Shown: positions 1-64,000 of the stretch, piece after piece
Numbering within the stretch: the first letter of the stretch is position 1
Layout: each line of letters begins with the position of its first letter
Position numbers and translations under genes: made by a program
Source of the DNA: an archaeon
Lineage (GTDB): Archaea; Nanobdellota; Nanobdellia; Woesearchaeales; JBDRAZ01
Direction of reading: 5' to 3'
Length of the DNA stretch: 64,000 nucleotides
NCBI GenBank assembly: GCA_043823195.1
Contig: JBDRAZ010000055.1
Location: 3,780-67,779 of the forward strand
Notes under the pieces: model-generated
What the model was told of the DNA's origin: nothing
The model's database searches: none
Seen by the model: only the letters and a program-made list of their open reading frames with translations

Positions 1-29
1 TCAGGCATCACGGAGAATATGCACACCTT

Positions 30-677
30 ATGAACGAAGTATTTCCCGACAGCTCAGACATACTCTTGTTTCACAGGCTGGGCGGGACAGACCCGAGAAA
101 GATTGCAGAGATCCTCTACGAGAAATTTCCAGAGGCACGGAAGATGCCTGCGTTTACAAGTGTTAAAAGTGTTAATGAAACGGGCTTTGCCTACCTAAGG
201 GATCTGAGGCAGGCGGGCTATAGCAGGTTCCTTGTTGGGATTGAGGCATTTCATGGGCCGATGTCAAGGTTCCTTGGGAAAAATGAAAGCCCATCTGAAA
301 AAGGAGAGGCACTCCTGAAGCTGCTGGAGGCAGGATACAAGGTCAAGCCCATCATGCAGATAATTGACGGCGAGTCATTCAGGCAGGGAGGGAGAGAGGT
401 TAGCATCCGGAACGGTGTGAGGGCTACACTGGAGTATTTCGGCAGGATCATAGATCCGATGAAGCATAAAAATAGGGTCAAGGTGCTCGTATCAGTCACA
501 CAACCCATACCAGGAACACCAATGGCAAGGATGTATGAGAACGGGACAATTACCCCTCACAGCGATCCTGACGGTCTTGAAAAGATGCTTAAGAGCGTGA
601 GGCGGTTTTTCCATAGCAGAGACATTCCAGCTGAAACCGAATACGAGGTCGCGCTGGAAGGCAGGGTAAGGGCATAA
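30..677 (+). CDS. hypothetical protein, probably 5'-partial (reading frame stays open upstream to the window edge)
   Basis: 215-aa ORF from the track. The in-frame upstream codons (positions 3-29) contain no stop. No confident family assignment from the sequence alone. Confidence 0.35.
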   Translation: MNEVFPDSSDILLFHRLGGTDPRKIAEILYEKFPEARKMPAFTSVKSVNETGFAYLRDLRQAGYSRFLVGIEAFHGPMSRFLGKNESPSEKGEALLKLLEAGYKVKPIMQIIDGESFRQGGREVSIRNGVRATLEYFGRIIDPMKHKNRVKVLVSVTQPIPGTPMARMYENGTITPHSDPDGLEKMLKSVRRFFHSRDIPAETEYEVALEGRVRA

Positions 678-716
678 CCATTATAAAAGGAACATTCTTC
701 CGAGGCGTGTGGTGAT

Positions 717-1103
717 ATGATGAAAACAGCATTTATTCTGATTGCATTGTTTCTTGTCGGGTGTGCCGGGCAGGCTCCGGAACCCGGCCTTGCAGCGGCG
801 GATGTGCAGGTGCAACCTGCTGAGGCAGCTGCCCAGGCAAGTCAGCAGCCACAGGGAACTGAGCTCCGGCAGATCAGCGCAGAGGAGCTTTCTATGCACG
901 CAACAAGCGAAGACTGCTGGATTGTGTATGAGGGGCAGGTGTATGACTACACTAATGCACCAAGGCACCCCGAGATGGATAAGGTGTTCTTTGCACATTG
1001 CGGGAAAGAAAGCGGCTTTGAGGAGGGCGCTAAGGCGCGGCATTCAAAGAGCAGTGAAGAGAGGGTTGCGAATTACGGGGACCTTGTCGGACGGCTCGCG
1101 TGA
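717..1103 (+). CDS. putative lipoprotein with a cytochrome b5-like heme/steroid-binding domain
   Basis: N-terminal hydrophobic segment ending in the lipobox-like LVGCAG. The core 'SAEELSMHATSEDCWIVYEGQVYDYTNAPRHPE' resembles the cytochrome b5 fold motif (ELxxHNxxxDCWxxIxGxVYDVTxFxxxHPGG). Confidence 0.4.
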   Translation: MMKTAFILIALFLVGCAGQAPEPGLAAADVQVQPAEAAAQASQQPQGTELRQISAEELSMHATSEDCWIVYEGQVYDYTNAPRHPEMDKVFFAHCGKESGFEEGAKARHSKSSEERVANYGDLVGRLA

Positions 1104-1157
1104 TTCACGGTAAATCAGCGCAAGGTTTATATAGTAAGTATTCAAAAGTAGTGAAAA

Positions 1158-1784
1158 ATGTACAAAACACTCGTTACTGATATCGATGGGGTGCTGCTGC
1201 GCGGAGATTTCCTCGGCCACATGGCAGAGCAGTTTGGCGTAGACTGGGCGGTTCTGAGGGAAGCGGTCTGCGAGCCTAGAGCAAGGCTTGCTGTCAGGAC
1301 AATCGGTGATGAGCCAGAATACTGGGCGCAGGTCGCCGAGAGAGCAGGAATTTCCGAGGAACTCGGGCCCCACTTCAATGCTGATGCATGGCAGAAGGCT
1401 TATGCTGAGACTGCATGCAGGAACGAAAAGTATTTTCAGATGCTGCAGCGCCTGAAGGAAGAGGGTGCTTTCGACCAGGTAGTGGCGCTGTCAAACAGCT
1501 TCCCGCACAGGGTAGATGTGTATGAGAGCGAGCACATCCGCCTTGCCGATGTAGTCGACCACCTTGCCCTGTCGCACAGGCTTGTTGCACTTAAGCCTGA
1601 TCCGGAGGCATTTCATTCTGCGAACAGGCAATTTGAAATCGACCCGGTAAGATCATTGTTCGTTGATGATACCAGGGCAAATACCAGTGCTGCCGAAGGG
1701 ATCTACGGCAATGTCATGTGGTATGCAAGGCCCTGTAAGTTGGCAGACCAGGTCGTTGAAAGAAGAATTAAGGAACTGGGCTAG
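1158..1784 (+). CDS. HAD-superfamily hydrolase
   Basis: The N-terminal 'VTDIDGVLL' is HAD motif I (DxDGV/T). Length 208 aa is typical. Confidence 0.55.
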   Translation: MYKTLVTDIDGVLLRGDFLGHMAEQFGVDWAVLREAVCEPRARLAVRTIGDEPEYWAQVAERAGISEELGPHFNADAWQKAYAETACRNEKYFQMLQRLKEEGAFDQVVALSNSFPHRVDVYESEHIRLADVVDHLALSHRLVALKPDPEAFHSANRQFEIDPVRSLFVDDTRANTSAAEGIYGNVMWYARPCKLADQVVERRIKELG

Positions 1785-2488
1785 ATCTGATTTTTGGGAT
1801 CAGTCGGTTCCATCTGCTTTTTTTCCAGAGGGATGAATTGCTGCGGCTCAGTTGCCTCGCCCCGCCAATCAATGAATCTTCTCGTTAGGGTCCTGAATTC
1901 GTCAGGCTCAAATTCCGGAAAGCCTTCAATGGGAAGGTCGACCGGTTTTCTGTTCCAGTACGGCACAGCATAGGCGACGGTGTCACCGTCAGCAAGATAG
2001 ACCTCGTATTTTGCGGGGGTGTTGATGTTCACCCGGCTTAGGCCACCCATCAACGGCCACGTGATCTCAATATCCCCAATGTGCGCCTGAAGATTCGTCA
2101 GGGGCCTGCCGGTCATGGTTGTCCCGATGAAATGCGTGAGAATATAGACCGGGCTCCGGCCCCTCATCATATCCCCCATAATCTCGAGGCTGTCTTCTGG
2201 ATCTGCACCAGAATAAAAGTATTGGCCGTTTGTGAGATTCATAACAAGATTCGGTGAGGGCGTATAGGGCAAGCCTGATTCAGGAACAACGCGGTATTCA
2301 AGAGTTGAGTCAAGGAATGCCTCGAGGCCGGGGCCGGGAGGGATGTCAAGATACTGCGGACCCCCACGACCGGCAATCGATTCAGCTACCGGCGTTTGAG
2401 CTTTCCATGAGGCCAGCACCTCATCATGCGTAACAGGCGGAAGATCGCCGAACGGGGTAAAAAGAGTGAACAAGGTTCCAAATGGCAT
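1781..2488 (-). CDS. hypothetical protein
   Basis: 235-aa ORF. Start and stop abut neighbouring genes. No recognisable motif. Confidence 0.35.
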   Translation of the reverse strand: MPFGTLFTLFTPFGDLPPVTHDEVLASWKAQTPVAESIAGRGGPQYLDIPPGPGLEAFLDSTLEYRVVPESGLPYTPSPNLVMNLTNGQYFYSGADPEDSLEIMGDMMRGRSPVYILTHFIGTTMTGRPLTNLQAHIGDIEITWPLMGGLSRVNINTPAKYEVYLADGDTVAYAVPYWNRKPVDLPIEGFPEFEPDEFRTLTRRFIDWRGEATEPQQFIPLEKKQMEPTDPKNQI

Positions 2489-2624
2489 TTTGATACCTGG
2501 TAATCCCCTTCATTTTTTAAAGTTTACTACTTTAAGGTGAAGCTGGGCTTGTTATCTCGTCTGGGTCGGTAAATCCTGCCTTAAAAACCAACATTTAAAT
2601 ATGACCTGAAAACTATCAAAACCC

Positions 2625-3365
2625 ATGTTTGAATCATTTATTAACCCGCTTCTTGCGCCGCTTCTGGATTTGCCGCCTTTGGCGTCGATTACGATAATTG
2701 CGCTGGGCATTTCCATCCTGATAACTCTGGTCTACAGATGGATGACTGACCAGGATCTCATGAAGTCCCTTAAGGATGAGATGAAAAAGCTCCAGAAGGA
2801 GATGAAGGAGCTCAAGCACGACCCCAAGAAGATGATGGCTGTCCAGAAGCAGGCAATGGAAAAGAACATGAAGTACATGATGCATTCCATGAAGCCGACA
2901 CTCATCACCTTCCTTCCAATCATCATAATATTCGGCTGGCTGAACGGCCACCTGGCTTTCCATCCTATTGCGCCTGGCCAGGAATTTACAACAACCCTGA
3001 TTGCAAAGACGGGCGGAAGCGTAACAATAACTGTCCCGGAGGGTGTTGAGATCATTGGGGGTGCAGTCCAGGAGATTAAGAACGGGCTGGCGGTATGGAC
3101 ACTTAAGGGAGAGGCAGGCCAATACCTGCTGGAATATGATATGGACGGGAGAACCTATACCAAAGAGCTCCTGATAACTGAGGAAAGGGCGTATAAAACG
3201 CCGGTTGAGAAGAAGAAAGACGATTATGTGGCAAGCATCAGCATAGATAATGAGAAGATCAGGCCGCTTAACCTATTTGGCTGGAGGCTTGGCTGGCTGG
3301 GTACCTACATCATACTGTCAATCGTATTTTCTATGACGCTGAGAAAAATACTCAAATTGCACTAG
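2625..3365 (+). CDS. DUF106 / archaeal Oxa1-YidC-EMC3-like membrane insertase
   Basis: N-terminal TM helix, a lysine/methionine-rich coiled region (KDEMKKLQKEMKELKHDPKKMMAVQKQAMEKNMKYMM) and a second TM helix (ITFLPIIIIFGWLNG). This is the hallmark architecture of the DUF106 family. Confidence 0.65.
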   Translation: MFESFINPLLAPLLDLPPLASITIIALGISILITLVYRWMTDQDLMKSLKDEMKKLQKEMKELKHDPKKMMAVQKQAMEKNMKYMMHSMKPTLITFLPIIIIFGWLNGHLAFHPIAPGQEFTTTLIAKTGGSVTITVPEGVEIIGGAVQEIKNGLAVWTLKGEAGQYLLEYDMDGRTYTKELLITEERAYKTPVEKKKDDYVASISIDNEKIRPLNLFGWRLGWLGTYIILSIVFSMTLRKILKLH

Positions 3366-3442
3366 TGTCGAGGTGTATTGGGTTAGATTTAAATACTACC
3401 TCTTGCTTCCAGCCTTAATAATCATAAAAAACAGAAGAAAAA

Positions 3443-3709
3443 ATGCCATCAGGAAGACATAAATCAAGATCGCTAAGGAAAATCACGCAAAAGGCTTCCG
3501 GGGGACGGACTGTAGTACAGTATAAACCCAGGAAACCGGGAAAGGCGAAATGCGCAGAGTGCAGTTCATTGCTCCATGGCGTCCCAAGGGAACGGCCTGT
3601 TAGAATGATGAACCTGCCCAAGACAAAGAAAAGGCCGGAAAGGCCTTACGGCGGTGTGCTCTGCAGCAAGTGCCTGAGAAAAAGAATAGTTGATTCAGTA
3701 AGAAAATGA
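3443..3709 (+). CDS. rpl34e: 50S ribosomal protein L34e
   Basis: 88-aa basic protein 'MPSGRHKSRSLRKIT...CAECSSLLHGVP...CSKC' with the zinc-ribbon CxxC...CxxC arrangement and N-terminus typical of L34e. Confidence 0.85.
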   Translation: MPSGRHKSRSLRKITQKASGGRTVVQYKPRKPGKAKCAECSSLLHGVPRERPVRMMNLPKTKKRPERPYGGVLCSKCLRKRIVDSVRK

Positions 3710-4218
3710 TAGAAGTAGGAAGATTATGCGTTAAGATTGCCGGACGGGAAGCCGGCAAGAAATGCCTGATAGTTGATGTAATTGATGATAATTTTGTTCT
3801 TATAGACGGCCAGGTCAGGCGCAAGAAGTGCAACATCAAGCACCTTGAGGCACTTGACAAGGTTGTTAAGATCAACAAGAAAGCCTCACATGATACGGTG
3901 GTCGATGAGCTCAAGAAGCTTAAGATAAAGGTTGCAAAGACCAAGCCTAAAAAGGCGGCGGAAAGGCCACGAAAGAAGAGAAAGACGCCTGAAGAGCTCC
4001 GTGCCAAAAGAGAGGAGCGGAAAAAGGAAAAAGAGGCTGCCAAGGCAGCAGTCGAAGAGAAGGTCGAAGCCGAGGAAAAGAAGGCTGAAGAGGCAGTAAA
4101 GGCTGCTGAAGCCAAGCCTGAAAAGACCGGCAAAGCAAAGGCTGCCAAAGCTGCACCTGCGAAGAAGCAGATGAAAGAGGCCAGGACAAAAGACCCCGGC
4201 CAGATTAAGAAGTCCTAA
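3706..4218 (+). CDS. rpl14e: 50S ribosomal protein L14e (KOW domain) with an ~85-aa Lys/Ala/Glu-rich C-terminal extension
   Basis: 'MIEVGRLCVKIAGREAGKKCLIVDVIDDNFVLIDG' is the L14e KOW core. The C-terminal half is a low-complexity K/A/E tail (…AKAAKAAPAKKQ…). The start overlaps the L34e stop. Confidence 0.8.
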   Translation: MIEVGRLCVKIAGREAGKKCLIVDVIDDNFVLIDGQVRRKKCNIKHLEALDKVVKINKKASHDTVVDELKKLKIKVAKTKPKKAAERPRKKRKTPEELRAKREERKKEKEAAKAAVEEKVEAEEKKAEEAVKAAEAKPEKTGKAKAAKAAPAKKQMKEARTKDPGQIKKS

Positions 4219-4646
4219 TTGTCCCGCTGGTAGCCTTGCGGATAATTTTCTTCGTTGCGCCGGTGGGTGTTTCTGAGAGCGGACATTGCCTCATCGCTTA
4301 TCACTATGCCCTCTTCTCCCTGTTTTGCCTGAGCTTCACTAACCAGGCGATCCCATCCCCGGGTCTGCTGGTTACGGACAAACGCACTGTCAAGCGATAC
4401 ATCAGCAAATGTGCTCAGCAGGCCATCAAGATAACCATCAACGGTCCTGTAGGCCCCACCGTCGCTTCCTGTGTGCAACTGCACATTGCTGTTATCCGGC
4501 AAGACCTGAAGTCCGTCCAATCGGAGGGCTTCAAAGGCAGCCACCTGTTTTGCATCCTGCATATTGCCAATCTGGACCTTTGCATAATAGCCTGCGCCAA
4601 GAATTACGATTCCCGCCAGCCCGGCAAGCATCCCCCTATGAACCAT
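4215..4646 (-). CDS. hypothetical membrane-anchored protein
   Basis: 143-aa ORF with an N-terminal hydrophobic helix (MLAGLAGIVILGAGYY). No family recognised. Confidence 0.3.
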   Translation of the reverse strand: MVHRGMLAGLAGIVILGAGYYAKVQIGNMQDAKQVAAFEALRLDGLQVLPDNSNVQLHTGSDGGAYRTVDGYLDGLLSTFADVSLDSAFVRNQQTRGWDRLVSEAQAKQGEEGIVISDEAMSALRNTHRRNEENYPQGYQRDN

Positions 4647-4682
4647 AGTACCACCCGCTAACCACCCAAGAGTAGCAAGTAT

Positions 4683-6344
4683 TTAAATGTTGCGGGGCTC
4701 CCGGTACTGGCTATACAGATCCGTAAGGTTCAGTTCCAGCACTGCAACCGGCATAACCAGGCCCCAGTTTGCCAGGACTCCGGGATGTATCTCACCAATG
4801 TAAGCTATGTTCTGGCCCCGGTAAGATACCCTTCCAACCCTTCCGGAAATGAATGAGCCGTGGGTGGTTTCCTCAATGCCATACTTGATGTCAAGGGCGT
4901 TTGCCAGGTAGTCCAGGACCTGTTTTATCTTTGTAAAATCTGCACCCTTATCGCAAAGGGCAATGCACAGCCGTGCTGCCTCATCGACACCGGTCTCGGC
5001 ATTTCCTTTCCTGAAGACCACCCCGATATCGAATATGTTCTGGGGATACTCGTGGTGCTTGTTTTCAGACAGCACCTGCAGCAGCATCGGAGTCATCCAG
5101 GCCCGGAGTGCGTTGTGTTCTGCGGTGAGGGCGTTTGAGAGCTCAACAAGCTTCAGGTCAGAGTTCATTCGGTCACACTGGAACTCCCTGTTTGTAATAT
5201 GATATGTATTTAGCTCCAGGAATCCCAGGCCTACGAGGATATTTGCAACCCTGGCCTTAAACTTTTCAAATGGGTCCTCCTGGGCAACCGTAGGAACCCT
5301 GGGCATCTCGGGCTTAATATTATCAAAACCGTATGCAATGGCGATATCCTCCGCCAGATCGCAGGGGTGGAGAATATCTGCCCGGTAGGCAGGTATCTTA
5401 ACAGTGCTGCGGGAGTATGAATAACCCATCCTCTCAAGATATTTCTTCATATCCTTTTCAGTAAGGCCAAGCCCGAGCAGCTTGTTAACCTGAACCGGAT
5501 CAAGCTTCATCTCCTCGGGCGTAAGGTCCGGTGAAGTGTATCTCTTATCTGGATACACCAGATCCATCGATAGTATCTTCCCGCCCATGTCCGCTAGAGC
5601 TGTCACAATTATGTTTAAGCATTTTCTGAGGACCTTGAAATCGTGGCCTGAGCATTCTATGAAAACTTCGGTGGTCTGTTCAGTGACCTTCCCTGTCAGA
5701 TGCGAGTTAATGATTGGCGGGACTGAAAGCACGCTGCCATTTGCATCAATAAAGACCGGGAACAGCTCCAGGCCCTCAAGAAGATGGCCGTATTCCCTTC
5801 CTGCGGGGTGCTGCGACAGGATCTGCCTTGCGTTTATCTCCCTGGGAAACTCAAGCGGCCTGAATACTATGTCTTCCGGCCTTTTTGCAGCAAAGTGTAC
5901 AGGATATTTTATCTTGTCGCCCGGGTAAATGCCGATTGCCGCCTTTTTCCTGTGCCTGCCGAACGTCACATGGAGCTTTTCCTGGATCTGGACAACCTCG
6001 CGTATCTTTTCATCATCGAATACCAGGTTCTTCACAATTGCGCAGGCAGTATAGGGCCGGACCTTTTTTACTGACTTTTCCACGATAAGCTTTTCGCCGC
6101 TCTTCTCAATCGCGTATGCGCGCAGGCCTGTTTGAACGCCAATGAAGCTTGAGAATGCCCTCGCAAAACCCTGCTCGGAGAGCATGTCCGGCCTGTCAGG
6201 GAAGACCTCTACATTGATCTCTGAGCCCTTGATTCCCTCAAGGTCTGTTCCCAGGTAGCTTATCCTGTCTTTCAGCTTTTCAAGAGGCAGTTTCCTCCCA
6301 ACAAGCTTTTCAAAGACCTTTTTGTTTAGTGTTACTGACGGCAT
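4683..6344 (-). CDS. pheT: phenylalanine--tRNA ligase beta subunit, archaeal type
   Basis: 553 aa. The N-terminus 'MPSVTLNKKVFEKLVGRKLPLEKLKDRISYLGTDLEG' matches the B3/B4 domain of archaeal PheT. It lies immediately downstream of pheS. Confidence 0.9.
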   Translation of the reverse strand: MPSVTLNKKVFEKLVGRKLPLEKLKDRISYLGTDLEGIKGSEINVEVFPDRPDMLSEQGFARAFSSFIGVQTGLRAYAIEKSGEKLIVEKSVKKVRPYTACAIVKNLVFDDEKIREVVQIQEKLHVTFGRHRKKAAIGIYPGDKIKYPVHFAAKRPEDIVFRPLEFPREINARQILSQHPAGREYGHLLEGLELFPVFIDANGSVLSVPPIINSHLTGKVTEQTTEVFIECSGHDFKVLRKCLNIIVTALADMGGKILSMDLVYPDKRYTSPDLTPEEMKLDPVQVNKLLGLGLTEKDMKKYLERMGYSYSRSTVKIPAYRADILHPCDLAEDIAIAYGFDNIKPEMPRVPTVAQEDPFEKFKARVANILVGLGFLELNTYHITNREFQCDRMNSDLKLVELSNALTAEHNALRAWMTPMLLQVLSENKHHEYPQNIFDIGVVFRKGNAETGVDEAARLCIALCDKGADFTKIKQVLDYLANALDIKYGIEETTHGSFISGRVGRVSYRGQNIAYIGEIHPGVLANWGLVMPVAVLELNLTDLYSQYREPRNI

Positions 6345-7873
6345 TATCTCATCCAGCTCTTTATCTCCCTCAGCTGCCTGAGGTCATTCTTGTAAAGCTC
6401 ACGAATGTCATCCATTCCGTAATACATCGGTACAAGCCTGGACAGCCCCAGGCCCCACGCCAGAACCGGCACAGCTTTTCCCAGCAGCGGCTTGACCAGT
6501 TCAGGGCGGAACATGCCTGAGCCCGCAAGCTCAATCCATCGCCTGTGCCGCGGGTCATAGATATCCACCTCGGCACTGGGTTCTGTGTACGGAAAATAGG
6601 CCGGCCTTATCCTGACCTTATAGCCCATCTTTTTGAAAAACTCCTTAAGATAGCCAACAAGATGCTTGAAGTTTGCATCTGGATCGACCACAATGCCTTC
6701 AACCTGGTTGAACTCAAACAGGTGGCTCCAGTCAAGGGTCTCGTTCCGGAAGCACTTGCCAACAGCAAAATACTTTGCCGGAAGGCCGCTTTCCTTAAGC
6801 TTTGCAATGGTCTGTGCGCTCAGGACAGTTGTATGGGTCCTCATGACATTTTCCTTCGCAAGTTCAGGGTTCCAGGAATATTCCCAGCCCTTGCTGCCCG
6901 TGGTCCAGCCGTTTTCGTGGGTTTTCTGGACATTGGACACAAGCGATGCCGCAGGAAGTTTTCCCTTCGCAGGATTCCTGACATAAAAGGTGTCCTGGAG
7001 GTCGCGCGTGGGGTGGTCCTGGGCAGTGAACAGCGCATCAAAGTTCCAGAAGGATGTCTGCACCATGGGGCCCGTCATTTCCTTAAAGCCAAGCTCCAGC
7101 CAGATTTTCTTGACATATTCAGTGACTTCCCTGACAAAATGCCTTCTGCCGCCCGAGATCCTCGGCACATTGATCCTGATATCATAACTCCTGAAATCCT
7201 TGCCCTTCCAGCTGCCGGACTTTAGCATTGCCGGCGTGATGGAATCAACAACATCGGTTTTCAGGGCGGTTTTCTGGAGTGCCTCCCCGATCGGGGTGAG
7301 CCTGGCAGACCTTAACTTTATGACATCTTCCCGGACTATGTTTTTTCGTTTTTTCAGCGCCTCAAACGCAAACTTTTCCTCTGGCCCGAGCGATGATGCA
7401 TCACGGGGGAAGCCCGCCCTCAGGAAGGATTCTTCAAGGAATCCGCCTTCAAGAAGCCTTTTGCCGTTTGGGTTGATCGAAATAATCAGGCCCGCGTCCT
7501 TTTTAATGTCAATTGCGGCCTTTGATTTCAGAAGGCCGATGCAGATGTTAATCTCATCGCGCGAAAGCCCAGATCCCCCAAGTTCTTCAAGCGCAAGGGG
7601 TTTATCCCTGACCGCCTCAAGAAACTTTCTTTCAGGAAGGCCCTCCCTGGTGTACTTTTTTCCGTTTGAATCCAGGTTAATTACCTCTTTTATCTCCTGA
7701 GAGAGCTCGATTACACCCTTATTCTGCAGCCATTGCAGGGCGCGCATAACCTCAACATCCTTGAGCCCTGTGGCCCTGACTATATCGTCAAAGGACGTAT
7801 TAGCGGAGATTTTTGGGAGAACCTCCCTTTCCAGGGGATGAAGCTTTGCGCTCAGTGCGTCAAGATCTGTCAT
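6344..7873 (-). CDS. pheS: phenylalanine--tRNA ligase alpha subunit, archaeal type
   Basis: Class II aaRS motifs are present (…FNFDALFTAQDHPTRDLQDTFY…, …FRNETLDWSHLFEFNQVEG…). The start is set at the internal Met (MTDLDALSAKL…, ATG at 7871-7873). The longer track ORF would overlap pheA. Confidence 0.9.
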   Translation of the reverse strand: MTDLDALSAKLHPLEREVLPKISANTSFDDIVRATGLKDVEVMRALQWLQNKGVIELSQEIKEVINLDSNGKKYTREGLPERKFLEAVRDKPLALEELGGSGLSRDEINICIGLLKSKAAIDIKKDAGLIISINPNGKRLLEGGFLEESFLRAGFPRDASSLGPEEKFAFEALKKRKNIVREDVIKLRSARLTPIGEALQKTALKTDVVDSITPAMLKSGSWKGKDFRSYDIRINVPRISGGRRHFVREVTEYVKKIWLELGFKEMTGPMVQTSFWNFDALFTAQDHPTRDLQDTFYVRNPAKGKLPAASLVSNVQKTHENGWTTGSKGWEYSWNPELAKENVMRTHTTVLSAQTIAKLKESGLPAKYFAVGKCFRNETLDWSHLFEFNQVEGIVVDPDANFKHLVGYLKEFFKKMGYKVRIRPAYFPYTEPSAEVDIYDPRHRRWIELAGSGMFRPELVKPLLGKAVPVLAWGLGLSRLVPMYYGMDDIRELYKNDLRQLREIKSWMR

Positions 7874-7895
7874 TAGTATTGCCAAATTATCAGCT

Positions 7896-8720
7896 TTATT
7901 TATATTTATTCCTTCGGGACGGATATGAGCCAAGGACCTTTGCAAAAGATGTATACTTATCCAGCTGGTCCAGCGCGCCCCTGACAAGCTCATCCTCTAT
8001 ATGCCCCACGAAGTCAAGATAAAACAGGTAGTTCCAGGACCTGTGCCTGACCGGGCGGGACTCCACCTTGGTCAGGTTGATTCCCTTGTTTGCAAAGCAG
8101 CCGAGGCAATTGTAGAGCGCTCCGGGGATGTCCTTTGTATTGAAGACAACAGAGGTCTTTGAACTCTTATGGTGCTCTGAAGATTTATTTTTTGAAATGA
8201 CCAGGAACCTGGTTGTGTTCTCCTTGTCAGTCTCGATGCCCTTCTCCAGGATGACCAGGCTGTAAAGCTCTGCCGCCAGTTCGCTTGCGATGGCCGCTTC
8301 ATTGGCAGACCCTTTCTTTTTAATAAGCCTTGCGCTCTCGGCTGTATCGCTTGTTGCTAACTGCTGAAATCTGTGCTGTGAAAGGAATGCCCGGCACTGC
8401 TGCAGGGCCTGGGGATGCGAGCAGACCTTTTTTATGCCTTCAAGTTTTGCCCCCTGGTTTGCAAGCAGGCAATGGACAACCCTGAAGTAGATTTCATCCA
8501 CAATGAAAAGCCCGCGCTCCAGAAGCAGGTCATAGTTCTCGGTAATGCTTCCGGCGTGAGAGTTTTCGATCGGAATCACGCCCAGATCAACTGCACCTGT
8601 TTCAACTGCGCCAAAAACATCTGCAAAGGTCTTGCAGGGCACAGCGGAAACCCTTCCGAAATGCTGGAATATCGCCGCCTCGCTGTATGCGCCAGCCTCC
8701 CCCTGGAATGCGATCTTCAT
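7896..8720 (-). CDS. pheA: prephenate dehydratase (PDT + ACT domains)
   Basis: 'MKIAFQGEAGAYSEAA…' PDT domain followed by a C-terminal ACT-like region. No chorismate-mutase domain is present. Confidence 0.85.
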   Translation of the reverse strand: MKIAFQGEAGAYSEAAIFQHFGRVSAVPCKTFADVFGAVETGAVDLGVIPIENSHAGSITENYDLLLERGLFIVDEIYFRVVHCLLANQGAKLEGIKKVCSHPQALQQCRAFLSQHRFQQLATSDTAESARLIKKKGSANEAAIASELAAELYSLVILEKGIETDKENTTRFLVISKNKSSEHHKSSKTSVVFNTKDIPGALYNCLGCFANKGINLTKVESRPVRHRSWNYLFYLDFVGHIEDELVRGALDQLDKYTSFAKVLGSYPSRRNKYK

Positions 8721-9430
8721 AGTGATTCATCTATGCCCTGCAGGGTCCTTATCAGGCGTTTCCTGATCCCGGCTGCAAAGCGGTTGTATTTGTTCATATC
8801 ACGGAACAGCTCCATGGAGTCGTTCTGAACTGAGTTCAGGATCTTCAGGAGTGCGTTGTAGCCAACCGTATCAATGTCCTGCGGCCCGACACCCAGCTCA
8901 ATCATTGCCCGGCCGATAAGATGAACAAAGTTGAGTGAGTGCGCGATTGCCCTGTCATGCTCTTCAGCTGTTGCGACAATAACTTCAAGGCCCTTTTTCC
9001 GAAGATATGCCGCAATGGGCCTTTCATCTATGCGGACCGGGCACAGAACGATCTTTCTGCCAGCCAGGGTTTTTGCTGCGCTGTCCGGCCCGAAAAGCGG
9101 ATGGGTGCCCAGAATCCGGACGTGTTCAGGAAGATGCTTCTGCATAAGGGAGACCGGAACCTCTTTTACTGAACAGGTGTCGATCACTGTGGCGCCGGCC
9201 TTGAGATGCGGCCCGATCCTTTTCAGTGTTGCCTCCATTGCTGAAATCGGAACAGAAAGGATGACAATGTCCTGTGATGCAGCATCTTCTACCGGCGCAA
9301 AGGCAACGCCCATCCTTCGCGCTTCTGCCCCGCGATCGGTTCTGCTGGATGCCACTACATAAAAATCTGCTTTCAGGTGGCGGGCTGCGAGTTTGCCGAA
9401 CCTTCCGAAGCCGATTATCCCTATCCTCAT
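8717..9430 (-). CDS. tyrA: prephenate dehydrogenase
   Basis: N-terminal Rossmann motif 'MRIGIIGFGRFGKLAARHL'. Length 237 aa. Operon context between aroC and pheA. Confidence 0.8.
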   Translation of the reverse strand: MRIGIIGFGRFGKLAARHLKADFYVVASSRTDRGAEARRMGVAFAPVEDAASQDIVILSVPISAMEATLKRIGPHLKAGATVIDTCSVKEVPVSLMQKHLPEHVRILGTHPLFGPDSAAKTLAGRKIVLCPVRIDERPIAAYLRKKGLEVIVATAEEHDRAIAHSLNFVHLIGRAMIELGVGPQDIDTVGYNALLKILNSVQNDSMELFRDMNKYNRFAAGIRKRLIRTLQGIDESL

Positions 9431-10725
9431 TGCTGTATCCTTTTTGATTCCTTCAAAATGAGCCTGAAAAGCCGTTCAGCAAATTTCCTTTCAAGGCCTG
9501 ATTTTTTAACGGCTTTGAGGATTGCCTCCTCCCTTGACCTGTCGTGTATGGGCATCTCTGCCTGCCGCTTCATTTCTGCTATATCGTTGCACAGCCCGAA
9601 CCGTTCAGTAAGGATCCTTATCAGCTCGGCATCAAGGGCATCAATGTGAGACCTTAATGATTTCAGGCCACTTGCTGACTTCAGTGCCTTCTGCGCCTCA
9701 AGCCGGTCAGCAATTACCAGCGCTGCCATGGACTCAACAACCGGCACAACCCTTGGGCAGATGCACGGATCATGGCGGCCCCCAATGCTGATCGTGATAT
9801 CATTGCCGTCACTGTCAATTGTCCTTTGTTCCTTTCCAATGGATGAGGGCGGCTTAACTGCAACTCGGGCTACCAGCTCCTGCCCGGTTGAGATTCCGCC
9901 AAGGACGCCGCCTGCGTTGTTTGACATGAAACCCTTGCTTGTAAGCTCATCATTGCAGACAGACCCCGGCATAGTCGCCGCCCTGAACCCGGCACCGATC
10001 TCAAAGCCCTTTGTTGCCCCAATTGACATGATTGCTTTTGCGAGGTCTGCATCGAGCTTGTCAAAGACCGGGTCGCCAAGGCCGGCCGGAAGATTCTTAA
10101 TCCTTACCTCAACGATGCCGCCGACAGAGTCGCCGTGCAACTTGGCTTCCAGGATCTTTCTCTCCATGGCCTTTGCTGCCTTTTTGTCAGGGCAGCGGAC
10201 TGGGTTGCGCTCAATTTCCTCAGGATCAAATTCCTTCGCCCTTATGCCGCCAATCTCCAGGGTGTATGCAAGGATCGTTATGCCCTCTTTTTGCAGGATC
10301 TTTTTTGCAACCGCCCCTGCGGCAACACGCCCGACGGTTTCCCGTCCAGATGACCTTCCCCCTCCACGGTAGTCGTATATCCCGTATTTTTTCAGGAACG
10401 CAAATGCTGCGTGGCCCGGGCGGAAAACATCTTTTAGCTTGTCGTAGCTGGACGGATCATGGTCCCTGTTACGCACAATTATGCATATTGGTGTTCCGGT
10501 GGTCTTTCCATCGAATATTCCCGAGAGTATCTCAGGCCGGTCATCTTCTTTTCTCGGAGTAGAGACCCTGCTCTGGCCGGGCTTTCGCCTGTCAAGCTCG
10601 CGCTGGATATCCTGCTCTGAGATAGCAAGCCCGGGCCTGACACCATCTATAACTACGCCGAGCGCCGCCCCATGGCTTTCTCCGAATGTCGTAATCCTGA
10701 ACTGCCTTCCGAATGTGCTTGTCAT
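9427..10725 (-). CDS. aroC: chorismate synthase with a C-terminal AroQ-type chorismate mutase domain (bifunctional fusion)
   Basis: The N-terminal ~345 aa carry the chorismate synthase signatures (GESHGxALGVVIDG…, …GGRHDPCICPRVVPVVESMAALV). The C-terminal ~85 aa 'LRSHIDALDAELIRILTERFGLCNDIAEMKRQAEMPIHDRSREEAILKAV…' match the AroQ pattern (R..ID..D..l..Ll.eR….vae.K…g.pi.D..RE..il). Confidence 0.8.
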   Translation of the reverse strand: MTSTFGRQFRITTFGESHGAALGVVIDGVRPGLAISEQDIQRELDRRKPGQSRVSTPRKEDDRPEILSGIFDGKTTGTPICIIVRNRDHDPSSYDKLKDVFRPGHAAFAFLKKYGIYDYRGGGRSSGRETVGRVAAGAVAKKILQKEGITILAYTLEIGGIRAKEFDPEEIERNPVRCPDKKAAKAMERKILEAKLHGDSVGGIVEVRIKNLPAGLGDPVFDKLDADLAKAIMSIGATKGFEIGAGFRAATMPGSVCNDELTSKGFMSNNAGGVLGGISTGQELVARVAVKPPSSIGKEQRTIDSDGNDITISIGGRHDPCICPRVVPVVESMAALVIADRLEAQKALKSASGLKSLRSHIDALDAELIRILTERFGLCNDIAEMKRQAEMPIHDRSREEAILKAVKKSGLERKFAERLFRLILKESKRIQQ

Positions 10726-11222
10726 TTTCCTGCCACCTGCTTTGCAGCCTGTGCCTTTGTAAGTCCGGACACATCAACGGTTACATCAGCAATACCCTCA
10801 TACACGGGCTCCCGCTCTGCAAGCAATCGCTCAAAAGAGCCCCGGGGATCATTCCCGTCAAAAAATGCCGGCATCCCCTTTGCCATGATCCGCCTGTAAA
10901 GCGTATCGGAATCGACCTTTAAATAAATTACCCTTGCCATTGATTTCAGGGCAAGGCCGTTGTCGACCGGTGTTCCGCCGCCGGTTGAGAGGACCACATT
11001 TTCACCTGATATGGAGTTTAATGCGCTTTTTTCACAGTTTCTAAAGTATTTTTTATCTTTTTTCATGTATATTTGCCTACAGCTGAGCGATTCCCCTTCC
11101 GCTGCTTCGTACCTGTCTTCAATAACCCTGTCAAGGTCAATGAATCTCATGCCGCGGATTTTTGCAAGTTCTTTTCCTATGCTCGTCTTTCCGCATCCCT
11201 TGAAACCGATGAGTGCAATCAT
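10722..11222 (-). CDS. aroK: shikimate kinase
   Basis: P-loop 'MIALIGFKGCGKTSIGKELA'. Length 166 aa. Operon context. Confidence 0.8.
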   Translation of the reverse strand: MIALIGFKGCGKTSIGKELAKIRGMRFIDLDRVIEDRYEAAEGESLSCRQIYMKKDKKYFRNCEKSALNSISGENVVLSTGGGTPVDNGLALKSMARVIYLKVDSDTLYRRIMAKGMPAFFDGNDPRGSFERLLAEREPVYEGIADVTVDVSGLTKAQAAKQVAGK

Positions 11223-12481
11223 TGTGAGAAACCCGCCCCCAGCGAGGCCATGTCTTTTATGTAGCCGGGATATGTAACGCCAACTGAATCTGCAGTGTCG
11301 ATCTCAGTAATGCCGCCGGCCATCATTCCTGCGAGGGAGAGCGCCATGACTATCCTGTGATCGCTGTAGCCATGAACACTGCAGCCGGTCAGGCTGCTCT
11401 TTTTTATTATGAGGCCGTCCGGGCGTTCCTTTATGTCTGCACCCATCCTGGCAAGTTCAGATGCCATTGCCGCAATCCTGTCTGTCTCCTTGATCCGGGC
11501 ATGAGACACGTTCTTCAGTATTGTCTTTCCTTTTGCAAAGGTTCCAACAACAGCCAGTGCGGGCAGTGCATCGGGTGTGTCATTAAGGTCCAGCTCAGTG
11601 CCAGTCAGCTCGCCCCCCTTAACGCGGATGCCGCGTGCTGTTTCGGTGATGTCTGCGCCCATGGACCTAAGCATGCCTATTACCGCCTTGTCACCTTGGG
11701 CATCATCCATATCAAGACCCTTTAGCGTGATATCTGAATCTGTAATGGCCGCTGCACAGAGTGGGAATGTTGCCGACGAGAAGTCGGCCGGCACCCGCTC
11801 TTTAAAGCCTTTGTATTCCTGGTTGCCATATACATGAAATTCACTGAACGCACGATTCTCATACCTGATTCCCTGCCTGTCAAGCCAGCGCAGGGTCATT
11901 CCCACATAGGGCTTCTCATGAAGGTCTCTGACAGCAATATGGGTGTCATTCTCGGCTAGCGGACAGCTGATGAGAAGGCTTGAGAGGTACTGAGAGGTTA
12001 TGCCGTCAACTGTTGTTACGCCACCAGCCATCCTGCCCCTGACGGATATTGGGCAGCTGCCGTTGCCGCGGATTGATCTTGCAGCCGCACCCAGGTCATT
12101 CAATGAGTTGATAAGCGGCTGCATGGGGCGCTTCCTGATGGACTCATCACCGTCAAAGATGATTTCCCGGTCGCCCAGTGCTGCCACAGACGCGACTATC
12201 CGCAGCGTGGTTCCGCTGTTCCCAACATCAATGCGGTTTTGGCTTGGCCTTGGAACTCCTGCAAATCCCCTGACCTTCCAGGATTTATTTTCTTCTATGT
12301 CGGCGCCGAGTGCCCGGCATGCATCCCTTGCTGAAATGGCATCTGCAGAGTCAAGCGGATTGAGGATCTCGGATGTGCCGCCTGCGAGAGATGCCAAGAC
12401 AACTGCCCTGATTGTATGGGACTTTGAGGCCGGTATCTCGATTGTGCCATTAAGGCCCGATTGTCTTACCTTGAGTTTCAT
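11219..12481 (-). CDS. aroA: 3-phosphoshikimate 1-carboxyvinyltransferase (EPSP synthase)
   Basis: 420 aa. 'MKLKVRQSGLNGTIEIPASKSHTIRAVVLASLA' is the EPSPS N-terminal signature. Confidence 0.9.
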   Translation of the reverse strand: MKLKVRQSGLNGTIEIPASKSHTIRAVVLASLAGGTSEILNPLDSADAISARDACRALGADIEENKSWKVRGFAGVPRPSQNRIDVGNSGTTLRIVASVAALGDREIIFDGDESIRKRPMQPLINSLNDLGAAARSIRGNGSCPISVRGRMAGGVTTVDGITSQYLSSLLISCPLAENDTHIAVRDLHEKPYVGMTLRWLDRQGIRYENRAFSEFHVYGNQEYKGFKERVPADFSSATFPLCAAAITDSDITLKGLDMDDAQGDKAVIGMLRSMGADITETARGIRVKGGELTGTELDLNDTPDALPALAVVGTFAKGKTILKNVSHARIKETDRIAAMASELARMGADIKERPDGLIIKKSSLTGCSVHGYSDHRIVMALSLAGMMAGGITEIDTADSVGVTYPGYIKDMASLGAGFSQ

Positions 12482-13878
12482 TTTAACGCCTCCATGGCAA
12501 TGCTTTCCATGATGCCTGCGTCCGGCTTTTTTCCTGTCCAGAGCCTAAACCCTGCGGCCCCCTGATAGGCCAGCATCTTTATTCCGGAAATCGCCATGTT
12601 GCCCCGCTTTTCGGCATCCCTTATGAGGCGGGTCTTCATGGGATTGAACACTATATCCATGACTATTGCCCTCTTAAGCTTCTGCTCGTCAATGGGTGTT
12701 AGTTTGTCCGGACCCATGCCAACTGAGGTCGTGTTGACTATTATGTCGGGGTCATCGATCATGCCGCTTTTGCAGCCCAGCTCCCCGGCCAGGGCATCTG
12801 CTTTTTCTTTGGTCCGGTTATAGATGCTCAGTTCTGCCCCCGCCTGGACGAGGCCATAGGCTACAGCCCTTGCTGCGCCGCCTGCACCCAGAACAAGGAT
12901 TTTTTTTCCGCGGACCCTGGTCCGCTCCCTTAATGCAGCCACTGCACCAGTACCGTCTGTGTTGTAGCCTATAAAGCCGCGGTCATTAACAACGGTGTTG
13001 ACTGCGCCAATCTTTCCTGCGGTTTCGTCAACCGCATCTAGGTGCTTCATAACAGCAATCTTGTGGGGGATCGTGACATTGAACCCCCTCATGCAGATTT
13101 GCCGTGCAAATGCAATGAAATCCCCGAGGTCATCGACCTGGAAAGGGATGTATACATAATTCAGCCCCATATCCACAAACATCTTGTTGTGCATCAGGTA
13201 TGAGACTGAGTGCGCAACCGGGTTGCCAATCAGCCCCACTAGCTGCGTTGATGCGTCAAGCCCGCCTGCCCTATAGATGCCCCTGAGCTCATATGCCGGT
13301 ATCTGGCCCGGGGCAGACTCTTTTTCAGGAGCAAGTGATGCATATGTCAGGATGGAATTGAACCTCCTGTAGAGTATGCGGCTGACAAGCCCCTTTTGCC
13401 CCATGCAGAGGACAATTCTGTCTTTGTCTGCCGGGAGATTGAGGAGCTTGAGATTGTCGGTGTAACGGTTGGCCGTTGTGGCTATCTTTATTATGTCGGG
13501 CCCAAGAGACGCAATCTTATCATATATCCCTGACAGGTCAGGGGTGGCCCTGAAATTGTGGTAGGATACAATGATCTTTGTCCTGCGGCCGAGGAATTCT
13601 TTTATGGCATCTTTGCCAAGGTCAAGGTCAAGGTCAATGTAGTCTGCACCCAGATCAAGGGCGCGCTTAAGGATGGAAAGCCTTTTTTCATCCTTAACCC
13701 TGCCGCCCCGGAAGGTAACAATGACCGGTGAAAAGAGCGACATCAGGCGCTCAAGCGCCCTGCTGTCAACAGAGTCCAGGCAGTCCAGGCGTAACTCAAT
13801 AATGTCAGCATCCCTTGCTAGCGCAATGTCCCGCTCTGCCTCTGGTGCTGTTCTTGCCGTGATCGGTATGCAGATCAT
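12478..13878 (-). CDS. aroDE: bifunctional 3-dehydroquinate dehydratase (type I) / shikimate dehydrogenase
   Basis: The N-terminal half 'MICIPITARTAPEAERDIALARDADIIELRLD' is type-I DHQase. The C-terminal half carries the shikimate-DH substrate motif and the Rossmann fold (…ILVLGAGGAARAVAYGL…). Confidence 0.85.
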   Translation of the reverse strand: MICIPITARTAPEAERDIALARDADIIELRLDCLDSVDSRALERLMSLFSPVIVTFRGGRVKDEKRLSILKRALDLGADYIDLDLDLGKDAIKEFLGRRTKIIVSYHNFRATPDLSGIYDKIASLGPDIIKIATTANRYTDNLKLLNLPADKDRIVLCMGQKGLVSRILYRRFNSILTYASLAPEKESAPGQIPAYELRGIYRAGGLDASTQLVGLIGNPVAHSVSYLMHNKMFVDMGLNYVYIPFQVDDLGDFIAFARQICMRGFNVTIPHKIAVMKHLDAVDETAGKIGAVNTVVNDRGFIGYNTDGTGAVAALRERTRVRGKKILVLGAGGAARAVAYGLVQAGAELSIYNRTKEKADALAGELGCKSGMIDDPDIIVNTTSVGMGPDKLTPIDEQKLKRAIVMDIVFNPMKTRLIRDAEKRGNMAISGIKMLAYQGAAGFRLWTGKKPDAGIMESIAMEALK

Positions 13879-14924
13879 TGTTCCCCCAGGACTTTTCTTA
13901 ATACATCCTCTGGCACCGAATCTGCCACAAAGGCCTTCCCTATCCCGTCGAGCAGCACAAAGACCAGTTTGCCGTGGTGCGCCTTTTTATCATGCTTCAT
14001 GCTCCGGATCAGATCAGATGGCCTCAGGCCCAGTTTCCAGGCGGGCTGTATCTTTTCAATCAGCCTGTTATGCCTTTTAAGTTCAGCTTCAGAGAGATGA
14101 CCCAGCTCTGCAGACAGCTTTGCGGCAATCAACATGCCTTTGGCCACGGCCGCCCCGTGAGGTACTGCGTAGCTGCTGAGAGATTCGATTGCATGGCCAA
14201 AGGTGTGCCCGTAGTTGACAAGCCTCCTGATGCCTGCTTCCTTTTCGTCCTCCTCCACTATCCAGGCCTTGATCCGCACAGATGCAAGAATTGCGTCTTC
14301 CAGGCGTTCTTTTGCCAGAACCCTGTCAATGTTGGACTCGAGGTCCTTAAAGAAATCCCTGTCCCGGATAATTGCGTGCTTTACTAGCTCTACCATGCCG
14401 TTTCTGAACTCTGTTTCAGGCAACGTAGCCAGGGTTTCGGTGTCAATGAGGACTGCCTTTGGCTGGTGAAATGCACCAATGAGATTTTTGCCGTCCTTGG
14501 TATCCACGCCAACCTTTCCGCCAACGCTGCTGTCTACCATTGCCAGGAGTGTCGTTGGAACCTGAATGAAATCAATGCCGCGCATATAGGCAGATGCCAC
14601 AAATCCGGCGACATCACCGACCACTCCGCCGCCCAGGGCAATTATGAGTGAGCGCCGGTCAGCACCCTGAGCGTGCAGCATGTCGATGAGACCTGAAAAT
14701 GTGTCAAGGGTCTTGTGCTTTTCGCCCGCAGGAAAGCTCAGAAGGTGCGCCCGGTTCCGTTTCTGCACCTCGGCCAGCAGTTGCACACCATAGAGTTTCT
14801 TAACAACAGAATCAGTGATAATGAAACAGCTGCTGCAGTTGCCCAGCTGTACAGGGATGCCTATCCTGCTGCCGACAATAATATCATAAGAACTGTCGGC
14901 CTTTTTATGAAGCCTAACCCTCAT
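13875..14924 (-). CDS. aroB: 3-dehydroquinate synthase
   Basis: Nucleotide- and metal-binding motifs are present (…GGGVVGDVAGFVASAYMRGIDFIQVPTTLLAMVDSSVGGK…, …HTFGHAIE…). Confidence 0.9.
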   Translation of the reverse strand: MRVRLHKKADSSYDIIVGSRIGIPVQLGNCSSCFIITDSVVKKLYGVQLLAEVQKRNRAHLLSFPAGEKHKTLDTFSGLIDMLHAQGADRRSLIIALGGGVVGDVAGFVASAYMRGIDFIQVPTTLLAMVDSSVGGKVGVDTKDGKNLIGAFHQPKAVLIDTETLATLPETEFRNGMVELVKHAIIRDRDFFKDLESNIDRVLAKERLEDAILASVRIKAWIVEEDEKEAGIRRLVNYGHTFGHAIESLSSYAVPHGAAVAKGMLIAAKLSAELGHLSEAELKRHNRLIEKIQPAWKLGLRPSDLIRSMKHDKKAHHGKLVFVLLDGIGKAFVADSVPEDVLRKVLGEQ

Positions 14925-15534
14925 CTTCCCTTAAATGCTCATCGCAGTTAAAAATGTTCTGTTTGGCTGTAGTCCCGTCAATCTCAATCACTGTCAGCGA
15001 GCCGTTTTTGAATTTATGGCTGCTCAGTTTACTGTTAACCGGCGTTTTCATGAGGTTGGCGATAATCATCCTCAGGGAGCCGCCATGACCGACGATTACA
15101 ATGCTGCCCTTCTTGTGATCTGAAAACACCCTGTCCAGCCCACGCTGAACACGGCCATACAGCTTCAGGTAGCTTTCGCCTTGCGGCGGGGGAACATTGG
15201 CCTTATCCCTTTCACGCTCCTCCCACTCCCGGGCAAATCTCTGCCTAATCTCGGTGCGGGTCAGGCCCTCAAATGCCCCGTAGTTTATCTCGTTGAACTC
15301 AGCAAGATGATTAACCTTCAGGTTATGGGGCCCGGCAATAATCTCGGCAGTCACAATGGCCCTTCTGAGCGCGCTTGAATATACTGCACTAATCTGCTTG
15401 TTCCCTAATCGCATAGCCAGCCTTTCTGCCTGTGAAACACCTGTGCTGTTGAGTTCGGTGTCTACTGTGCCCTGCATCCGCTGCTCAGTGTTCCAGTCGG
15501 TTTCACCATGCCTTACAAGATACAGCGTCAGCAT
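14914..15534 (-). CDS. histidine-phosphatase superfamily protein (phosphoglycerate-mutase-like)
   Basis: The '[10 protein letters not shown]' catalytic RHG motif is at the N-terminus and a second His sits in 'IVGHGGSLR'. Embedded in the aro operon. Confidence 0.6.
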
Positions 15535-16544
15535 ATCTTCCGCCCCACCGCCCCTGCAACTGGCCTCAGCTCAGCCATAAGCCTAGAGAAGCGCTCTGTG
15601 CTAATTGTCTGGTCTGCATCAGTCACTGCGTTTTCCGGATCTGGATGAACCTCAATAATAAGCCCGTCTGCCCCGGCTGCGACGGCTGCCTTGCTCATTG
15701 GAGCAACGAGGCTCCATTTGCCTGTGCCGTGGCTGGGGTCTACAACTACCGGAAGATGGCTAAGTTCCTTAATGGCCGGCACTGCTGCAAGGTCAAGCGT
15801 ATTCCTGGTGTGTGTCTCAAATGTCCTTACACCCCTCTCACAGAGTATTACATCATGGTTGCCCTCTGCGATTATGTATTCGGCAGCAAGGAGGAATTCC
15901 TTGTATGTTGCACACATTCCGCGCTTAAGGAGAACGGGTTTCTTGATCTTTCCGACTGCCTTGAGCAGCTCAAAGTTCTGCATGTTCCTTGTCCCGATCT
16001 GCAGGATATCGGCGTAGCTGGCAACAAGCTCAACATCTCGGGTGTCCATAACCTCGGTAACAATCAGGAGCCCGGTCTTCTCCCTGGCCTCTGCCAGGTG
16101 CTTCAGCCCCTCTTCCCCAGGACCCTGGAAATCGTGCGGCGAGGTCCTGGGCTTAAACGCGCCGCCCCTCAGGATCTTTGCACCTGCTGCCTTTACTGCC
16201 TCTGCAGTCTTAAGTATCAGATCCCTGCCCTCAACCGTACATGGGCCAGCCATTATGACGATGCCGTTTCCGCCTATTGAGACATCACCGACCCTGACAA
16301 CCGTGTTTTCCTTTTTGAATTCCCTGCTGACAAGCTTGTACGGCTTGAGAACAGGCATTACCTTCTCCACCCCCGAAAGGACTGCGAGGCTTTCCACCTG
16401 AAGGACCCTCTCATCACCGATGACTGCAATAACGGTGCGTTCTGTCCCATACAGCGGGACGGGTTTGAGCTTGGCGTTTTCGATCTTTTCAATTACATGC
16501 TTAACCTGTGCCTTTTCAGCACCCCTCTTCATAACAACTATCAT
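15528..16544 (-). CDS. 3-deoxy-7-phosphoheptulonate (DAHP) synthase, type I-beta / KDO8PS-like, with an N-terminal regulatory extension
   Basis: The core '…[42 protein letters not shown]…[11 protein letters not shown]…' matches DAHPS I-beta. It is preceded by an ~90-aa extra N-terminal domain as in Thermotoga-type enzymes. Confidence 0.85.
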
Positions 16545-16846
16545 CTTTTACCTCCCACATATTTTCCGTTTAGTTCAACTGCATTCATTATCTCGTTAAA
16601 ACTCGGGTTTTTATTGAGCGTATATACCTTATCGAGAGCATCCAGCGTAGCAAGCGCGCCCTTTTTCATTATCATCCGGTCGACAAAATGGCCGTAGCTG
16701 CCCATAAGGAGGAGCGCATTCGTGTTGATTTTGAGATAGCCTTCGTTATTCAGGATCCTGAGAAGTTCCTTGGAATCCATGTTGGCATCTATATGTTTGC
16801 CTTGCCGGTGCTCTTCCATCATTTCCTTGAGCTGGATGCCGTTCAT
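16541..16846 (-). CDS. hypothetical protein, first gene of the aro operon
   Basis: 101-aa ORF in the track. Its stop overlaps the DAHPS start. No family recognised. Confidence 0.35.
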
Positions 16847-17189
16847 TGTAATATGTTAAAGTTTTTTAGATGCTCGGGCAGATTTTGAAAACAAAATCTA
16901 GCCTTTAGAACCAAAAGTAATAGCTGAAGCTAACAGAACAAGACTGCTTAGGGGTTAGCTTTGCTGTCATAATGGGAAGAAGGGTGTCAGTGGTATATAA
17001 AGGTTTTGGTTTTGTTGCAATTTTTTTCGATATTGAAAAAAATAGAAACCTATTTGAATTCGGGCCTTCAACGGGGACAATGAATAGGCAGTTATAGACG
17101 ACATCCCGCGCCGTTCTGTGTTCCTCGGGTATTGATTAACTACCCATAAATAGTAACATTTATATACTGATTGATGTGCAATAGCTACC

Positions 17190-17777
17190 ATGAAACAAGA
17201 TAAGGCACCGGAGCCCATCTCAGCAGAAGCATCTGAAGCTGTCAGAAGTTGGTATATGCGAAAAGGGGGCCCGATTATCCAATATCTCTCAGGTCGTTTC
17301 CCGGGTGTTGATCCCGAGGCTGTGCTGCAGGATACGGCCATAAGGGTTGCTCAAAAATACCATACACTCCAAGACACCGCCCTGATGGACACGTGGGCGT
17401 ACAGGATAGCCATTAACAGAGCAAGAGAGGTTGCCAGAAATGACAACAGGAGGCGGCACGTATCTCTTGAATCGGTATGCGATGCTGACACCCCCGAACT
17501 GGTCTCGTGGAGCCGCGCCGACAGGGAGCTGGACATAAGAATGCTGACTGTGGCTGTTGATGCGGTCCTTTGGGATGTTCCCGACCAGAGAGAAGTCGTT
17601 GATCTTATGATCCAAGGCTACAGCTACCGGGATATTTCAGATCAGCTGGGAATTCCGGTGACTACAGTCAAGGCAAGGATTTGGCACTGCAGAAATAGGC
17701 TGGCCAGGGATCTGGACGGTGCTGCCAGGGAGGCGGCGGCGCAGTATTTTCCCCAATTCATGAATAATTATGGCTGA
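17190..17777 (+). CDS. ECF-subfamily sigma-70-like protein (sigma-70 regions 2 and 4)
   Basis: Region 2 'AVLQDTAIRVAQKYHTLQDTALMDTWAYRIAINRAREVARNDNRRR' fits the ECF pattern (LxQDTFl…W…W…IAxN….R.rrR). Region 4 HTH is 'QREVVDLMIQGYSYRDISDQLGIPVTTVKARIWHCRNRLARDL'. Confidence 0.7.
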   Translation: MKQDKAPEPISAEASEAVRSWYMRKGGPIIQYLSGRFPGVDPEAVLQDTAIRVAQKYHTLQDTALMDTWAYRIAINRAREVARNDNRRRHVSLESVCDADTPELVSWSRADRELDIRMLTVAVDAVLWDVPDQREVVDLMIQGYSYRDISDQLGIPVTTVKARIWHCRNRLARDLDGAAREAAAQYFPQFMNNYG

Positions 17778-17950
17778 GGCTAACTGACCATCTTGAGATA
17801 CCCTTCTTTGGAAATCCTGGCTCACCCTCATGCACGAGCTTATCATAACATTCTGCTGCCTTGACCGGCCCCTGTCAGACTGAGTCATCACATGCTCAGA
17901 CCAGCAGTCCATAAACCTTGGCCTTTCTTCCTGATTTACCTGAATAAACT

Positions 17951-19009
17951 TCATGATGGGAGTCTGGTTTCCGTCGCATATAGGGGGTGGCTTGGCACTA
18001 CCCAGTATGTTGGGGCTTCCCTTGCGCAGAGGGTTCGCCTCTTGAAGTCATCAAGGTCCGTTGTCTCTGATCCGCCGACATCCACTTCTCTTATGCCTGC
18101 TTTTCGCATGTTGCCGAAGGCATGCATGTAGGCATAAGAAGATATCCCGTTGCTGTAATCGCGGTTTTTGTGGAGGTGACGAAGCGCAAAGCAGGAATAG
18201 AGCCCGGCAGCTGTCTTGCCTGTCCGCTCACCTATAAAGAGCATTGCCGGCTTCTTTTGGAGGTAGCCAATGTATGCGAAATAATCGTGCCCGTTTTTTC
18301 CTGCTGGAAGATTTTCTACAACACCCATGTAGTCCTCCCAGGAGGAGCCGATGTTTTTGTTCCTGCTCTTCAGCCAGCGAAAATGGCTCCTGATAATGAA
18401 CTCTGCATCCGACAGCTGTCCGGGTGTGTATTCCCGGATATCGAGGCGATTTGCAGCTGACTGGAACCGTTCAAACTGCCGTATGTTCCTTCTGAAATGC
18501 TTTCCGAACGCTGCTGAGATGTCAACAACCCGGTGGTTGAAGGTCTCATCCTCTGCAAATGCGCCGGGGTGCCACTTCTGGCTGCATCCTGCAGTAACTG
18601 TATGATAGCCCAACCGGTTCAGGTGGGTCCTCTGCTGTGATGTAAGATGCCTTATATAGCAAGTTAATCCGGGCATTTTGTCCTGGATTGTCTTAACAAA
18701 GCGATCGACAGTCAGAAGACTTCCAACTGGTGCAATTATGTGCATGTGGACAGTGTCATCAGATTCCCTTGCAAAAAAACCCAGCGCAAACCTTGTGGAA
18801 CCATCATCATAGATGAGTCCCAGCGGGTGTTTTCTGCTCATGCCCCTTTCGTTGTAGCCATTGGCATAGATTATATAGGACAGGAAGCTAACCCCAAACC
18901 GGCCGTCTTTGAATGTGTTTATCAGGTAGCTGTCTTCTGAAGCAATGGGCCTAACATCCCGGCACAGCTCCATAACCGCAGATTCCATCTGCTCCCTTGC
19001 AGTAACCAT
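17951..19009 (-). CDS. hypothetical protein
   Basis: 352-aa ORF. No recognisable catalytic motif. Confidence 0.35.
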   Translation of the reverse strand: MVTAREQMESAVMELCRDVRPIASEDSYLINTFKDGRFGVSFLSYIIYANGYNERGMSRKHPLGLIYDDGSTRFALGFFARESDDTVHMHIIAPVGSLLTVDRFVKTIQDKMPGLTCYIRHLTSQQRTHLNRLGYHTVTAGCSQKWHPGAFAEDETFNHRVVDISAAFGKHFRRNIRQFERFQSAANRLDIREYTPGQLSDAEFIIRSHFRWLKSRNKNIGSSWEDYMGVVENLPAGKNGHDYFAYIGYLQKKPAMLFIGERTGKTAAGLYSCFALRHLHKNRDYSNGISSYAYMHAFGNMRKAGIREVDVGGSETTDLDDFKRRTLCAREAPTYWVVPSHPLYATETRLPS

Positions 19010-19070
19010 GATAAAGTGGAGAGCGAAAACAGTAATAAATTTAAGTAGTAAAAGTTTTTACGAAACTACC

Positions 19071-19805
19071 ATGATAAAAGAAGCCTTAAAGGAGCTTGGC
19101 CTTACAAACAACGAGTCAGAGGTGTACCTTAAACTGCTAAGCGTTGGCTCAGCAACAGCAAATGAGATTGCCCGCATATCCGGGCTGCACAGGCAGGCGG
19201 TGTATGATGCGCTGGACAGGCTCCTGGAAAAAGGGTTCGCCAGCTATGTCGTGAAAAACAACAAGAAGTGTTTTCAGGGAATTAGCCCTGAAAAAATCCT
19301 GGACTATCTGAAAGATAAGGAGGAAGATTTCAGGTCAGTCCTGCCTCAGCTGGCAAGGCTGACAAGGCTGCCCAAAGAGAGTACGAGTGTTGAGGTTTTC
19401 AAGGGAAAGGGCGTTATCAGGACCGTATACCGGGACATAATCAAAGAGTTTGCCACAAGGAGGGGCGAGGTGCTGCTCTCGGGGGCAGAGGAAAAAAAGT
19501 TCATGGAAGAAGACCTGATTGCCCTTAAGCAGCACATCGGGCGGCTGAAAAAAATGGGCTGCAGAGAACGGATTCTGATAAGGAAGGGCGACAGGCACCT
19601 TGTTGAAGGCAGCCAGACAGCCTACAGGTGCATAGGAAAGGAATCATTCAACCCGACACCGATGTATGTTTACAATGATACCCTTACGATAATAATCTGG
19701 GGCAACCCCAACCATGCGATCATCACAAGGAACAGGAACCTTGCTGACGCCTACAGGAAGCAGTTCAATCTGCTGTGGAAGATTGCCGGAAAGGTCAGAC
19801 AGTAA
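19071..19805 (+). CDS. TrmB-family transcriptional regulator
   Basis: The N-terminal winged helix 'LKELGLTNNESEVYLKLLSVGSATANEIARISGLHRQAVYDALDRLLEKGFASYV' is the TrmB HTH. The start is set at the Met preceded by an AT-rich TATA-like stretch (ATG at 19071) rather than the longer track ORF. Confidence 0.75.
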   Translation: MIKEALKELGLTNNESEVYLKLLSVGSATANEIARISGLHRQAVYDALDRLLEKGFASYVVKNNKKCFQGISPEKILDYLKDKEEDFRSVLPQLARLTRLPKESTSVEVFKGKGVIRTVYRDIIKEFATRRGEVLLSGAEEKKFMEEDLIALKQHIGRLKKMGCRERILIRKGDRHLVEGSQTAYRCIGKESFNPTPMYVYNDTLTIIIWGNPNHAIITRNRNLADAYRKQFNLLWKIAGKVRQ

Positions 19806-20643
19806 TTAGCAATGCTCCGCAGATCATCAGGCATGTTCCGAGAAGGCTTCCACGGATGCCTGATTCTTTGAAAAGAAAGTAACCATAGAGAACGCTGAAG
19901 AATGTGCTGAGGCGCTTAAGCGAGATGACATATGACACCAAAGCCATCTTGACAGCAACTGCTGCAGTGAACATCATGACGCCGCCTGCGGTTCCCATGA
20001 TGATGAAAAGAGGCAGGTTTTTTCTGAAATTGATCCTGCTGACCCCATTGGCAAAACTTGGCAGAAAGAGAACTGCAATAAAGACATAGCTTGCCAGGCT
20101 GAATAGCGCGGGGTCTGAATACAGTATTCCGATTTTTGAGAGGCTTGCTGTTACGCTGTAGATCACTGCAACTGCTGCAACACAAAGAGCGCCTTTGTTC
20201 TTAAGAAGAATCCTGAAGGGCTCCAGAATGCCATGGTGAGCCTCTGAGATATTGATTGCAAAGGCACCGATAACTATCAGGATTATGCCAAACACGCCGG
20301 ATATGGCGGGCTCCTCACCCAGCATGAGGTAAGATGTGAGGATCAGCAGCAGGGGAGTCAGGTTCAGGAGCGGTATGGATTTTGACAAATCAGAGCGCTG
20401 TGTTGCCCAGTACATCAGGTATGACCCCAGTGCAATCAATAGGGCATTGAGAACCATGGCCGGGTAAAACTGCCGGGCAGGCCACGAATGATCATAAAAG
20501 AACAGCGAAAGCACAAGAAAAGGGATGGCAAAGGCGAAGCGCACCCAGACGATTACCAGAGGATCAATGCCCTGCAGCTTTTTCATGGCTGCATAGACTG
20601 TTGCGTCCCCAAATCCTGCCAGAACAGAGAGTGCTGCCCACAT
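19795..20643 (-). CDS. EamA/DMT-superfamily transporter
   Basis: 282 aa. About 10 predicted TM helices in two repeated halves, typical of EamA. Confidence 0.7.
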   Translation of the reverse strand: MWAALSVLAGFGDATVYAAMKKLQGIDPLVIVWVRFAFAIPFLVLSLFFYDHSWPARQFYPAMVLNALLIALGSYLMYWATQRSDLSKSIPLLNLTPLLLILTSYLMLGEEPAISGVFGIILIVIGAFAINISEAHHGILEPFRILLKNKGALCVAAVAVIYSVTASLSKIGILYSDPALFSLASYVFIAVLFLPSFANGVSRINFRKNLPLFIIMGTAGGVMMFTAAVAVKMALVSYVISLKRLSTFFSVLYGYFLFKESGIRGSLLGTCLMICGALLITV

Positions 20644-20644
20644 G

Positions 20645-21415
20645 TCAGGTTGCGGCTTTCAGCTCCTTTAGATACTTTTCCATTTCGGCGTCATTTCTAA
20701 TGCGGTCAACCACGGCCGACCCCACAATTGCGCCGTCTGCACCTGCTGCCAAGACAGACCTAACGTGCTCTGGCCTTGATATTCCGAACCCCACGCAGAT
20801 TGGCAGGACAGTATGCTTCCTTGCCCTCCGGATAAGCTCAAGCGCGCTCTTATGAAGCGAGGCCTTTGCACCTGTTACGCCCAGCCTTGAGACCAGATAG
20901 GCAAAGCCCGTTGTCTTCTCAAGGATCATCTTCATCCTTGCCTCATCTGTAAGCGGGCTTATAATGAAGACGGTATCAACCCCCGCCTTTTCCGCTGCTT
21001 TCACGTATTCGTCAGATTCCTCTACTGGCAGATCTGCAACGAGGACCGAGTCAACGCCTGCTTTTGCTGCATCTGAATAGAACATGCCAATCCCCCTCTG
21101 AAAGATGAGATTAGCATAGACCAAAAGGCCAATGGGGATCTGCGTAAACCTGCGCACTTCAGCAATGAACCGGAAGGCAAGGTCTGTGTTTATGCCTCCT
21201 TGCAGGGCAACCCTGTCCGCTTCCTGGATTGTGGGGCCGTCTGCAATGGGGTCAGAGAATGCAAGGCCCAGCTCAAGCATGTCCGCGCTCCTGGCAAGAG
21301 TCTTTACAACCTCCAGGCTTTTGCCGTAGTCAGGATAGCCAATTACTGTAAATGGAATCAGTGCTCCGCGGCCGCTTTTTTTGAGATTCTGAAATGTTTT
21401 CTTGATTCGTTTCAT
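20645..21415 (-). CDS. trpA: tryptophan synthase alpha chain
   Basis: 'MKRIKKTFQNLKKSGRGALIPFTVIGYPDY…GLAFSDPIADGPTIQ…' TrpA signature. The start is set at the internal Met (ATG at 21413-21415). The track ORF extends further but would overlap trpB. Confidence 0.9.
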   Translation of the reverse strand: MKRIKKTFQNLKKSGRGALIPFTVIGYPDYGKSLEVVKTLARSADMLELGLAFSDPIADGPTIQEADRVALQGGINTDLAFRFIAEVRRFTQIPIGLLVYANLIFQRGIGMFYSDAAKAGVDSVLVADLPVEESDEYVKAAEKAGVDTVFIISPLTDEARMKMILEKTTGFAYLVSRLGVTGAKASLHKSALELIRRARKHTVLPICVGFGISRPEHVRSVLAAGADGAIVGSAVVDRIRNDAEMEKYLKELKAAT

Positions 21416-21426
21416 GGGATCACCTT

Positions 21427-21443
21427 TACTTACATTGTAAGTA
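21427..21443. promoter_or_regulatory. single copy of the 17-bp palindrome TACTTACATTGTAAGTA filling the trpB-trpA intergenic spacer
   Basis: Exact match to the repeat unit of the 40.2-kb array. Half-sites TACTTACA / TGTAAGTA are perfectly inverted. It lies between the trpB stop (21444) and the trpA start (21415). Confidence 0.4.
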
Positions 21444-22616
21444 TCACATCTTTTTGCCAAGCTGAGCTGCGACGTGGAACATGTCCTTGTCACCCCGCCC
21501 CGAAAGATTGATAATAACCAGGTCGTTCCTGCCGAATTTTGCCTCAATTGCATAGGCAACCGCGTGGGCGGATTCAAGCGCGGGAATGATTCCCTCCTCT
21601 GTGCTCAGGATCTTCAGGGCATCCAGGGCCTGTTTGTCTGTAGCATATGTGTATTCTGCCCGCCTGAGGTCGCGAAGCATTGCGTGCTCAGGGCCAACAG
21701 CTGAATAATCAAGCCCTGCTGAGACCGAGTGGGTGTTGTATATCTGGCCGAACTTGTCCTGCAGCACATAGGTCAGGGTCCCGTGAAGTATGCCGGGCCT
21801 TCCGAGTTTTTTGTCTGCAAAGCGCGCGGCATGCTTTCCCGAAGATATGCCGAGCCCCCCTGCCTCAACGCCGATAAGCCTCACGCCCTTGTCATGAAGA
21901 AAGCCCCTGAAAATGCCGATGGCATTGGAACCGCCGCCCACGCAGGCAATAACTGCTGCCGGGAGCCGGCCCTCTGCAGCAAGAATCTGTTCCCTTGCCT
22001 CTTTGCCAATCATCGACTGAAAATGTGCAACCATCGTCGGATAAGGATGCGGGCCAAGAACCGACCCCAGGAGGTAGTGGGTGTCCTGCACGTTTGTTGT
22101 CCAGTCCCTCAGTGCCTCGTTTATTGCGTCCTTCAGTGTTTTTGAGCCTGATTCAACAGGTGTCACCTTTGCACCCAGAAGCTCCATCCTGAATACGTTC
22201 AGCTTCTGGCGTTCCATGTCAACACTGCCCATGTAGACCTCGCACTTGAGACCGAGCTTGGCGGCGGCCGTTGCAGTTGCAACACCGTGCTGGCCTGCGC
22301 CGGTCTCTGCTATGATGCGCTTTTTTCCCATGTATTTTGCGAGAAGGGCCTGGCCGAGCGCGTTGTTGATCTTATGTGCGCCTGTATGCGCAAGGTCTTC
22401 GCGCTTCAGGTAAATCCTGTAGCCGAGCCTGTCGCTGAGCCTTTTGCAGTGTGTCAGCTGGGTAGGCCGGCCCGCGTACCCGGAAAGAAGCGCAGAGTAT
22501 TCCATCTGGAACTGCTTGTCCTTCCTGCATCTGCCAAACGCAGATTCCAGTTCCTCAAGTGCCGGCATCAGGGTTTCTGGAACAAATTTTCCCCCGTATT
22601 TTCCAAACTGCTTCAT
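21444..22616 (-). CDS. trpB: tryptophan synthase beta chain
   Basis: 390 aa. PLP-lysine region '[20 protein letters not shown]' and 'GGGSNAIG'. Confidence 0.95.
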
Positions 22617-23965
22617 TTTATCACCTTAAAAAAACGCTTCATCTTTGCCTTGTCCTTTATTCCGGGACTTTGCTCAATTCCGCTGGCAACATCAACAGCA
22701 AATGGTCTGTATTTGAGGCAGCCTGAGACGTTGTCCGGATTCAGGCCCCCGGAAAGGATATACTTCCGATCAAATGTTTCAAGAAGCCCGTGGTCAAAGG
22801 ATTTGCCTGTGCCGCCATACTGGCTGCCGTGATGCGTATCAAGCAGGATCAGGCAGCTGTAGTCCTCTGCAGGTTCCAGGCTGTCTGTTATATGCAATGC
22901 CTTTATGACAGCCAGGCCAGCTGCCTGAAGCTCTGCTGCGTAGCCTGGCGACTCATTTCCTGAGAGCTGCACATAGTCCAGGAACGTTGCATCTTTTACA
23001 TTACAGGGGCATTCATCTACAAAGACGCCGACCATCGCCGGGCAGCGGATTCCGTATTTTGCCCGGACTGCAGAGATAATTTTCTTTGCCTTTGCCGGAT
23101 CAATGTACCGCGGGCTCTTTTTGTAAAAAATGAAGCCCAGGTAGTCTGCGCCAAGCTCTGCTGCATAAAGTGCGTCCTCTTTTCGTGTTAGGCCGCAAAC
23201 CTTTATGCGCGGATCCGGCCGGATCGCATCATAGATTTCCCTGACCTTGTTTCTTGTGCTGCCGGCAAGGAGGCTGGTCCCGACCAGAAATGCATCTGCG
23301 GAATCCCTCAGCCTCATGACATCATCCCTTCCCAGGATTCCGCTTTCTGAAACGATAATCCTGCCTTCGGGAATCTTTGCCGAGAGCCTAAGCGTCGTGC
23401 CAAGATCAATTTCGAGCGTATCAAGGTTGCGGTTGTTTATGCCGATTATCCCTGCTTTTGTCCTTAGCACCCTATGCAGATCCTCTTCGCTGTGGACCTC
23501 AACCAGGCAGGCCATGCCCAGATCATGTGAAATAGCAAGGAACCGCGACAGGGTCCTTAAGTCAAGCATTGCTGCGATGAGAAGCACTGCATCTGCCCCG
23601 TAATGCCTTGATTCATATAGCTGGTATTCGTCAATTATAAAGTCCTTTCTTAATACGGGCAGGGAAGTCAGTTTCCTGACCTCGCTTATGTGCCTAATGT
23701 CCCCTGAGAAGAATTTCTTATCTGTGAGAACAGAGATGGCCGATGCATAGCGGTCGTAGATGGATATGATCTTCGGGATGCTGAACTCCCTCACAATTGT
23801 CCCTTTGCTGGGCGATGCCTTTTTCAGCTCGGCAATCAAGGCGCGTTTCCTTATTGCCCCCGGGAAATCGCGAAGCGGAAGGGCAAGCCGCATCTGAGAG
23901 GGCGGCAGTGTTTTCTTCCTTTCCTTAACCTCCTTTTCCTTGTTTTGCCTGACCTTATCCAGCAT
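22613..23965 (-). CDS. trpCF: bifunctional indole-3-glycerol-phosphate synthase / phosphoribosylanthranilate isomerase (TrpC-TrpF fusion)
   Basis: The N-terminal ~255 aa carry the IGPS motifs (…[13 protein letters not shown]…, …[12 protein letters not shown]…). The C-terminal ~195 aa '[34 protein letters not shown]…' are PRAI. Confidence 0.85.
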
Positions 23966-24965
23966 TTGTGAACTCCTTCAGTTTTTCGAGTTTTTCAAGA
24001 GCCAGTCCGTCGTCAATTGATTTTGCAGCCATTGCAACCCCCCCCCGGAAATCGTGCGCCTTTTCAGCTGCAACCAGCGCCGCGCCGGAATTTGCGAGAA
24101 CAATGTCTCTCTTCGGACCGTTTATTTCCCCCTTCAGTATGCCAAGGATTGTCTCTGCGTTTTCTTCAGGTGTCCCCCCACGGAGATCCGTAAGCGGAGC
24201 TGCCCTGAGGCCAAGGTCTTCTGCGGTGATTGTATATGCTTTAACCTGGCCGTCCCTGTATTCCGCAACTGCTGTCGGTGCGAGTGCAACCTCATCCATT
24301 CCGCTGCCGTGGACAACGAGCGCATGCCTGCAGCCGAGTTTCCCCAGCACCTCTGCAAGCGGCCGGATTAGCTTTTCATCAAAAACGCCCATCAGTTCAT
24401 ACTCTGCCCCTGCCGGATTTGTGAGGGGACCCAGAATGTTGAAGATGGTCCTTATGCCCACCTCTTTTCTCGGGCCGATAGCATACCTCATGGCCGGATG
24501 GAACTTCGGGGCGAACATGAAACCGATGCCAACTTCATTTATGCAGGCTTCAACCTGGCCAGGCTCAAGACCTATATTGACACCGAGGGCCGAAAGAACA
24601 TCAGCTGAGCCGCTTTTTGAACTCACCCCCTTGTTGCCGTGCTTGGCTACACCAATGCCGCAGCCCGCAGCAACAAATGCTGAGGCCGTAGAGATGTTGA
24701 ATGTCCCTGAAGAGTCCCCGCCGGTTCCAACCACATCCAGGAGCGGCCCGGCCGGAGAGATTTTTGCTGCCTTTTCCCTCATTACCCTTGCGCACGCTGT
24801 AATCTCATCAATCGTCTCTCCCTTAAGCCTCAGTGCAACAAGGAATGCCGCAATCTGTGCGTCTGTTGCAGAACCGCCCATGATCTGGTTCATGACATCC
24901 CCGGCATCCTGCATAGAGAGATCATCTGAATCGACCAGCTTTGCAATTGCCTCTTTAATTTCCAT
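23955..24965 (-). CDS. trpD: anthranilate phosphoribosyltransferase
   Basis: '…DVVGTGGDSSGTFNISTASAFVAAGCG…' TrpD signature. The start is set at the internal Met (MEIKEAIAKL, ATG at 24963-24965). Confidence 0.9.
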   Translation of the reverse strand: MEIKEAIAKLVDSDDLSMQDAGDVMNQIMGGSATDAQIAAFLVALRLKGETIDEITACARVMREKAAKISPAGPLLDVVGTGGDSSGTFNISTASAFVAAGCGIGVAKHGNKGVSSKSGSADVLSALGVNIGLEPGQVEACINEVGIGFMFAPKFHPAMRYAIGPRKEVGIRTIFNILGPLTNPAGAEYELMGVFDEKLIRPLAEVLGKLGCRHALVVHGSGMDEVALAPTAVAEYRDGQVKAYTITAEDLGLRAAPLTDLRGGTPEENAETILGILKGEINGPKRDIVLANSGAALVAAEKAHDFRGGVAMAAKSIDDGLALEKLEKLKEFTNAG

Positions 24966-25539
24966 TTGGGCACCTCCGGATAAGATTCTCAATGATTATG
25001 CCACCAACCGGGGTAAGAATGCTCTCCGGATGGAACTGGACGCCGCATACCGCGAATTTTTTATGCTGGACAGCCATGACAATCTTGTCTTCGGTTTCAG
25101 CTGTGATATCCAGGCAGCCGGGAATCTTCAGGCCGGAGAGCGAATGATACCGTCCTGCCTGAAATGGACTGCCTAACCCCGAGAAAATGCCTTTTGCATT
25201 ATGAAATATCCTGGACGGCTTGCCGTGGATTATTGTGGGTGCATGACCCACTACACCCCCAAAGGCCTCTACAATTGCCTGGTGGCCCAGGCAAACGCCA
25301 AAAAGCGGGATTTTGTCATGGTACTTACGAATCAGCGGAATTGAGTTTCCCGCGTCCTTGGGCGAAGACGGGCCGGGAGAGATCACAAGAAGATCGGGCC
25401 TGAACCCCTCAATTGCGTCCCTGTAGGCCTCCATGCTAATGTTGTTCCGGTAAACCCTGATGCTGCACCCCCTTTTTTCGAACTCATCAACAAGGTTAAA
25501 TGTGAAGGAGTCAAAGTTATCCACAAAGAGGACTTTCAT
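24955..25539 (-). CDS. trpG: anthranilate synthase component II (glutamine amidotransferase)
   Basis: 'MKVLFVDNFDSFTFNLV…' with the GATase triad Cys in 'GVCLGHQAI'. 194 aa. Confidence 0.9.
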   Translation of the reverse strand: MKVLFVDNFDSFTFNLVDEFEKRGCSIRVYRNNISMEAYRDAIEGFRPDLLVISPGPSSPKDAGNSIPLIRKYHDKIPLFGVCLGHQAIVEAFGGVVGHAPTIIHGKPSRIFHNAKGIFSGLGSPFQAGRYHSLSGLKIPGCLDITAETEDKIVMAVQHKKFAVCGVQFHPESILTPVGGIIIENLIRRCPNGN

Positions 25540-27131
25540 TTTTCAGCCCCCAGAGCCTTCAGGCATGCCCCGGCCTTCTTTTCAGTTTCAAGGTATTCGG
25601 ATTCGGGACTGCTGTCATAGACAACCCCTGCGCCTGCACGGATGTATGCCCTGCCGCCCTTAAGGCACATTGTGCGAATGACAATTGCGCTGTCCATGTC
25701 CCCCGAAGGCGTAAGATAGCCGACAGTGCCGCCGTAAAAGCCCCGTTTGCTTTTTTCAAGGTTTCTAATCAGCTTCATTGCCTCGACTTTAGGTGCGCCT
25801 GTGACTGTGCCCATATTCATGGTTGCCAGATAGGCGTGAAGGGCATCATAGCCTGGCTTAAGTGTGCCCCTGATATTTGAGACCAGGTGCTGCACGTGCG
25901 AGTACTTTTCCACAACAAAAGGTTCATCAACAACCCTTGTTCCGGGTATGCTGATCTTTGCAACGTCGTTTCTCGCCAGGTCAACCAGCATGACATGCTC
26001 AGCAAGCTCCTTTTCATCGATTTTGAGCTCGGTCTCGTATCTGCTGTCAAGGTCGCGGTCAATTTTTCCTTTGATTATGCCTCGGGGCTTGGTCCCTGCA
26101 ATCGGGCGCATCTCGACCGTCTTTTCCCGATCGCCTGTAACCCTGATGGCCATCTCCGGCGAGGCACCGATCAGGATTGTTTCGCTGTTAACATAAAACA
26201 TGTACGGGCTGGGGTTCAGGCTCCTGAGGCGCCTATAGATATCCAGCGGCTCGGAGTTGTAGCCTGAGACAATGGTCCTTGAAGGAACTGCCTGGAAGAC
26301 ATCGCCTGCAACAATATGCCTCTTGATTCTGGAGACAATCGCCTCATATTCGGCTTTTGTCGTGTCAGATTTCGGCCGGGGGGGGGTGTTTTTATAGGGG
26401 TGTTTCCCGGGCATCCTGCGATGTATCGTTTTCCTGTAGGACTCTATGACCCTTGTGCAGCGTTCATAGGCTGCATCACGGTCATCATCCATTATGAGCG
26501 CATTTGCTATGAAATGGGTCTTTTTCTCCTTGTGATTTATGAGAAACAGGTTGTCGCAGTAGAACATCTCATAGTCTGGTGCATCAAGTGTGTCGGCCTT
26601 GTTTTTCGGCAGGTCTTCAAACTGGTCAATAAAGTCGTATGAGATTGTCCCGAAGAGCCCGCAGTAAGGGACAAAGGGCTTGACCGTGGGCCTGAATCTG
26701 AAGGCTACGGCCCTCAGTATGTCGGCATGGGTAATGAGCTTGAGCCTCTCTTCTTCAGAGACTGATTCCCGCTGGGGCCTAAGTGTGCCCCTTATTGTTT
26801 TGCCATATTCGACATCTGCAAAGTCAAAGCTGCCATCAAGGAATTCGCAGAAGCGCCTGCCGAGGCCGTTCAGTGACCGGATCCGGAATTCATCGCCGCG
26901 GCCGGTAATCTTCAGGCAGGGGTCTGCCGTCCCGATGCTGTTCTCGCCGTATTTCGGGACTATGTCTGCGGACTCGAGAAGGATGCAGTTCGCCTTTCTG
27001 CCATAGTCTGAAAGCTTTGCGAAATACTCAATTGCGCACCTTGTCTCATCGTTTGTTTCAGTATGGACTACAGGAACAACAGTCCCTTCTTTAGCCTGCT
27101 GAATAATCTGCATCTCATGCATAGCTATCAC
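25536..27131 (-). CDS. trpE: anthranilate synthase component I
   Basis: 531 aa. C-terminal chorismate-binding domain (…GTVTGAPKVEAMKLI…, …RGFYGGTVGYL…). Confidence 0.9.
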   Translation of the reverse strand: MIAMHEMQIIQQAKEGTVVPVVHTETNDETRCAIEYFAKLSDYGRKANCILLESADIVPKYGENSIGTADPCLKITGRGDEFRIRSLNGLGRRFCEFLDGSFDFADVEYGKTIRGTLRPQRESVSEEERLKLITHADILRAVAFRFRPTVKPFVPYCGLFGTISYDFIDQFEDLPKNKADTLDAPDYEMFYCDNLFLINHKEKKTHFIANALIMDDDRDAAYERCTRVIESYRKTIHRRMPGKHPYKNTPPRPKSDTTKAEYEAIVSRIKRHIVAGDVFQAVPSRTIVSGYNSEPLDIYRRLRSLNPSPYMFYVNSETILIGASPEMAIRVTGDREKTVEMRPIAGTKPRGIIKGKIDRDLDSRYETELKIDEKELAEHVMLVDLARNDVAKISIPGTRVVDEPFVVEKYSHVQHLVSNIRGTLKPGYDALHAYLATMNMGTVTGAPKVEAMKLIRNLEKSKRGFYGGTVGYLTPSGDMDSAIVIRTMCLKGGRAYIRAGAGVVYDSSPESEYLETEKKAGACLKALGAEK

Positions 27132-27311
27132 CTGGTCGATTAGATAGTGTCGTGACTAGAAAGAGTCTCAGATGGTTAACGCCACGGACAATCACTTTTC
27201 ATTTTATGTTTATTAGAAATGTCCGGGATTATTTAAAGGTTTTGATTGGCCCTGTCACCCTCCTCGAGTAGGACAAGAAAGTATAAAAAGTAGTAAAGCC
27301 CGCCTTTTACC

Positions 27312-28298
27312 ATGGACGAAAAAGAGATGAAGAGCCAGATCAAGGGTTTTCAGCAGATAATTGAGCAGGTCAGGAAGGAGGCTGCCAGGGCTGTTGTCGG
27401 CCAGCAGGCGGCGGTCAGGTCATTCATCAGGGGGATAATCTCAAACGGCAATATCCTGGTTGAGGGTGTCCCCGGCATTGCAAAGACACTTATTGTAAGG
27501 ACCCTTTCAGTTGTGATGGGGTGTGAATTCAAGAGAATCCAATTCACGCCTGACCTTCTGCCAACAGACATAATAGGGATAAGCACATATGAAAAGGAGC
27601 GGGGGTTCTATGTCCTCAAGGGGCCAATTTTCTCAAATTTCATACTTGGAGATGAGATCAACAGGGCGCCGCCCAAGGTACAGTCAGCTCTGCTCGAAGG
27701 CATGCAGGAGAAGCAGGTAACCATTGGCAAGGAGACATTTCCGCTGCCAAAGCCATTCTTTGTGCTTGCCACACAGAACCCAATAGAGCAGCTTGGTACG
27801 TTCCCGCTGCCAGAGGCACAGCTGGACAGGTTCCTCTTCAAGATTAATGTGGGGTATCCCACGATCGAGGAGGAGCAGGAGGTCCTTGAGAGAAACATGA
27901 GCCTGCATAAGTTTGAGGATTTTAACCTTGCACCGCTCCTCAACCCCGATAAGATCATAGCCATGCAGAAGCTGGTGCAGAGCATATATCTTGACAAGAA
28001 GATTGAGATGTATATCGTAAAGATCGTCGATGCGACAAGGTATCCCAAGAAATATGGCCTGAGGATGGCAAAATACTGCGGCTGGGGTGCTTCACCAAGA
28101 GCATCAATTGGCCTCTTTATAGCCTCAAAGGCCGAGGCGCTCCTTAGGGGCGATACATTTGTGACTCCTGCGCACGTGAAAACTGTGGCACCTGACATCC
28201 TGAGGCACAGGCTGGTCGTCAATTATGAAGGCCAGTCCGAGGGCATCGGCCCGGATGACCTGATTAATGAAATTCTTACCAAGATTCCTGTTCCCTAA
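27312..28298 (+). CDS. MoxR-family AAA+ ATPase
   Basis: Walker A 'EGVPGIAKT', Walker B 'LGDEINRA', and 'ATQNPIEQ'. 328 aa. Confidence 0.9.
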   Translation: MDEKEMKSQIKGFQQIIEQVRKEAARAVVGQQAAVRSFIRGIISNGNILVEGVPGIAKTLIVRTLSVVMGCEFKRIQFTPDLLPTDIIGISTYEKERGFYVLKGPIFSNFILGDEINRAPPKVQSALLEGMQEKQVTIGKETFPLPKPFFVLATQNPIEQLGTFPLPEAQLDRFLFKINVGYPTIEEEQEVLERNMSLHKFEDFNLAPLLNPDKIIAMQKLVQSIYLDKKIEMYIVKIVDATRYPKKYGLRMAKYCGWGASPRASIGLFIASKAEALLRGDTFVTPAHVKTVAPDILRHRLVVNYEGQSEGIGPDDLINEILTKIPVP

Positions 28299-28299
28299 A

Positions 28300-29187
28300 A
28301 TGCATGAGCTAAAAGTTGACCTGAGGCCCCAGCTCAAGGATTTTGTCCTTTCGTCCTTGAGAGGAATTGAGAGCGGACAGATGTCAAAGGGCGCACAGGC
28401 AGGCATGAGAAAGGAGATGATGTTCAAGGGCAAGGGACTGGAATTTGAGAAGTTCAGGGAATTCAATCCCGGTGATGACGCCAGCAGTATTGACTGGAAG
28501 GCGAGCCTCAGGTCCGGCAGGATGCTTGTCAGGGTGTATGCCGAGGAGCGCAACAAGGACATCGTATTCTTCGTTGATGCCAGCTCATCAATGGCCTATT
28601 CCTCGTGGGGAAAAATGAAGAATGAGTATGCAGTGGAACTTGTCACGTCACTGAGCTACTCCTTCCGCAACTCAGGGGACAACACAGCGCTTGCCATGTT
28701 CTCAGACAGGCTGGTCGACACTGTGCCGCCGGAAACAGGGATCATGCAGCACACCCGCATACTGAGGTCGCTTACAAGGGTAAAAAACTATGACGGGCCG
28801 TGCAATTTCGTAAGATCAGTCAACCTGCTCATGGAGTGGCTGAAGCGGCCGGCCGTTATATTCATTGTATCTGATTTCATTGGGTTTGGTGAAGGCTGGC
28901 AGCACGCAATTGAAGCGGCTTCAGTGAACTTTGAGATAATGGGCTTGGTAATACGGGACCCGGCTGATGACATCATGCCACTGGGTGTGGGCCAGATGGT
29001 GTTCTCAGACCCGTTTACCGGGGAAGAGATTCTCGTCGACCCCGCAAAGATCAAGAGACGGTATGACCGCTACAACCAGGAGTTCAGGGATGAGATCAGG
29101 CGGGTCTTCAGGAGAATAAACACAGGGTCGGTGTTTTTCCATACCGATGATTCCTTTGTTAAACCAATAAGCGCGATGTTTGCATAA
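28300..29187 (+). CDS. DUF58 family protein (VWA-like, MoxR partner)
   Basis: '…GLEFEKFREFNPGDDASSIDWKASLRSGRMLVRVY…VFFVDASSSM…' is the DUF58 pattern. The start is placed at ATG 28300, two nt after the moxR stop. Confidence 0.8.
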   Translation: MHELKVDLRPQLKDFVLSSLRGIESGQMSKGAQAGMRKEMMFKGKGLEFEKFREFNPGDDASSIDWKASLRSGRMLVRVYAEERNKDIVFFVDASSSMAYSSWGKMKNEYAVELVTSLSYSFRNSGDNTALAMFSDRLVDTVPPETGIMQHTRILRSLTRVKNYDGPCNFVRSVNLLMEWLKRPAVIFIVSDFIGFGEGWQHAIEAASVNFEIMGLVIRDPADDIMPLGVGQMVFSDPFTGEEILVDPAKIKRRYDRYNQEFRDEIRRVFRRINTGSVFFHTDDSFVKPISAMFA

Positions 29188-30142
29188 AATGGAGGCATCA
29201 TTCCTTAATCCGGAATATCTGTGGCTTTTGCTAGGCGTGCCGGTGCTGATTGTAACACACATTTTTGTTCTGAAACACCTCAAGACAAGGGCATGGGCCT
29301 TTGCAAATTATGAGGCAATCATGAGGGTTACAGGCGGCGTGCCCACTGTCAAGAATGTTACGGCAGTGTCAAAAAACCTGTTTCTCCTGGTATTCCAGAT
29401 AATTGTATTTGTATGCCTGATATTTTCAGTTGCCGGCACAACCCTATGGTACTGGGGTTCCGGGTCCCCCAAGGATTATGTCCTGGCAATAGATGCCTCC
29501 AGCAGCATGCTTGCTGATGATTTTGCTCCAAACAGGCTTATTGCTGCAAAGACTGCGGCACAGGCATTTGCTGAAAGCATCCCGAGAGGAACCAGCGTCG
29601 GCGTCATATCATTTGCAGGAACAAGTTTCATTGAGCTGCCAATGACAGAGACGCGGGCAAAGGCATATGAAAAGATAGGGGGCATCAACATACGCTACGT
29701 AGGGGGAACAGACTTAACAGAGGCAATTGTAACAGCCACCAACATGTTTGAAGACACTGAAAGGTCAAGGCAGGTCGTACTCCTGACTGACGGAAGGGGC
29801 ACTGTCGGAGACCCTGTTGAAGAGGCAATTAAGTATGCAATTGAAAAGAATGTCGTTGTGAACACTGTCGGCATCGCAACTGATGTGGGAGGCACATATA
29901 TCAGGGATAACCTCGTCTCAACAATTGATGAAGCCACACTCGGGACAATTGCAAGCGAGACAGGCGGCGCATTCTACAGGGCCCAGAACACTGATGAGCT
30001 GGCCTTGGCTTATGATGAGATCGGGAGGACCACAAAGGAAAAAATACCGATAAGGCTGCAGCTCCCGCTCCTTACTGCAGCCATAATACTGATTTTTGTC
30101 GAGTGGGGGCTCATCAACACAAGGTACCGCACGCTTCCCTAA
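29180..30142 (+). CDS. BatA-like membrane protein with von Willebrand factor A domain
   Basis: Two N-terminal TM helices, then the VWA MIDAS motif '…AIDASSSMLADDFAPNRL…' and 'VVLLTDGRGTVGD'. Confidence 0.8.
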   Translation: MHKMEASFLNPEYLWLLLGVPVLIVTHIFVLKHLKTRAWAFANYEAIMRVTGGVPTVKNVTAVSKNLFLLVFQIIVFVCLIFSVAGTTLWYWGSGSPKDYVLAIDASSSMLADDFAPNRLIAAKTAAQAFAESIPRGTSVGVISFAGTSFIELPMTETRAKAYEKIGGINIRYVGGTDLTEAIVTATNMFEDTERSRQVVLLTDGRGTVGDPVEEAIKYAIEKNVVVNTVGIATDVGGTYIRDNLVSTIDEATLGTIASETGGAFYRAQNTDELALAYDEIGRTTKEKIPIRLQLPLLTAAIILIFVEWGLINTRYRTLP

Positions 30143-31113
30143 AAGGTGTAGTTTAGGCCCAGGACCAGGTCTGGCGACATTCTGTCTGTGCCGATGGATA
30201 TCCTTGGGTGCAGCATCACGTCCAGCTTCTTTGTCAAACCGACCTGCGCCTTTGGCTCCAGATACAAGCTGAAGGGATCAATGTTGATGTCTGCCATGAA
30301 GCTTGCATTGAACCTGTCTGACAGATCCCCTTCTGCATACACGCTCACCTGCGGACCTGCGTCTCCTGTGTCGAAGGGATAGACCTTTAGGAGGGCAAAG
30401 GTGCCTTCGCCTGTCCTGGGTACATAGATCAGTCCCATGCGGACGAAATCCTGAAAGCCGTTGCCGCTGTTGAGTTCAGCTGTAGCGCCCGTATCCCGTA
30501 TGATTGAGCGCAGAAGGCCGACGTCAGTGGTGTCCCGGGGGCTTCCGAACCCGTAGCTAAGCCGGGTTTCGAGGTAAAAATTCTCGAAATCCGACCTGCT
30601 GTCTCCGCTGTCAAGGTCAAGGAATCCAAACAGGGTTGCATTGCCTGCGAGGCCCGCCTTTCCCTCAAGCCTTAGCGTTGTAGCGTCTTCATCAAGCATG
30701 TAGCCAGGCTGGATGTTTGCATAGTCTGCAGCAGCAGGCAGCGCTGCAGCTAAGAGTGCTGTTCCCGCAAGAGCACAGGCCGCAAGGGGCAGCCTCCCGG
30801 ATTGTCTTGCTGCCGGCTCCAGGATAACATCCTTTTCATAGGCAATCAGATCCAGTCCGGATGCCAGCCCGTTCGGAGTTGAGGGCGAGACCGCCTGATG
30901 GACAAAGTATGCTCCGTCTGAATCCCTGTGAATGGTCCTTCCTCTGCTGTCTAACAGGGCAGTTGAAACGGGGCCCTGCTCGTGCCTTTTGATGTCGGAT
31001 TTCGTTGGTTTTGCTATTCTTTTTCTAAACATCTGATACCACCTCGCAAGTGTTTGCCAGTCAATAACTACCATTAAGTGGTATCGATATATAATGATTA
31101 GCATACCAGACAT
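30139..31113 (-). CDS. hypothetical secreted/membrane beta-rich protein with an internal signal-peptide-like segment. True start uncertain.
   Basis: Ala/Leu-rich hydrophobic stretch 'RLPLAACALAGTALLAAALPAAADYA'. Alternating-hydrophobic beta-strand-like C-terminal region ending '…LVLGLNYTF' (terminal aromatic residue). The N-terminal 100 aa of the track ORF are probably not translated. Confidence 0.3.
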   Translation of the reverse strand: MSGMLIIIYRYHLMVVIDWQTLARWYQMFRKRIAKPTKSDIKRHEQGPVSTALLDSRGRTIHRDSDGAYFVHQAVSPSTPNGLASGLDLIAYEKDVILEPAARQSGRLPLAACALAGTALLAAALPAAADYANIQPGYMLDEDATTLRLEGKAGLAGNATLFGFLDLDSGDSRSDFENFYLETRLSYGFGSPRDTTDVGLLRSIIRDTGATAELNSGNGFQDFVRMGLIYVPRTGEGTFALLKVYPFDTGDAGPQVSVYAEGDLSDRFNASFMADINIDPFSLYLEPKAQVGLTKKLDVMLHPRISIGTDRMSPDLVLGLNYTF

Positions 31114-31122
31114 AGTATGTAA

Positions 31123-31926
31123 ATGGCAAGAATTATATATGCGGGGGACTTATCGGGAGGCATGGACACCGCAGGATTAAGGGAAGCAGGACTTACAGAG
31201 GGTGAGATAAAGGTATATGCGGGCCTTCTGGGGCTGGGCGCGTCAACTACAGGGCCAATTGTGGATAAGTCAGGAATCTCGCGGTCAATTGTCTACAGGA
31301 TACTTGAAAGGCTCATCCAAAAGGGCCTGGTGTCCTATATAATCAAGGACAGGACAAAGTTTTTTCAGGCTGCGTCACCAAACAAAATACTGGGGTACAT
31401 TGACGAAAGAAGGGACGAACTCATTAAGAACAAGGCCAGGATCGAAGCGCTCCTGCCGGAACTCCTGATTATGGAGAAAATGTCTAAAAGGAATGAAGCG
31501 ACAATATATCTTGGCTATAGGGGAATAAGGAGTGCGCATGAGCACATATATGCAAAGCTCTCCGGGGGCGAGGAATACTGTTATCTGGGAATTCATGCAA
31601 TCCAGCCTGAAGAGCAGCACATCTACTGGAAAAAAGACCACCTGAAAAGGGTTGAGGCCGGCCTGAAGTGCAGGCTCCTGTTCAACAAAGACACTGAAAG
31701 AAGGGTTCTGAAGAACAGGAACAGCTTCGCGGGGTGCGATGCACGCTATATGCCTAAGGGAGTTGTAACGCCTGCATGCATTGTCACCTATAAAGACACT
31801 ACAATAATAATCCTTCAGATTCCAGCCGCAATTGCCGTGGAAATAGTCAGCCAGGAGATAAAGGATTCATTCCAGAGCTACTTTGAGGATTTCTGGAGAA
31901 AGAGTGTGCCGTTCAGATCCGGCTGA
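31123..31926 (+). CDS. TrmB-family transcriptional regulator (second paralog)
   Basis: HTH 'LREAGLTEGEIKVYAGLLGLGASTTGPIVDKSGISRSIVYRILERLIQKGLVSYI' aligns with the TrmB at 19071. The actual start may be the internal Met at about 31162. Confidence 0.7.
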   Translation: MARIIYAGDLSGGMDTAGLREAGLTEGEIKVYAGLLGLGASTTGPIVDKSGISRSIVYRILERLIQKGLVSYIIKDRTKFFQAASPNKILGYIDERRDELIKNKARIEALLPELLIMEKMSKRNEATIYLGYRGIRSAHEHIYAKLSGGEEYCYLGIHAIQPEEQHIYWKKDHLKRVEAGLKCRLLFNKDTERRVLKNRNSFAGCDARYMPKGVVTPACIVTYKDTTIIILQIPAAIAVEIVSQEIKDSFQSYFEDFWRKSVPFRSG

Positions 31927-34000
31927 TGAAGCCATGCTTCGGCTCAAAGAGGTCGCCGCTTCGCTTGAGCTTTTCGATTGCATCCTCAACCAGCTCCTCA
32001 GTAATGCCCTTTTCAGAGGCCTCCCTGATAACGTCCTCAAGTGGGATGGTCTTTCCCAGGGAGTTCTCAAGTTCTGCGATGATTTCCTTAACCGAATGGA
32101 GCTTGCTCCTCTCAGATGCGGGAACGCCTGTTGAAATCCTGTCTATGTCGATCTTCCCGGTTTCAGGGTCCATTCCCACCTGGGCAAGGCAGTAGTGCAG
32201 AAGGTCTATTGCCCGCCGCGCATCCTTTTTTGTGACCTTATCAGCAAGCCTTACACGGGCGCTTGCCTCAGCAATCCTGATAAGCGCCTCAAGCTGCCTT
32301 GCTGAGATAGGGATGCTCTGAACCTCGCCCTCAACGCCGCCGGAGCTTCGCATCTTTATGTAATAGTTCTTGATCTCTTCAACCGCTGCATCGGTGAGTT
32401 TTGGGAAGTTGGTCTGCTTTGCATACGCAATATATTTCCTGAGCACAGGTGTCAGTATCGGTGACTCAAGCTTTGTTGTGTCCTTATGAAGATTAAGGAT
32501 AAATGATGCCATGGTCTCATCCTTCTCCTTGTCTGGAAGGTCGCGGATTGCAAAGATCAGGTCAAAACGGTTTATGAGCGTAGGGGGAAGGTCGATCTGC
32601 TTGGCAACAGGATCATAGGGATCAAATCTTCCGAATTTCGGGTTTGCTGCTGCAAGGACTGCTGTCTCAGACCTTAGCGTTGCCTGGATATTGGCCTTTG
32701 ATATGGTTACCGTCTGCTGCTCCATTGCCTCGTGAATGGCGCTCCTGTCCTCAACACTGATCTTATCCATCTCATCAATTGCGCATACGCCCTTGTGCGC
32801 CAGGACGAGCGCCCCCGCCTCAAGCGCCCAGCCCTTAAGGAATTCATCCCGGACCACACTGGCAGTAAGGCCTGCTGCGCTGACTCCCTTACCGCCCACG
32901 TATCTTGCCTTGGGCGCTACGATGACGATCCTCTTGAGCAGCTGGGATTTGCCTGCGCCAGGATCGCCGATAAGAAGCACGTGCAGATCCCCGCGTGTGA
33001 TTGCACCATCATCATGGATCTTTCTTATGCCGCCGAAAAGGGCAAGAATGAGCGCCTCCTTAATCCTGTCGTGGCCATAGATCGAGGGGGCAATGGACGC
33101 GATCATCATCTCATAAATATGCCTGTTCTTTGACAGCTCCTTGAACTCAGCCTCCTCCTCCGGATTAATTATGATGTCCGAGTAATCCTCCTCAACAGAC
33201 TCGAGGTTGTTGGCCTCAATCAGCAAGTCAAAGCGTGTTGACGTGCCTCCCGTGTTCAGAAGAATCGGCACCTCCTTTATCTGGCCGACAACGACAATCT
33301 TTGTGCCGGGATTTGTCTTCTTCTCAGACATGGGACTTACAAGGTCATCTTTCAGAAACAGATTCATCCTCTTTGGCTGTTCACCGCCAATCAGGTCTTC
33401 AGGACACTCCTCAAGGACAATGCCCTGGGCGTCCACAAGTTCCTTGTCAATAAGCTTGAATTTCCCCTTCCTGCCGCAGCCGCACCTGGAGGGCTCCTTA
33501 AAGCGCTTATCCAGCTGCAGCACGGTTATGGTGTTTCCGCAGCTCGGGCACTCAAACTTTGCAGAACTAACCTGGGGGCGGACATCGGACTTCTGCCTCA
33601 CAACCCCTTCAGTATACAGGAGCTTATTTATGTGCTTGCTTCGGATGTCGCGGATAAGGATCCTCTGGGCCTCGGGCAGGTTCATAAGCCGTATCCTGAA
33701 CTTGCTTACCTCTTTTGGCAGCTCAAAATTTTCAACTGCAACCTCGGCAGCCCTGATCAGGTCATCCGGGTATTCAAGAAGCTCGTCAGCAAGCTTGGGA
33801 TCAAACTTGGAGAGCTCAGCAAAATCCACAACAAGATGGTTCTGGCCAAGGCGTGAAATCTCAAGGAGCTCGGACTTATAGACTGATTCAAAGAACTCCT
33901 CAAACCGCTTGACCTGTTCGGCAGCGGTGTAAGGCTGCTCCTGAAGATTCACCCCCCTAAGTGCCTCGGTTTGACTGGCCATTATCCCCCTAGTGACCAA
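31913..34000 (-). CDS. mcm: minichromosome maintenance (MCM) replicative helicase
   Basis: 695 aa. N-terminal zinc-finger C4 (CPSCGN…CGCG). Walker A 'GDPGAGKS', Walker B 'IDEMDK', and the arginine-finger SRFD motif. Confidence 0.95.
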   Translation of the reverse strand: MVTRGIMASQTEALRGVNLQEQPYTAAEQVKRFEEFFESVYKSELLEISRLGQNHLVVDFAELSKFDPKLADELLEYPDDLIRAAEVAVENFELPKEVSKFRIRLMNLPEAQRILIRDIRSKHINKLLYTEGVVRQKSDVRPQVSSAKFECPSCGNTITVLQLDKRFKEPSRCGCGRKGKFKLIDKELVDAQGIVLEECPEDLIGGEQPKRMNLFLKDDLVSPMSEKKTNPGTKIVVVGQIKEVPILLNTGGTSTRFDLLIEANNLESVEEDYSDIIINPEEEAEFKELSKNRHIYEMMIASIAPSIYGHDRIKEALILALFGGIRKIHDDGAITRGDLHVLLIGDPGAGKSQLLKRIVIVAPKARYVGGKGVSAAGLTASVVRDEFLKGWALEAGALVLAHKGVCAIDEMDKISVEDRSAIHEAMEQQTVTISKANIQATLRSETAVLAAANPKFGRFDPYDPVAKQIDLPPTLINRFDLIFAIRDLPDKEKDETMASFILNLHKDTTKLESPILTPVLRKYIAYAKQTNFPKLTDAAVEEIKNYYIKMRSSGGVEGEVQSIPISARQLEALIRIAEASARVRLADKVTKKDARRAIDLLHYCLAQVGMDPETGKIDIDRISTGVPASERSKLHSVKEIIAELENSLGKTIPLEDVIREASEKGITEELVEDAIEKLKRSGDLFEPKHGFISRI

Positions 34001-34004
34001 GAAT

Positions 34005-34589
34005 TTACTTTACAATCTTCTTGAGGTTCACAATAAGCTTTTCAAGCGCTGCGTGGACCTCTTCTTCACTCTTGGTTCCGGTGCAGACAACCTTTCCGTT
34101 TGAAAAGAGCAGGAAGGTCGCCTTTGCATCTGCGAGCTTATAGACCAGACCCGGAAACTGCTCCGGTTCATACTCTGTGTTCTCAAGCTTCATCGCCAGC
34201 GTATTAAGATTAAGGTCCATCCCTATTGATCCGCTGGCCACGATATTCTGTATCTTTATTACGGGCTTAACTGTGATTTTGATGCCGATCTTTTCCAGGC
34301 TCTTGATGATCTTCTTTATTGATTCCTCAACCTTATCCATGCTCCTTGCGCCTGTGCATACAACCTTTCCTGAGCTGAAAATCAGTGCTGAGGTCTTGGG
34401 GTCCTTGACCCTGATGACCAGGCCGGGGAACTGTTCCGGGTTGTACTCTGTGTTCGAGAGGGTTGCGGCCATCTTCTCGAGAGGTATGTCGTGTTCCAGT
34501 GACGTACTAACAACAATATTTACGACTTCTATCTTCACTTCAGTGCTGTTTGGATTTATCGTCCTTTGAATTGCATTCTTCTTTACCAT
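34005..34589 (-). CDS. tbp: TATA-box-binding protein
   Basis: Two direct TBP repeats (…IVNIVVSTSLEHDIPLEKMA…FPGLVIRVKDPKTSALIFSSGKVVCTGARS… and …IQNIVASGSIGMDLNLNTLA…FPGLVYKLADAKATFLLFSNGKVVCTGTKS…). The start is set at the internal Met (MVKKNAIQ, ATG at 34587-34589). Confidence 0.9.
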   Translation of the reverse strand: MVKKNAIQRTINPNSTEVKIEVVNIVVSTSLEHDIPLEKMAATLSNTEYNPEQFPGLVIRVKDPKTSALIFSSGKVVCTGARSMDKVEESIKKIIKSLEKIGIKITVKPVIKIQNIVASGSIGMDLNLNTLAMKLENTEYEPEQFPGLVYKLADAKATFLLFSNGKVVCTGTKSEEEVHAALEKLIVNLKKIVK

Positions 34590-34713
34590 GTAGATCCCTC
34601 CAATCAGATACCCCCTTTTTAAATAATTATTTATAAAGATAATGGGCCCACCTTTATAAATACTTGGATTATTAAATGGTTTTTTCACAAAATATAGCTT
34701 ATAAATGGCAAAC

Positions 34714-34817
34714 CCCCATCATTTCCAGTGGAGGTGTGCATTTTCAGCTTTCTTTCTCTTTGAATTTGCACAAATCACAGAAATGTTTCAGAATAACACC
34801 CCATGATTTCCGATGGA
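34714..34817. promoter_or_regulatory. two direct ORB-like (origin-recognition-box-like) repeats next to an AT-rich stretch
   Basis: 34714-34733 'CCCCCATCATTTCCAGTGGA' and 34799-34817 'CCCCATGATTTCCGATGGA'. The reverse complements read TCCACTGGAAATGATGGGGG and TCCATCGGAAATCATGGGG, i.e. a TCCAnTGGAAA dyad plus a G-string, as in archaeal ORB elements. AT-rich DNA at 34590-34710 lies immediately upstream. Confidence 0.35.
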
Positions 34818-34910
34818 AAACCCAGCCTATGAATTATAGTCCCTGGCACGGCATGCGCTATATTCCAAAGCGCAAGCCTTAAATACGGCTTAACAATCGT
34901 TAAGCCCGAC

Positions 34911-35288
34911 ATGAAAATGCCGCAGGAGATTGAAGTATGGTATATTCTTCCAGCCATAAGGCGGGAGATTGCAAAATGCCTGACCGGCAGCTTCGGCATG
35001 AGCCAGAAAAAGGTTGCCGGGATTCTCGGGGTGACCGAGGCGGCTATTTCCCACTACAAGAAATCCAAGCGTGCAAAGGATGTTGTTTTCGGAGAGGATG
35101 TGGTGGCCGAGATTGAGAAATCTGCCGGGCGCATCACCAATAACACGAGCAGGGTCATCTGCGAGATTAAGCGGCTGTCCAACCTTGCCCACATAAAGAA
35201 GATCGTCTGCCAGATGCATAAAGAACAAGAGGGCAACCTGGATTCCTGCTGCACATGTTTTGACGATTGCACAAAGGTGATACCATGA
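34911..35288 (+). CDS. XRE-like HTH regulator with C-terminal cysteine cluster
   Basis: HTH 'SQKKVAGILGVTEAAISHYKKSKRA'. C-terminal 'CQMH…DSCCTCFDDC' gives 6 Cys. The stop overlaps the iscS start (ATGA). Confidence 0.6.
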   Translation: MKMPQEIEVWYILPAIRREIAKCLTGSFGMSQKKVAGILGVTEAAISHYKKSKRAKDVVFGEDVVAEIEKSAGRITNNTSRVICEIKRLSNLAHIKKIVCQMHKEQEGNLDSCCTCFDDCTKVIP

Positions 35289-36427
35289 AAGTCTACCTGG
35301 ACCACGGGGCAACAACGCCCGTAGACCCAAAGGTTGTTGAAGCAATGCTGCCGTATTATACAGAGACATATGGAAACGCGTCTTCACTGCACCAATTCGG
35401 CAGGGAGGCAAAAGAGGCGCTGGAACGGAGCCGCGATACCATTGCCAAGAGCATCAATGCTGATCCGGCAGAGATCATTTTCACGTCCGGCGGCTCCGAA
35501 TCAGATAACCTGGCAATCAAGGGCATTGTGCCTGCTAAGAAAGGATCGCATATCATAACCTCGGCAATTGAACATCCGGCTGTGCTGAACACGTGCCAGA
35601 CACTTGAGAAAAACGGATGCAGGGTGACCTACCTTGGTGTTGATGCCGAGGGCTTTGTCAATCCGGATGATGTGGCAGAGGCAATAAGCAGGAATACGGC
35701 GCTGGTTACAGTCATGCATGCCAACAACGAGATCGGCACCATCGAGCCAATAAGAGAGATAGGAAAGATCTGCGGCGAGCATGATGTGCCGTTCCACACA
35801 GATGCTGTGCAGAGTTACACAAAGGTCCCGATTGATGTGAAAAAGGACTTCCTTGACATGATGTCTGTGTCTGCCCACAAGATCCACGGCCCCAAGGGAA
35901 TCGGGGCGATGTATGTGAAAGAGGGCACAAGGCCTTCCAAACAGATCGAGGGGGGCCATCATGAGCACGACCTTCGTGCAGGAACAGAGAACATCCCCGG
36001 GATTGTCGGGTTTGCAAAGGCAGCCGAGATTGCCCGCGGTAGGCATGTTGACTACATGACCGGCCTTAGGGACCACCTGATCAGGGGTGTTATCGGCGGC
36101 CTCTCTGATGTTAAGCTGAACGGACCCAAAAAGCTAAGGCTGTGCAATAATGCAAACGTCTCGATCAGGTATGTTGAGGGGGAGTCAATGCTCCTGCATA
36201 TGGACATAAAGGGTGTCGCACTTTCAACTGGTTCGGCATGCTCTTCGCAGTCGCTTGAGCCCAGCCATGTGCTGACCGCAATAGGCCTCAGAAGGGATGT
36301 GGCGCACGGCTCACTCAGGATGACCCTTGGCCGCGAAAACACCAGGGATGAGATTGATTATACTGTTGAATCACTAAAAGAAATCGTTGAAAGCTTAAGA
36401 AAGATCAGCCCATTGGGCAGAAGGTGA
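35285..36427 (+). CDS. iscS: cysteine desulfurase (IscS/NifS class)
   Basis: 'MKVYLDHGATTPVDP…' start. PLP-lysine motif 'SVSAHKIHGPKGIGAMY'. Active-site Cys in 'STGSACSS'. Confidence 0.9.
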   Translation: MKVYLDHGATTPVDPKVVEAMLPYYTETYGNASSLHQFGREAKEALERSRDTIAKSINADPAEIIFTSGGSESDNLAIKGIVPAKKGSHIITSAIEHPAVLNTCQTLEKNGCRVTYLGVDAEGFVNPDDVAEAISRNTALVTVMHANNEIGTIEPIREIGKICGEHDVPFHTDAVQSYTKVPIDVKKDFLDMMSVSAHKIHGPKGIGAMYVKEGTRPSKQIEGGHHEHDLRAGTENIPGIVGFAKAAEIARGRHVDYMTGLRDHLIRGVIGGLSDVKLNGPKKLRLCNNANVSIRYVEGESMLLHMDIKGVALSTGSACSSQSLEPSHVLTAIGLRRDVAHGSLRMTLGRENTRDEIDYTVESLKEIVESLRKISPLGRR

Positions 36428-36816
36428 TGCAGATGTATTCAGAAAAGGTCATGGAACACTTCAAGTCACCGCACAACATGGGAGAGATAAAGGATGCGGA
36501 CGGCATAGGAAAAGTAGGCAATACAATGTGCGGGGACCTCATGTGGATTTACATTAAGGTAAAGAAGCAAAACGGAAAGGAATTTCTTGAAGACATAAAG
36601 GTGAAAACATTCGGATGCGTTGCGGCGATAAGCTCATCTGATGTGCTCTGCGACATGGTAAAGGGCAAGGAGCTAAATGAGGCGCTGAAGGTCAAGAACA
36701 GCGATATTGTGAAGCAGCTTGGCGATCTGCCCAGGGAGAAGGTACATTGTTCCGTTCTTGCGGCCCAGGGGCTGAAGAATGCTGTTGAGGACTACAGAAA
36801 AAAGATTACGAGCTAG
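36424..36816 (+). CDS. iscU: Fe-S cluster assembly scaffold IscU/NifU-like
   Basis: Three conserved Cys (…GNTMCGDLM…, …FGCVAAISS…, …HCSVLA…). The track ORF begins at the GTG at 36424; the ATG at 36427 is an alternative start. Confidence 0.85.
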   Translation: MMQMYSEKVMEHFKSPHNMGEIKDADGIGKVGNTMCGDLMWIYIKVKKQNGKEFLEDIKVKTFGCVAAISSSDVLCDMVKGKELNEALKVKNSDIVKQLGDLPREKVHCSVLAAQGLKNAVEDYRKKITS

Positions 36817-36837
36817 ATGCGGATAGTTTTGGAGGTG

Positions 36838-37152
36838 TCAGACATCCAGCTCGAAATCAAATAGCCTCATGAACTCATCAGCCAGTTCAGGGTCTTCCTC
36901 AACAACAGACAACATTTCTTTGCAGCAGCAGTGGGCACAGACATCTATGTCCCCGCCGCAGATGATGCATGTCATGTTACCTGGCTCCATTTGCGAGAAT
37001 ACATCTCCAGCTTTCTGCAACTGCGGCACGAGGCCCGGCACCTTCTCGGCTGCCCACTGGGTCCCCTGCTTTTCCAGGCAGTGCCTGCAGATTGGGTTTG
37101 TTATGGCCTCTTCGCAGACCATACAGACATCGTTGCACATTTGCTGTCGCAT
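36838..37152 (-). CDS. small cysteine-rich protein (14 Cys in 104 aa), putative zinc-ribbon/metal-binding
   Basis: Multiple CxxC pairs (CNDVCMVC, CRHC, CIIC, CAHCCC) and an acidic C-terminus. Confidence 0.35.
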   Translation of the reverse strand: MRQQMCNDVCMVCEEAITNPICRHCLEKQGTQWAAEKVPGLVPQLQKAGDVFSQMEPGNMTCIICGGDIDVCAHCCCKEMLSVVEEDPELADEFMRLFDFELDV

Positions 37153-37569
37153 TATTTTGCACCTCGGATATCACTGTTGCCGGGTTCCTGCGACGAGAGA
37201 AGATTGGGAAGCCCCAAACGCAAGTAAGGAGCACCAAGAAATCACAAGAACCCAGCAAGCAGTGAGTTCTAATGAGTATTACAATTATTGGCAGTCTTGG
37301 ATAAAAGCGAGTGGTTTAGGCTCACATCTCTTGATACGAGTTCCTGACATTCACCCTTGCACATCTCTGCCATGAACGTAAGGAAGTACGGCAGTTTTTT
37401 TATATTTAACTATATTTATTCGGAATATCATTCCATATTTTTGAAGCTGTTTGAAATGTTTATTCCACCCGTCGTCTATATTTCGGAAAACCCGCATGAT
37501 TTTCAACGGATCGGATAGCGAACGGGGCTTCCGAAAAGATTATAAAGCGCCGGACCTGAAATCTGCAAT

Positions 37570-40179
37570 ATGTACGATATTATTATCGGCAGGAACAAGT
37601 CCGACATGGACAAATTCGGTGACAGGGGCACCGTCCTTATCGGCAAGCACTATATCAAGATGGGGCGGGAAACCTCCCTTTCGAACAAGGTATTCCTGGA
37701 TGTGGCGCGGGCGCACGTTGTCTTTGTGTGCGGGAAGCGCGGCGGGGGAAAATGCCTGCATGGCGATACGCTGATTACCTTGGATGACGGTTCGCTGGTG
37801 CCAATCAGGGACATTAAGGAAAGCAACAGGCACGTTATGGCCCTTAACAAGAATCTTAAGATGCAGCCTTCTGAGAAGCTGGACTTTTACAGGAGACCGG
37901 TTGGAAGGCTCCTCAACATTAAGCTGAGAAGCGGAAAAGAGATAAGGCTTACGCCGGAACACCCGCTGCTTACTGTCAAGGGATGGATGCCTGCTGACCG
38001 GCTCAATATAGGCTCAAGAATTGCAACCCCGAGAAGTGTGCCGGCATTTGGTGATGAGCATATAAGCGAAGCCGAGACAAAAATCCTGGCTTACCTGCTG
38101 GCAGCGGGGAATGTTTCGAACAATTTCTTGTCCTTTGCAAGCCGCGATGAAAAAATTGTCGGCGATTTTAGGAACTCAGTCAGATTGTTTGATGAAAACC
38201 TGAAAATACACAAACACCCCCCGGGGGCTTGTTTTAGGGTTGCAGAAAAGCGGAAGAGGATAGTCATTAAACAACCGCCACGGGATAGGCTGGGCAGATT
38301 TTCATCGGCCACGGCCATAAGCGGCACATCATCCCTGGATGTGTGGCTTGACAAAATTGGGATCTGCAAAAAGCCCGCACGACAAAAACATATCCCAGAC
38401 ATTATCTTCAAGCTTCCGAGAAACAAAATCAGTCTTTTCCTTAACCGGCTGTTTTCCTGCGGCGCATCAATCTGCCGGGAAGGCGGGTTGTTCTGGAAAA
38501 TTTCCTACTGCTCCAGTTCAGAAAAAATGGCAAGAGAGGTGTGCCACCTCCTCCTGAGGTTTGGCGTAGTCGGCAGGCTAAGGCGCGGAGAGACAGCAGA
38601 CCCGCCCCGCTACGAGATTGAGATCGAGGGGGAATTTGTGCACACATTCCTTTCTGAGATTGGTTTGTTTGGAGATAAGGAGGAAAAGGCGGGGGGGGCG
38701 CTTGCCGATGCGCTGAAGATTGTGAGGACCCCTAACCCCGATAACATACCCGGGGGGATATGGGACCTGTACAGACCAGACGGCCGGGCAGGGGTTGGGC
38801 GTAAGCTGCACTACTCGACCCCCAAGACCTACAGCGAGAGCGGGCATTGCAGCCCATCCAGGCAGGAACTGCTGCAGATTGCCAGAGCTGATGAGAATGA
38901 CCTGTTGGCAAGGTTTGCCGCATCAGACATATTCTGGGACGAGGTCGTGCATGTTGAGTTGACTGAAGGGGATTTTACAGTGTACGATATAACTGTTCCT
39001 GAGAACCACAACTTCGTTGCCAATGACATAATTGTCCATAACTCCTATACGATGGGCGTCATTGCAGAGGGCCTTGCTGACCTGCCAAAGGATGTCTCAG
39101 ACAACCTCAGCTTCATCATGCTTGACACCATGGGAATATACTGGACCATGAAGTACGCCAATAAAAAAGAGGAGGATCTCCTCAAGGACTGGGGACTCAA
39201 ACCCAAGGGGCTTGACGTCAAAATCTATACCCCCGCCGGATATTTCAAGAGATACAAGGAAGAGGGGATACCCACCGACTTTCCGTTCTCAATCAGGCCA
39301 TCTGAACTGGATTCATCTGACTGGTGCATCACGTTTGGTGTTTCGGCCAACGAGCCCATGGGGGTCCTTATCGAAAGGACGGTCAATGAGCTGAAAAAGA
39401 AAAAAACAGGGTTCTCTGTTGAAGAAATCATTGAGGCCGTACAGGCGGACAGTGATGCGGAAAAAGAAGTCAGAGATGCGGTTGTTAACCGGTTCAGGAA
39501 CACCGAAGCATGGGGGGTGTTTTCAAAAGAGGGAACGCCGCTCAAAGAGTTGGTGCAGAAGGGCCAGGTAACGGTGCTTGATGTTTCGTGCTATGCAACA
39601 GTCCCCAATGGATGGGATGTTAAATGCATGGTTGTCGGGATAATCTCAAAGAAGCTCTTCATTGAAAGGATGGTCGCAAGAAAGGACGAGGAATACCGGA
39701 GCATTCACGCGGCCACCAATTACTTCGGAGATGATTCAGCCAGTAAACAGGAAATGCCCCTCGTGTGGCTTGTTCTGGATGAGGCGCATGAGTTCCTGCC
39801 AAATAAGGGAAAGACCACTGCAACCGACCCCCTGGTAACAATACTCAGGGAGGGAAGGCAGCCCGGACTGTCACTTATCCTTGCCACGCAGCAACCCGGA
39901 AAGATACATACCGACGTCATGACACAGTCTGACACAGTAATCAGCCACAGGATAACTGCAAAAATCGACACTGATGCGCTCGGGATGCTGATGCAGAGCT
40001 ACATGAGGGAGGGCCTTGACAGGCAGCTTGACAACCTTCCAAGGGTCAAGGGCGCAGCCATTGTCTTCGACGACACCAATGAAAAGATGTATCCGATAAG
40101 GATAAGGCCCAGATTCACTTGGCACGGCGGGGAGTCGCCCGTTGCTGTTAAGGAGAAGAGCGGGCGGTTTATGCTTTAG
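37570..40179 (+). CDS. HerA/FtsK-like P-loop ATPase (DUF87-type) interrupted by an intein. The extein is about 439 aa.
   Basis: Extein Walker A 'VVFVCGKRGGGK|SYTMGV' is split by the intein. Walker B and the HerA-type helicase motif read 'LVWLVLDEAHEFLPNKGKTT…ILREGRQPGLSLILATQQPGKI'. Confidence 0.8.
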   Translation: MYDIIIGRNKSDMDKFGDRGTVLIGKHYIKMGRETSLSNKVFLDVARAHVVFVCGKRGGGKCLHGDTLITLDDGSLVPIRDIKESNRHVMALNKNLKMQPSEKLDFYRRPVGRLLNIKLRSGKEIRLTPEHPLLTVKGWMPADRLNIGSRIATPRSVPAFGDEHISEAETKILAYLLAAGNVSNNFLSFASRDEKIVGDFRNSVRLFDENLKIHKHPPGACFRVAEKRKRIVIKQPPRDRLGRFSSATAISGTSSLDVWLDKIGICKKPARQKHIPDIIFKLPRNKISLFLNRLFSCGASICREGGLFWKISYCSSSEKMAREVCHLLLRFGVVGRLRRGETADPPRYEIEIEGEFVHTFLSEIGLFGDKEEKAGGALADALKIVRTPNPDNIPGGIWDLYRPDGRAGVGRKLHYSTPKTYSESGHCSPSRQELLQIARADENDLLARFAASDIFWDEVVHVELTEGDFTVYDITVPENHNFVANDIIVHNSYTMGVIAEGLADLPKDVSDNLSFIMLDTMGIYWTMKYANKKEEDLLKDWGLKPKGLDVKIYTPAGYFKRYKEEGIPTDFPFSIRPSELDSSDWCITFGVSANEPMGVLIERTVNELKKKKTGFSVEEIIEAVQADSDAEKEVRDAVVNRFRNTEAWGVFSKEGTPLKELVQKGQVTVLDVSCYATVPNGWDVKCMVVGIISKKLFIERMVARKDEEYRSIHAATNYFGDDSASKQEMPLVWLVLDEAHEFLPNKGKTTATDPLVTILREGRQPGLSLILATQQPGKIHTDVMTQSDTVISHRITAKIDTDALGMLMQSYMREGLDRQLDNLPRVKGAAIVFDDTNEKMYPIRIRPRFTWHGGESPVAVKEKSGRFML
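37753..39042 (+). mobile_element. intein (430 aa) with LAGLIDADG homing-endonuclease domain, inserted in the P-loop
   Basis: Block A 'CLHGDTLITLDDG'. Block B 'RLTPEHPLLTV' (TxxH). LAGLIDADG-like 'ILAYLLAAGNVSN' and 'ISLFLNRLFSCGASI'. Blocks F/G 'DFTVYDITVPENHNFVANDIIVHN' are followed by the +1 Ser. Confidence 0.8.
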
Positions 40180-40220
40180 TTCTGCCTACCATATCGGATA
40201 GGGTTTTTATTTTTGAGACA

Positions 40221-40405
40221 TACCTACATTGTAAGTATTAATAAATTCCGAGTACCTACATTGTAAGTATGAACGGACAATAATACCTACAATGTAAGTA
40301 CAAAGGCCACCATATCCGCAAGATATTTATAGAAGTTCCTACATTGTAAGTAAAAACTCATTCTGTTCAGAAAAATTTATATATAGATACTTACATTGTA
40401 AGTAT
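40221..40405. promoter_or_regulatory. array of five 17-18-bp palindromic sites TAC(C/T)TACA(T/A)TGTAAGTA, putative TrmB-type operator cluster
   Basis: Copies start at 40221, 40253, 40284, 40337 and 40388 (spacings 32, 31, 53 and 51 bp) in an AT-rich intergenic region. The motif fits TACT-N8-(A/G)AGTA, like the haloarchaeal TrmB site TACT-N7-8-GAGTA. Confidence 0.55.
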
Positions 40406-40430
40406 TGCGCTGTGTTGGGGAACACACTGA

Positions 40431-40901
40431 CTAGGGGGTCAAAGGGGCCCCAAAATAGAGTACAGAGAGAAAAGAGGTGCAGGCGCTTCATCTAGTTCTC
40501 GGGCTGCTTCGCCTGAGTTTAATGCTGAACCCATTCCCTGCTCGATATTCTATGACAGGGGCGTTAGCGTCCTGGAGGCGATTTCTGAATATCTCAAGGA
40601 TGCCAAATCACTGAACTACCACCAGATAGCCGTTCTTCTGAACAGGGATGATCGGACCATATGGACCTGCTACTCAAGGGCCAAGAAGAAACGGGCCGGA
40701 ACCAGAACCAGGATATCCCAAGTCAGTGTCCCCAGCACCATATTGCGCGACAGGAACGTAAGCGTCCTGGAAGCGATTTCTGAATACCTCAAAGACTCGC
40801 TTGGGCTGTGCTATCATGAGATAGCTGTGCTTCTGAACAGGGATGATCGGACCATATGGACCTGCTACTCAAGGGCCAAGAAAAAGAGGGATGCCCAATG
40901 A
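40431..40901 (+). pseudogene. start-less 156-codon open frame encoding two copies of a sigma-70-region-4-like HTH module. Possible pseudogene or non-canonically initiated small regulator.
   Basis: The frame is open from the stop at 40428-40430 to the TGA at 40899-40901 with no ATG, GTG or TTG. It contains a ~135-bp imperfect direct repeat (40561-40690 and 40757-40895). Each copy encodes 'VSVLEAISEYLKD…YH(Q/E)IAVLLNRDDRTIWTCYSRAKKK'. The stop overlaps the ATG of the downstream protease gene (ATGA). Confidence 0.4.
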
Positions 40902-43900
40902 CAGCGTACGGCAGAAAGGTAAGGGAGCTGCAGAGACGCATCAGGGCGTGCGAGGAGAAGAAGAGAAACGTAATCGACTGCTGCAACGACCTTTCAAGGC
41001 AGTGCGAGCACAACAGGATATCCTACTCGAGATACAGGATTCTGCTGAAAGACCAGCTGGGCGGCAAAAGCATATCTGATACACTCGTGCACTATGACAG
41101 GGCAATCACCAGATATAGGGTTGCTGTGAGCCAGTACAAAAGCGATACTCCTGACCGGCTTAACATTGCGCTGGTCGTGATGCTTATCCTTTCTGCGGGC
41201 CTTTGGATTCCTGTACTCAATAATCTGCGGGCAAGCCCAACCGGATTTGTTGCCGGCGAGACAACAGAAAGCTACACTGATGCTATAAACATGAACCTCA
41301 GCGGCAGCTACAGCTGGATACCCCCCGAATCAGGGGAGCTACGCAGCGTCATGGTTTCCGGCCGGATCACCGGGAACGGAACCGTTGGCATATACCTCGT
41401 GAGCAGGAACAGCAGGCAGCTCATTTACCGGACCCCGGAAAGGGAGGGGATCGCGGCCATCACCGGGAATGTTGTGGACAACCAGACAGAGGACAACCGG
41501 ACAGGCAACAGCTCAGGGGCTGATCCAGCCAATGAAAGCGAAATCACGCCAGAAATTACGCTCAACCTAAAATATAAGGAGGGCACCCCATTTGATGCTG
41601 ATAATGACGGAGCGGAGACCCTTGAGGGAGTAATTGACTTCTATGCAGATTCCGCATTCAGCTGGGATGCCAACCTCAGCAATGTCTGCTCGGTCTGGAG
41701 GATTTCATCAGGGGGCACAGAGTCAACAATCTGCCATGGGGCCTGGCGCTGCTGCAACTTTGCCGAACTGCTGCCGGAAGAGGGCCATTCTTGGGACGAG
41801 ATGCACCTGTACTACGGCCTATTGGGTGCCGGCACAGAAAACAACGTCAGCTCCCGGGTGCTGTATGTTGACTACAGCCTCGATCCGGAAAACCCGTACT
41901 CTGTCATTGCATACAGCAACTGGTCCACACTGCCTGCAAGATTCTATGAGCCTGCTGACGAATGGCTGGATATTGAGGACGAATGCCTGGAGACCTGCCT
42001 CCTGGGGCTGGATGAATACAACTACACGATAGCTGTTGAAACAGAGAATGCCACCGTCTTCCTGAGCAACATTACATATTCTGTCGTTGAGAAGAATAAG
42101 AAGCCCCAGCTGGTCCGTGCGATACCCCAGGTTACGGCAGGTGCAAATTTCACGATCAATGCCTCTGATTACTTTACTGATGATGACACGCTGGTGTACG
42201 CTGTTGAGGGGTGTGACATTCCGCACACAATCACGGGCGGAATCATAAGGTTCAAACCGGACGCAACCGGCATATCCAAGTGCAGAATTCGCGCATCTGA
42301 TGACCAGGACAGCGTGCTGTCAAATGTTTTCAAGGTCACGGTGGTCAGGGTGGTTCCGCTGGTTGTTGACCAGGCCATAAACATAACGCTAGCGACACAG
42401 GAGACAGTCAGGGTGATTGTCAGGCTGATAGACAACACATCCGGCTCCAACCTGAGCCTTATCAGGAAAATCGATGAATTTGAGGTACTATACCTGAACA
42501 GCTCGGCACTGAACGAACTGCAGAATAACCTCTATGCGCTCGAGGTCATGATCGACCAGCCGCTATCGCTCCTCCTTAACGACAGCATCGGCATAATCGG
42601 AGCAGAGTCAGCATGGAACATCTCACTCAACGGCTCCGGGCAGCGGGTCTGCGTGATTGATTCGGGAGTGGACAATGGCGTAGTGCCGGTTGCCGGAGGC
42701 TACGATTTTGTTAACAATGACGCAGATCCGTATGATGACCACGGCCACGGGACTTCTGTTGCTTATGTAATACACAGGATAGCACCGGAATCAGGGATAA
42801 TTGCCGTGAAGGTCATTGATGAAAACGGCGCGGGATACGAATCAGATGTCCTTGCCGGCATTGAATACTGCAGGGAGCAGAACGTGAGCGTCATCAGCTT
42901 CTCAATCGGGTCCGGGGGCTACCCCGGCACATGCAATGACAACATTGTTGCCTCCTATGCAAATTCTGCTGCGGCCGCCGGAATTTTTGTATCGGCTGCA
43001 ACAGGAAATGACGGAACAGCCCTGCTCAAGTCTCCTGCCTGCGCAAGCCTTGTAACGGCTGTTGCCGCATCAACAAAGAACGACACACTTGCCAATTTCA
43101 GCAACGTAAATGCCCTGGTGAGGATAGTGGCGCCCGGTGACAGCATCACCACGATCCTTCCGGGAGGCGATGCCATAGTCAGGAGCGGAACATCCATGTC
43201 TGCCCCCCATGTTGCCGGGGCTGCGGCACTCCTGCTGCAGAATGATGATCTTGAGCCGGAGGAACTGGAGGAGAAGATTGCCATAAGCGGAAAGGTGATC
43301 GAGCATGATGGCAGGAACTATTCAAGGATTGACATAGGGCGCGCACTTAACATAACAGTCAATGTCACTGTAAATGAAACAAACATTACCTTTGCGGCAA
43401 ACGCAACAGTTGATCCGCGGGTTGAGGAATTTGTCAACAGAGTTGGCTTCGTGCGGGCGATTGTAAGGGTGTCTGACCCCAACATCAGCCTAAACTACAG
43501 CATAATTGTCAGGGTCAACCAGTATATCGCCCTGATCCTAGACAACGAGTCGCTAAGCGTGCTGAGGCACCTCCCCGGCGTTGAAGAGATTGTAATGGAC
43601 CAGCCGGTATTGCTCCTCCTTAACGAGAGTGTGCCGCTGATCAGGGCAGATATGAACCTGTCGGTTAACGGCTCGGGCCAGAGAATCTGCGTAATTGATA
43701 CTGGTGTCGATTACAGCGTGGTCCCAAATTATGAATACGGGTTTGATTTTGTCAACAATGACACAGACCCGTTTGATGAGCACGGCCACGGAACATCGGT
43801 TGCAAACGTAATCTATAATGTTGCACCGGGGGCGGGAATAGTTGCTGCAAGGGTCGTGAATGGCAGCGGGACCGGCTATGAGTCAGATGTTCTTCTGGGA

Positions 43901-44863
43901 ATTCAATACTGCAGGGAGCAAAACGTAAGCGTGATCAGCCTCTCAATCGGGTCAGGCGCCTATGATACCTGCTATTGTGACGACAACCCCGTCGCCAACC
44001 AGAGCAATGAGGCTGTACTGGATGGAATCTTTGTTGTCGCTGCCACAGGAAACTCCTACTCAACCAGGGCTAAGAGCCCCTCCTGCGCAAGCCGCGTTGC
44101 CTCGGTATCATCAACAGACAAGCGGGATAATGTCTCGCTGTTTGCAGACATCAATAACATAACAAAACTGCTTGCGCCCGGCGAGCAGATATACACGAAA
44201 ACGGTTGGCGGGAATAACACTACTGTTTCAGGCACTTCCATGTCTGCTGCGCATGTAGCGGGTGCAGCTGCGCTGATTTTGCAGAACAGCAGCCTTTCTC
44301 CTACAGAACTGAGCTACAGGCTGAGGTCCACTGGGCGGGTTGTGGAGTTCATTTTGCAGAATTACTCGAGAATCGATTTGCTGAATGCCATACTCAATAA
44401 CGTGACAAATACACCGAAGGAAATGGATGCTGTGCAGTGCTCCGAGAGCCTGTATAGTCCGCTGGCGCTGCTGACCGGGCCCGCGGTCACAATCCAGTGC
44501 TCAAGCTACGGCTGCCTCAGGATACAGAACAGCGGCGGCACGGATATTGCGGTCATCACTGAATACGGCCACATGAGCACCATAGGAGCCCTAACGCAGG
44601 GCTGCACAAGCAGCCCAAACGGCAATGACTGGCAGATTCAGGATTCAAGCAGCAATGTCAAGGCGTGGCTTGATGACAGCACCGGGGCTTTCTGCATTGA
44701 TGGCTCGCTAAGCACCGAAACCACAGTCAGCCCGAGCGGAAGCAATGATTTCATTGTGAGAAACCCCTCAAACGCGAATGTTGCCATGCTTGACGGCGGG
44801 ACAGGAAACCTTGTGCTCCTTGGGAATTACAGTCAGAACGCGGGACCAATAACAATAACATGA
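40898..44863 (+). CDS. membrane-anchored tandem subtilisin-like serine protease (two I9-propeptide + peptidase-S8 units), heavily N-glycosylation-sequon-rich
   Basis: Start 'MTAYGRKVRELQRR…'. About 95 cytoplasmic aa then the TM helix 'LNIALVVMLILSAGLWIPVL'. Catalytic triad of unit 1: 'VCVIDSGVD…HGHGTSVA…GTSMSAPHVAGAAALLLQ' (about 42640-43330). Unit 2: 'ICVIDTGVD…HGHGTSVA…GTSMSAAHVAGAAALILQ' (about 43680-44350). Each is preceded by an I9-like propeptide. Many NxS/T sequons. Confidence 0.85.
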   Translation: MTAYGRKVRELQRRIRACEEKKRNVIDCCNDLSRQCEHNRISYSRYRILLKDQLGGKSISDTLVHYDRAITRYRVAVSQYKSDTPDRLNIALVVMLILSAGLWIPVLNNLRASPTGFVAGETTESYTDAINMNLSGSYSWIPPESGELRSVMVSGRITGNGTVGIYLVSRNSRQLIYRTPEREGIAAITGNVVDNQTEDNRTGNSSGADPANESEITPEITLNLKYKEGTPFDADNDGAETLEGVIDFYADSAFSWDANLSNVCSVWRISSGGTESTICHGAWRCCNFAELLPEEGHSWDEMHLYYGLLGAGTENNVSSRVLYVDYSLDPENPYSVIAYSNWSTLPARFYEPADEWLDIEDECLETCLLGLDEYNYTIAVETENATVFLSNITYSVVEKNKKPQLVRAIPQVTAGANFTINASDYFTDDDTLVYAVEGCDIPHTITGGIIRFKPDATGISKCRIRASDDQDSVLSNVFKVTVVRVVPLVVDQAINITLATQETVRVIVRLIDNTSGSNLSLIRKIDEFEVLYLNSSALNELQNNLYALEVMIDQPLSLLLNDSIGIIGAESAWNISLNGSGQRVCVIDSGVDNGVVPVAGGYDFVNNDADPYDDHGHGTSVAYVIHRIAPESGIIAVKVIDENGAGYESDVLAGIEYCREQNVSVISFSIGSGGYPGTCNDNIVASYANSAAAAGIFVSAATGNDGTALLKSPACASLVTAVAASTKNDTLANFSNVNALVRIVAPGDSITTILPGGDAIVRSGTSMSAPHVAGAAALLLQNDDLEPEELEEKIAISGKVIEHDGRNYSRIDIGRALNITVNVTVNETNITFAANATVDPRVEEFVNRVGFVRAIVRVSDPNISLNYSIIVRVNQYIALILDNESLSVLRHLPGVEEIVMDQPVLLLLNESVPLIRADMNLSVNGSGQRICVIDTGVDYSVVPNYEYGFDFVNNDTDPFDEHGHGTSVANVIYNVAPGAGIVAARVVNGSGTGYESDVLLGIQYCREQNVSVISLSIGSGAYDTCYCDDNPVANQSNEAVLDGIFVVAATGNSYSTRAKSPSCASRVASVSSTDKRDNVSLFADINNITKLLAPGEQIYTKTVGGNNTTVSGTSMSAAHVAGAAALILQNSSLSPTELSYRLRSTGRVVEFILQNYSRIDLLNAILNNVTNTPKEMDAVQCSESLYSPLALLTGPAVTIQCSSYGCLRIQNSGGTDIAVITEYGHMSTIGALTQGCTSSPNGNDWQIQDSSSNVKAWLDDSTGAFCIDGSLSTETTVSPSGSNDFIVRNPSNANVAMLDGGTGNLVLLGNYSQNAGPITIT

Positions 44864-44876
44864 GAGAGGTGAAGAA

Positions 44877-47800
44877 ATGAACGTGCTAGGACATGAGAAG
44901 ATGAAGCGAATAGGTGCCCTGGCAGTCATCTTCATGCTTCACCTAGCGATAGCTCTGCCCTTTGTTGAGGCAGCAGACCCGGGCCATTCTGCGGCTGCGG
45001 TTGGCTCAGGAACATTCGAGTCCGGAGATTACGGGTTCCCGGGAAGCCTTAACATTACAGCAAGCCTCGGCGTCGGCTCAAGGTGGCCGGGCGGGACAGG
45101 AAACATAAATGCCAGCGGAAACATCTCGATAGGCGGACTGTTCTTTTCGCGGGGAGCCGGCAACAACTACTTTGCCGGGAACCTCGGCATAGGCACAGCT
45201 GCAGCCGCGTCCAAGCTTACCGTGATTGGCAACGGCAATATTACCGGGGGGCTGAATGTTACCGGAAGCATAAAGTCCATCTCAGGGATATTCTACGGAG
45301 ACGGATCAGGGCTGACAAACCTGCCGGCGGGATCTGTGCAGGATGTTTGGGTAAATGAATCAGGGGATACAATGACGGGGAACCTTATCATCAATGCCAA
45401 CCTGACCGTTGATTCGGGCGTGCTGTTTGTGGATAACTATGGCAACTATGTGGGAATCGGCACGACCAGGCCGGATGAGCTGTTTGAGCTGTCCAGCTCA
45501 AGTTTTAGCAACACCGACATGAAACTGACTGCAACTGCAAACGGCGCTGTGGGCGGCTCAAAAGTGGGCAATGTCATGTTTGAGGGGCAGGATACATCTG
45601 TTGGCACAGCTGTTTTGTCCCAGATCAGCGGCATATACGTCGAGGGCGCCTCAGGCGGGGACGGCTTTGCAATAGACGGCTCTTCCGGGGACGGCGGCGG
45701 CATTGCGTTCCTGACAAACAAGTACACCGGCTCATGGGACGGGCTGTCTGAAGCGATGAGGATCGACATGAACGGATATGTTGGAATAGGGACCGGCAGG
45801 CCGACACAGCTGCTGGATGTCCGCGGAAACATCTACACAACCGGCAACATTGCAGTGAACGGGGACCACATCACATCAGACGGAAACCTAGAGATCGAGG
45901 CAACCGGGTATGTAAGGATTGGCGATGACGGATCGCCGGGAAGCGCCAACGGGGATGATGACCTGTATGTGCGGGGAAGCATTGAGGCGGACGGAATCTT
46001 CTACGGAGACGGATCAGGGCTGACAAACCTGCCATCGGGTGCGGTGGCAGATGTGTGGGTGAATGAGTCAGGGGATACGATGACGGGGAACCTGGTATTC
46101 AGTTCGGCCAATCTGGACATGGGAGGGGGGATAATTAACCTGTCAGGAGGATACATATATGATTCAACCGGTGCGGCAACCGTGAACGATGACCTGAAGG
46201 TTAACGGCGGCGACATAACGGGTGCAAACTCAATAACAATGGATCTCGGAGAGGCAGACACCGATGCAGTTGTAATAACAACCGACAATGTTGGCGATTA
46301 TGATGATCCCGACCTGGTCATCAACTCAGGGGGGGAAGGGAACATCCGGCTTGGTGCAGCAGATGCGGATACCGGATTCCAGATTTATACTGACAGCGCC
46401 TCATTTCCGCATGCCCTGAAGGTAAGGGCTGAACTTAATCCGGATGCTGCAGACTATGAGATGTTTGTCGTAATGAGCTCGGGTGCTGCTGAAAGGTTTT
46501 CTGTCATTCATGGCGTAACAGGATACGGCAGCCAGTTCTATGACAGCCTGGCTGTCGGCGCAGCCGGGGACAACAGCCCAACCCTGACGCACATTGATTT
46601 TGGAACGGACAGCAGCGGAGACCTGTGGGTTGGCGATGATGCTGAGATCAATGGTGAAATGCACATTGACGGAACCGGAACAAGCACCATGGACGGAGAC
46701 TTGCAGGTTGCAGATGACAGCTGGATCGGGATCGGATCAGGTTCCGAGAGGGTTGTGTTTGATTCCGCAGGAGATATTGAGGTCCTGGGCGCAAACGTCG
46801 GGATCGGGACAACAGTGGCAAGTGCATATCTTCACATAGAGGACCTGTTATCATCAGGTGACTTGCTGGAGTTGACAACAGATAATAAGGATATTGACAT
46901 AAGAATAGGTGAGAACGATGACGGGGGATACGGATATTACTGGCGCTATGTGGGTACCCAGGGCGGGAATGATAATGAGCTGGAGCTGTGGACTGAAGGG
47001 CAGGCCGGCGCAGATGTCCAGGTGTATGAGATCGAACAGGACGGCCAGGTCAATTTCCTGCAGAATGTTGGCCTCGGAACAGACTCTCCTGCATACCGGC
47101 TGGATGTGGTTGATTCAATAAGGGCAGGAACCGGGTCGCCGGGAACGGCGGACATGAGCACAGGGGCCAATGCCGACCTATTTGTAACAGATGACCTGGA
47201 GGTTGACGGGATAATCTATGGGGACGGCTCTGGGCTGACTAACCTGCCGGCAGGAGCTGTTGCAGACATATGGATCAACGAGTCAGGAGATACGACAGGT
47301 GCGCTCACAAAGGACCTGAACATCGATGCAGGAACACTGGTTGTCGACTATGATGCGAATGCCGTCGGGATTGGAACAAGTGTTGCTACAGGTAAATTAA
47401 CAATTACGGGCCCGACCGCCAACACGGGTGTTGACTCCAACAGCGAGCTGGTTATTTATGGCGCACACCCGCAGATAAAATTAAGGGACACGGATGGTGT
47501 CGGCGAGAGTTGGTGGATCCATGCGAATGATGCCGGGCTTTATTTCCTGAAAAACGATGATGAAAGCTCAACGAGCACATGGGACAGCACCAGGCCATTT
47601 TTCATTGGGGAGTCAGGCAACGTCGGCATTGGGACTGCAGCCCCAAGTGCACTTCTGGATGTGCAGGGCGATGCTTATCTTACCGGAGACATCCTGATGA
47701 CTGACGGGAATTACATTGGAATATCGGGGAATGAGAGGATTGTGTTTGATGATGCCGGGGATATTGAGATCCTTGGGGCGAACGTCGGGATCGGGACGAC

Positions 47801-50800
47801 AGCTGCTGAAACCACATTGCATGTTGAGGGGAACATGACCATTGGAGGAACCGGACTGTTGTTTGAGGATTCAACCTCGGGAGGGGATGCATCGCTGACA
47901 AGAGTAATCCGCTTTAACAACAATGACGACCTGAGATATGATGACACCAATAACATCTACACATTTACAGGAGACGCAAAAACGTACCTGGTTATGGACG
48001 ACCAAAGCGTGGGAATCGCAAGGGCACCATCATATGGCCTGGATGTCATCAATTCCACTAGGATAGGCGACGGCACTCCGGGAACAGCCGACATGAAAGG
48101 GAAATCGGCCGCGGACCTATATGTAACTGATGACATTGAGTTCGACGGAGTCATCTATGGCGACGGCTCGGGGCTCACAAACCTGCCGGCTGGAGCGGTG
48201 CAGGACATATGGATCAACGAGTCTGGAGATACGACCGGCGCGCTGGTAAAGGACCTGAACATTGATGCGAATACGCTTTTGGTAGACTATGATGCGAACA
48301 GCGTCGGGATTGGGACTTCTGCTGCAAGCCAGGGACGGCTGCATGTATACCGCTCAGATACAATCGGCGGAGTAGGGGGCACACTTACAAATGCCGCACT
48401 TGCAATCTCAAACGGCGCTAATGACGGATTTTATATTGATGAGAACGAATTCCACCAAAGCGGCGACAATTTTAACCTCTATCTGGACACGGATGCGAAG
48501 AATTTCATTTTTTATGATAATGCCGGCCAGATTATGACTATCCAGGATGGGGGAAACGTGGGGATTGGAACTGCGACAGCCACGCAGAAGCTGGATGTGC
48601 AGGGGAACGCGTACATCACAGGAGACATCCTGATGACTGACGGGAATTACATTGGAATATCAGGGAATGAGAGGATTGTGTTTGATACTGCAGGGGATAT
48701 TGAGATCCTGGGGGCGAGTGTCGGAATAGGTACGACTGTGGCAACGGCCCCATTGGAGATTGCTGCAAGCGCTGATGAACAGCTCCTTATAGAGGGCGGC
48801 TGGGATGACACATTAACAAGCAACGCAAGAATGAACTTCAATGATGAGAACTTCGGAGTTGGCGCAGGCCAGTATGGAGGCGGAAGCTCTGAGGACGCCA
48901 TGGTTCTCTGGTCATACAAGGGCGCGGGCCGGGGCATCCTCTTTGCATCCACGGCTGCCGGGGACACCACAACATTCCAGTCAATGACCCATAACATGTT
49001 TATAGATGGCAATACCGGGGCGGTCGGCATCGCAAAAACAAGCCCGTCTTATACGCTCGATGTATCTAACTCGACAAGGATCGGCACGGGCACGCCAGGA
49101 ACAGTTGACATGAAAGGCGGACCGGATGCCGACCTATATGTAACAAATGACATCGAATTTGACGGCGTGATCTACGGGGACGGATCAGGCCTGGTAAATT
49201 TGCCGGCCGGAGCTGTGCAGGACATATGGATCAATGAGTCAGGAGATACGACGGGTGCGCTTACAAAGGACCTGAACATCGATGCGGATACATTCGTGAT
49301 AAGCTACGATGATAATCGCGTGGGGATTGGGACGGCTGCACCAACGCAGCTATTGGATGTGGAGGGCAACCTGGAGGTCGACGGGACGCTGTACTTTGAC
49401 GCAGCCAATGCGGACGGGACCATAGACATGGACGGGTACAGGATCGAGGATCTTGGAGACCCAGATTCTGGAGACGATGCAATGGACAGGGATTATGCTG
49501 ATTCCAGGTACGTTAACACCAATGGGGATACCATGACAGGCACCCTGACAACAAGGCAGGTCACTGTTCAGGACGGATATGTCATAAGGCATCAGGAGCA
49601 GGGAGGAAATGCCATCATGTTCGACTGCGACGGGACTGACTGCGATTCGAGGATAACAATCCATGACGGACAGGGCAACTTCAACATCAAGACCGGGGTT
49701 GATGACGGCGAACTTTTCATCGCGGGCGGGAGCCACGGCGCAGCCAAGTACACGCAATATGCTTCCGGCGCAGACGGGGCCCACATTTTCCAGGTGGATG
49801 ACCAGGGAACTGGCGGCGCAGCTGTAAGCTATGACGGTGGGCTGCGGTTTGATGATTCAGGACTATTTATCACGACAAGCCCCGGGGACCATTTTGCCAC
49901 CGGCGGAAACCAGATCGCTGACCTGTCCGGACACCTGTATACGGAGGCATACCTCTACCATGAGGGGGATACCAATACTTACGTGGGATTCCCGTCTAAT
50001 GATGAGATCAGGCTAAGAACCTCGGGGACAGACAGGATAACAATCGTATCCGGCGGAAATGTCGGTATCGGGACAGCAACCCCGTCACAGCTGCTGGATG
50101 TGCGCGGAAACATCTACACAACAGGCGATATCGCGGTGAATGGGGATGACATAACCTCAGACAGCAACCTGGACATCTCGGCGACGGGATACGTGAGGAT
50201 CGGGGACGACACAGGAACGCCCAACTATGCAAGCGGAGACGACGACCTGTATGTGTATGGCGATATCGAGGCTGACGGAGTATTCTACGGGGACGGCTCA
50301 GGGCTGATTAACCTGCCGGCGGGGGCGGTGCAGGACATATGGATCAATGAGTCAGGAGATACCACGGGTGCGCTGATCAAGGACCTGAACATCGATGCGA
50401 ACACTTTTGTGATAAGCTATGATGATGATCTGGTTGGCATTGGGACAGCGACTCCTGCCACAAAGCTTGATGTTGAAGGGGACATACAGTTGTCCGGACA
50501 ACTATTGGGTGATGTGCAAAGAGGCGGAGAGACCACGTATAGCTCTGTCGGCTACTGGACATTTGATGGGGATTATGACGACTATTCGGGTTACGGGCAG
50601 ACGGGCACAGCGAGAAATAACGCCGCCCGCACTTCAACAAATGCGCTTTTTGGACAATCGCTAAGCCTGGACGGAACCGATGATTCGATTGAGATCGCAG
50701 ATTCTGGATCAAGCCCCCTTGACGTAACAAATGCCTTCACTTTCGAGGCATGGGTACGTCCTGATCTGAACACTGATGAGATGATCCTGAATAAGGAGAC

Positions 50801-53800
50801 AAGTTATGAGTGGGTGATTCAGGGAAGCGGTACTGTCCAGTGGGCACTTTATACCAGCGGCACATGGGAGTGGCATGACACGGGGGTATCTGTCCCGACA
50901 CTAGAATGGACACACCTTGCGCTTACGTATGACGGGACGAATGTCAGGGTTTACAAGAACGGGGAACTCAAGAGCACTATCGCGGACCCGGACGGCGGCG
51001 CAATTGGCACCAATGACAACAACCTGTGCATCGGCACACGGGGCGGGGACGGCTGTGCCGGAACCCAGGACTACGACGGGCTTATTGACGAAGTGCGCAT
51101 CTACAACCGCGTCCTGACATCAGAGGAAATACGGGCCCACCACACCCAGAGTTACTGGGCAGAAGAGGGGAGCAACGTATATCTTACAAGTTCAGGAAAC
51201 GTCGGCATCGGGACTGCTACAGCAACACAGAAGCTGGATGTGCGGGGCAATGCCTATATTACGGGCGACGTCCTCATGACCGATGATAATTACATCGGAA
51301 TCTCTGGTGCTGAGAGATTAGTGTTTGATACGGCCGGGGACCTGGAGATACTGGGGGCAAACCTGGGAATCGGCACTTCAACTACCAATGCAAACCTGGA
51401 TATCTACGGCGGCGGGAGCGCCACAACACAGATCTTCATCCAGAACCCGGGCAATAACGGGGCAGGGAAGGGCGCAATAGATGTAAACAATGGGGACATA
51501 ATCGGCCTGAACAAGATTTTTTTTGACGACCTCGGAGAAGGCCTAGTGTGGGCAACTGCAAACACTGCTGCAACATCAAAGACACAGATATATTCAACAG
51601 ATGCAACACCCTCAAACATTTACCTTGACACAAATCTGAATTCAAACGCCGGGCACGTCATAATCCCAAGCGGGAATGTGGGAATCGGCACAGTAACGCC
51701 TGCGCAGAAGCTCGATGTGCGCGGAAACATATACACAACAGGCGACATCGCAGTAAACGGGGATGACATCACGTCGGACGGAAACCTGCTCATTGCCGCA
51801 ACAGGGTATGTAAGGGTCGGCGATACAGGAACGCCCACCTATGCAAGCGGAGACGACGACCTGTATGTGTATGGTGACATCGAGGCTGACGGAGTATTCT
51901 ACGGGGACGGCTCAGGGCTTGTAAATTTACCGGCGGGAGCGGTGGATGACATATGGATCAATGAGTCAGGAGATACGACAGGAGCCCTAACTAAGGACCT
52001 GAACATCGATGCGGATACATTCGTGATAAGCTATGATGATAATCTGGTAGGAATCGGGACGGCAACACCCAGTCAGAAGCTGGATGTTGTTGGGAATGTA
52101 GAAATCAATGGAAAATTTGGTGCCGCAACCGGAAGTAGTGATGGTCAAACGCGAGGTTTCTGGGTTTGGAACTTAGGGGATTCGAACCACGTCATTTATT
52201 CTGCAGCTTCAACAGGGACGTCTCCCGCGGGAGCAGGTGCAGCCGACGGGCTATGGGATGCAGGCCACAGAATGAGATTCAGAACTGCAACCACCCAGGG
52301 ATTCCTTTTTGAAAACAACGGAGAAACAGCATTGGTTGACATTGATTCTGATAACGGCAACCTGAGATCCATTGGCACTGCGTATTTCAGCGGTTCCGGA
52401 AATAACTATTTTGCGGGCAACATTGGCATCGGGACTGCGACACCCAGCCAGCTCCTTGATGTGCGCGGAAACATATACACAACAGGCGACATCGCGGTGA
52501 ACGGGGACGACATAACATCAGACAGCAACCTCGACATCTCGGCTACGGGATATGTGAGGATTGGTGATGATACGGGAACGCCCAACTATGCAAATGCTGA
52601 TGATGACCTGTATGTATACGGGGACATTGAGGCGGACGGAGTATTCTACGGGGACGGATCAGGGCTTGTAAATTTGCCGGCGGGGGCCGTGGACGACATC
52701 TGGATCAATGAGTCAGGAGATACGACCGGGGCACTAACTAAGGACCTGAACATCGATGCGGACACGCTTGTGATAAGCTATGATGATAATCTGGTAGGAA
52801 TCGGGACGGCTAGCCCCAGTGATGCATTACATGTACATAAAGACTCTGGTATCAGAATAAGCGACCCAAACAATGTTTACAGGGCTAATTTGTTGTTTGG
52901 GGCTGACAGTGCGTGGAACAGCGGCATCAGGGTATACGACAACGGAGATGCAGAGATGAGGATCTGGCATGAGAATGTGGACGGCCAGATTATCCTAGCA
53001 ACCGGCTATGCCGGAGATATGGCTACTACTATTCCGGGTGATGGCCTGTTCATACATGAGAACAAATTAGGAATAGGATACGGTGCCACAACAATCCCAG
53101 ACGGCGCACGTCTGGCTGTGAACGGCAACACAGGCATAGGAACAGCATCACCAACACAGCTGCTGGATGTCCGCGGAAACATATATGCTTCAGGAAATGT
53201 TGATGTGGACGGGACGCTGTACTTCGATGCTGCTAATGCAGACGGACAATTGGACATGGACGGGCAGACCATACAGATGAGAGGGGGAGTTATTGAGGAC
53301 GCAACTGATGAGGTAGATATAAATGATAACCTTGCGGTGGCCGGGCAGATTACGGCAAATTACTTTAAAGCCGGGCAGGGCAACTCTGCAACCATCGGGA
53401 GCGTCGGGTGGTACAGGATTGCCTCAAACGGCGGGAACAGGGCCAATGCCGAGTTTACATTGAGGGACTATATCAGCGGCGGCGGGCACTCCATGCTGAC
53501 ATTCAAGGTGGGCGTATCCTATGACTGGGAACCCGGCATGAGCTTTACCCTCCTTAACCACAATTACTATAGCACAGCAACCTTTACGAAAGTAAGGGTA
53601 TGGGAGAGCAGCTATACCTATGACCCCATGTATGTTGAGGTTTATGTCGCAAGGACAGGGAGCATGGATTACTCAATATATGATAACCTGCAAAGCAGCG
53701 GATGGAGCCCCATTGACTGGACAGCGGGTGCCACACCCACAGGAACTGGAGCATATACCGCGAGGGAGTTTGAGGTAAATAACCTATTTACCGTCGGGGA

Positions 53801-56800
53801 TTACGACGACAGGTTTACTGTTGCACGGGGGGGCAATGTCGGCATAGGAAGCACAAGCCCCAGCCAGAAACTGCATGTGCAGGGAAACATCTATGCTTCA
53901 GGAAACGTTGATGTAGACGGGACGCTGTACTTCGACGCAGGAAATGCTGACGGGACGCTGGACATGGACAACCAGGTGATAACAAACATTGGCGATGCTG
54001 GGACTGATTTCACGTCGGGCGGGCACCTGACCCTGGCCGGAGACCTGGCGGTTAACGGCGATGACATCACGTCAGACAGCAACCTCGACATCTCGGCGAC
54101 GGGATACGTGAGGATTGGTGATGATACGGGAACGCCGACCTATGCAAACGGGGATGACGACCTGTATGTGTATGGCGATATCGAGGCTGACGGAGTCTTC
54201 TACGGGGACGGCTCAGGGCTTGTAAATTTGCCGGCGGGAGCGGTGGACGACATATGGATCAATGAGTCAGGAGATACGACCGGAGCTTTAACCAAGGACC
54301 TGAACATTGATGCAGATACATTCGTGATCAGCTATGATGATAATCGCGTGGGGATTGGGACGGCTGCACCAGGGGCTTCACTGGATGTATACGGGACAGC
54401 AACAGACCACTACTTTAGGCTTGGTTCAGGGGCAGCAGGAGCAAACAGCTGGGATTTTGTCACCTCCGGGACAGGCAGCACTTTCGTGCCGGCGGGCTCA
54501 TTCTGGCTATCAAAGGCCGGAACAGGGAACGTACTTACTGTAGACACATCAGGCAACGTTGGCATCGGGACAAATACACCTACACAGCTTCTTGATGTCG
54601 AAGGAGATATGACACTGGAAGGAGACATACTCATGACCGATGGTGATTACATAGGAATCTCTGGCAATGAGAGGATCGTGTTTGATGGTGCCGGAGACCT
54701 GGAGATACTGGGTGCGAGTGTCGGTATAGGGACGACCGTAGCATCCGATACCCTGGACGTGCGCGGGGATGCAGTCATAGGTGACGGAACAACATACGGG
54801 GACACCAGGTTTGCAATAGCCGGGACGAACGGCAACAATGACGGCACTTTTTTAACTGTCAAGAGGGACGGAACAACAAACCCCGTATACAGCATGCTGC
54901 CATGGGATAGCCAGATTTACCTCAGTGCGGGCATTTATTACAGCAATGGCGCATGGGTACATAATTCTGATGATACAAACAATCTGCTGTTTGTCCTGGA
55001 CCCGGGTGCAGGCACCGCATGGTATGCATCGAATAACGGTGCTGGCTCATGGAATGTGGCTAGCAATGAGGCTCTCTGGGATGCTGGAGCCAACTGGAAA
55101 AACCTTGTGCAGTCAACACAGTCCGGAGTTTCCTATTTTACAGGAGGAAATGTGGGGATTGGGACAGCAACCCCGTCACAGCTGCTGGATGTCCGCGGAA
55201 ACATCTACACAACAGGCGACATCGCAGTAAACGGGGATGACATCACGTCGGACGGAAACCTGCTCATTGCCGCAACAGGTTATGTAAGGATCGGCGATAC
55301 AGGAACGCCCAACTATGCAAATGCTGATGATGACCTGTATGTGTATGGCGATATCGAGGCTGACGGAATCTTCTACGGGGACGGCTCAGGGCTGGTAAAT
55401 TTGCCGGCCGGGGCTGTGCAGGACATATGGATCAATGAGTCAGGAGATACGACAGGTGCGCTGACCAAGGACCTGAACATCGATGCAGATACCCTGGTCG
55501 TGGATTATGATGCGAACAGTGTGGGGATCGGGACAGCGACGCCGGGATACAAACTGGAAGTGGCCGGGACTGCAAAATCAGGAGCTGCAGCAGTCAGCGC
55601 AGCAAATCAGCCAGCCCTGAGAATTGCTGCGGCAAATACCGCCGCAACCGGCAGAATAACTGCGATCCAGCAGCTTACCACCGAAGGGGATACAAGAATT
55701 TTTGCAGATTATGACCCATATGTGGAATACGGCATGTATGCAAGGAACAGCGATGATTCAATACATTTCACTGCCGGGACGTCTACAAACGGGCTTGAAT
55801 CCTGGACAGAATATAATACCGCGGGGGCTGCGAGGACAGCCTACTCAAAAATGAAGGTCAGCCTGGGTAATGGCCAGGTCACAATCGGCGGCAACGTCGG
55901 CATCGGGACTGCCACAGCAACACAGAAGCTGGACGTCCGGGGAAACATATATGCGTCAGGAAACGTTGACGTGGACGGGACGCTGTACTTCGATGCAGCA
56001 AATGCGGACGGAACACTGGACATGGACGGGCAGACCATACAGATGAGGGGAGGAGTTATCGAGGATGCAACTGATGAGGTGGACATTAATGACGATGTGG
56101 CGATTACAGGAAATGTCCTCATGGCTGACGATAAGTACATTGGAATATCGGGTGCAGAGAGGATTGTGTTTGATACGGCAGGGGATATTGAAGTGCAGGG
56201 GGCAAATCTGGGCATCGGCACTGCAACCGCAAGCCAGGCCCTATATGTTGTCGGACAGCACATCTACACAACAGGTACGCTTGTTGATGACGGAAACGGC
56301 AAGAACCTCATACCGAACTGGCAGATGGAGTCTGATACGTACTGGGCGGATCCACCCGAACAGACGGCGATTGCTGACTTTGAGGGCGTCACCCATTATG
56401 CGCATCAGGCAACAGAATCAGGGACCGGCTGCTACCAATGGGCGCAGACGGGAAGCATACCTGCAGACGCAAGCAAGACATACAAGTTCACGGTGTGGAT
56501 TAAGTCAACCGGGACAGACATGAACAACTACTTTGGGTTTTATATTTTTGATTCTGCCGGAACAAGAATAACAGGATCATGGGACAACCCATACTTCAAG
56601 ACCAGCGAGAGCGATCCCAACTCATGGATTAAATGGACCGCGTACCTGGGACCGAGCTATGCCGGCGGTGCAACAGGATGCGATACAAGCAAGACAAATG
56701 CAGATGACTGGTGCATGTCGTCATCCACAGCGTACATACGGATGAGATTCGGTTCCTGCTACGCAGACGGGTCAGGAACATCATATTCGTATTTCATATA

Positions 56801-59800
56801 CCCGTCAATTGAGGAGGTCAACCCCGACGATAGCTATACCGTAGGCAACCATGTGTTCATGAGCGGCAATGTCGGCATAGGAAGCACAAGCCCAAGCCAG
56901 AGGCTGCATGTGCAGGGAAACATCTATGCTTCAGGAAACGTTGATGTGGACGGGACGCTGTATTTCGATGCAGGCAACGCAGACGGGACGCTGGACATGG
57001 ACAACCAGGTGATAACAAACATCGGCGACGCAGGGACAGATTTCACTTCTGGCGGGCACCTGACGCTGGCCGGAGACCTGGCGGTGAACGGCGATGACAT
57101 CACGTCAGACAGCAACCTGGACATCTCGGCGACGGGATATGTCAGAATCGGCGACACTGCGTCACCCGGAATAGCTAATGGTGACGACGACCTGTATGTG
57201 GAAGGAGATATCGAGGCTGACGGAGTCTTCTACGGGGACGGATCAGGGCTTGTAAATTTGCCCGCCGGGGCGGTACAGGACATATGGATCAACGAGTCAG
57301 GAGATACGACGGGTGCACTGACCAAGGACCTGAACATCGATGCAGATACATTCGTGATCAGCTATGATGATAATCGCGTGGGGATTGGGACGGCTGCACC
57401 AGGAGCACCCCTGCATGTACGGTTGGCCGCCGGCGGGGAAACTGTACGCATAGACGGCGGTACAAGCTACCCCAGATTGTACTTCGATTCGGGCCACGCA
57501 AGTGTTCTTGCGGTCATCAACCGGCAAACCGGAGACGAAGCCAAGAATCTGTACTTCGGTGAAACAGCTGACACAGGACAATACATCTTCCGGACCTCTG
57601 GTGCAACAACGTTTGAGGGCAACGTCGGCATCGGGACCGGGACCCCGACCCAGAAGCTGGATGTCCGCGGAAACATATATGCTTCAGGAAATGTTGATGT
57701 GGACGGGACGCTGTACTTCGATGCTGCTAATGCAGACGGACAATTGGACATGGACGGGCAGACCATACAGATGAGGGGAGGAGTTATTGAGGATGCAACA
57801 GACGAGGTGGACATCAATGACGATGTGGCGATTACTGGAGATATACTCCTGGCTGACGGGAATTACATCGGAATCTCGGGTGCGGAGAGGATCGTGTTTG
57901 ATGATGCCGGAGACCTGGAGATACTGGGGGCGAACGTCGGCATCGGGACAACTGTAGCAGGCGAAGCGCTGGATGTGCGCGGAAACATTAGGGCCTACGG
58001 CAGAATTGATGCGGGGCTTTACGAGGAGCCAATACCGGGGATAGGATACGGGAATACTGCAATGCCCAGCTCAGGCATCACCTATACGGATACAGGGGTC
58101 AACCTGCCATCCACGGCCTTCAGGGGGGTTGTATGGACCGGCAAGCACTACCTCTTTACAGACTATGTCAATGACAGGGTGTACTTTTATGACCAGAATT
58201 TCAACCAGATACAGAATAAGTATGGAAACACTTATGTAACGCTTCCGAGCGACCCAGTCAACCCGCACGGGGCTGCATGGGACGGAAGGTACCTCTGGAT
58301 GATTGAATACCCGGGAAGCTCCAACTTCCTCGTTGCATATGACCTGGACGGGAGCAGTGTTGTGAGGGTGGCACGCTGCGATGTTGCAGGAACAGCTGCC
58401 TACGGCGTAGGCTATGCCGAGGGACTGCTCTATTACCTACAGAGCGGAACATTGTACGGCTACCGCTGGAACGGCGGGGATTCGTGCACTCAGGTCATGA
58501 CCGCAACAGGATTTGGCACAATAAGTGCCCAGGCAATAACCTATGACGGGTCATATCTCTGGATTACGCAGAACTCCAATACCATCTACAAGGCAAACCT
58601 TGACGGCGACATCATATCAACGATTGCCTGGGGCAGCGGCCAGCCCCCGGAGATAACCGGGTGGACATGGAACGGCAAGAACATAGTGGCTTTCGAGTAC
58701 AGCGCAATGGATATAGACATAATCCACACAACACAGGAGATCATGCTGACGGGCGCCGTAGGGATCGGCACATCATCTGCGCTGGAACGGATTGATGCGC
58801 GCGATGGCCAATACATTTTCGATGACAGGCTATGCATAGGAAACTCAGGCACTGCCTGCAGCGATATAGGGAGCGGAACAGCGGGCGTCTGGTACGGCGA
58901 TGATGCCGCAGATGACTTTTTTGTCGGCATGCACACTGCAAACAGCAAGTTCGGCTGGTACAGGGGCGGCTGGCTGGGAACAATTGACGGCGGCGGCAAT
59001 ATGGGGATTGGCACAGAAACACCTGCGCAGAAGCTGGATGTCCGCGGAAACATCTACACAACAGGCGACATCGCAGTAAACGGGGATGACATCACGTCGG
59101 ACGGAAACCTGCTCATTGCCGCAACAGGTTATGTAAGGATCGGCGATACAGGAACGCCCAACTATGCAAATGGTGATGATGACCTGTATGTCTACGGGGA
59201 CATTGAAGCGGACGGAATAATCTATGGGGACGGGTCGGGCATATTCAACATTGATGCAGATTCAATCGAGGACATATGGATCAACGAGGCAGGGGATACT
59301 ACAGGGGCATTGACAGAGGACCTGAACATCGATGCGAACACATTCGTGATAAGCTATGATGATAATCTGGTAGGAATAGGGACGGCGACGCCGGGGTACA
59401 AGCTGGAGGTTGACGGCACATTTAATGCTGACGTTGGCAACGCTGCAGAAACCACCATATTTGAGCATAGCGGAGTTGGAACTCCGGTTCCGTTTAACAT
59501 TCGCAAAACAGGTTATTCTGGCAGTTCCCAGTCCTTTGGTGTTTTACATCTCGACATGGGCCACAGCGTGGCAGGGGGCGGCTCAAATCTTCATTTCAGG
59601 CTGAAAGACAGCGCCGGAAACTATGATGAATATGGCGGGATCGGAGCCTACATAGTGGATTCGACCACTACAAGCGAGGATGGAAACTTGGCGTTTTATA
59701 CAACCGCAGCCGGAACCACTAGGCAACAAAGGATGACCATCCAGTACGGTGGAAATGTCGGCATAGGCACGGCGGCGCCGGGGGCGAAGCTACACGTGGC

Positions 59801-62800
59801 CGGCGACATCCTTGCCACCGGTCTTATTGCAGGGTCATCTGCAATTGCTGATGACAATGCCAACCTGGAAATCTACTGGCCCCTTGACGGCGACACAAAG
59901 GATTACAGCGGACACGGCTATGACGGCTCATTGTCAGGAGCCACATTCACATCATCAGGCAAGGTCGGCGGGGCGTATGATTTCGATGCTGCCAATGAGA
60001 AGATAGTGTATAATCCCGGGGACTATGCCGTGGCAGACTACACAATAGAGTTCTGGATGAAGGCAGACACCATCCCGGGAGGATGGCGCGACATGGTTAG
60101 CATCAGCGGGGAAGCCGGCAGGGTACATCTGGAATCCGGCGACAATAGCATTACCTGGTACGGGGTGGACAGCTTGGGAAGCATTGATTCAGGTGTAATC
60201 CCTACAGTGGGCCAGTGGTATCATGTTGCAGTCACAAAGCAGGGCACTGCTGCAAAGATTTATGTGAACGGGGCTGAGAAAAACAGCGCGACCCGCGGCG
60301 CGACCACCACATTCACCTACCTCCAGGTTGGATGTGACGCCGAGATCTTTGACGGCATCCTTGACGAGGTAAAGTACTACAGGCGCACGCTATCGGCACC
60401 CGAAATTTACCAGCATTATGCCGCCGGCGTAAGGCTGCTTGAAGGCGATGCCTATGTCAGAAAAGGCGGCGACACCATGTACGGCGACCTGCGCGTACTG
60501 CAGGGAGGAAATGTCGGCATAGGGACTGCCGTACCCACGCAGCTTCTCGACGTCGAAGGAGATATGACGCTGGAAGGAGACGTACTCATGACAGACGGCG
60601 ATTACATAGGAATCTCGGGCGCGGAGAGGATCGTGTTTGATGATGCCGGAGACCTGGAGATACTGGGTGCCAATGTCGGCATCGGAACCACTGCGGCCGG
60701 CAGCACACTTGATGTCAGAGGGGATACAGTCATAGGAGACGGGACCGCATACGGAGACACAAGGTTCGCAATTGCCGGGACGAACGGCAACAATGACGGC
60801 ACCTTCCTTACTGTCAAGAGGGACGGATCAACAAACCCCGTATACAGCATACTGCCCTGGGATACACAGGTACTTCTAAGTGCGGGCACATATTACAGCA
60901 ACTCCGCCTGGGTGCATAATTCAGATGACACGAATAGCCAGATTTTTGTTCTAGATCCTGGTGCAGGTACGAGGTGGTATGCATCAAGCGATAGCTCAGG
61001 CAGCTGGAATGTAGCAAGCGATGAGACATTATGGGATGACGCAGCCAACTGGAAGAACCTTGTGCAGTCAACGCAGTCAGGGACGTCCTATTTCACAGGA
61101 GGCAACGTCGGCATAGGGACGGCGGCGCCGGGCGGAAAATTGGATGTCCGCGGTGCCCGGGTCCTGCTGGGGTCAAACACTTTCGCAAAAGCGGCTGCAG
61201 GCCAGGGTGACATTATGCTCGACAACGGCGGAACAGACACACCAGGGATACACTTCTATACGGCAGCAAACGACAACTTTGGCATTGATGTTGCCAGCGG
61301 GAAACTGCGATTTGTTTACAAGTTGGATGAATCCGGCGGAGTTTCAAGAATGGAGATGGATTCTGCAGGGGCTGTAACTGCCACAAGCTTTAGCGGCGAC
61401 GGATCGGGACTGACAGGCGTTTCCGCAGGACGGCTGCTGACATCAGACACCCGCGCAACAAACCCGGCGCCGCAAACGTACAGCATGGGAATCATCTCTG
61501 ACTTCAAGGGCAATGCGGCAGACGGCCTATCAGATGGGGGCTCATACCATGGCGTATTGATCTTCAGGCAGTGGTCCAGCGGTAGCGACTGGAGCGGCGG
61601 CGGTGTGCGGCAGGTCGGGTTTACTGATAACCATAACCTGTGGATTCGCGGCGCGAACGCAGATACCACCTGGAGCTCATGGAACAGGATCCTGGACACA
61701 GACAGCACAGTGAAGACATCAGGGGTAATGCAGATCGACGGCACAGGCAACAGCTACGTGCTGGGGAATGTCGGGGTTGGGACGGCGAGCCCGAGCGATT
61801 CCCTGCATGTTTACAGAAACTATGACTCCGCGGGCAGCACAACAACAAATGCCGCCACTATTTTTATAGACGGTGCGGCAGGAAAAGATGCCTGGCTGGG
61901 GTGGGGAACCGCCGGAACAGCAAAAATGGTTGCAGGCATTGATGATGGCGGAAATAGTGTTAATTTCTGGGGCTATAATGGTGCCTGGAATCCTGGACTG
62001 GCAGTAACAACCGGCGGCTATGTCGGGGTCGGCACGACGACACCGGACAGCAAGATGCACGTGTATGGGGCAGGCGGAACAAACCCAACTTCCATTACAG
62101 GCCTCTATGGCAACAGCATTGTCCTGGAAAATACCGGCGGCGGAACAACAGGCAGCACGGTCGGCATTTTCGGTGCACAGTCAAATAATCCCGGAATCGT
62201 GTCAGGTATTGGCTTCGGGAGAGAGGACAGCGGCAACTGGGGCTCTACTATCCGGTTCTATACGCACCCGACAGCAACAAGCAACATCCAGGATATTACA
62301 GAACGCATGAGAATAACAGCCGACGGCGGTGTCGGCATCGGGACGGCGGGGCCCGCAACCAAGCTGGATGTCTATGGCGGCATTAGGCAGGGAGGTATAA
62401 CACCTATCGGGGTTGGCGGCGAGAGCGGAGGGTCTGCGATAGACAATGACTACACGTTCGGGTTTCAGGAGGCCGGCTCATGGGTATATCCCTACCCTGA
62501 CCTGATCTTGGGGTATCACACCGGCATTAAGATCGGCGGCTACTGGAATTATAACGGAGTGCGCTTTTATAATGACCACCCCTTGCGCGCGGGCGCAACA
62601 GAACTGTTCTCTGTCGGCAATCTTGACCAGAATGTCCGTGTAACTAACGACCTCTATGTTGGCGGAAACGTGGGAATTGGGACGGGGGCGCCGGCAAACA
62701 AGCTGGATGTCTGGGCGGGGGCCGGCCAGGCGAGGGTGTACAGCTCAAGCGATGCCCCGCTGAAGATCCAGGGCTCCAACACATGGTCGGGCATATCTTT

Positions 62801-64000
62801 TCAGGACAGTGCCGCATCTGACGAAATTTGGTATTGGGGCGGGACAGACACCTTTGCCATAGGCGGCGGGGGCTCAACAGGGCCTGCCGGCAAGAAGCTG
62901 CACGTCGACGGGGCAATGACCATCGGCTCACACTATGACACAACATCCATGCCGACAAATGGCCTCAGGGTTGAGGGCGCGATAATGGCAGGCGACGAGA
63001 TAATGGATTCGGGTTCAACAGACAACCTTGTTGACAACGGCGACTTTGAGCAGGGGGAAATCGGGTGGGGTGGGATAACTGGAATATCATCTACACAGTA
63101 CTATGCAGGAGGCAAGTCTGCGCTTTTCAGCGGCTCACTGACAATGCTTTCTGATGACTACATTCCCGTTGACCCCGAATATGATACGCTTCATCTCGAG
63201 GGGTGGTTCAAGAAAACAAGCGGGGGAGGTATTTTGTACTTCGGCTACATCGCATACGACCAGAACAAGGCTGTAATCACAACATCCCCGTGCGGAACAT
63301 ACTGCTACTTCGCTGCATCAGGGTATGGGCTTCCAATAGACGGCAACTGGCATAAGTTCCAGTCAACAACGACAGGGGAATGCACATCCTTCAACTGTTT
63401 CCCCGTGGGAACAAGGTACGTGCGCGTATTGGGCCTCATAAACTACGCTGGTTCAGGTGACACATATGTTGACCACGTACGACTCTACAAAGTGAGCAAC
63501 GGGCCGCTGGTCGTGGGTGACTACGCAAGCACAACAAACAGAATAGACTATAAAGAGACATCCAGAATATACACAACTAGTGCCGGTGATCTGATACTGT
63601 ATCCGAAAAGCGACGGACAGGGCGAAATAGGCATCGGTACAGCCAGCCCCACTGATGCATTGCATATTCACAGAGATTCCGGACTCAGGATAAGCGATCC
63701 TGCTAATCCATATAGAGCCAACATATTGTTTGGGGCTGATACCGTGTGGAACAGCGGTATCCGGGTATACGACAATGGCGATGCAGAGATGAGAATCTGG
63801 CATGAGAATGCCAACGGCCGGATTATTCTGGCCACCGGGTATGCGGGGGATATGGCAACCACAATGCCCAGCGACGGGCTGTTCATAGACCAGAACAACC
63901 TGGGAATCGGGGTCAATCCTGTCACTAACCTGCAGGTTGCAAACAACGTGGCAACTGATGCGCTTGACACCTATCCCGAGTACCAGATCATGCTGTATGA
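44877..64000 (+). CDS. giant secreted repeat protein, 3'-partial (at least 6,374 codons within the window). It has tail-fibre/beta-helix-like modules, two LamG domains, two CBM4/9-like domains and a beta-propeller-like region.
   Basis: The ATG at 44877 is preceded by GAGAGGTGA and lies 14 nt after the protease stop. The signal peptide is 'MKRIGALAVIFMLHLAIALPFVEAADP'. I read the frame (position mod 3 = 0) codon by codon through to position 63999 without meeting a stop. The ORF track lists no plus-strand ORF in this frame after 44863, consistent with one uninterrupted frame running off the window. Confidence 0.85.
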   Translation, partial: MNVLGHEKMKRIGALAVIFMLHLAIALPFVEAADPGHSAAAVGSGTFESGDYGFPGSLNITASLGVGSRWPGGTGNINASGNISIGGLFFSRGAGNNYFAGNLGIGTAAAASKLTVIGNGNITGGLNVTGSIKSISGIFYGDGSGLTNLPAGSVQDVWVNESGDTMTGNLIINANLTVDSGVLFVDNYGNYVGIGTTRPDELFELSSSSFSNTDMKLTATANGAVGGSKVGNVMFEGQDTSVGTAVLSQISGIYVEGASGGDGFAIDGSSGDGGGIAFLTNKYTGSWDGLSEAMRIDMNGYVGIGTGRPTQLLDVRGNIYTTGNIAVNGDHITSDGNLEIEATGYVRIGDDGSPGSANGDDDLYVRGSIEADGIFYGDGSGLTNLPSGAVADVWVNESGDTMTGNLVFSSANLDMGGGIINLSGGYIYDSTGAATVNDDLKVNGGDITGANSITMDLGEADTDAVVITTDNVGDYDDPDLVINSGGEGNIRLGAADADTGFQIYTDSASFPHALKVRAELNPDAADYEMFVVMSSGAAERFSVIHGVTGYGSQFYDSLAVGAAGDNSPTLTHIDFGTDSSGDLWVGDDAEINGEMHIDGTGTSTMDGDLQVADDSWIGIGSGSERVVFDSAGDIEVLGANVGIGTTVASAYLHIEDLLSSGDLLELTTDNKDIDIRIGENDDGGYGYYWRYVGTQGGNDNELELWTEGQAGADVQVYEIEQDGQVNFLQNVGLGTDSPAYRLDVVDSIRAGTGSPGTADMSTGANADLFVTDDLEVDGIIYGDGSGLTNLPAGAVADIWINESGDTTGALTKDLNIDAGTLVVDYDANAVGIGTSVATGKLTITGPTANTGVDSNSELVIYGAHPQIKLRDTDGVGESWWIHANDAGLYFLKNDDESSTSTWDSTRPFFIGESGNVGIGTAAPSALLDVQGDAYLTGDILMTDGNYIGISGNERIVFDDAGDIEILGANVGIGTTAAETTLHVEGNMTIGGTGLLFEDSTSGGDASLTRVIRFNNNDDLRYDDTNNIYTFTGDAKTYLVMDDQSVGIARAPSYGLDVINSTRIGDGTPGTADMKGKSAADLYVTDDIEFDGVIYGDGSGLTNLPAGAVQDIWINESGDTTGALVKDLNIDANTLLVDYDANSVGIGTSAASQGRLHVYRSDTIGGVGGTLTNAALAISNGANDGFYIDENEFHQSGDNFNLYLDTDAKNFIFYDNAGQIMTIQDGGNVGIGTATATQKLDVQGNAYITGDILMTDGNYIGISGNERIVFDTAGDIEILGASVGIGTTVATAPLEIAASADEQLLIEGGWDDTLTSNARMNFNDENFGVGAGQYGGGSSEDAMVLWSYKGAGRGILFASTAAGDTTTFQSMTHNMFIDGNTGAVGIAKTSPSYTLDVSNSTRIGTGTPGTVDMKGGPDADLYVTNDIEFDGVIYGDGSGLVNLPAGAVQDIWINESGDTTGALTKDLNIDADTFVISYDDNRVGIGTAAPTQLLDVEGNLEVDGTLYFDAANADGTIDMDGYRIEDLGDPDSGDDAMDRDYADSRYVNTNGDTMTGTLTTRQVTVQDGYVIRHQEQGGNAIMFDCDGTDCDSRITIHDGQGNFNIKTGVDDGELFIAGGSHGAAKYTQYASGADGAHIFQVDDQGTGGAAVSYDGGLRFDDSGLFITTSPGDHFATGGNQIADLSGHLYTEAYLYHEGDTNTYVGFPSNDEIRLRTSGTDRITIVSGGNVGIGTATPSQLLDVRGNIYTTGDIAVNGDDITSDSNLDISATGYVRIGDDTGTPNYASGDDDLYVYGDIEADGVFYGDGSGLINLPAGAVQDIWINESGDTTGALIKDLNIDANTFVISYDDDLVGIGTATPATKLDVEGDIQLSGQLLGDVQRGGETTYSSVGYWTFDGDYDDYSGYGQTGTARNNAARTSTNALFGQSLSLDGTDDSIEIADSGSSPLDVTNAFTFEAWVRPDLNTDEMILNKETSYEWVIQGSGTVQWALYTSGTWEWHDTGVSVPTLEWTHLALTYDGTNVRVYKNGELKSTIADPDGGAIGTNDNNLCIGTRGGDGCAGTQDYDGLIDEVRIYNRVLTSEEIRAHHTQSYWAEEGSNVYLTSSGNVGIGTATATQKLDVRGNAYITGDVLMTDDNYIGISGAERLVFDTAGDLEILGANLGIGTSTTNANLDIYGGGSATTQIFIQNPGNNGAGKGAIDVNNGDIIGLNKIFFDDLGEGLVWATANTAATSKTQIYSTDATPSNIYLDTNLNSNAGHVIIPSGNVGIGTVTPAQKLDVRGNIYTTGDIAVNGDDITSDGNLLIAATGYVRVGDTGTPTYASGDDDLYVYGDIEADGVFYGDGSGLVNLPAGAVDDIWINESGDTTGALTKDLNIDADTFVISYDDNLVGIGTATPSQKLDVVGNVEINGKFGAATGSSDGQTRGFWVWNLGDSNHVIYSAASTGTSPAGAGAADGLWDAGHRMRFRTATTQGFLFENNGETALVDIDSDNGNLRSIGTAYFSGSGNNYFAGNIGIGTATPSQLLDVRGNIYTTGDIAVNGDDITSDSNLDISATGYVRIGDDTGTPNYANADDDLYVYGDIEADGVFYGDGSGLVNLPAGAVDDIWINESGDTTGALTKDLNIDADTLVISYDDNLVGIGTASPSDALHVHKDSGIRISDPNNVYRANLLFGADSAWNSGIRVYDNGDAEMRIWHENVDGQIILATGYAGDMATTIPGDGLFIHENKLGIGYGATTIPDGARLAVNGNTGIGTASPTQLLDVRGNIYASGNVDVDGTLYFDAANADGQLDMDGQTIQMRGGVIEDATDEVDINDNLAVAGQITANYFKAGQGNSATIGSVGWYRIASNGGNRANAEFTLRDYISGGGHSMLTFKVGVSYDWEPGMSFTLLNHNYYSTATFTKVRVWESSYTYDPMYVEVYVARTGSMDYSIYDNLQSSGWSPIDWTAGATPTGTGAYTAREFEVNNLFTVGDYDDRFTVARGGNVGIGSTSPSQKLHVQGNIYASGNVDVDGTLYFDAGNADGTLDMDNQVITNIGDAGTDFTSGGHLTLAGDLAVNGDDITSDSNLDISATGYVRIGDDTGTPTYANGDDDLYVYGDIEADGVFYGDGSGLVNLPAGAVDDIWINESGDTTGALTKDLNIDADTFVISYDDNRVGIGTAAPGASLDVYGTATDHYFRLGSGAAGANSWDFVTSGTGSTFVPAGSFWLSKAGTGNVLTVDTSGNVGIGTNTPTQLLDVEGDMTLEGDILMTDGDYIGISGNERIVFDGAGDLEILGASVGIGTTVASDTLDVRGDAVIGDGTTYGDTRFAIAGTNGNNDGTFLTVKRDGTTNPVYSMLPWDSQIYLSAGIYYSNGAWVHNSDDTNNLLFVLDPGAGTAWYASNNGAGSWNVASNEALWDAGANWKNLVQSTQSGVSYFTGGNVGIGTATPSQLLDVRGNIYTTGDIAVNGDDITSDGNLLIAATGYVRIGDTGTPNYANADDDLYVYGDIEADGIFYGDGSGLVNLPAGAVQDIWINESGDTTGALTKDLNIDADTLVVDYDANSVGIGTATPGYKLEVAGTAKSGAAAVSAANQPALRIAAANTAATGRITAIQQLTTEGDTRIFADYDPYVEYGMYARNSDDSIHFTAGTSTNGLESWTEYNTAGAARTAYSKMKVSLGNGQVTIGGNVGIGTATATQKLDVRGNIYASGNVDVDGTLYFDAANADGTLDMDGQTIQMRGGVIEDATDEVDINDDVAITGNVLMADDKYIGISGAERIVFDTAGDIEVQGANLGIGTATASQALYVVGQHIYTTGTLVDDGNGKNLIPNWQMESDTYWADPPEQTAIADFEGVTHYAHQATESGTGCYQWAQTGSIPADASKTYKFTVWIKSTGTDMNNYFGFYIFDSAGTRITGSWDNPYFKTSESDPNSWIKWTAYLGPSYAGGATGCDTSKTNADDWCMSSSTAYIRMRFGSCYADGSGTSYSYFIYPSIEEVNPDDSYTVGNHVFMSGNVGIGSTSPSQRLHVQGNIYASGNVDVDGTLYFDAGNADGTLDMDNQVITNIGDAGTDFTSGGHLTLAGDLAVNGDDITSDSNLDISATGYVRIGDTASPGIANGDDDLYVEGDIEADGVFYGDGSGLVNLPAGAVQDIWINESGDTTGALTKDLNIDADTFVISYDDNRVGIGTAAPGAPLHVRLAAGGETVRIDGGTSYPRLYFDSGHASVLAVINRQTGDEAKNLYFGETADTGQYIFRTSGATTFEGNVGIGTGTPTQKLDVRGNIYASGNVDVDGTLYFDAANADGQLDMDGQTIQMRGGVIEDATDEVDINDDVAITGDILLADGNYIGISGAERIVFDDAGDLEILGANVGIGTTVAGEALDVRGNIRAYGRIDAGLYEEPIPGIGYGNTAMPSSGITYTDTGVNLPSTAFRGVVWTGKHYLFTDYVNDRVYFYDQNFNQIQNKYGNTYVTLPSDPVNPHGAAWDGRYLWMIEYPGSSNFLVAYDLDGSSVVRVARCDVAGTAAYGVGYAEGLLYYLQSGTLYGYRWNGGDSCTQVMTATGFGTISAQAITYDGSYLWITQNSNTIYKANLDGDIISTIAWGSGQPPEITGWTWNGKNIVAFEYSAMDIDIIHTTQEIMLTGAVGIGTSSALERIDARDGQYIFDDRLCIGNSGTACSDIGSGTAGVWYGDDAADDFFVGMHTANSKFGWYRGGWLGTIDGGGNMGIGTETPAQKLDVRGNIYTTGDIAVNGDDITSDGNLLIAATGYVRIGDTGTPNYANGDDDLYVYGDIEADGIIYGDGSGIFNIDADSIEDIWINEAGDTTGALTEDLNIDANTFVISYDDNLVGIGTATPGYKLEVDGTFNADVGNAAETTIFEHSGVGTPVPFNIRKTGYSGSSQSFGVLHLDMGHSVAGGGSNLHFRLKDSAGNYDEYGGIGAYIVDSTTTSEDGNLAFYTTAAGTTRQQRMTIQYGGNVGIGTAAPGAKLHVAGDILATGLIAGSSAIADDNANLEIYWPLDGDTKDYSGHGYDGSLSGATFTSSGKVGGAYDFDAANEKIVYNPGDYAVADYTIEFWMKADTIPGGWRDMVSISGEAGRVHLESGDNSITWYGVDSLGSIDSGVIPTVGQWYHVAVTKQGTAAKIYVNGAEKNSATRGATTTFTYLQVGCDAEIFDGILDEVKYYRRTLSAPEIYQHYAAGVRLLEGDAYVRKGGDTMYGDLRVLQGGNVGIGTAVPTQLLDVEGDMTLEGDVLMTDGDYIGISGAERIVFDDAGDLEILGANVGIGTTAAGSTLDVRGDTVIGDGTAYGDTRFAIAGTNGNNDGTFLTVKRDGSTNPVYSILPWDTQVLLSAGTYYSNSAWVHNSDDTNSQIFVLDPGAGTRWYASSDSSGSWNVASDETLWDDAANWKNLVQSTQSGTSYFTGGNVGIGTAAPGGKLDVRGARVLLGSNTFAKAAAGQGDIMLDNGGTDTPGIHFYTAANDNFGIDVASGKLRFVYKLDESGGVSRMEMDSAGAVTATSFSGDGSGLTGVSAGRLLTSDTRATNPAPQTYSMGIISDFKGNAADGLSDGGSYHGVLIFRQWSSGSDWSGGGVRQVGFTDNHNLWIRGANADTTWSSWNRILDTDSTVKTSGVMQIDGTGNSYVLGNVGVGTASPSDSLHVYRNYDSAGSTTTNAATIFIDGAAGKDAWLGWGTAGTAKMVAGIDDGGNSVNFWGYNGAWNPGLAVTTGGYVGVGTTTPDSKMHVYGAGGTNPTSITGLYGNSIVLENTGGGTTGSTVGIFGAQSNNPGIVSGIGFGREDSGNWGSTIRFYTHPTATSNIQDITERMRITADGGVGIGTAGPATKLDVYGGIRQGGITPIGVGGESGGSAIDNDYTFGFQEAGSWVYPYPDLILGYHTGIKIGGYWNYNGVRFYNDHPLRAGATELFSVGNLDQNVRVTNDLYVGGNVGIGTGAPANKLDVWAGAGQARVYSSSDAPLKIQGSNTWSGISFQDSAASDEIWYWGGTDTFAIGGGGSTGPAGKKLHVDGAMTIGSHYDTTSMPTNGLRVEGAIMAGDEIMDSGSTDNLVDNGDFEQGEIGWGGITGISSTQYYAGGKSALFSGSLTMLSDDYIPVDPEYDTLHLEGWFKKTSGGGILYFGYIAYDQNKAVITTSPCGTYCYFAASGYGLPIDGNWHKFQSTTTGECTSFNCFPVGTRYVRVLGLINYAGSGDTYVDHVRLYKVSNGPLVVGDYASTTNRIDYKETSRIYTTSAGDLILYPKSDGQGEIGIGTASPTDALHIHRDSGLRISDPANPYRANILFGADTVWNSGIRVYDNGDAEMRIWHENANGRIILATGYAGDMATTMPSDGLFIDQNNLGIGVNPVTNLQVANNVATDALDTYPEYQIMLY

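What the first reader, a model, noticed from the sequence alone, without database searches (positions are those of the whole stretch)
17190..17777. Bacterial-type ECF sigma factor gene in an otherwise archaeal gene context
The 195-aa product has clear sigma-70 region 2 (…QDTAIRVAQKYHTLQDTALMDTWAYRIAINRAREVARNDNRRR…) and region 4 HTH.

Archaeal transcription uses TBP/TFB and no sigma factors, and this window itself encodes TBP, MCM and L34e/L14e. The gene is flanked by AT-rich non-coding DNA (16850-17190) and a hypothetical gene.

Possible explanations:
- horizontal acquisition from bacteria, perhaps repurposed as a conventional HTH regulator;
- a family of archaeal region-4-like proteins, with which the HTH remnant at 40431 would agree;
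- contig chimerism.
Basis: partly seen in the sequence, partly recalled or inferred. Interest (0 to 1): 0.55.

Follow-up and report, generated by a model that had tools for sequence, protein, structure and literature searches.

The report
Bacterial-type sigma factor in a DPANN archaeon
An archaeon of the Woesearchaeota (DPANN) group carries an intact, long-resident copy of a bacterial-style ECF sigma factor gene driven by an archaeal promoter; such genes have already been reported in this group, so this is a very divergent new example of a known but functionally unexplained oddity.

Summary
ORF 17190-17777 (+) encodes a 195-aa, two-domain ECF-type sigma-70-family protein. Pfam Sigma70_r4_2 passes its cutoff, Sigma70_r2 falls just short, and TIGR02937 passes by 0.3 bits. 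A confident AlphaFold model matches only ECF sigma factors in the PDB. The contig is archaeal: MCM and TBP are present, and MCM's named relatives are all Woesearchaeota/Nanoarchaeota/DPANN. Chimerism is unlikely. Genes on both sides have Woesearchaeota affinities, the gene's composition is typical of the contig, and it carries the contig's own BRE/TATA promoter (AACATTTATATA, with the TATA box starting 31 nt before the ATG). No protein among about 15 billion is more than about 38% identical. The named nearest hits are bacteria from scattered phyla. No anti-sigma-like neighbour exists. The phenomenon is already published: Castelle et al. 2021 (PMC8204110) report sigma-70 genes 'particularly prevalent in Woesearchaeota', with no anti-sigma factors and no known mechanism. 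My verdict is a new, highly divergent member of a known kind. It is most likely an anciently acquired bacterial gene now used as a stand-alone DNA-binding regulator; that functional part is inference. A side finding may matter more: five Woesearchaeota-type loci carry aromatic-rich leader-peptide ORFs upstream of their aromatic amino-acid operons.

The parts
17190..17777 (+). Gene for a 195-aa ECF-type (group 4) sigma-70-family protein.
   Evidence: ORF. TIGR02937 43.2/42.9 and Pfam r4_2 34.1/25.7. 5,449 homologues. AF2 pLDDT 88.5. Foldseek top 30 are all ECF sigma factors.
17223..17453 (+). Sigma2 domain (residues 12-88, regions 2.1-2.4). It is the more divergent half. Q47 and D48 are kept, but the otherwise D/E position equivalent to sigma70 D403 is Ala44. 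W69, R72, I73 and N76 are kept.
   Evidence: Helices H12-36, H42-55 and H63-88. Foldseek 4lup TMt 0.72. Domain score 66.0 bits against 84.2 +/- 13.5 for left-out bacterial members, z = -1.35. Conserved-column table. Core-binding residues as listed in 10.1101/2020.09.07.285775.
17454..17507 (+). Low-confidence interdomain linker (residues 89-106). There is no region 3.
   Evidence: pLDDT 54-60 for residues 91-110. The spacing between the conserved sigma2-end and sigma4-start columns is 42 aa against a median of 39 in homologues. No Sigma70_r3 hit.
17508..17747 (+). Sigma4 domain (residues 107-186) with the helix-turn-helix that recognises the -35 element in bacterial ECF sigma factors. It is well conserved.
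   Evidence: Pfam Sigma70_r4_2 above cutoff. pLDDT 85-97. Foldseek 2h27 TMt 0.80, rmsd 1.4. Domain score z = -0.63.
17155..17166 (+). Archaeal BRE/TATA-type promoter AACATTTATATA of the gene. The TATA box starts 31 nt before the ATG, which implies a leaderless or very short-leader mRNA.
   Evidence: The motif occurs 3 times in 64 kb against 0.03 expected, and each copy lies 31-41 nt upstream of a start codon. Other first-in-operon genes show the same geometry. TTTAWATA occurs 10 times against 1.7 expected.
16847..17189 (.). AT-rich divergent promoter spacer shared with the aro operon on the minus strand. It holds the mirror-image promoter AACCTTTATATAC (17005-16993, minus strand) and a 36-bp palindrome at 17014-17049.
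   Evidence: GC 0.37. Inverted repeats I1 and I3. Sequence.

Best explanation
The gene encodes a real, intact ECF-type sigma-70-family protein (sigma2, linker, sigma4) in the genome of a poorly sampled Woesearchaeota (DPANN) archaeon. It is one more example of the sigma-70-family genes already described as prevalent in that group, and a very divergent one.

**Origin (shown or strongly supported).** The gene family is bacterial, so this copy most probably entered the lineage by horizontal transfer. That happened long enough ago for its base composition and codon usage to become host-like and for it to acquire the host's own BRE/TATA promoter with leaderless geometry. No cognate anti-sigma factor is present.

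**Mechanism (inferred).** The host transcribes with an archaeal RNA polymerase plus TBP/TFB. The bacterial docking surfaces for sigma are therefore absent or different. The protein most likely acts as a free-standing, sequence-specific DNA-binding transcription regulator that works through its well-conserved sigma4 helix-turn-helix. It probably does not act as a polymerase-bound promoter-specificity subunit. Two observations fit relaxed constraint on core-polymerase binding: sigma2 is conserved less well than sigma4, and the near-universal acidic residue at the sigma70-D403-equivalent core-binding position is Ala.
For: **Identity.**, as set out under the observation check.

**Host lineage.** The MCM's named homologues at 64-71% identity are all Woesearchaeota, Nanoarchaeota or DPANN. 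The aro-operon gene order DAHPS, histidine phosphatase, DHQS is shared with Nanoarchaeota and Woesearchaeota MAGs L009 and L010. The 352-aa neighbour is 53% identical to a Woesearchaeota protein.

**Published precedent.** PMC8204110 reports sigma-70 genes (fam00359) 'particularly prevalent in Woesearchaeota', with mis-binning ruled out, no anti-sigma factors found and the mechanism unclear.

**Bacterial ancestry.**
- The nearest relatives P0003 and P0009 lie in bacterial gene contexts, each with an overlapping downstream gene of 372-379 aa in the position typical of an anti-sigma factor.
- The top hits that carry organism names are from Cyclonatronaceae, Pseudomonadota and Vulcanimicrobiota/Eremiobacterota.

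**Long residence.**
- GC is 0.527 and GC3 0.551, against a contig GC3 of 0.581 +/- 0.034. The codon score has z of about -1 and ranks 7 of 42.
- The tetranucleotide z is -0.8 to -1.7.
- The native promoter motif occurs 3 times against 0.03 expected.

**Still under constraint.**
- The ORF is intact and keeps 31 of 46 conserved family positions.
- It scores 148.7 bits against a profile of bacterial homologues, compared with 169 +/- 25 for left-out members.

**Sigma2 weaker than sigma4.** z is -1.35 against -0.63. Pfam r2 is below its cutoff while r4_2 is above. Ala44 sits where 104 of 107 homologues have D or E, a position listed as core-binding in sigma70.

**No anti-sigma.** The neighbours have no transmembrane segment, no HxxxCxxC motif and no Pfam, NCBIfam or PDB match. 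Nothing is co-transcribed downstream, since the next gene is convergent.
Against: - Nothing here shows DNA binding, a target site or expression. The functional half of the statement is inference.
- The sigma2 domain is still within the range of the bacterial family (10th percentile), so loss of the sigma function is not demonstrated.
- The mapping of Ala44 onto sigma70 D403 rests on my own alignment by inspection.
- The profile was built from the query's best hits, which flatters the query's score.
Some could be archaeal, and a DPANN-specific sigma clade cannot be excluded.
- The closest MCM is only 71% identical. The gene's 'orphan' status may therefore reflect poor sampling of this branch rather than unusual divergence, and the time of acquisition cannot be dated.
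- No orthologue exists, so dN/dS cannot be computed.
Confidence: 0.6

Rival explanations
1. The protein is a true initiation factor for the archaeal RNA polymerase. It docks on the Rpo1 clamp coiled-coil, which is the homologue of the bacterial beta-prime clamp helices, and either redirects the enzyme to a special promoter class or competes with TFB/TFE.
For: Both domains are intact and within family range. Q47 and D48, the equivalents of sigma70 Q406 and E407, are retained. The gene family is retained across many Woesearchaeota according to PMC8204110, which suggests a selected function.
Against: From general knowledge, archaeal initiation depends on TBP/TFB, and a TBP gene is present on this contig. 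The sigma4 docking site, the bacterial beta-flap tip helix, has no established archaeal counterpart. ECF-type -35/-10 motifs are not enriched: 3 found against 1.7 expected, and 25 of 100 shuffles did as well. The D403-equivalent core-binding residue is Ala.
Confidence: 0.1
2. The gene is a neutral passenger: a horizontally acquired gene with no current function that has not yet decayed.
For: No relative above about 38% identity exists among about 15 billion proteins. It is absent from the equivalent position in relatives L009 and L010. No partner anti-sigma is present. Pfam r2 is below its cutoff.
Against: The 195-codon ORF is intact although composition has fully ameliorated, which implies long residence. 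It keeps 31 of 46 family-conserved positions, and the predicted fold is confident. It has a perfect copy of the host's extended promoter motif at the canonical distance.
Confidence: 0.15
3. The protein is a cross-domain effector. The DPANN cell delivers the sigma factor to a bacterial partner or host, where it redirects that organism's RNA polymerase, as phage-encoded ECF-like sigma factors do.
For: The protein has everything needed to work with a bacterial core enzyme. Phages encode structurally similar ECF-like sigma factors. [quoted passage not shown]
Against: There is no hydrophobic N-terminal or transmembrane segment (maximum KD19 0.87) and no secretion-system neighbour. Known DPANN hosts are archaea (PMC8204110 abstract). 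Similarity to phage sigma factors is no better than to cellular ones. The gene sits among housekeeping biosynthesis operons.
Confidence: 0.05
4. It is an assembly or binning artefact: a bacterial fragment wrongly joined into an archaeal contig.
For: The gene family is bacterial and the source is a MAG. No read-level data were available to me.
Against: Two joins within 1.1 kb would be required, between flanks that both have Woesearchaeota affinity. The composition is typical of the contig. The promoter is the contig's own archaeal motif. No bacterial protein is closer than about 38%, so no donor contig is evident.
Confidence: 0.02

Closest known systems
Bacterial ECF (group 4) sigma factors, for example E. 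coli sigmaE/RpoE (1or7, 6jbq), P. aeruginosa AlgU (6in7, 8z6g), M. tuberculosis SigL/SigH/SigE (6dv9, 5zx2, 9m9e)
   Same: It has the same two-domain sigma2, linker, sigma4 architecture without regions 1.1 and 3. It has the same size, the same conserved motifs (QDT in region 2.2, W-x2-RIA-x-N in regions 2.3/2.4, and the sigma4 HTH), and the same predicted fold.
   Different: It is encoded in an archaeon that lacks the bacterial RNA polymerase. It is driven by a BRE/TATA promoter. It has no adjacent anti-sigma factor and no autoregulatory ECF-type promoter. It is at most about 38% identical to any known member. It reaches no NCBIfam equivalog or subfamily cutoff. Ala replaces the conserved acidic residue in region 2.2.
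Sigma-70-class genes of DPANN archaea (protein family fam00359 of Castelle et al. 2021, PMC8204110)
   Same: The host group is the same (Woesearchaeota). The situation is also the same: a bacterial-type sigma gene on a contig with archaeal markers, no anti-sigma factor, and an unknown mechanism.
   Different: I could not obtain the fam00359 sequences, so sequence-level membership is untested. No archaeal protein was identified among this protein's nearest hits.
Phage-encoded ECF-like sigma factors (BFVD matches such as Agrobacterium phage Atu_ph04 and Salinivibrio phage CW02)
   Same: They have the same fold and size, and they are also sigma genes carried outside a bacterial chromosome.
   Different: Identity is 10-22%, no closer than to cellular sigma factors. 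No viral or mobile-element genes lie nearby, and the gene sits between the aro and trp biosynthesis operons.
Archaeal stand-alone HTH regulators with sigma4/LuxR-type domains (LuxR solos, Tfx; PMC5413776), and the small HTH units at 40431-40901 of this window
   Same: They use a sigma-region-4-like helix-turn-helix in an archaeal cell, which is the activity I infer for this protein.
   Different: Those proteins have only the region-4-like domain, whereas this one also has a complete sigma2 domain. No sequence similarity to the window's small HTH units is detectable.

Membership tests
ECF (group 4) sigma-70 family | Whole-protein match to the sigma70-ECF superfamily model above its curated cutoff | tested here: met
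   TIGR02937 scores 43.2 bits against a cutoff of 42.9, covering model positions 25-163 of 165. This is a marginal pass.
ECF (group 4) sigma-70 family | Sigma4 domain (regions 4.1-4.2, HTH) | tested here: met
   Pfam Sigma70_r4_2 34.1 against 25.7. pLDDT 85-97. Foldseek TM 0.80 to sigmaE region 4, 2h27.
ECF (group 4) sigma-70 family | Sigma2 domain, judged by the Pfam Sigma70_r2 gathering score | tested here: not met
   20.1 bits against a cutoff of 24, with only the C-terminal part of the model aligned (21-70 of 71).
ECF (group 4) sigma-70 family | Sigma2 domain, judged by fold and family profile | tested here: met
   pLDDT is about 95 for residues 11-80. Foldseek TM 0.72, rmsd 2.2, to sigmaE region 2, 4lup. 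66.0 bits against a sigma2 profile of homologues, at the 10th percentile of left-out members.
ECF (group 4) sigma-70 family | Absence of regions 1.1 and 3 (the minimal two-domain architecture) | tested here: met
   195 aa. No Sigma70_r1 or r3 hits. A short low-confidence linker joins the two domains.
ECF (group 4) sigma-70 family | Conserved core-polymerase-binding residues of region 2.2 (equivalents of sigma70 D403, Q406, E407) | tested here: inconclusive
   Q47 and D48 are retained. The D403 equivalent is Ala44, where 104 of 107 homologues have D or E. The mapping to sigma70 is my own alignment.
ECF (group 4) sigma-70 family | Binds bacterial-type RNA polymerase core and directs promoter-specific initiation | not testable with these tools
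   This needs biochemistry. The host contig encodes TBP, a component of the archaeal initiation machinery.
ECF (group 4) sigma-70 family | Typical but not obligatory: a co-transcribed cognate anti-sigma factor | tested here: not met
   The downstream gene is convergent. The neighbours lack transmembrane segments, a ZAS motif and any Pfam, NCBIfam or PDB match.
ECF (group 4) sigma-70 family | Typical: an autoregulatory ECF-type promoter (GGAAC-N16-19-CGTC class) | tested here: not met
   3 matches against 1.7 expected, and 25 of 100 shuffles reach 3. The one nearby copy has a 19-nt spacer and points away from the gene.
Any named ECF subgroup or equivalog (SigZ, SigM, RpoE, SigW and others) | Score above the subgroup's curated cutoff | tested here: not met
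   The best is PRK12513 at 53.8 bits against a cutoff of 206. All 24 equivalog and subfamily models among the 25 best shown are far below their cutoffs.
DPANN sigma-70 genes (fam00359, PMC8204110) | Encoded in a DPANN (Woesearchaeota) genome, with mis-binning excluded | tested here: met
   MCM on the same contig has only Woesearchaeota, Nanoarchaeota or DPANN named relatives. The flanks are Woesearchaeota-like. The promoter and composition are native.
DPANN sigma-70 genes (fam00359, PMC8204110) | Sequence clusters with the fam00359 proteins | not tested
   The fam00359 sequences were not retrieved. The hits with organism names among the 20 top hits looked up are bacterial, and most hits are unnamed.

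The most novel reading that the evidence does not exclude
The protein has been adapted to work with non-bacterial partners. One version is that it acts as a real promoter-specificity or TFB/TFE-competing factor on the archaeal RNA polymerase, through the conserved clamp coiled-coil. The other is that it is an exported effector that reprograms a bacterial partner's polymerase. Either would be a cross-domain use of a sigma factor with no precedent.
Probability: 0.1. Interest if true: 0.85.

Novelty: new member of a known kind. Interest (0 to 1): 0.35.

Why it matters
Sigma factors are a hallmark of bacterial transcription, and archaea initiate with TBP/TFB. A sigma gene that an archaeon has kept intact, naturalised and placed under its own promoter therefore asks what a sigma fold can do without its polymerase. 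The question is real, but it was already raised for DPANN archaea in 2021.

This locus adds a clean, well-documented case:
- the gene is fully ameliorated;
- it has a canonical leaderless archaeal promoter;
- it has no anti-sigma factor;
- its sigma4 domain is better conserved than its sigma2 domain;
- a core-binding residue is replaced.

It could serve as a test protein for binding assays against archaeal and bacterial polymerases.

The side observation could matter more. Aromatic-rich leader peptides in front of aro operons in five Woesearchaeota-type loci would, if confirmed, be evidence for ribosome-mediated leader-peptide control in archaea.

Tried and rejected
1. **Exact look-up of the window protein in the contig index.** It is not on record, so I had no direct access to the source assembly or its reads.
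2. **First AlphaFold run with a 10-sequence alignment.** pLDDT was 55 and the model was unusable. I repeated it with 108 sequences.
3. **Synteny.** The 352-aa neighbour's orthologue in a Woesearchaeota MAG (L006) has different neighbours. Its adjacent 206-aa protein is unrelated to the sigma protein. Relatives L009 and L010 share the aro operon but have transketolase or GTPase genes where the sigma gene would be. Neither the ancestral state nor the time of insertion could be inferred.
4. **Donor identification.** All hits lie at 27-38% identity and come from scattered phyla, so no donor can be named.
5. **ECF-type promoter search.** No enrichment.
6. **Sigma-70-type promoter, terminator and Rfam scans of 16.5-18.1 kb.** Nothing above chance.
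7. **Paralogy with the small sigma4-like HTH units at 40.4-40.9 kb.** None.
8. **Anti-sigma candidates among the neighbours.** None.
9. **The ECF re-classification paper (PMC7826278).** It does not mention archaea, so it gives no published ECF-group assignment for archaeal members.
10. **Species-representative genome scan.** I spent it on the DAHP synthase anchor. The window's own genome is not in that collection.
11. **Metagenome-contig scan with the sigma profile.** I did not run it, because generic ECF patterns would return an uninformative sample of bacterial ECF sigma factors.
Full report
**1. The observation**

The upstream spacer 16847-17189 has GC 0.37, against 0.517 for the window.

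The profile libraries give a real but borderline signal:
- Pfam Sigma70_r4_2 passes, at 34.1 bits against a cutoff of 25.7.
- Pfam Sigma70_r2 (20.1 against 24) and Sigma70_ECF (20.2 against 21.1) fall just short.
- The NCBIfam superfamily model TIGR02937 passes by 0.3 bits (43.2 against 42.9), aligned almost end to end.
- Every equivalog or subfamily model among the 25 best shown is far below its cutoff.

Stronger evidence removes the doubt:
- An exhaustive phmmer search of 1.84 billion cluster representatives finds 5,449 proteins at E <= 0.001, typically matched over residues about 40-177, which covers both domains.
- The significant full-length PDB sequence matches are ECF sigma factors.
- With a 108-sequence alignment (A2), AlphaFold2 gives a confident model with mean pLDDT 88.5. 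It has helical domains at residues 12-88 and 107-186 joined by a low-confidence linker.
- Foldseek's top 30 PDB matches are all ECF sigma factors. The single domains superpose on sigmaE region 4 bound to -35 DNA (2h27, TM 0.80, rmsd 1.4) and on sigmaE region 2 bound to -10 DNA (4lup, TM 0.72).

So this is a real two-domain, group-4 (ECF-type) member of the sigma-70 family.

**2. The host**

The contig encodes an MCM helicase with the archaeal winged-helix domain and a TBP. All named homologues of that MCM, at 64-71% identity, are annotated Candidatus Woesearchaeota, Nanoarchaeota or DPANN group archaeon.

The gene's own cluster is a singleton that NCBI names 'MAG: RNA polymerase sigma factor [archaeon]', on a 68,929-bp contig.

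The host is therefore a Woesearchaeota-type DPANN archaeon from a poorly sampled branch, since the nearest MCM is only 71% identical.

**3. The neighbourhood**

The gene lies between two biosynthesis blocks on the minus strand.
- **Left block (16846 down to 4683).** A 101-aa unknown protein, DAHP synthase, a histidine-phosphatase-family protein, DHQ synthase, a DHQase/shikimate dehydrogenase fusion, EPSP synthase, shikimate kinase, a chorismate synthase/mutase fusion, prephenate dehydrogenase, prephenate dehydratase, and both PheRS subunits.
- **Right side.** A convergent 352-aa protein of unknown family, a TrmB-family regulator, an EamA transporter, and a complete trp operon.

The gene is transcribed divergently from the aro operon.

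**4. Is it a chimera or a recent arrival?**

Neither is likely.
- The aro operon on the left shares the unusual order DAHPS, histidine phosphatase, DHQS with the two best genome hits, which are Nanoarchaeota and Woesearchaeota MAGs.
- The best homologue of the 352-aa gene on the right, at 53% identity, is from a Woesearchaeota MAG.
- The sigma gene's GC (0.527), GC3 (0.551 against 0.581 +/- 0.034) and codon-usage score (z about -1, rank 7 of 42) are ordinary for the contig.
- The 2-kb windows that cover the gene are closer to the contig's mean tetranucleotide signature than average, z -0.8 to -1.7.

The promoter is the most telling point. First-in-operon genes on this contig carry a TTTAWATA box starting 31-33 nt (41 in one case) before the ATG, which is the geometry of leaderless or short-leader archaeal mRNAs. 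The extended motif AACATTTAWATA occurs three times in 64 kb against 0.03 expected, and no shuffle reached three. Every copy is in front of a gene, and one is 31 nt in front of the sigma gene's ATG.

The gene is thus wired into the archaeal transcription system. Read-level support could not be checked.

**5. Relatives**

No protein among about 15 billion is more than about 38% identical over a full-length match.

The closest relatives whose contexts I examined lie among bacterial genes, and each has an overlapping downstream gene of 372-379 aa in the classical anti-sigma position.

The four of twenty top hits that carry organism names are from Cyclonatronaceae, Pseudomonadota and Vulcanimicrobiota/Eremiobacterota. 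The similarity landscape is flat, so no donor can be named.

The host branch is poorly sampled, so this orphan status may partly be a sampling effect. Relatives L009 and L010 have no sigma-like ORF near their aro operons.

**6. How typical is the protein?**

Against a profile of its 107 best homologues it scores 148.7 bits. Left-out members of that set score 169 +/- 25. It keeps 31 of 46 well-conserved columns, or 37 counting similar residues.

Divergence is concentrated in sigma2 (z -1.35) rather than sigma4 (z -0.63).

The most unusual substitution is Ala44, at a position that is D or E in 104 of 107 homologues. By my alignment this position corresponds to sigma70 D403. That residue is one of the region-2.2 residues (D403, Q406, E407, N409) listed as core-polymerase-binding (10.1101/2020.09.07.285775). 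The Q406 and E407 equivalents, Q47 and D48, are kept.

**7. Partners and targets**

No anti-sigma candidate exists. Nothing is co-transcribed downstream. Neither unknown neighbour has a transmembrane segment, an HxxxCxxC motif, or any Pfam, NCBIfam or PDB match.

ECF-type promoter motifs are at chance level. The window holds no second sigma-like ORF.

**8. What is known**

Castelle et al. [quoted passage not shown] They ruled out mis-binning through co-encoded marker proteins, identified no anti-sigma factors, and left the mechanism 'unclear'.

The present locus reproduces every element of that description in the same archaeal group.

The large ECF re-classification study does not mention archaea (PMC7826278).

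The finding is therefore a new and unusually divergent member of a published phenomenon. It is not a new kind of thing.

**9. Mechanism**

Shown or strongly supported:
- the protein's identity as an ECF-type sigma;
- the archaeal (Woesearchaeota) host;
- native promoter and host-like composition;
- the absence of an anti-sigma factor.

Inferred:
- bacterial origin by old horizontal transfer;
- function as a stand-alone DNA-binding regulator through the well-preserved sigma4 HTH, with weakened constraint on the polymerase-binding surface of sigma2.

Rivals:
- real sigma-like action on archaeal polymerase (about 0.1);
- a neutral relic (about 0.15);
- an effector for a bacterial partner (about 0.05);
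- an assembly artefact (about 0.02).

**10. Side finding**

The divergent aro promoter is a mirror image of the sigma promoter: AACCTTTATATAC on the minus strand at 17005-16993. Exactly 31 nt after the start of its TATA box lies the ATG of a 21-codon ORF, 16970-16905, encoding MTAKLTPKQSCSVSFSYYFWF. Six of its last seven residues are aromatic. A hairpin with a U4GU4 loop follows, ahead of the first aro-operon gene.

All four archaeal loci retrieved with the DAHP synthase anchor have the same arrangement:

| Locus | Peptide |
|---|---|
| L009 | MNILEGINVVLNEFFLDRQFFYFYFW |
| L010 | MMKRIENLMAQIGFAFYRLFSSFRYFFFYFKF |
| L022 | MNTLTCSKLFESELEIFFYRFFGYYFW |
| L046 | MKNIVSILDFISFGFIYFWQ |

Each has a TATA box roughly 31-35 nt upstream of its ATG and a hairpin starting at or just after its stop codon.

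In a screen for at least 5 aromatic residues in any 8-residue window, only 6 of 508 short ORFs upstream of DAHPS in 40 loci qualified, and 4 of those 6 are the archaeal ones. In the downstream control, 2 of 391 qualified.

The trp operon of the window has an analogous 8-codon ORF, MKSDCPWR, 35 nt after the start of the TATA box within an AACCTTTAAATA motif.

Two literature searches found no report of leader-peptide attenuation in archaea. Those searches were not exhaustive.

This looks like ribosome-sensed leader-peptide control of bacterial-type amino-acid operons in DPANN archaea, and it deserves its own follow-up.

**11. Verdict**

- Novelty is 'new member of a known kind'.
- Interest is moderate to low for the sigma gene itself (0.35), because the phenomenon is published and nothing here reveals its function.

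Noticed in passing
window 16905-16970 (-), with promoter at 16993-17005 (-) and hairpin at about 16874-16900; also L009 3936-4016, L010 5802-5900, L022 1816-1899, L046 5834-5896: A short leaderless ORF ending in a cluster of Phe/Tyr/Trp codons lies directly upstream of the aromatic amino-acid (DAHP synthase) operon in the window (MTAKLTPKQSCSVSFSYYFWF) and in all four archaeal relatives fetched. Each has a TATA box roughly 31-35 nt before its ATG and a hairpin with a U-tract at or just after its stop codon. This is a candidate for leader-peptide (ribosome-sensed) control in DPANN archaea. Two literature searches found no archaeal precedent.
   Followed up: partly
window 27176-27202 (-), promoter AACCTTTAAATA at 27229-27240 (-): An 8-codon ORF, MKSDCPWR, with one Trp codon sits at the leaderless position upstream of trpE of the complete trp operon (20645-27131, minus strand). 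It may be a Trp leader peptide, but the evidence is much weaker than for the aro case.
   Followed up: partly
window 40219-40409: Five copies of a near-palindromic site, CCTACATTGTAAGTA, are spaced 31-52 nt apart. TATA-like boxes (40326, 40376) directly precede the last two copies. This looks like an operator array in front of the surface-protein genes.
   Followed up: partly
window 40431-40901 (+); repeat units 40536-40730 and 40731-40925: A tandem 195-bp duplication (80-88% identical) encodes two in-frame copies of a roughly 50-aa Sigma70_r4_2-like HTH: about 18 bits for the second copy alone and 30.6 bits for both together, against a cutoff of 25.7. The first copy has no ATG, GTG or TTG in frame, and the second starts at TTG 40743. 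The units are unrelated in sequence to the ECF-like protein.
   Followed up: partly
window 44877-63998+ (+) and 40856-44863 (+): A giant open reading frame of at least 6,374 codons runs off the end of the window, with only weak Pfam repeat hits in its first 1,500 aa. It is preceded by a 1,335-aa protein whose sequence contains two similar serine-protease-like (subtilisin-type) regions as judged by eye; no Pfam scan was run on that protein. Together they probably form a large cell-surface protein operon.
   Followed up: no
window 4683-16846 (-); L009 and L010: The aromatic pathway is encoded as one long operon with features that I judge, from general knowledge, to be bacterial-type: an SKI-family shikimate kinase, a DAHP synthase with an N-terminal ferredoxin-like domain, and a chorismate synthase/mutase fusion. 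A histidine-phosphatase-family gene is inserted between DAHPS and DHQS, and this order is shared with Nanoarchaeota and Woesearchaeota MAGs. DAHPS is about 60-63% identical to many bacterial enzymes, which suggests an old bacterial origin for the whole block.
   Followed up: partly
window 2590-2601 (+), 4680-4691 (-), 17155-17166 (+): The contig's promoters share an extended BRE/TATA-like motif, AACATTTAWATA (3 copies against 0.03 expected), whose TATA box starts 31-41 nt before the start codon. This implies mostly leaderless or short-leader mRNAs in this organism.
   Followed up: yes
window 17014-17049: A 36-bp AT-rich palindrome (18-nt arms, 83% complementary, no spacer) lies between the two divergent promoters of the aro operon and the sigma-like gene. 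It may be an operator, but it could be chance in AT-rich DNA.
   Followed up: no
window 17951-19009 (-): A 352-aa protein has no Pfam, NCBIfam or PDB match. Only five homologues exist in 5.8 billion clusters. The closest, at 53% identity, is from a Woesearchaeota MAG, and a more distant one sits beside sugar-nucleotide and glycosyltransferase genes.
   Followed up: partly
window 37570-40179 (+): An 869-aa protein is interrupted by an intein with a LAGLIDADG homing-endonuclease domain. I did not test the identity of the host protein, which by eye looks like a HerA/FtsK-like ATPase.
   Followed up: no

What the first reader, a model, noticed from the sequence alone, without database searches (positions are those of the whole stretch)
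37570..64000. Co-oriented locus: intein-bearing HerA-like ATPase, operator array, HTH remnant, tandem S8 protease, then the giant carbohydrate-binding surface protein. Candidate undescribed surface-structure system.
All components lie on the plus strand with short or overlapping junctions:
- the HTH-frame stop overlaps the protease ATG (ATGA);
- the protease stop is 14 nt before the giant-ORF ATG, which has a Shine-Dalgarno-like GGAGGTGA.

A membrane-anchored double subtilase encoded immediately upstream of, and apparently co-transcribed with, a giant Sec-secreted protein suggests a dedicated maturation or anchoring protease for that protein. The ATPase and the clustered palindromic sites upstream suggest a regulated, possibly energised, assembly or export module.

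I do not recognise this gene combination as a described archaeal system.
Basis: inference. Interest (0 to 1): 0.7.

Follow-up and report, generated by a model that had tools for sequence, protein, structure and literature searches.

The report
Regulated archaeal protease–fibre surface operon
The five-part "system" is really three things. A housekeeping ATPase sits next door by chance. A widespread, apparently undescribed archaeal cassette follows: an array of DNA palindromes, a double DNA-binding protein and an overlapping gene for a membrane-anchored surface protein. In this genome that surface protein carries two proteases and is followed by a giant tail-fibre-like adhesin.

Summary
All the described features are in the sequence, but the five-part system is only partly real.

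**ATPase: not part of it.** The intein-bearing DUF87/HerA-type ATPase is a conserved core gene, about 70% identical to Woesearchaeota/Nanoarchaeota proteins. Its neighbours elsewhere are unrelated. An oligo-T tract separates it from what follows.

**The "operator array" and "HTH remnant": the best-conserved part.**
- The HTH region is an intact two-repeat sigma-70-region-4-like reading frame.
- The family has 1,869 cluster representatives.
- The same 17-bp palindrome forms arrays upstream of such genes in 25 of 80 metagenomic loci: 67 sites in 34 kb, against 2 in 530 kb elsewhere.
- The next gene usually overlaps the HTH stop codon. It encodes a large membrane-anchored surface protein that shares the protease's N-terminal anchor.
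- In other proteins four HTH repeats are fused to the cytoplasmic C-terminus.

**S8 proteases: unique to this genome.** None occurs in 114 related loci.

**Giant protein (more than 6,374 aa).** It is a tail-fibre-like adhesin resembling Bdellovibrio MAT fibres, with LamG domains. In another archaeal MAG the same anchor and fibre modules are fused in one protein.

**Likely function (inferred).** An autoregulated operon for a surface adhesin and protease, whose transcription may respond to the state of the cell surface.

The parts
37570..40179 (+). DUF87/HerA-family P-loop ATPase whose Walker A motif is interrupted by an intein. It is a neighbour, not part of the operon.
   Evidence: Pfam DUF87 2.8e-13 on the spliced extein. 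More than 5,700 homologues, the best about 70% identical, about 440 aa long and without an intein, from Woesearchaeota/Nanoarchaeota. Unrelated neighbours in L006-L008.
37753..39042 (+). Intein of 430 aa with a LAGLIDADG homing-endonuclease domain. It starts with Cys and ends His-Asn, followed by Ser.
   Evidence: Intein_splicing 1.6e-24 and LAGLIDADG_3 3.8e-10. Boundaries.
40204..40214 (+). Oligo-T tract TTTTTATTTTT, 25 nt after the ATPase stop codon. It looks like an archaeal termination signal.
   Evidence: Sequence. Its role as a terminator is inferred from general knowledge of archaeal termination at oligo-T.
40221..40404 (.). Array of five 17-bp palindromes, TACYTACAWTGTAAGTA, each preceded by an A/T-rich TATA-like stretch. 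They are the putative operators of the HTH protein.
   Evidence: 0 matches expected by chance. The same palindrome forms arrays of 2-6 upstream of homologous HTH genes in 25 of 80 loci: 67 sites in 33.8 kb, against 2 in 530 kb elsewhere and 0 in 525 kb of control loci.
40431..40901 (+). Reading frame of a tandem (two-repeat) sigma-70-region-4-like HTH protein. The annotated ORF is only the second repeat (TTG 40743-40901, 52 aa, MFH1849613.1). There is no canonical start upstream.
   Evidence: 64% identity to the two-repeat protein P0157 across both repeats. Family census. NCBI accession.
40898..41158 (+). Protease N-terminal cytoplasmic helical domain, aa 1-87, with the motif I.YS.Y...L.GKS...YD.
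   Evidence: Homologous to the N-termini of P0182, P0163, P0184 and P0174, which all carry four HTH repeats at the C-terminus. Also homologous to P0264 aa 185-252, where it is fused directly after two HTH repeats.
41159..41227 (+). Single transmembrane helix, aa 88-110, LNIALVVMLILSAGLWIPVLNNL. N-in orientation is inferred.
   Evidence: Sequence.
41228..42400 (+). Conserved juxtamembrane ectodomain ('ectodomain X', about aa 111-500). It is Cys-containing and rich in N-glycosylation sequons.
   Evidence: 35% identical to the TARA protein P0002. tblastn homologues in 32 of 80 HTH loci, 27 of them starting 98-535 bp downstream of the HTH gene on the same strand. Also present at the N-terminus of the L012 giant protein and in L013.
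42407..43330 (+). First unit: propeptide-like segment plus S8 subtilase. Asp in VCVIDSG, His in HGHGTS, Asn in AATGND, Ser in GTSMSAPH.
   Evidence: Pfam Peptidase_S8. PDB subtilisins and thermitase at 1e-27 to 1e-32. Motif coordinates.
43451..44370 (+). Second unit: propeptide-like segment plus S8 subtilase, 51% identical to the first, with an intact triad.
44371..44863 (+). Protease C-terminal region of about 165 aa, Cys-rich, with no recognised domain and no transmembrane segment.
   Evidence: Sequence. No significant similarity to the giant protein.
44864..44876 (+). 13-nt spacer containing the Shine-Dalgarno-like AGAGGTGA.
44877..64000 (+). Giant secreted fibre-like protein, more than 6,374 aa and cut off by the window end. 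It has a signal peptide. Twelve conserved 'joint' modules of about 150 aa (W[VI]NE[SA]GD) alternate with variable domains.
   Evidence: PDB Bdellovibrio MAT fibres: 8OND 1e-9, 8OML 1e-6, 8OL4 8e-6. PHROG tail-fibre and tail families at 5.8e-32, 1.6e-26 and 1e-17. Homologues in DPANN and CPR giant proteins.
50670..51131 (+). LamG / concanavalin-like lectin domain 1 of the giant protein.
   Evidence: Laminin_G_3 1.4e-30.
60024..60407 (+). LamG / concanavalin-like lectin domain 2 of the giant protein.
   Evidence: Laminin_G_3 7.3e-21.
21427..21443 (.). A sixth, isolated, perfect copy of the palindrome, in the 30-nt spacer between trpB and trpA.

Best explanation
The region holds two unrelated units.

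**Unit 1: the ATPase (37570-40179).** This is a conserved housekeeping DUF87/HerA-family ATPase that has been invaded by a homing intein at its P-loop. It ends at an oligo-T tract.

**Unit 2: the operon (40221 to beyond 64000).** It is built on a widespread cassette that is not in the curated family libraries and that I did not find described. The cassette has three parts:
- an array of 17-bp palindromes, each behind a TATA-like stretch;
- a gene for a tandem sigma-70-region-4-like HTH protein;
- a gene that overlaps its stop codon (ATGA) and encodes an N-in, single-pass membrane-anchored surface protein. That protein has a conserved cytoplasmic N-domain, a conserved juxtamembrane ectodomain and a variable outer 'payload'.

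In this genome the payload is two active-looking S8 subtilases. Thirteen nucleotides further on, and probably on the same transcript, lies a giant Sec-secreted fibre. It is built from trimeric tail-fibre-like modules and carries LamG lectin domains.

**Inferred mechanism**
- The HTH protein binds the palindromes, one repeat per half-site, and autoregulates the operon.
- The cytoplasmic N-domain of the anchored protein interacts with it. This would couple the state of the cell surface to transcription, as with a sigma/anti-sigma pair or a ToxR-type tethered regulator.
- The fibre is an adhesin for another cell or for glycans.
- The anchored subtilases act next to it, on the fibre or on the target's surface.

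**Shown:** domain identities, the conserved cassette, the fusions, and the independence of the ATPase.
**Inferred:** DNA binding, the HTH/N-domain interaction, co-transcription, and the role of the proteases.
For: **ATPase is independent**
- 5,732 homologues at E<=1e-20. The top hits are about 70% identical and about 440 aa long.
- In L006-L008 it sits among different housekeeping genes, with no S8 and no giant fibre gene next to it.
- It is absent from the 80 HTH loci and from the fibre loci.

**HTH family**
- 1,869 cluster representatives at E<=1e-3, and 1,071 at E<=1e-10.
- Most have 2 or 4 repeats. Twelve of the top 150 are 779-5,919 aa long, with the repeats at the extreme C-terminus after a short hydrophobic segment and a poly-K/R stretch.

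**Palindromes**
- 67 sites lie within 450 bp upstream of the HTH gene in 25 of 80 loci. Elsewhere in those loci there are 2 in 530 kb, and in control loci 0 in 525 kb.

**Gene pair**
- In 50 of 62 loci with enough downstream sequence, the longest candidate ORF starting near the HTH stop begins at or before that stop codon. In 15 loci the start lies one base before the stop codon, as at the window's ATGA.
- These ORFs reach more than 3,300 aa.
- A homologue of the protease ectodomain is found in 32 of 80 loci, 27 of them directly downstream.

**Fusions**
- The protease N-terminus (aa 6-198) matches the N-termini of P0182, P0163 and P0184 at 74-84 bits. All three carry four HTH repeats at the C-terminus.
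- P0264 has two HTH repeats fused to the N-domain.
- The L012/L003 giant protein combines the anchor with fibre modules.

**Fibre identity:**
**Active-site motifs of the proteases:**
Against: - No experiment or transcript data exist. DNA binding by the HTH protein is inferred only from co-occurrence.
- The window's two-repeat frame has no canonical start codon. The codon at the homologous start position reads CTA, so here the regulator may be truncated to one repeat or be defective.
- One palindrome lies inside the trp operon.
- The cytoplasmic N-domain is detectable in only 9 of 70 downstream genes with my small profile. A general HTH/N-domain interaction is therefore not established.
- S8 domains and fibre modules are absent from all 80 cassette loci, so the protease-fibre combination may be a one-off juxtaposition.
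- The taxonomy of most HTH loci is unknown. Only L056 and L058 show archaeal marker genes.
- The giant protein's C-terminus lies outside the window.
Confidence: 0.6

Rival explanations
1. All five components, including the HerA-like ATPase, form one energised assembly or export system for the giant surface protein.
For: The genes are co-oriented and close together. Giant DPANN 'SPEARE' proteins are reported to carry a VirB4/TraG-like ATPase domain, or to be followed by one. That domain belongs to the same FtsK-HerA superfamily (PMC10266531).
Against: The ATPase is a highly conserved, roughly 440-aa soluble protein with variable housekeeping neighbours. It lies within 10 kb of none of the 80 HTH cassettes and none of the 31 fibre loci. 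An oligo-T tract and a 250-bp promoter/operator region separate it from the operon. It scores far below the HerA, VirB4 and TraB equivalog cut-offs.
Confidence: 0.05
2. The double subtilase is a dedicated maturation or anchoring protease for the giant fibre. The HTH and palindromes are merely its local regulator.
For: There is a 13-nt spacer with a Shine-Dalgarno-like sequence. Both products are extracytoplasmic, one anchored and the other secreted. Many phage and MAT fibres need proteolytic maturation, although by a built-in S74 domain (PMC10769870). The anchor is fused to fibre modules in L012.
Against: No S8 domain occurs near any of 31 fibre-module loci. Fourteen of the 25 genomic fibre loci examined have at least 3 kb visible upstream of the fibre ORF. 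The protease has no orthologue in 5.8 billion proteins. The same anchor carries quite different payloads elsewhere, such as LamG and Ig-like domains.
Confidence: 0.2
3. Chance juxtaposition. The HTH/anchored-protease cassette and the giant fibre are two independent surface-protein genes that merely sit side by side in a variable surface-protein island.
For: The genes that follow the large anchored protein in other cassette loci are varied and are not fibres. Fibre genes elsewhere have unrelated neighbours such as toxin-antitoxin pairs, a DGR and prophage-like genes.
Against: The 13-nt spacer leaves no room for a promoter. The anchor and fibre are fused in L012/L003, and an anchor-domain ORF lies 3.6 kb upstream of a fibre gene in L013.
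Confidence: 0.15
4. The palindromes are not operators. They are mobile or RNA-level elements (REP-like hairpins, or relics of IS630/Tc1-type terminal repeats), and the two-HTH protein is a relic of a transposase DNA-binding domain.
For: One isolated copy sits between trpB and trpA, inside a transcript. The HTH repeats give weak hits to the IS630 transposase N-terminus and to HTH_23/HTH_38. Each 17-mer could form a 7-bp hairpin.
Against: The palindromes are enriched several hundred-fold immediately upstream of HTH genes, and nowhere else, in 1 Mb of related and control loci. No transposase catalytic domain is present. The gene order with large surface-protein genes is stable. The RNA fold of the array is not exceptional, z = -2.0.
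Confidence: 0.1

Closest known systems
Bdellovibrio bacteriovorus MAT (mosaic adhesive trimer) fibres and phage tail fibres (Caulton et al. 2024, PMC10769870)
   Same: There is sequence-level similarity between segments of the giant protein and the solved beta-helical fibre parts of Bd2133, Bd1334 and Bd2439, and with PHROG tail-fibre families. Both have a modular fibre with interchangeable adhesive domains, a signal peptide and a surface location.
   Different: The window protein is 6-8 times longer. It is archaeal. Its conserved joint modules are repeated 12 times and it carries LamG domains. The conserved MAT N-terminal domain was not tested. The S74 chaperone could not be looked for because the C-terminus lies outside the window.
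Giant 'SPEARE' surface proteins of Nanohaloarchaeota (Hamm et al. 2019, PMC6642349; Reva et al. 2023, PMC10266531)
   Same: Both are very large archaeal surface proteins with laminin-G and other adhesion domains, thought to mediate cell-cell interaction. A serine-protease region was originally proposed for SPEARE proteins. They have a cytoplasmic tail beyond a transmembrane segment.
   Different: Here the protease is a separate, bona fide S8 gene. The fibre modules are tail-fibre-like. The cytoplasmic partner is a tandem HTH protein rather than a VirB4/TraG-like ATPase. No sequence relationship to SPEARE proteins was tested.
Bacterial ECF sigma / anti-sigma gene pairs, and ToxR/CadC-type membrane-tethered regulators
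   Same: A small protein with a sigma-70-region-4-type HTH is encoded immediately upstream of, and overlapping, the gene for a single-pass membrane protein with a cytoplasmic N-domain and a large outer domain. In relatives the HTH repeats are covalently tethered to the membrane protein.
   Different: There is no sigma region 2 and archaea do not use sigma factors. The HTH is duplicated or quadruplicated. No anti-sigma (ZAS or RskA) domain was detected. The membrane partner is a giant adhesin or protease rather than a dedicated sensor.
'Sigma-70' genes of Woesearchaeota reported without a partner (Castelle et al. 2021, PMC8204110)
   Same: That paper reports sigma-70-classified genes prevalent in Woesearchaeota and states that no anti-sigma factor was found and that their control is unclear. 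The family found here scores only against Sigma70_r4_2 and ECF-sigma models. Other proteins of this locus, the ATPase and the fibre modules, have their nearest named relatives in Woesearchaeota and other DPANN lineages.
   Different: Whether their family fam00359 is this family could not be checked, because the supplement is not held.
Membrane-anchored and secreted archaeal and bacterial subtilases (Peptidase S8)
   Same: Two canonical Asp-His-Ser catalytic domains, each preceded by a propeptide-like segment.
   Different: The tandem duplication sits within one polypeptide, on an N-terminal anchor otherwise used by non-enzymatic giant surface proteins. No orthologue was found.

Membership tests
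Peptidase S8 (subtilase) | Pfam PF00082 above the gathering score | tested here: met
   203.5 bits against a cut-off of 21.8, two stretches.
Peptidase S8 (subtilase) | Catalytic Asp, His and Ser in that order, plus the oxyanion Asn | tested here: met
   VCVIDSG / HGHGTS / AATGND / GTSMSAPH in the first domain, and ICVIDTG / HGHGTS / AATGNS / GTSMSAAH in the second.
FtsK-HerA superfamily, DUF87 (HerA central domain) | Pfam PF01935 above the gathering score on the spliced protein, with Walker A restored by splicing | tested here: met
   50.9 bits against a cut-off of 23.2. GKRGGGK|S is reconstituted.
Bona fide HerA, VirB4 or TraB ATPases (repair helicase, anti-phage HerA, or secretion/conjugation ATPase) | NCBIfam equivalog score, or a NurA or secretion partner gene | tested here: not met
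   15-43 bits against cut-offs of 590-970. No NurA or type IV secretion gene is adjacent in the window.
Intein with homing endonuclease | Splicing blocks (N-terminal Cys, C-terminal His-Asn, +1 Ser) and a LAGLIDADG domain | tested here: met
   Intein_splicing 86.9 bits against a cut-off of 35.8; LAGLIDADG_3 40.3 bits against 22.5. CLHGD...VHN|S.
MAT / tail-fibre-like trimeric fibres | Sequence similarity to solved fibre segments and to tail-fibre families | tested here: met
   8OND 1e-9, 8OML 1e-6, 8OL4 8e-6. phrog_3269 5.8e-32, phrog_9942 1.6e-26, phrog_18345 1e-17.
MAT / tail-fibre-like trimeric fibres | Trimerisation along the fibre | not testable with these tools
   Only monomer prediction is available. 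No fibre segment was modelled.
MAT / tail-fibre-like trimeric fibres | C-terminal S74 chaperone-protease, or a defined tip domain | not testable with these tools
   The C-terminus lies beyond the window end. The contig (68,929 bp) could not be fetched.
Sigma-70 family sigma factor | Region 2 (binds the -10 element and core polymerase) together with region 4 | tested here: not met
   Only Sigma70_r4_2-type matches were found, and they are duplicated. There is no region 2 hit in the window frame or in P0153, P0157, P0181 or P0264.
ECF sigma / anti-sigma pair | Anti-sigma domain (ZAS or RskA type) in the cytoplasmic N-terminus of the downstream membrane protein | tested here: not met
   No Pfam or NCBIfam hit in protease aa 1-100. 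Only the gene arrangement is analogous.
Tandem-HTH / anchored-surface-protein cassette (defined here) | Two sigma4-like repeats in one frame | tested here: met
   64% identity to P0157 across both repeats. A canonical start codon is missing, however.
Tandem-HTH / anchored-surface-protein cassette (defined here) | Array of TACYTACAWTGTARGTA palindromes within 450 bp upstream | tested here: met
   Five sites in the window. 25 of 80 loci also have them.
Tandem-HTH / anchored-surface-protein cassette (defined here) | A downstream gene that overlaps the HTH stop codon and encodes a transmembrane-anchored protein with ectodomain X | tested here: met
   ATGA at 40898-40901. 50 of 62 loci overlap and 27 have ectodomain X directly downstream.
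SPEARE giant proteins | C-terminal transmembrane segment plus a cytoplasmic ATPase domain in the same polypeptide | not testable with these tools
   The giant protein's C-terminus is outside the window.

The most novel reading that the evidence does not exclude
The tandem sigma4-like HTH proteins, their palindrome arrays and the overlapping or fused giant surface-protein genes form a previously unrecognised, widespread archaeal trans-envelope module, probably DPANN-type. In this reading a DNA-binding domain is physically coupled to the cytoplasmic end of a giant adhesin, by fusion or by binding to its N-domain. That coupling would either relay cell-cell contact to transcription or tether the gene locus to the membrane to help export of giant proteins. 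It would also supply the missing partner for the 'sigma-70-like' genes reported in Woesearchaeota.
Probability: 0.3. Interest if true: 0.85.

Novelty: new variant of a known kind. Interest (0 to 1): 0.62.

Why it matters
Giant surface proteins are the main candidates for how small episymbiotic archaea and bacteria attach to and exploit their hosts. Nothing is known about how they are regulated.

In this family a sigma-70-region-4-like DNA-binding module is linked to large membrane-anchored surface proteins in one of two ways. Either its gene overlaps theirs, or the module is fused to their cytoplasmic tail. In the closest relatives a conserved palindrome array lies upstream.

That gives a concrete, testable link between the cell surface and transcription in archaea. 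It may also explain the orphan 'sigma factors' noted in Woesearchaeota.

The window itself adds two things. It holds a unique variant whose payload is a double subtilase, and it supports the idea that the anchor and the tail-fibre-like adhesins work together.

It also corrects an over-inclusive reading: the neighbouring ATPase is unrelated to the operon.

Tried and rejected
- **Homologue search with 5,000 aa of the giant protein.** It timed out, so 1,500 aa were used instead.
- **Fetching the source contig.** Lookup by exact protein found nothing on record. The contig is also not among the GTDB representatives. The giant protein's C-terminus therefore remains unseen.
- **tRNA and Rfam scans of the window.** Nothing found.
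- **Bacterial-type promoter and terminator scan.** No more sites than in shuffles, and not suited to archaea.
- **AlphaFold2 models.** The protease ectodomain, with a two-sequence alignment, gave mean pLDDT 34. The two-repeat HTH, as a single sequence, gave pLDDT 46. Both are too poor for fold search, so none was run. The HTH model shows only the expected pattern of short helices.
- **Search of the phage collection with the S8 half.** Only generic similarity of about 35% to Bacillus phage proteases, with no link to tail fibres.
- **Protease C-terminus against the giant protein.** No significant similarity, E >= 0.97. The idea that the two genes are a recently split single gene is therefore not supported by sequence.
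- **Profile of the cytoplasmic N-domain.** It hit only 9 of 70 downstream genes and three iterations added none.
- **Names and taxonomy for HTH family members.** None on record.
- **Supplement of Castelle 2021, searched for fam00359.** Not held.
- **Ideas considered and dropped.** A CRISPR-like array was dropped because the spacing is irregular (8-28 nt) and no cas genes are present. A replication origin was dropped because MCM is 6 kb away but there is no Orc1/Cdc6 gene, and the palindrome array recurs next to HTH genes in other loci. A prophage was dropped because only the fibre modules are phage-like.

Full report
**Setting**

The window is a piece of an archaeal chromosome.
- Upstream of the finding lie MCM (31913-34000, -), TBP (34005-34688, -), IscS and IscU (35267-36816, +) and a 168-aa ORF.
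- Further upstream lie complete shikimate and tryptophan operons and PheRS.
- NCBI holds the contig (68,929 bp) as 'MAG: archaeon'. The three relevant proteins are MFH1849612.1, MFH1849613.1 and MFH1849614.1.

**Check of the observation**

Every feature is present.
- *ATPase.* The 869-aa ORF at 37570-40179 carries a 430-aa intein with a LAGLIDADG domain. The intein sits inside the Walker A motif, GKRGGGK|C...HN|S. After in-silico splicing, the 439-aa protein is a DUF87/HerA-central-domain ATPase.
- *Intergenic region.* It holds five copies of the 17-bp palindrome TACYTACAWTGTAAGTA at 40221-40404, where shuffles give none.
- *HTH frame.* It ends in a TGA that overlaps the protease ATG at 40898.
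- *Protease.* It is 1,321 aa long, with a transmembrane helix at aa 88-110. It has two S8 domains that are 51% identical to each other, and both keep the catalytic triad.
- *Spacer.* The gap to the next ATG (44877) is 13 nt, not 14. The Shine-Dalgarno-like sequence is AGAGGTGA.
- *Giant ORF.* From 44877 the frame stays open for 6,374 codons to the window end. The product has a signal peptide and two LamG domains.

**The ATPase is a bystander**

- The spliced protein has 5,732 homologues at E<=1e-20. The best are about 70% identical, about 440 aa long and lack an intein. They come from Woesearchaeota, Nanoarchaeota and unclassified archaea.
- In three relatives with long contigs its neighbours are a rotamase, an MFS transporter, topoisomerase VI, a glycosyltransferase and similar genes. 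None has an S8 protease or a giant fibre gene next to the ATPase.
- It lies within 10 kb of none of the 80 HTH-cassette loci and none of the 31 fibre loci not fetched with the ATPase itself.
- It scores far below the equivalog cut-offs for HerA, VirB4 or TraB.
- Twenty-five nucleotides after its stop codon comes TTTTTATTTTT (40204-40214). I read this as an archaeal termination signal, from general knowledge.
- An intein at the P-loop of a conserved gene is the usual habitat of inteins.

**The giant protein is a tail-fibre-like adhesin**

- It contains twelve copies of a conserved module of about 150 aa (...GDGSGLxNLPAGAVxDIWINESGDT...VGIGT...). These alternate with variable domains of 100-500 aa.
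- Segments match solved trimeric fibre parts of the Bdellovibrio 'mosaic adhesive trimer' proteins Bd2133, Bd1334 and Bd2439 (PMC10769870). They also match PHROG tail-fibre and tail families.
- Homologues are other very large proteins of Woese-, Pace-, Aenigm-, Nano- and Altiarchaeota, bins labelled Methanosarcinales, and CPR, Omnitrophota and Elusimicrobiota bacteria. A few are on viral contigs.
- The nearest analogues in the literature are the giant laminin-G-bearing surface proteins of Nanohaloarchaeota (PMC6642349, PMC10266531).

**The S8/giant pairing is not conserved**

- The protease has no orthologue among 5.8 billion proteins. The only partial relative, P0002, shares the N-terminal 450 aa and has no S8 domain.
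- tblastn with both S8 domains found nothing in 26 genomic fibre-module loci. Of the 25 examined for this, 14 have at least 3 kb visible upstream of the fibre ORF. It also found nothing in 5 viral fibre loci or in 80 HTH loci.

**The HTH 'remnant' and the palindromes are the conserved core**

- *Family size.* An exhaustive HMMER search with the 52-aa annotated ORF found 1,869 cluster representatives, 1,071 of them at E<=1e-10.
- *Typical members.* They are 140-190 aa long with two repeats, or 300-360 aa with four. Twelve of the top 150 are large or giant proteins of 779-5,919 aa with the repeats at the very C-terminus. There the repeats follow a conserved membrane-proximal module, a short hydrophobic segment and a poly-K/R stretch, so they should be cytoplasmic.
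- *The window's frame.* The frame at 40431-40901 aligns over both repeats with such two-repeat proteins, at 64% identity to P0157. It is therefore not a remnant next to a gene but one two-repeat gene.
- *The missing start.* There is no ATG, GTG or TTG before 40743, and the position homologous to the start codon in L058 reads CTA. GTG 40412 lies about 25-34 nt downstream of the TATA-like stretch at 40377-40386, which is where a leaderless start would be expected. It is out of frame by one base, just upstream of a G5 run. An assembly indel, a real start-codon loss and a one-repeat product are all possible.
- *Curated families.* Only sub-threshold or domain-level matches to sigma-70 region 4 and ECF sigma models exist for this family.

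**The cassette recurs in metagenomes**

Eighty loci were kept.
1. *Palindromes.* The same palindrome, allowing up to 2 mismatches, occurs 67 times within 450 bp upstream of the HTH gene. These sites lie in 25 loci, in arrays of 2-6. Elsewhere in those loci there are 2 occurrences in 530 kb, and in unrelated loci 0 in 525 kb. A weak TATA-like consensus lies 4-12 nt upstream of the sites. The translated N-terminal extension of P0167 even reads through such a site as YLQCKY.
2. *Overlap.* In 50 of 62 loci with enough downstream sequence, the longest candidate ORF starting near the HTH stop begins at or before that stop codon. In 15 loci the start lies one base before the stop codon, as at the window's ATGA; L035 reads GTGA. 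These ORFs are often more than 800 aa and reach more than 3,300 aa.
3. *Shared ectodomain.* The protease ectodomain (aa 100-560) has homologues in 32 loci. In 27 of them the match lies 98-535 bp downstream of the HTH gene on the same strand. That is the distance expected for a cytoplasmic tail plus a transmembrane segment.
4. *Shared N-terminus.* The protease N-terminus (aa 6-198) is homologous to the N-termini of P0182, P0163, P0184 and P0174, all of which end in four HTH repeats. In P0264 two HTH repeats are fused directly to this N-domain.
5. *A syntenic relative.* L058 has MCM (62% identity) and TBP (76%) 7.5-10 kb upstream of its cassette but no ATPase.

The conserved unit is therefore a palindrome array, a tandem HTH gene and an N-in membrane-anchored large surface protein. 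In this genome the variable outer part of that protein is the double subtilase.

**Link between the anchored protein and the fibre**

- In contig CAYQPU010000014.1 (L012/L003) a 3,504-aa protein begins with the same transmembrane segment and ectodomain. It continues into WVNESGD fibre modules that are 24-30% identical to the window's giant protein.
- That protein is separated from the 2,100-aa fibre protein P0013 only by an in-frame TGA inside a repeat unit.
- In L013 an anchor-domain ORF lies 3.6 kb upstream of a fibre gene.
- With the 13-nt junction in the window, this supports a functional link between the anchor and the fibre. It says nothing about the S8 domains.

**Mechanism (inferred)**

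- The tandem HTH protein binds the palindromes and controls the promoter or promoters in the array. The last palindrome lies between a TATA-like box and the expected transcription start, which is the classical position for an archaeal repressor.
- The HTH module is repeatedly found joined to the cytoplasmic parts of the surface protein, either by gene overlap or by fusion. This suggests physical coupling, analogous to sigma/anti-sigma pairs or ToxR-type tethered regulators.
- The fibre would bind glycans or another cell's surface through its LamG and other variable domains.
- The anchored subtilases would act at the same surface.

**Relation to the literature**

Castelle et al. (PMC8204110) reported 'sigma-70' genes prevalent in Woesearchaeota, with no anti-sigma partner found. 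This family may be what they saw, but I could not verify that.

**Caveats**

- There are no expression or binding data.
- The start codon of the window's HTH gene is uncertain.
- One palindrome lies between trpB and trpA.
- The cytoplasmic N-domain was detected downstream in only 9 of 70 loci.
- The taxonomy of most cassette loci is unknown. Only L056 and L058 carry archaeal marker genes.
- Both structure predictions failed.
- The giant protein's C-terminus was not seen.

**Verdict**

- The ATPase should be removed from the model, and the dedicated-protease idea is unproven.
- What remains is a real, conserved cassette that does not appear in the curated family libraries or in the papers I could search.
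- I rate it a new variant of known kinds: membrane-coupled transcription regulators and giant fibre adhesins.
- Interest is about 0.6.

Noticed in passing
window 21427-21443: An isolated perfect copy of the palindrome (TACTTACAWTGTAAGTA) fills most of the 30-nt spacer between the trpB stop codon and the trpA start codon on the minus strand, just before the trpA Shine-Dalgarno sequence. It could be a regulon member, an RNA hairpin or a stray copy.
   Followed up: partly
window 4683-27131: The window carries complete shikimate and chorismate genes, prephenate dehydratase and dehydrogenase, a trpEGD-C/F-BA operon and PheRS. This is far more biosynthesis than expected for a reduced DPANN genome. 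Yet the ATPase and the fibre modules have their nearest named relatives in DPANN-type MAGs.
   Followed up: partly
window 37570-40179: NCBI names this protein 'LAGLIDADG family homing endonuclease' (MFH1849612.1). The host protein, a conserved DUF87 ATPase, is hidden by the intein annotation.
   Followed up: yes
window 40898-64000: N-x-S/T sequons are about ten times denser in the protease (47 in 1,321 aa) than in the giant protein (21 in 6,374 aa). Twelve of the giant protein's 21 lie in the conserved W(V/I)NESGD motif.
   Followed up: no
window 40536-40895: The two HTH repeats are about 85% identical as protein and 80-88% identical as DNA, with a 195-bp period. That is much closer than the repeats in some homologues, such as P0167. 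It suggests recent duplication or gene conversion. The duplication also copies an out-of-frame ATG (40661 and 40856).
   Followed up: partly
L003/L012 (CAYQPU010000014.1), L003 about 9990-10000: An in-frame TGA inside a repeat unit splits what looks like a single gene for an anchored fibre of at least 5,600 aa into ORFs of 3,504 and 2,100 aa. This could be a pseudogene, a sequencing error or stop-codon read-through.
   Followed up: partly
L005 1-7215 (JAIPGQ010000011.1, Pacearchaeota): A diversity-generating retroelement (bAvd plus reverse transcriptase) and an intein-containing FGE-sulfatase-domain protein lie directly upstream of the fibre protein P0015.
   Followed up: no
L001/L002 10001-14779 (JGI Ga0111033_1182033): Protein P0012 shares 75% identity over about 180 aa with the window's giant protein. 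It sits in a context with a CI-repressor/S24 protein, an OLD nuclease and a radical-SAM HxsD cluster. This suggests recent exchange of fibre modules between very different genomes.
   Followed up: no
P0156, P0158, P0159, P0161, P0163, P0171, P0172, P0182, P0187, P0292 (C-terminal 250 aa): The large proteins with four HTH repeats share a conserved membrane-proximal module: ...GNYT..DGTGQEELYFCL..VG..LT..YST..G.WTIRI, then about 12-15 hydrophobic residues, then poly-K/R, then IPxSIF. It looks like a dedicated C-terminal anchor that I could not match to any described sorting signal.
   Followed up: partly
window 27312-30142: A MoxR-type AAA ATPase, a DUF58/VWA protein and a further ORF form a typical MoxR-VWA cluster. 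It is unrelated to the finding.
   Followed up: no

Follow-up and report, generated by a model that had tools for sequence, protein, structure and literature searches.

A class 1 P-loop intein with a degenerate LAGLIDADG domain in a HerA-like ATPase of an uncultured DPANN-type archaeon

The open frame at 37570-40179 (+ strand) of the window, by which we mean the whole 64,000-nucleotide stretch of DNA that was analyzed, very probably encodes the precursor of a HerA-like ATPase whose P-loop is interrupted by a class 1 intein; as judged from the sequence, this intein is most likely splicing-competent and is now an immobile passenger at the 'degeneration' stage. The frame is uninterrupted over 2610 nt and specifies 869 aa. 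The exact protein is deposited at NCBI as MFH1849612.1 and named only "LAGLIDADG family homing endonuclease". The annotation of this entry and of many relatives, which bear the same name or "hypothetical protein", is corrected here to precursors of a highly conserved Woesearchaeota/Nanoarchaeota HerA-like ATPase.

The precursor is divided into an N-extein, the intein and a C-extein, all on the + strand. The N-extein (aa 1-61, 37570..37752) starts with MYDIxIGR, which also opens the homologues, and its tail, VVFVCGKRGGGK, ends in the first part of Walker A, GKRGGGK (G55-K61, 37732-37752). It is followed by the 430-aa intein (aa 62-491, 37753..39042), which was recognized by Pfam and whose ends were set by intein-free homologues. 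The C-extein (aa 492-869 and the stop codon, 39043..40179) opens with SYTMGV, and its first residue, the +1 Ser (TCC, 39043-39045), makes Walker A whole as GK↓S, where the arrow marks the insertion point. The original prediction had described an intein of 430 aa with blocks A, B and F/G that splits the GK(S/T) of the P-loop; this was borne out at every coordinate (nt 37753-39042), the insertion lying between Lys and Ser of Walker A. Block A, CLHGDTLITL (37753..37782), begins with Cys1, the first nucleophile, and its codon was again read as TGC (37753-37755). Block B, GKEIRLTPEHPLLT (37933..37974), contains LTPEH with T67 and H70, and blocks F and G form the segment DFTVYDITVPENHNFVAN DIIVHN (38971..39042) with D412, H429 and N430; all of these residues, like Cys1, are invariant in the family (118/118 copies). 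The C-terminal His-Asn-Ser, which had been marked for a re-check, reads CAT AAC TCC at 39037-39045, with His-Asn at 39037-39042. Hence, the intein carries the full class 1 set of Cys1, block B TxxH, block F Asp, block G His-Asn and +1 Ser.

Profile searches gave the same assignment. The precursor matched the Pfam families Intein_splicing (E=1.6e-24, 86.9 bits against a cut-off of 35.8) and LAGLIDADG_3 (E=3.8e-10), and the excised intein segment matched PF14890 (E=2.6e-25) and PF14528 (E=6.1e-11). TIGR01445 (intein_Nterm) and TIGR01443 (intein_Cterm) both exceeded their cut-offs, the latter with 36.2 bits against 15.6. In addition, the segment of blocks F and G aligned with the C-terminal end of 4o1r, the Npu DnaB mini-intein.

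Removal of the intein gives GKRGGGK↓SYTMGV, with Walker A split between Lys61 and Ser, and the spliced junction reads ...GGGK-SYTMGVIAEGLADLPK; the intein-free target DNA was reconstructed as 48 bp, with TGCGGGAAGCGCGGCGGGGGAAAA before and TCCTATACGATGGGCGTCATTGCA after the insertion point. We compared this site among homologues. The motif GKRG[GS]GKSYTMG was unbroken in 120/120 of the best intein-free homologues, which are about 440 aa long, 65-72% identical and derived from Woesearchaeota/Nanoarchaeota MAGs, whereas 118/120 of the intein-bearing homologues listed showed GK↓C...HN↓S with inteins of 413-472 aa. This presence/absence polymorphism at one exact site, together with the presence of all blocks, identifies the insertion as an intein. 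Weak, sub-threshold Pfam matches to Hint and Vint were also obtained and the sequence comes from a MAG, so that one might consider a Hint/BIL-type domain that does not splice, or a fusion that arose as an artefact when the metagenome was assembled. The probability of either is negligible, since none of the C-terminal His-Asn, the +1 Ser and block F is missing, the identical architecture occurs at the same site in at least 118 independent database clusters from many samples, and excision restores the exact host motif.

The state of the intein was examined by counting deviations at conserved columns of the family. In the splicing domain, only 2 of 53 conserved columns deviate in the studied copy, both by conservative changes, and the identity to the family (0.61, compared with 0.59 for family pairs) is normal. 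In the extein, 2 of the 173 columns that are at least 90% conserved deviate, both being I/L swaps, while the median of the other members is 3. The retention of 171/173 conserved extein positions indicates that the host protein is under normal purifying selection, which demands splicing. One might suppose that the intein no longer splices and that the ATPase gene is effectively a pseudogene, as the decaying endonuclease domain described below suggests that selection does not act on the intein as a mobile element. We consider this very unlikely because every invariant splicing residue is intact, the splicing domain is conserved at the level typical of the family, and neither the conserved extein nor the unbroken 2610-nt frame is expected of a pseudogene.

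The homing-endonuclease domain (about intein aa 101-384, 38053..38904) was found to be degenerate by its column deviations from the family. The two predicted LAGLIDADG-like helices are indeed present in one chain, at intein aa 110-121 and 227-240 (PF14528, E=6e-11), but other residues have taken the place of both catalytic acids, and none of the 118 family copies has a more decayed domain. In motif 1 (block C), KILAYLLAAGNV (38080..38115), Ala118 stands in place of the catalytic Glu, which 116/118 copies have; in motif 2 (block E), SLFLNRLFSCGASI (38431..38472), Gly237-Ala238 stand in place of the catalytic Asp-Gly (D in 114/118 and G in 116/118 copies). Neither motif therefore contains the catalytic Asp/Glu of an active LAGLIDADG endonuclease. 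At the endonuclease columns that are at least 90% conserved, 14 of 64 deviate in this copy, the highest number in the family, where the median is 1, and the identity of the domain to the family is 0.44, compared with 0.52 for family pairs. The domain is still full length (about 280 aa). Some LAGLIDADG enzymes still bind or nick DNA with only one active site, and a residue in the domain that compensates for both lost acids is conceivable. Nevertheless, we infer a loss of nuclease activity, and the intein is probably splicing-competent but immobile. The label "LAGLIDADG intein" should better read "intein with a degenerate LAGLIDADG domain".

A fully active and currently mobile intein, in which both splicing and homing are functional, would be consistent with the two helices, with the full-size endonuclease domain and with a family that looks mobile as a whole on sequence comparison. 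Among 116 carriers, a sample selected by similarity, the pairwise identities of exteins and inteins were essentially uncorrelated (Spearman 0.04), and the intein was more alike than the extein in 14% of pairs. We regard this explanation as highly improbable for the studied copy: it has A118 and G237-A238 where at least 114/118 copies have E and D, it shows the most deviations at conserved endonuclease columns, and the PhoVMA intein, which lacks the same residues, is experimentally inactive as a nuclease (PMC8966425). The closest relative of the intein is only about 58% identical, which is too distant for the decay to be dated.

Mini-inteins occur at the same GK↓S site among relatives. The full-length endonuclease domain kept here despite them could reflect recent inactivation or a continuing need for the domain, for example in the folding of the splicing domain. 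The latter possibility belongs to an explanation in which the intein is retained or domesticated: either the splicing domain depends on the dead endonuclease, which is kept for that reason (HINT-HEN mutualism), or conditional splicing, for example redox-gated via Cys1, switches ATP binding. It has been argued that selection retains inteins in P-loops (PMC4760082), DnaB inteins have been presented as stress sensors (PMC6195587), and the studied N-extein has a nearly invariant Cys54 located 7 residues before Cys1. However, Cys54 is equally conserved in intein-free homologues and is thus not intein-specific, the substitution of many otherwise conserved endonuclease positions looks like relaxed selection rather than new constraint, and most close homologues have no intein, which suggests that the host has no need of it. 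Retention of this kind is distinctly improbable, and we favor a splicing-competent passenger whose endonuclease has decayed.

For such a passenger, the following course can be proposed from established intein chemistry. With the intein in place, the P-loop could not form and the precursor would be unable to bind ATP. After translation, the intein would excise itself by an N-S acyl shift at Cys1 and transesterification to the +1 Ser; cyclization of Asn430, helped by His429 and residues of blocks B and F, would then be followed by an O-N shift. The exteins would thereby be joined through a native peptide bond, yielding an ATPase of 439 aa whose P-loop is intact. The intein would first have spread by homing, with the nested LAGLIDADG endonuclease cutting intein-free alleles at the approximately 20-40 bp encoding the P-loop, and the endonuclease of the studied copy would since have lost both catalytic acids and gathered many other substitutions. 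The reading frame of the intein would be preserved solely because the host ATPase would be lost with any disruption. We infer splicing itself, as well as the cellular role of the ATPase, from the sequence.

The host had been predicted to be HerA/FtsK-like. After splicing in silico, the protein matched DUF87, the 'Helicase HerA central domain' (PF01935, E=2.8e-13, 50.9 bits against a cut-off of 23.2), which confirmed that the spliced extein is a P-loop ATPase; PF01935 gave no match on the unspliced precursor because the intein splits the domain. Walker B, WLVLDEAH (39766..39789), aligns with vVLEEAHtYL of HerA 8wiv, and D307, E308, A309 and H310 are invariant in the homologue alignment. The motif REGRQPGLSLILATQQP (39847..39897), a HerA/FtsK-type motif with arginine finger and sensor, is likewise invariant in that alignment and aligns with keGRKyGigmmlvsQRP of HerA 8wiv and 8xau, so that both elements named as HerA-type in the original prediction correspond to segments of solved HerA proteins. 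GKRGGGKS (post-splicing), WLVLDEAH and REGRQPG...ATQQP follow one another in the correct order and are invariant in the alignment. The AF2 model of the spliced extein (pLDDT 76.2, pTM 0.78) was compared by Foldseek, and the top matches were HerA structures 4d2i and 9x1l (probability 1.00, E ~3e-11, TM ~0.5), followed by DndH-C, SIR2-HerA and VirB4. The spliced protein is a DUF87 ATPase of the HerA/FtsK superfamily, and its predicted fold is nearest to HerA.

The gene neighborhood was inspected for a functional lead. In the window, a pair of NifS/NifU-like genes and a Cys-rich ORF of 104 aa lie upstream of the gene, and an S8 protease is encoded downstream; none of these recurs in the best 80 of at least 591 GTDB species loci. 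The neighbors conserved in those 80 loci are a divergent PpiC-like gene (50/80), a co-directional 99-aa ORF (41/80; no Pfam match of its protein) and, as named by sequence, TrpRS and DnaG lookalikes; the PpiC-like gene and the 99-aa ORF are both missing from the window. Since the neighbors in the window do not recur and the conserved ones are missing from it, the neighborhood gives no functional lead.

Two more specific roles for the host were not supported. One is orthologous HerA, the NurA-partnered helicase of double-strand break repair: the NCBIfam HerA equivalogs score the spliced protein at only about 29-43 bits, far under their cut-offs of 800-970 (NF040819, 35.8 bits against 970; NF040937, 29.1 bits against 800). 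An adjacent nurA, or mre11/rad50, was not found and no NurA-like neighbor was recognized in the window or the best 80 loci, in which the 99-aa protein was scanned with profiles and the other neighbors were named by sequence. The other role is the MADS defence component mad8, whose PADLOC profile PDLC04140 was matched over its full length with E=2.6e-20; this profile has no curated cut-off, and HerA models score alike. Other mad genes were not co-located in the window or the best 80 loci, where the neighbors appear to be housekeeping genes. The mad8 assignment was rejected on this apparent context and on the distribution of the family, which is near-universal in Woesearchaeota-type MAGs and 65-72% conserved and in this does not resemble a defence island gene.

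Sequences flanking the frame were read by eye. A candidate archaeal promoter, consisting of the purine-rich BRE-like element CGAAAAGA and then the TATA-like element TTATAAAG (37532..37547, +), lies approximately 23-30 nt 5' of the ATG, a position that would mean a leaderless or very-short-leader mRNA. A T-run, TTTTTATTTTT (40204..40214, +), located 25 nt past the stop codon, is a possible archaeal oligo-T terminator. The window was also scanned against Rfam; there was no match, and thus no RNA that would account for this region in part or as a whole. Antisense ORFs within the gene (60-140 aa) were regarded as incidental to the long sense frame.

In sequence databases, the allele is not rare, and at least 120 clusters have an intein at the identical site. 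The original prediction had suggested that a P-loop intein was undescribed in this host family; this holds for the literature on inteins with HerA, DUF87, FtsK, DPANN or Woesearchaeota, in which we did not find the allele described, but not for the databases, where it is common and entries are already labelled as intein or homing endonuclease. Absence of the intein is commoner among close homologues. A search with the C-extein only brought the mini-intein alleles to light. That search missed even the identical protein, as its word-based selection of candidates is biased against long intein-bearing entries, and its count is therefore of no use for allele frequency. Other insertion points were also found in the same ATPase family, namely a second P-loop site (GKRG↓SGKS) and one in Walker B (DE↓(A→C)H). 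The stages seen among relatives comprise the empty allele, an intein with an active-looking endonuclease, the probably nuclease-dead intein studied here, the mini-intein and a double-intein allele. A broader reading is that this conserved DPANN HerA-like ATPase is an undescribed intein hotspot, with at least 3 sites in nucleotide-binding motifs and all stages of the homing cycle, and that the dead endonuclease is kept for splicing-domain dependence or for a splicing-gated ATPase and not by mere decay; we consider this reading, taken as a whole, rather unlikely. The several sites and stages could nonetheless be used to study the population dynamics of inteins in archaea that are uncultivated, and the mini-inteins of the family may interest protein engineers. 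With the studied copy, the P-loop ATPases known to be invaded at GK↓S/T gain one more host family, and the copy would be a clean natural example of endonuclease decay with splicing function preserved. The intein is genuine, but as a selfish element it is of an ordinary and well-known kind, and the current understanding of inteins is unchanged.

We compared the host and the intein with known systems. HerA from Sulfolobus solfataricus (4d2i) and the Thermococcus HerA-NurA complex (9x1l) have Walker A, Walker B, REGRxxG...QxP and DUF87 in common with the spliced protein, although the identity is only 14-18%; the spliced protein has 439 aa with only about 45 aa ahead of the P-loop, whereas HerA has about 500-600 aa. 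The closest named sequence relatives of the intein are DnaB inteins (Ssp and Npu mini-inteins 1mi8 and 4o1r; NF005852/PRK07773). The intein part of PRK07773, a Mycobacterium-type DnaB intein, matched the studied intein alone over its full length with 223 bits, and the Npu and Ssp DnaB mini-inteins were the best PDB sequence matches, with a nearly identical ...HNFVANxIIVHN. These inteins are likewise class 1, with Cys1, His-Asn and +1 Ser. However, the closest DnaB relatives, which are approximately 34-36% identical to the studied intein, occupy another host and site, motif H4 (DLRESG↓C...HN↓SIEQDAD), while other DnaB inteins sit in the DnaB P-loop (ARPSMGK↓C...HN↓T). An endonuclease domain is kept in the studied intein but is missing from the solved DnaB inteins, which are mini-inteins.

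The Walker A GK(S/T) of P-loop NTPases, including MCM, RFC-S, DnaB and others, has been described as a recurrent intein hotspot (Novikova et al. 2015, PMC4760082), and P-loop inteins of other ATPases share the type of insertion point, as in the representatives GDPGAGK↓C..HN↓SQLL and GEPGTAK↓C..HN↓SW. Unlike the hosts treated in the main text of that paper, which does not mention HerA and FtsK and names VirB4 once (5 inteins in bacteria), the studied host is a DPANN DUF87/HerA-like ATPase. The endonuclease region showed a weak match to the V-ATPase inteins 7qss/7qsu. In the PhoVMA intein, from the V-ATPase A subunit of Pyrococcus horikoshii, the catalytic acids of blocks C and E are missing. 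Experiments showed that this intein splices but is inactive as a nuclease and that grafting the acids back rescues the activity; it was placed at the degeneration stage of homing (PMC8966425). Both PhoVMA and the studied intein are full-size, lie in ATPases and miss the catalytic acids of blocks C and E; they differ in host and site, and PhoVMA has a truncated block E, whereas the studied intein carries substitutions only.

The ATPase-intein precursor was encoded by a single uninterrupted frame of 869 aa at 37570-40179 on the plus strand, and the intein occupied aa 62-491 (430 aa; nt 37753-39042, plus strand), with the junction codons read at the nucleotide level. The N-extein ended in GTG TGC GGG AAG CGC GGC GGG GGA AAA (VCGKRGGGK), the next codon was TGC (Cys) at 37753, and the closing His-Asn-Ser was encoded by CAT AAC TCC at 39037-39045. 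The codons at both ends agreed with the extent given in the original prediction, and the His-Asn-Ser junction, which had been flagged for re-checking, was correct. The required terminal residues (Cys1, His-Asn and +1 Ser) were all present. Profile searches with the precursor supported the intein assignment far beyond chance: Pfam Intein_splicing matched with E=1.6e-24 and 86.9 bits (cut-off of 35.8), LAGLIDADG_3 matched with E=3.8e-10, and the NCBIfam models of the intein N- and C-termini both scored above their own cut-offs.

The host domain was invisible to Pfam on the 869-aa precursor. When the protein was spliced in silico, the resulting 439 aa matched DUF87 ("Helicase HerA, central domain") with 50.9 bits (cut-off of 23.2), and the extein therefore aligned to the HerA/DUF87 profile. 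When the spliced extein was modelled with AlphaFold (39-sequence alignment, pLDDT of 76, pTM of 0.78), its best structural matches were the HerA hexameric translocases from S. solfataricus (4d2i) and T. kodakarensis (HerA-NurA, 9x1l) (E ~3e-11, TM ~0.5), with a sequence identity of 14-18% to HerA structures. The DndH-C protein, the SIR2-HerA and DUF4297-HerA defence ATPases, VirB4 and TrwB/Cagβ were the next matches. Upon alignment to solved HerA proteins, WLVLDEAH fell on Walker B and REGRQPGLSLILATQQP on the keGRKyG…sQRP motif, as had been proposed for both elements. By homology, we infer that the ATPase is an ATP-driven hexameric nucleic-acid translocase. An assignment as an orthologue of canonical HerA was rejected on three grounds: the equivalog scores were ~30-40 bits (cut-offs of 800-970), the identity to HerA structures was low, and the gene had no identified NurA neighbour.

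Neither the window nor 80 related loci had an identified NurA beside the ATPase; the neighbours in both were judged from sequence and not by a NurA profile. In the best 80 related loci, the neighbours resembled housekeeping genes (PpiC-like, TrpRS, DnaG). These neighbours, together with the 65-72% conservation of the ATPase across many MAGs, speak for a core role in the cell and against one in defence, even though PADLOC matched the ATPase to mad8/HerA. These loci, which carry intein-free ATPases, contained a divergent PpiC-type isomerase-like membrane protein beside the ATPase (50/80), a co-directional ORF of ~99 aa without a Pfam match (41/80), TrpRS (37/80) and DnaG primase (30/80), all of which were missing in the window. 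Upstream of and divergent from the window's ATPase gene lay a Cys-rich 104-aa ORF (36838-37152, minus strand) with several CxxC pairs and a weak zf-C4pol match (E=0.002).

Searching with the spliced extein gave thousands of relatives, and the best 120, which were examined, were ~440 aa long, 65-72% identical and derived from MAGs of Woesearchaeota, Nanoarchaeota or the "DPANN group". The motif GKRG[GSA]GKSY[TS][ML]G was continuous in all 120 of these intein-free homologues; excision at K61|S therefore rebuilds exactly the Walker A of the family, in line with the claim that the intein splits the GK(S/T) of the P-loop. With the whole precursor as query, the identical protein (P0121 among the database relatives, NCBI MFH1849612.1) ranked first, ahead of more than 119 other clusters of ~860-880 aa with 53-61% identity. 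In 118 of the 120 proteins listed, the intein located by a simple pattern parse was 413-472 aa long and lay where the window's intein does, GK|C…(I/V)(V/I)HN|SY; the other two had the same junctions with a variant residue downstream. Since intein-free and intein-bearing homologues meet at one point, the site is, by sequence comparison, a classic case of presence/absence polymorphism, with one codon boundary as the insertion point.

Other inteins were also found in this ATPase family. Mini-inteins of ~160-180 aa occupied the window's site (GK|C..HN|S) in the relatives P0400 (603 aa) and P0413 (619 aa). P0405 and P0406 (585 aa) carried a mini-intein of ~146 aa at another P-loop site, which lies upstream of the first by three residues (GKRG|C…SHN|SGKS). 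Four alleles of ~1300-1320 aa (P0153, P0211, P0241 and P0250) combined the P-loop intein with a Walker B intein of ~430-440 aa (VLDE|C…HN|CHE), in which the host Ala was replaced by the +1 Cys. The pairwise identities of exteins and inteins were essentially uncorrelated (Spearman 0.04) among 116 carriers that were picked by similarity to the query and covered a narrow identity range, which weakly hints that the intein moves horizontally between alleles.

We aligned 118 family inteins, all from the same P-loop site. The splicing residues Cys1, T67 and H70 (block B), D412 (block F) and H429-N430 were invariant and were kept in the window's copy. The family consensus of the two LAGLIDADG helices was LLAYLIAEGH and LFLNRLFSCDGS; of the 118 copies, 116 kept the catalytic Glu and 114 the catalytic Asp, whereas the window's copy read ILAYLLAAGN and LFLNRLFSCGAS and lacked both catalytic acids as well as the Gly after the second. 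We counted departures at columns with at least 90% conservation among the 118 copies. The endonuclease domain of the window's copy had 14 deviations over 64 columns, the highest of all 118 (family median of 1), and the splicing domain had two conservative deviations over 53 columns (family median of 1). Its identity to the family was normal in the splicing domain (0.61 versus 0.59 for random family pairs) and lowered in the endonuclease domain (0.44 versus 0.52). The extein deviated at 2/173 strongly conserved columns, both I/L exchanges, on par with any family member. This pattern is the expected signature of a host protein under selection, for which splicing would therefore be required, and of an endonuclease under relaxed selection; the LAGLIDADG nuclease of this copy is probably dead. 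The original prediction was thus supported overall with one correction: an intein with two LAGLIDADG helices was present, but its endonuclease was degenerate, with both catalytic acids replaced.

Following established intein chemistry, the precursor would be unable to form a P-loop while the intein is in place. An N-S acyl shift by Cys1 would yield a thioester to be attacked by the +1 Ser, Asn430 would cyclise with the aid of His429, D412 and T67/H70, and an O-N shift would give the native GK-S bond. The frame would stay open because a nonsense or frameshift mutation would remove the C-extein too. For mobility, the LAGLIDADG nuclease would have had to cut the empty site, which we reconstructed and whose conservation was examined in intein-free alleles.

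Just past the ATPase stop codon, the intergenic region contained five copies of the near-palindromic 17-mer TACYTACAWTGTAAGTA (40219-40409, spaced 32/31/52/52 bp), with a further perfect copy at 21427-21443 and 0 matches expected in shuffled sequence. The copies resemble an array of operators to which a dimeric DNA-binding protein would bind, located upstream of the genes for the S8 protease and the giant protein. A ~160-bp direct duplication followed (40536-40695 and 40731-40890, period of 195 bp, 80-88% identity); its second copy overlapped the annotated start (40856) of a 1335-aa subtilase-domain ORF, and the true start or leader of this gene may therefore be ambiguous. Directly after this S8 protease ORF, a giant ORF (44859-63998, plus strand, >6,380 codons) ran past the window end; its first 1,714 aa had only weak Pfam matches (Chlorovirus glycoprotein repeat, DUF4397), and the ORF probably encodes a giant surface protein.

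In the literature on DUF87, HerA, FtsK, DPANN and Woesearchaeota, we found no published description of an intein in this ATPase family, and the main text of the Novikova survey mentions VirB4 and not HerA (PMC4760082). The suggestion that such a P-loop intein was undescribed held for the literature searched but not for databases, where the allele is abundant and already machine-labelled "intein/homing endonuclease". All 869 aa of MFH1849612.1 were deposited as "MAG: LAGLIDADG family homing endonuclease [archaeon]" and many relatives as 'hypothetical protein'; automatic annotation missed the identity of the host ATPase because DUF87, split by the intein, falls below detection on the precursor.

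The type, site class and chemistry of the intein are textbook, and the P-loop is a documented hotspot of intein insertion (PMC4760082). Relatives were sought in a large protein library with one representative per 50%-identity cluster. The best matches (42-49% identity) were inteins that shared this P-loop point and had hosts from the same DUF87 family or a related one with longer proteins (GARGSGK|C…HN|SYVLG). The next tier (~34-36%) comprised inteins of DnaB, inserted in its helicase motif H4 (DLRESG|C…HN|SIEQDAD) or at an adjoining position (DLRE|C…HN|SGAIEQDAD), followed by inteins in the P-loop of DnaB (ARPSMGK|C…HN|T) and in various other ATPases, all GK|C…HN|S/T. The NCBIfam model of intein-containing mycobacterial-type DnaB scored 223 bits across the entire intein, and the nearest solved structures by sequence were the Npu and Ssp DnaB mini-inteins. 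Judged by these matches, the element therefore belongs to a large clade of DnaB-like, P-loop-associated inteins, although these DnaB inteins sit in the H4 or P-loop of DnaB and the present one in the P-loop of a DUF87 ATPase. The PhoVMA intein, which lacks the block C/E acids, was nuclease-inactive by experiment, and grafted acids restored cleavage (PMC8966425). With these acids missing in both, PhoVMA is an experimentally characterised precedent for the window's intein.
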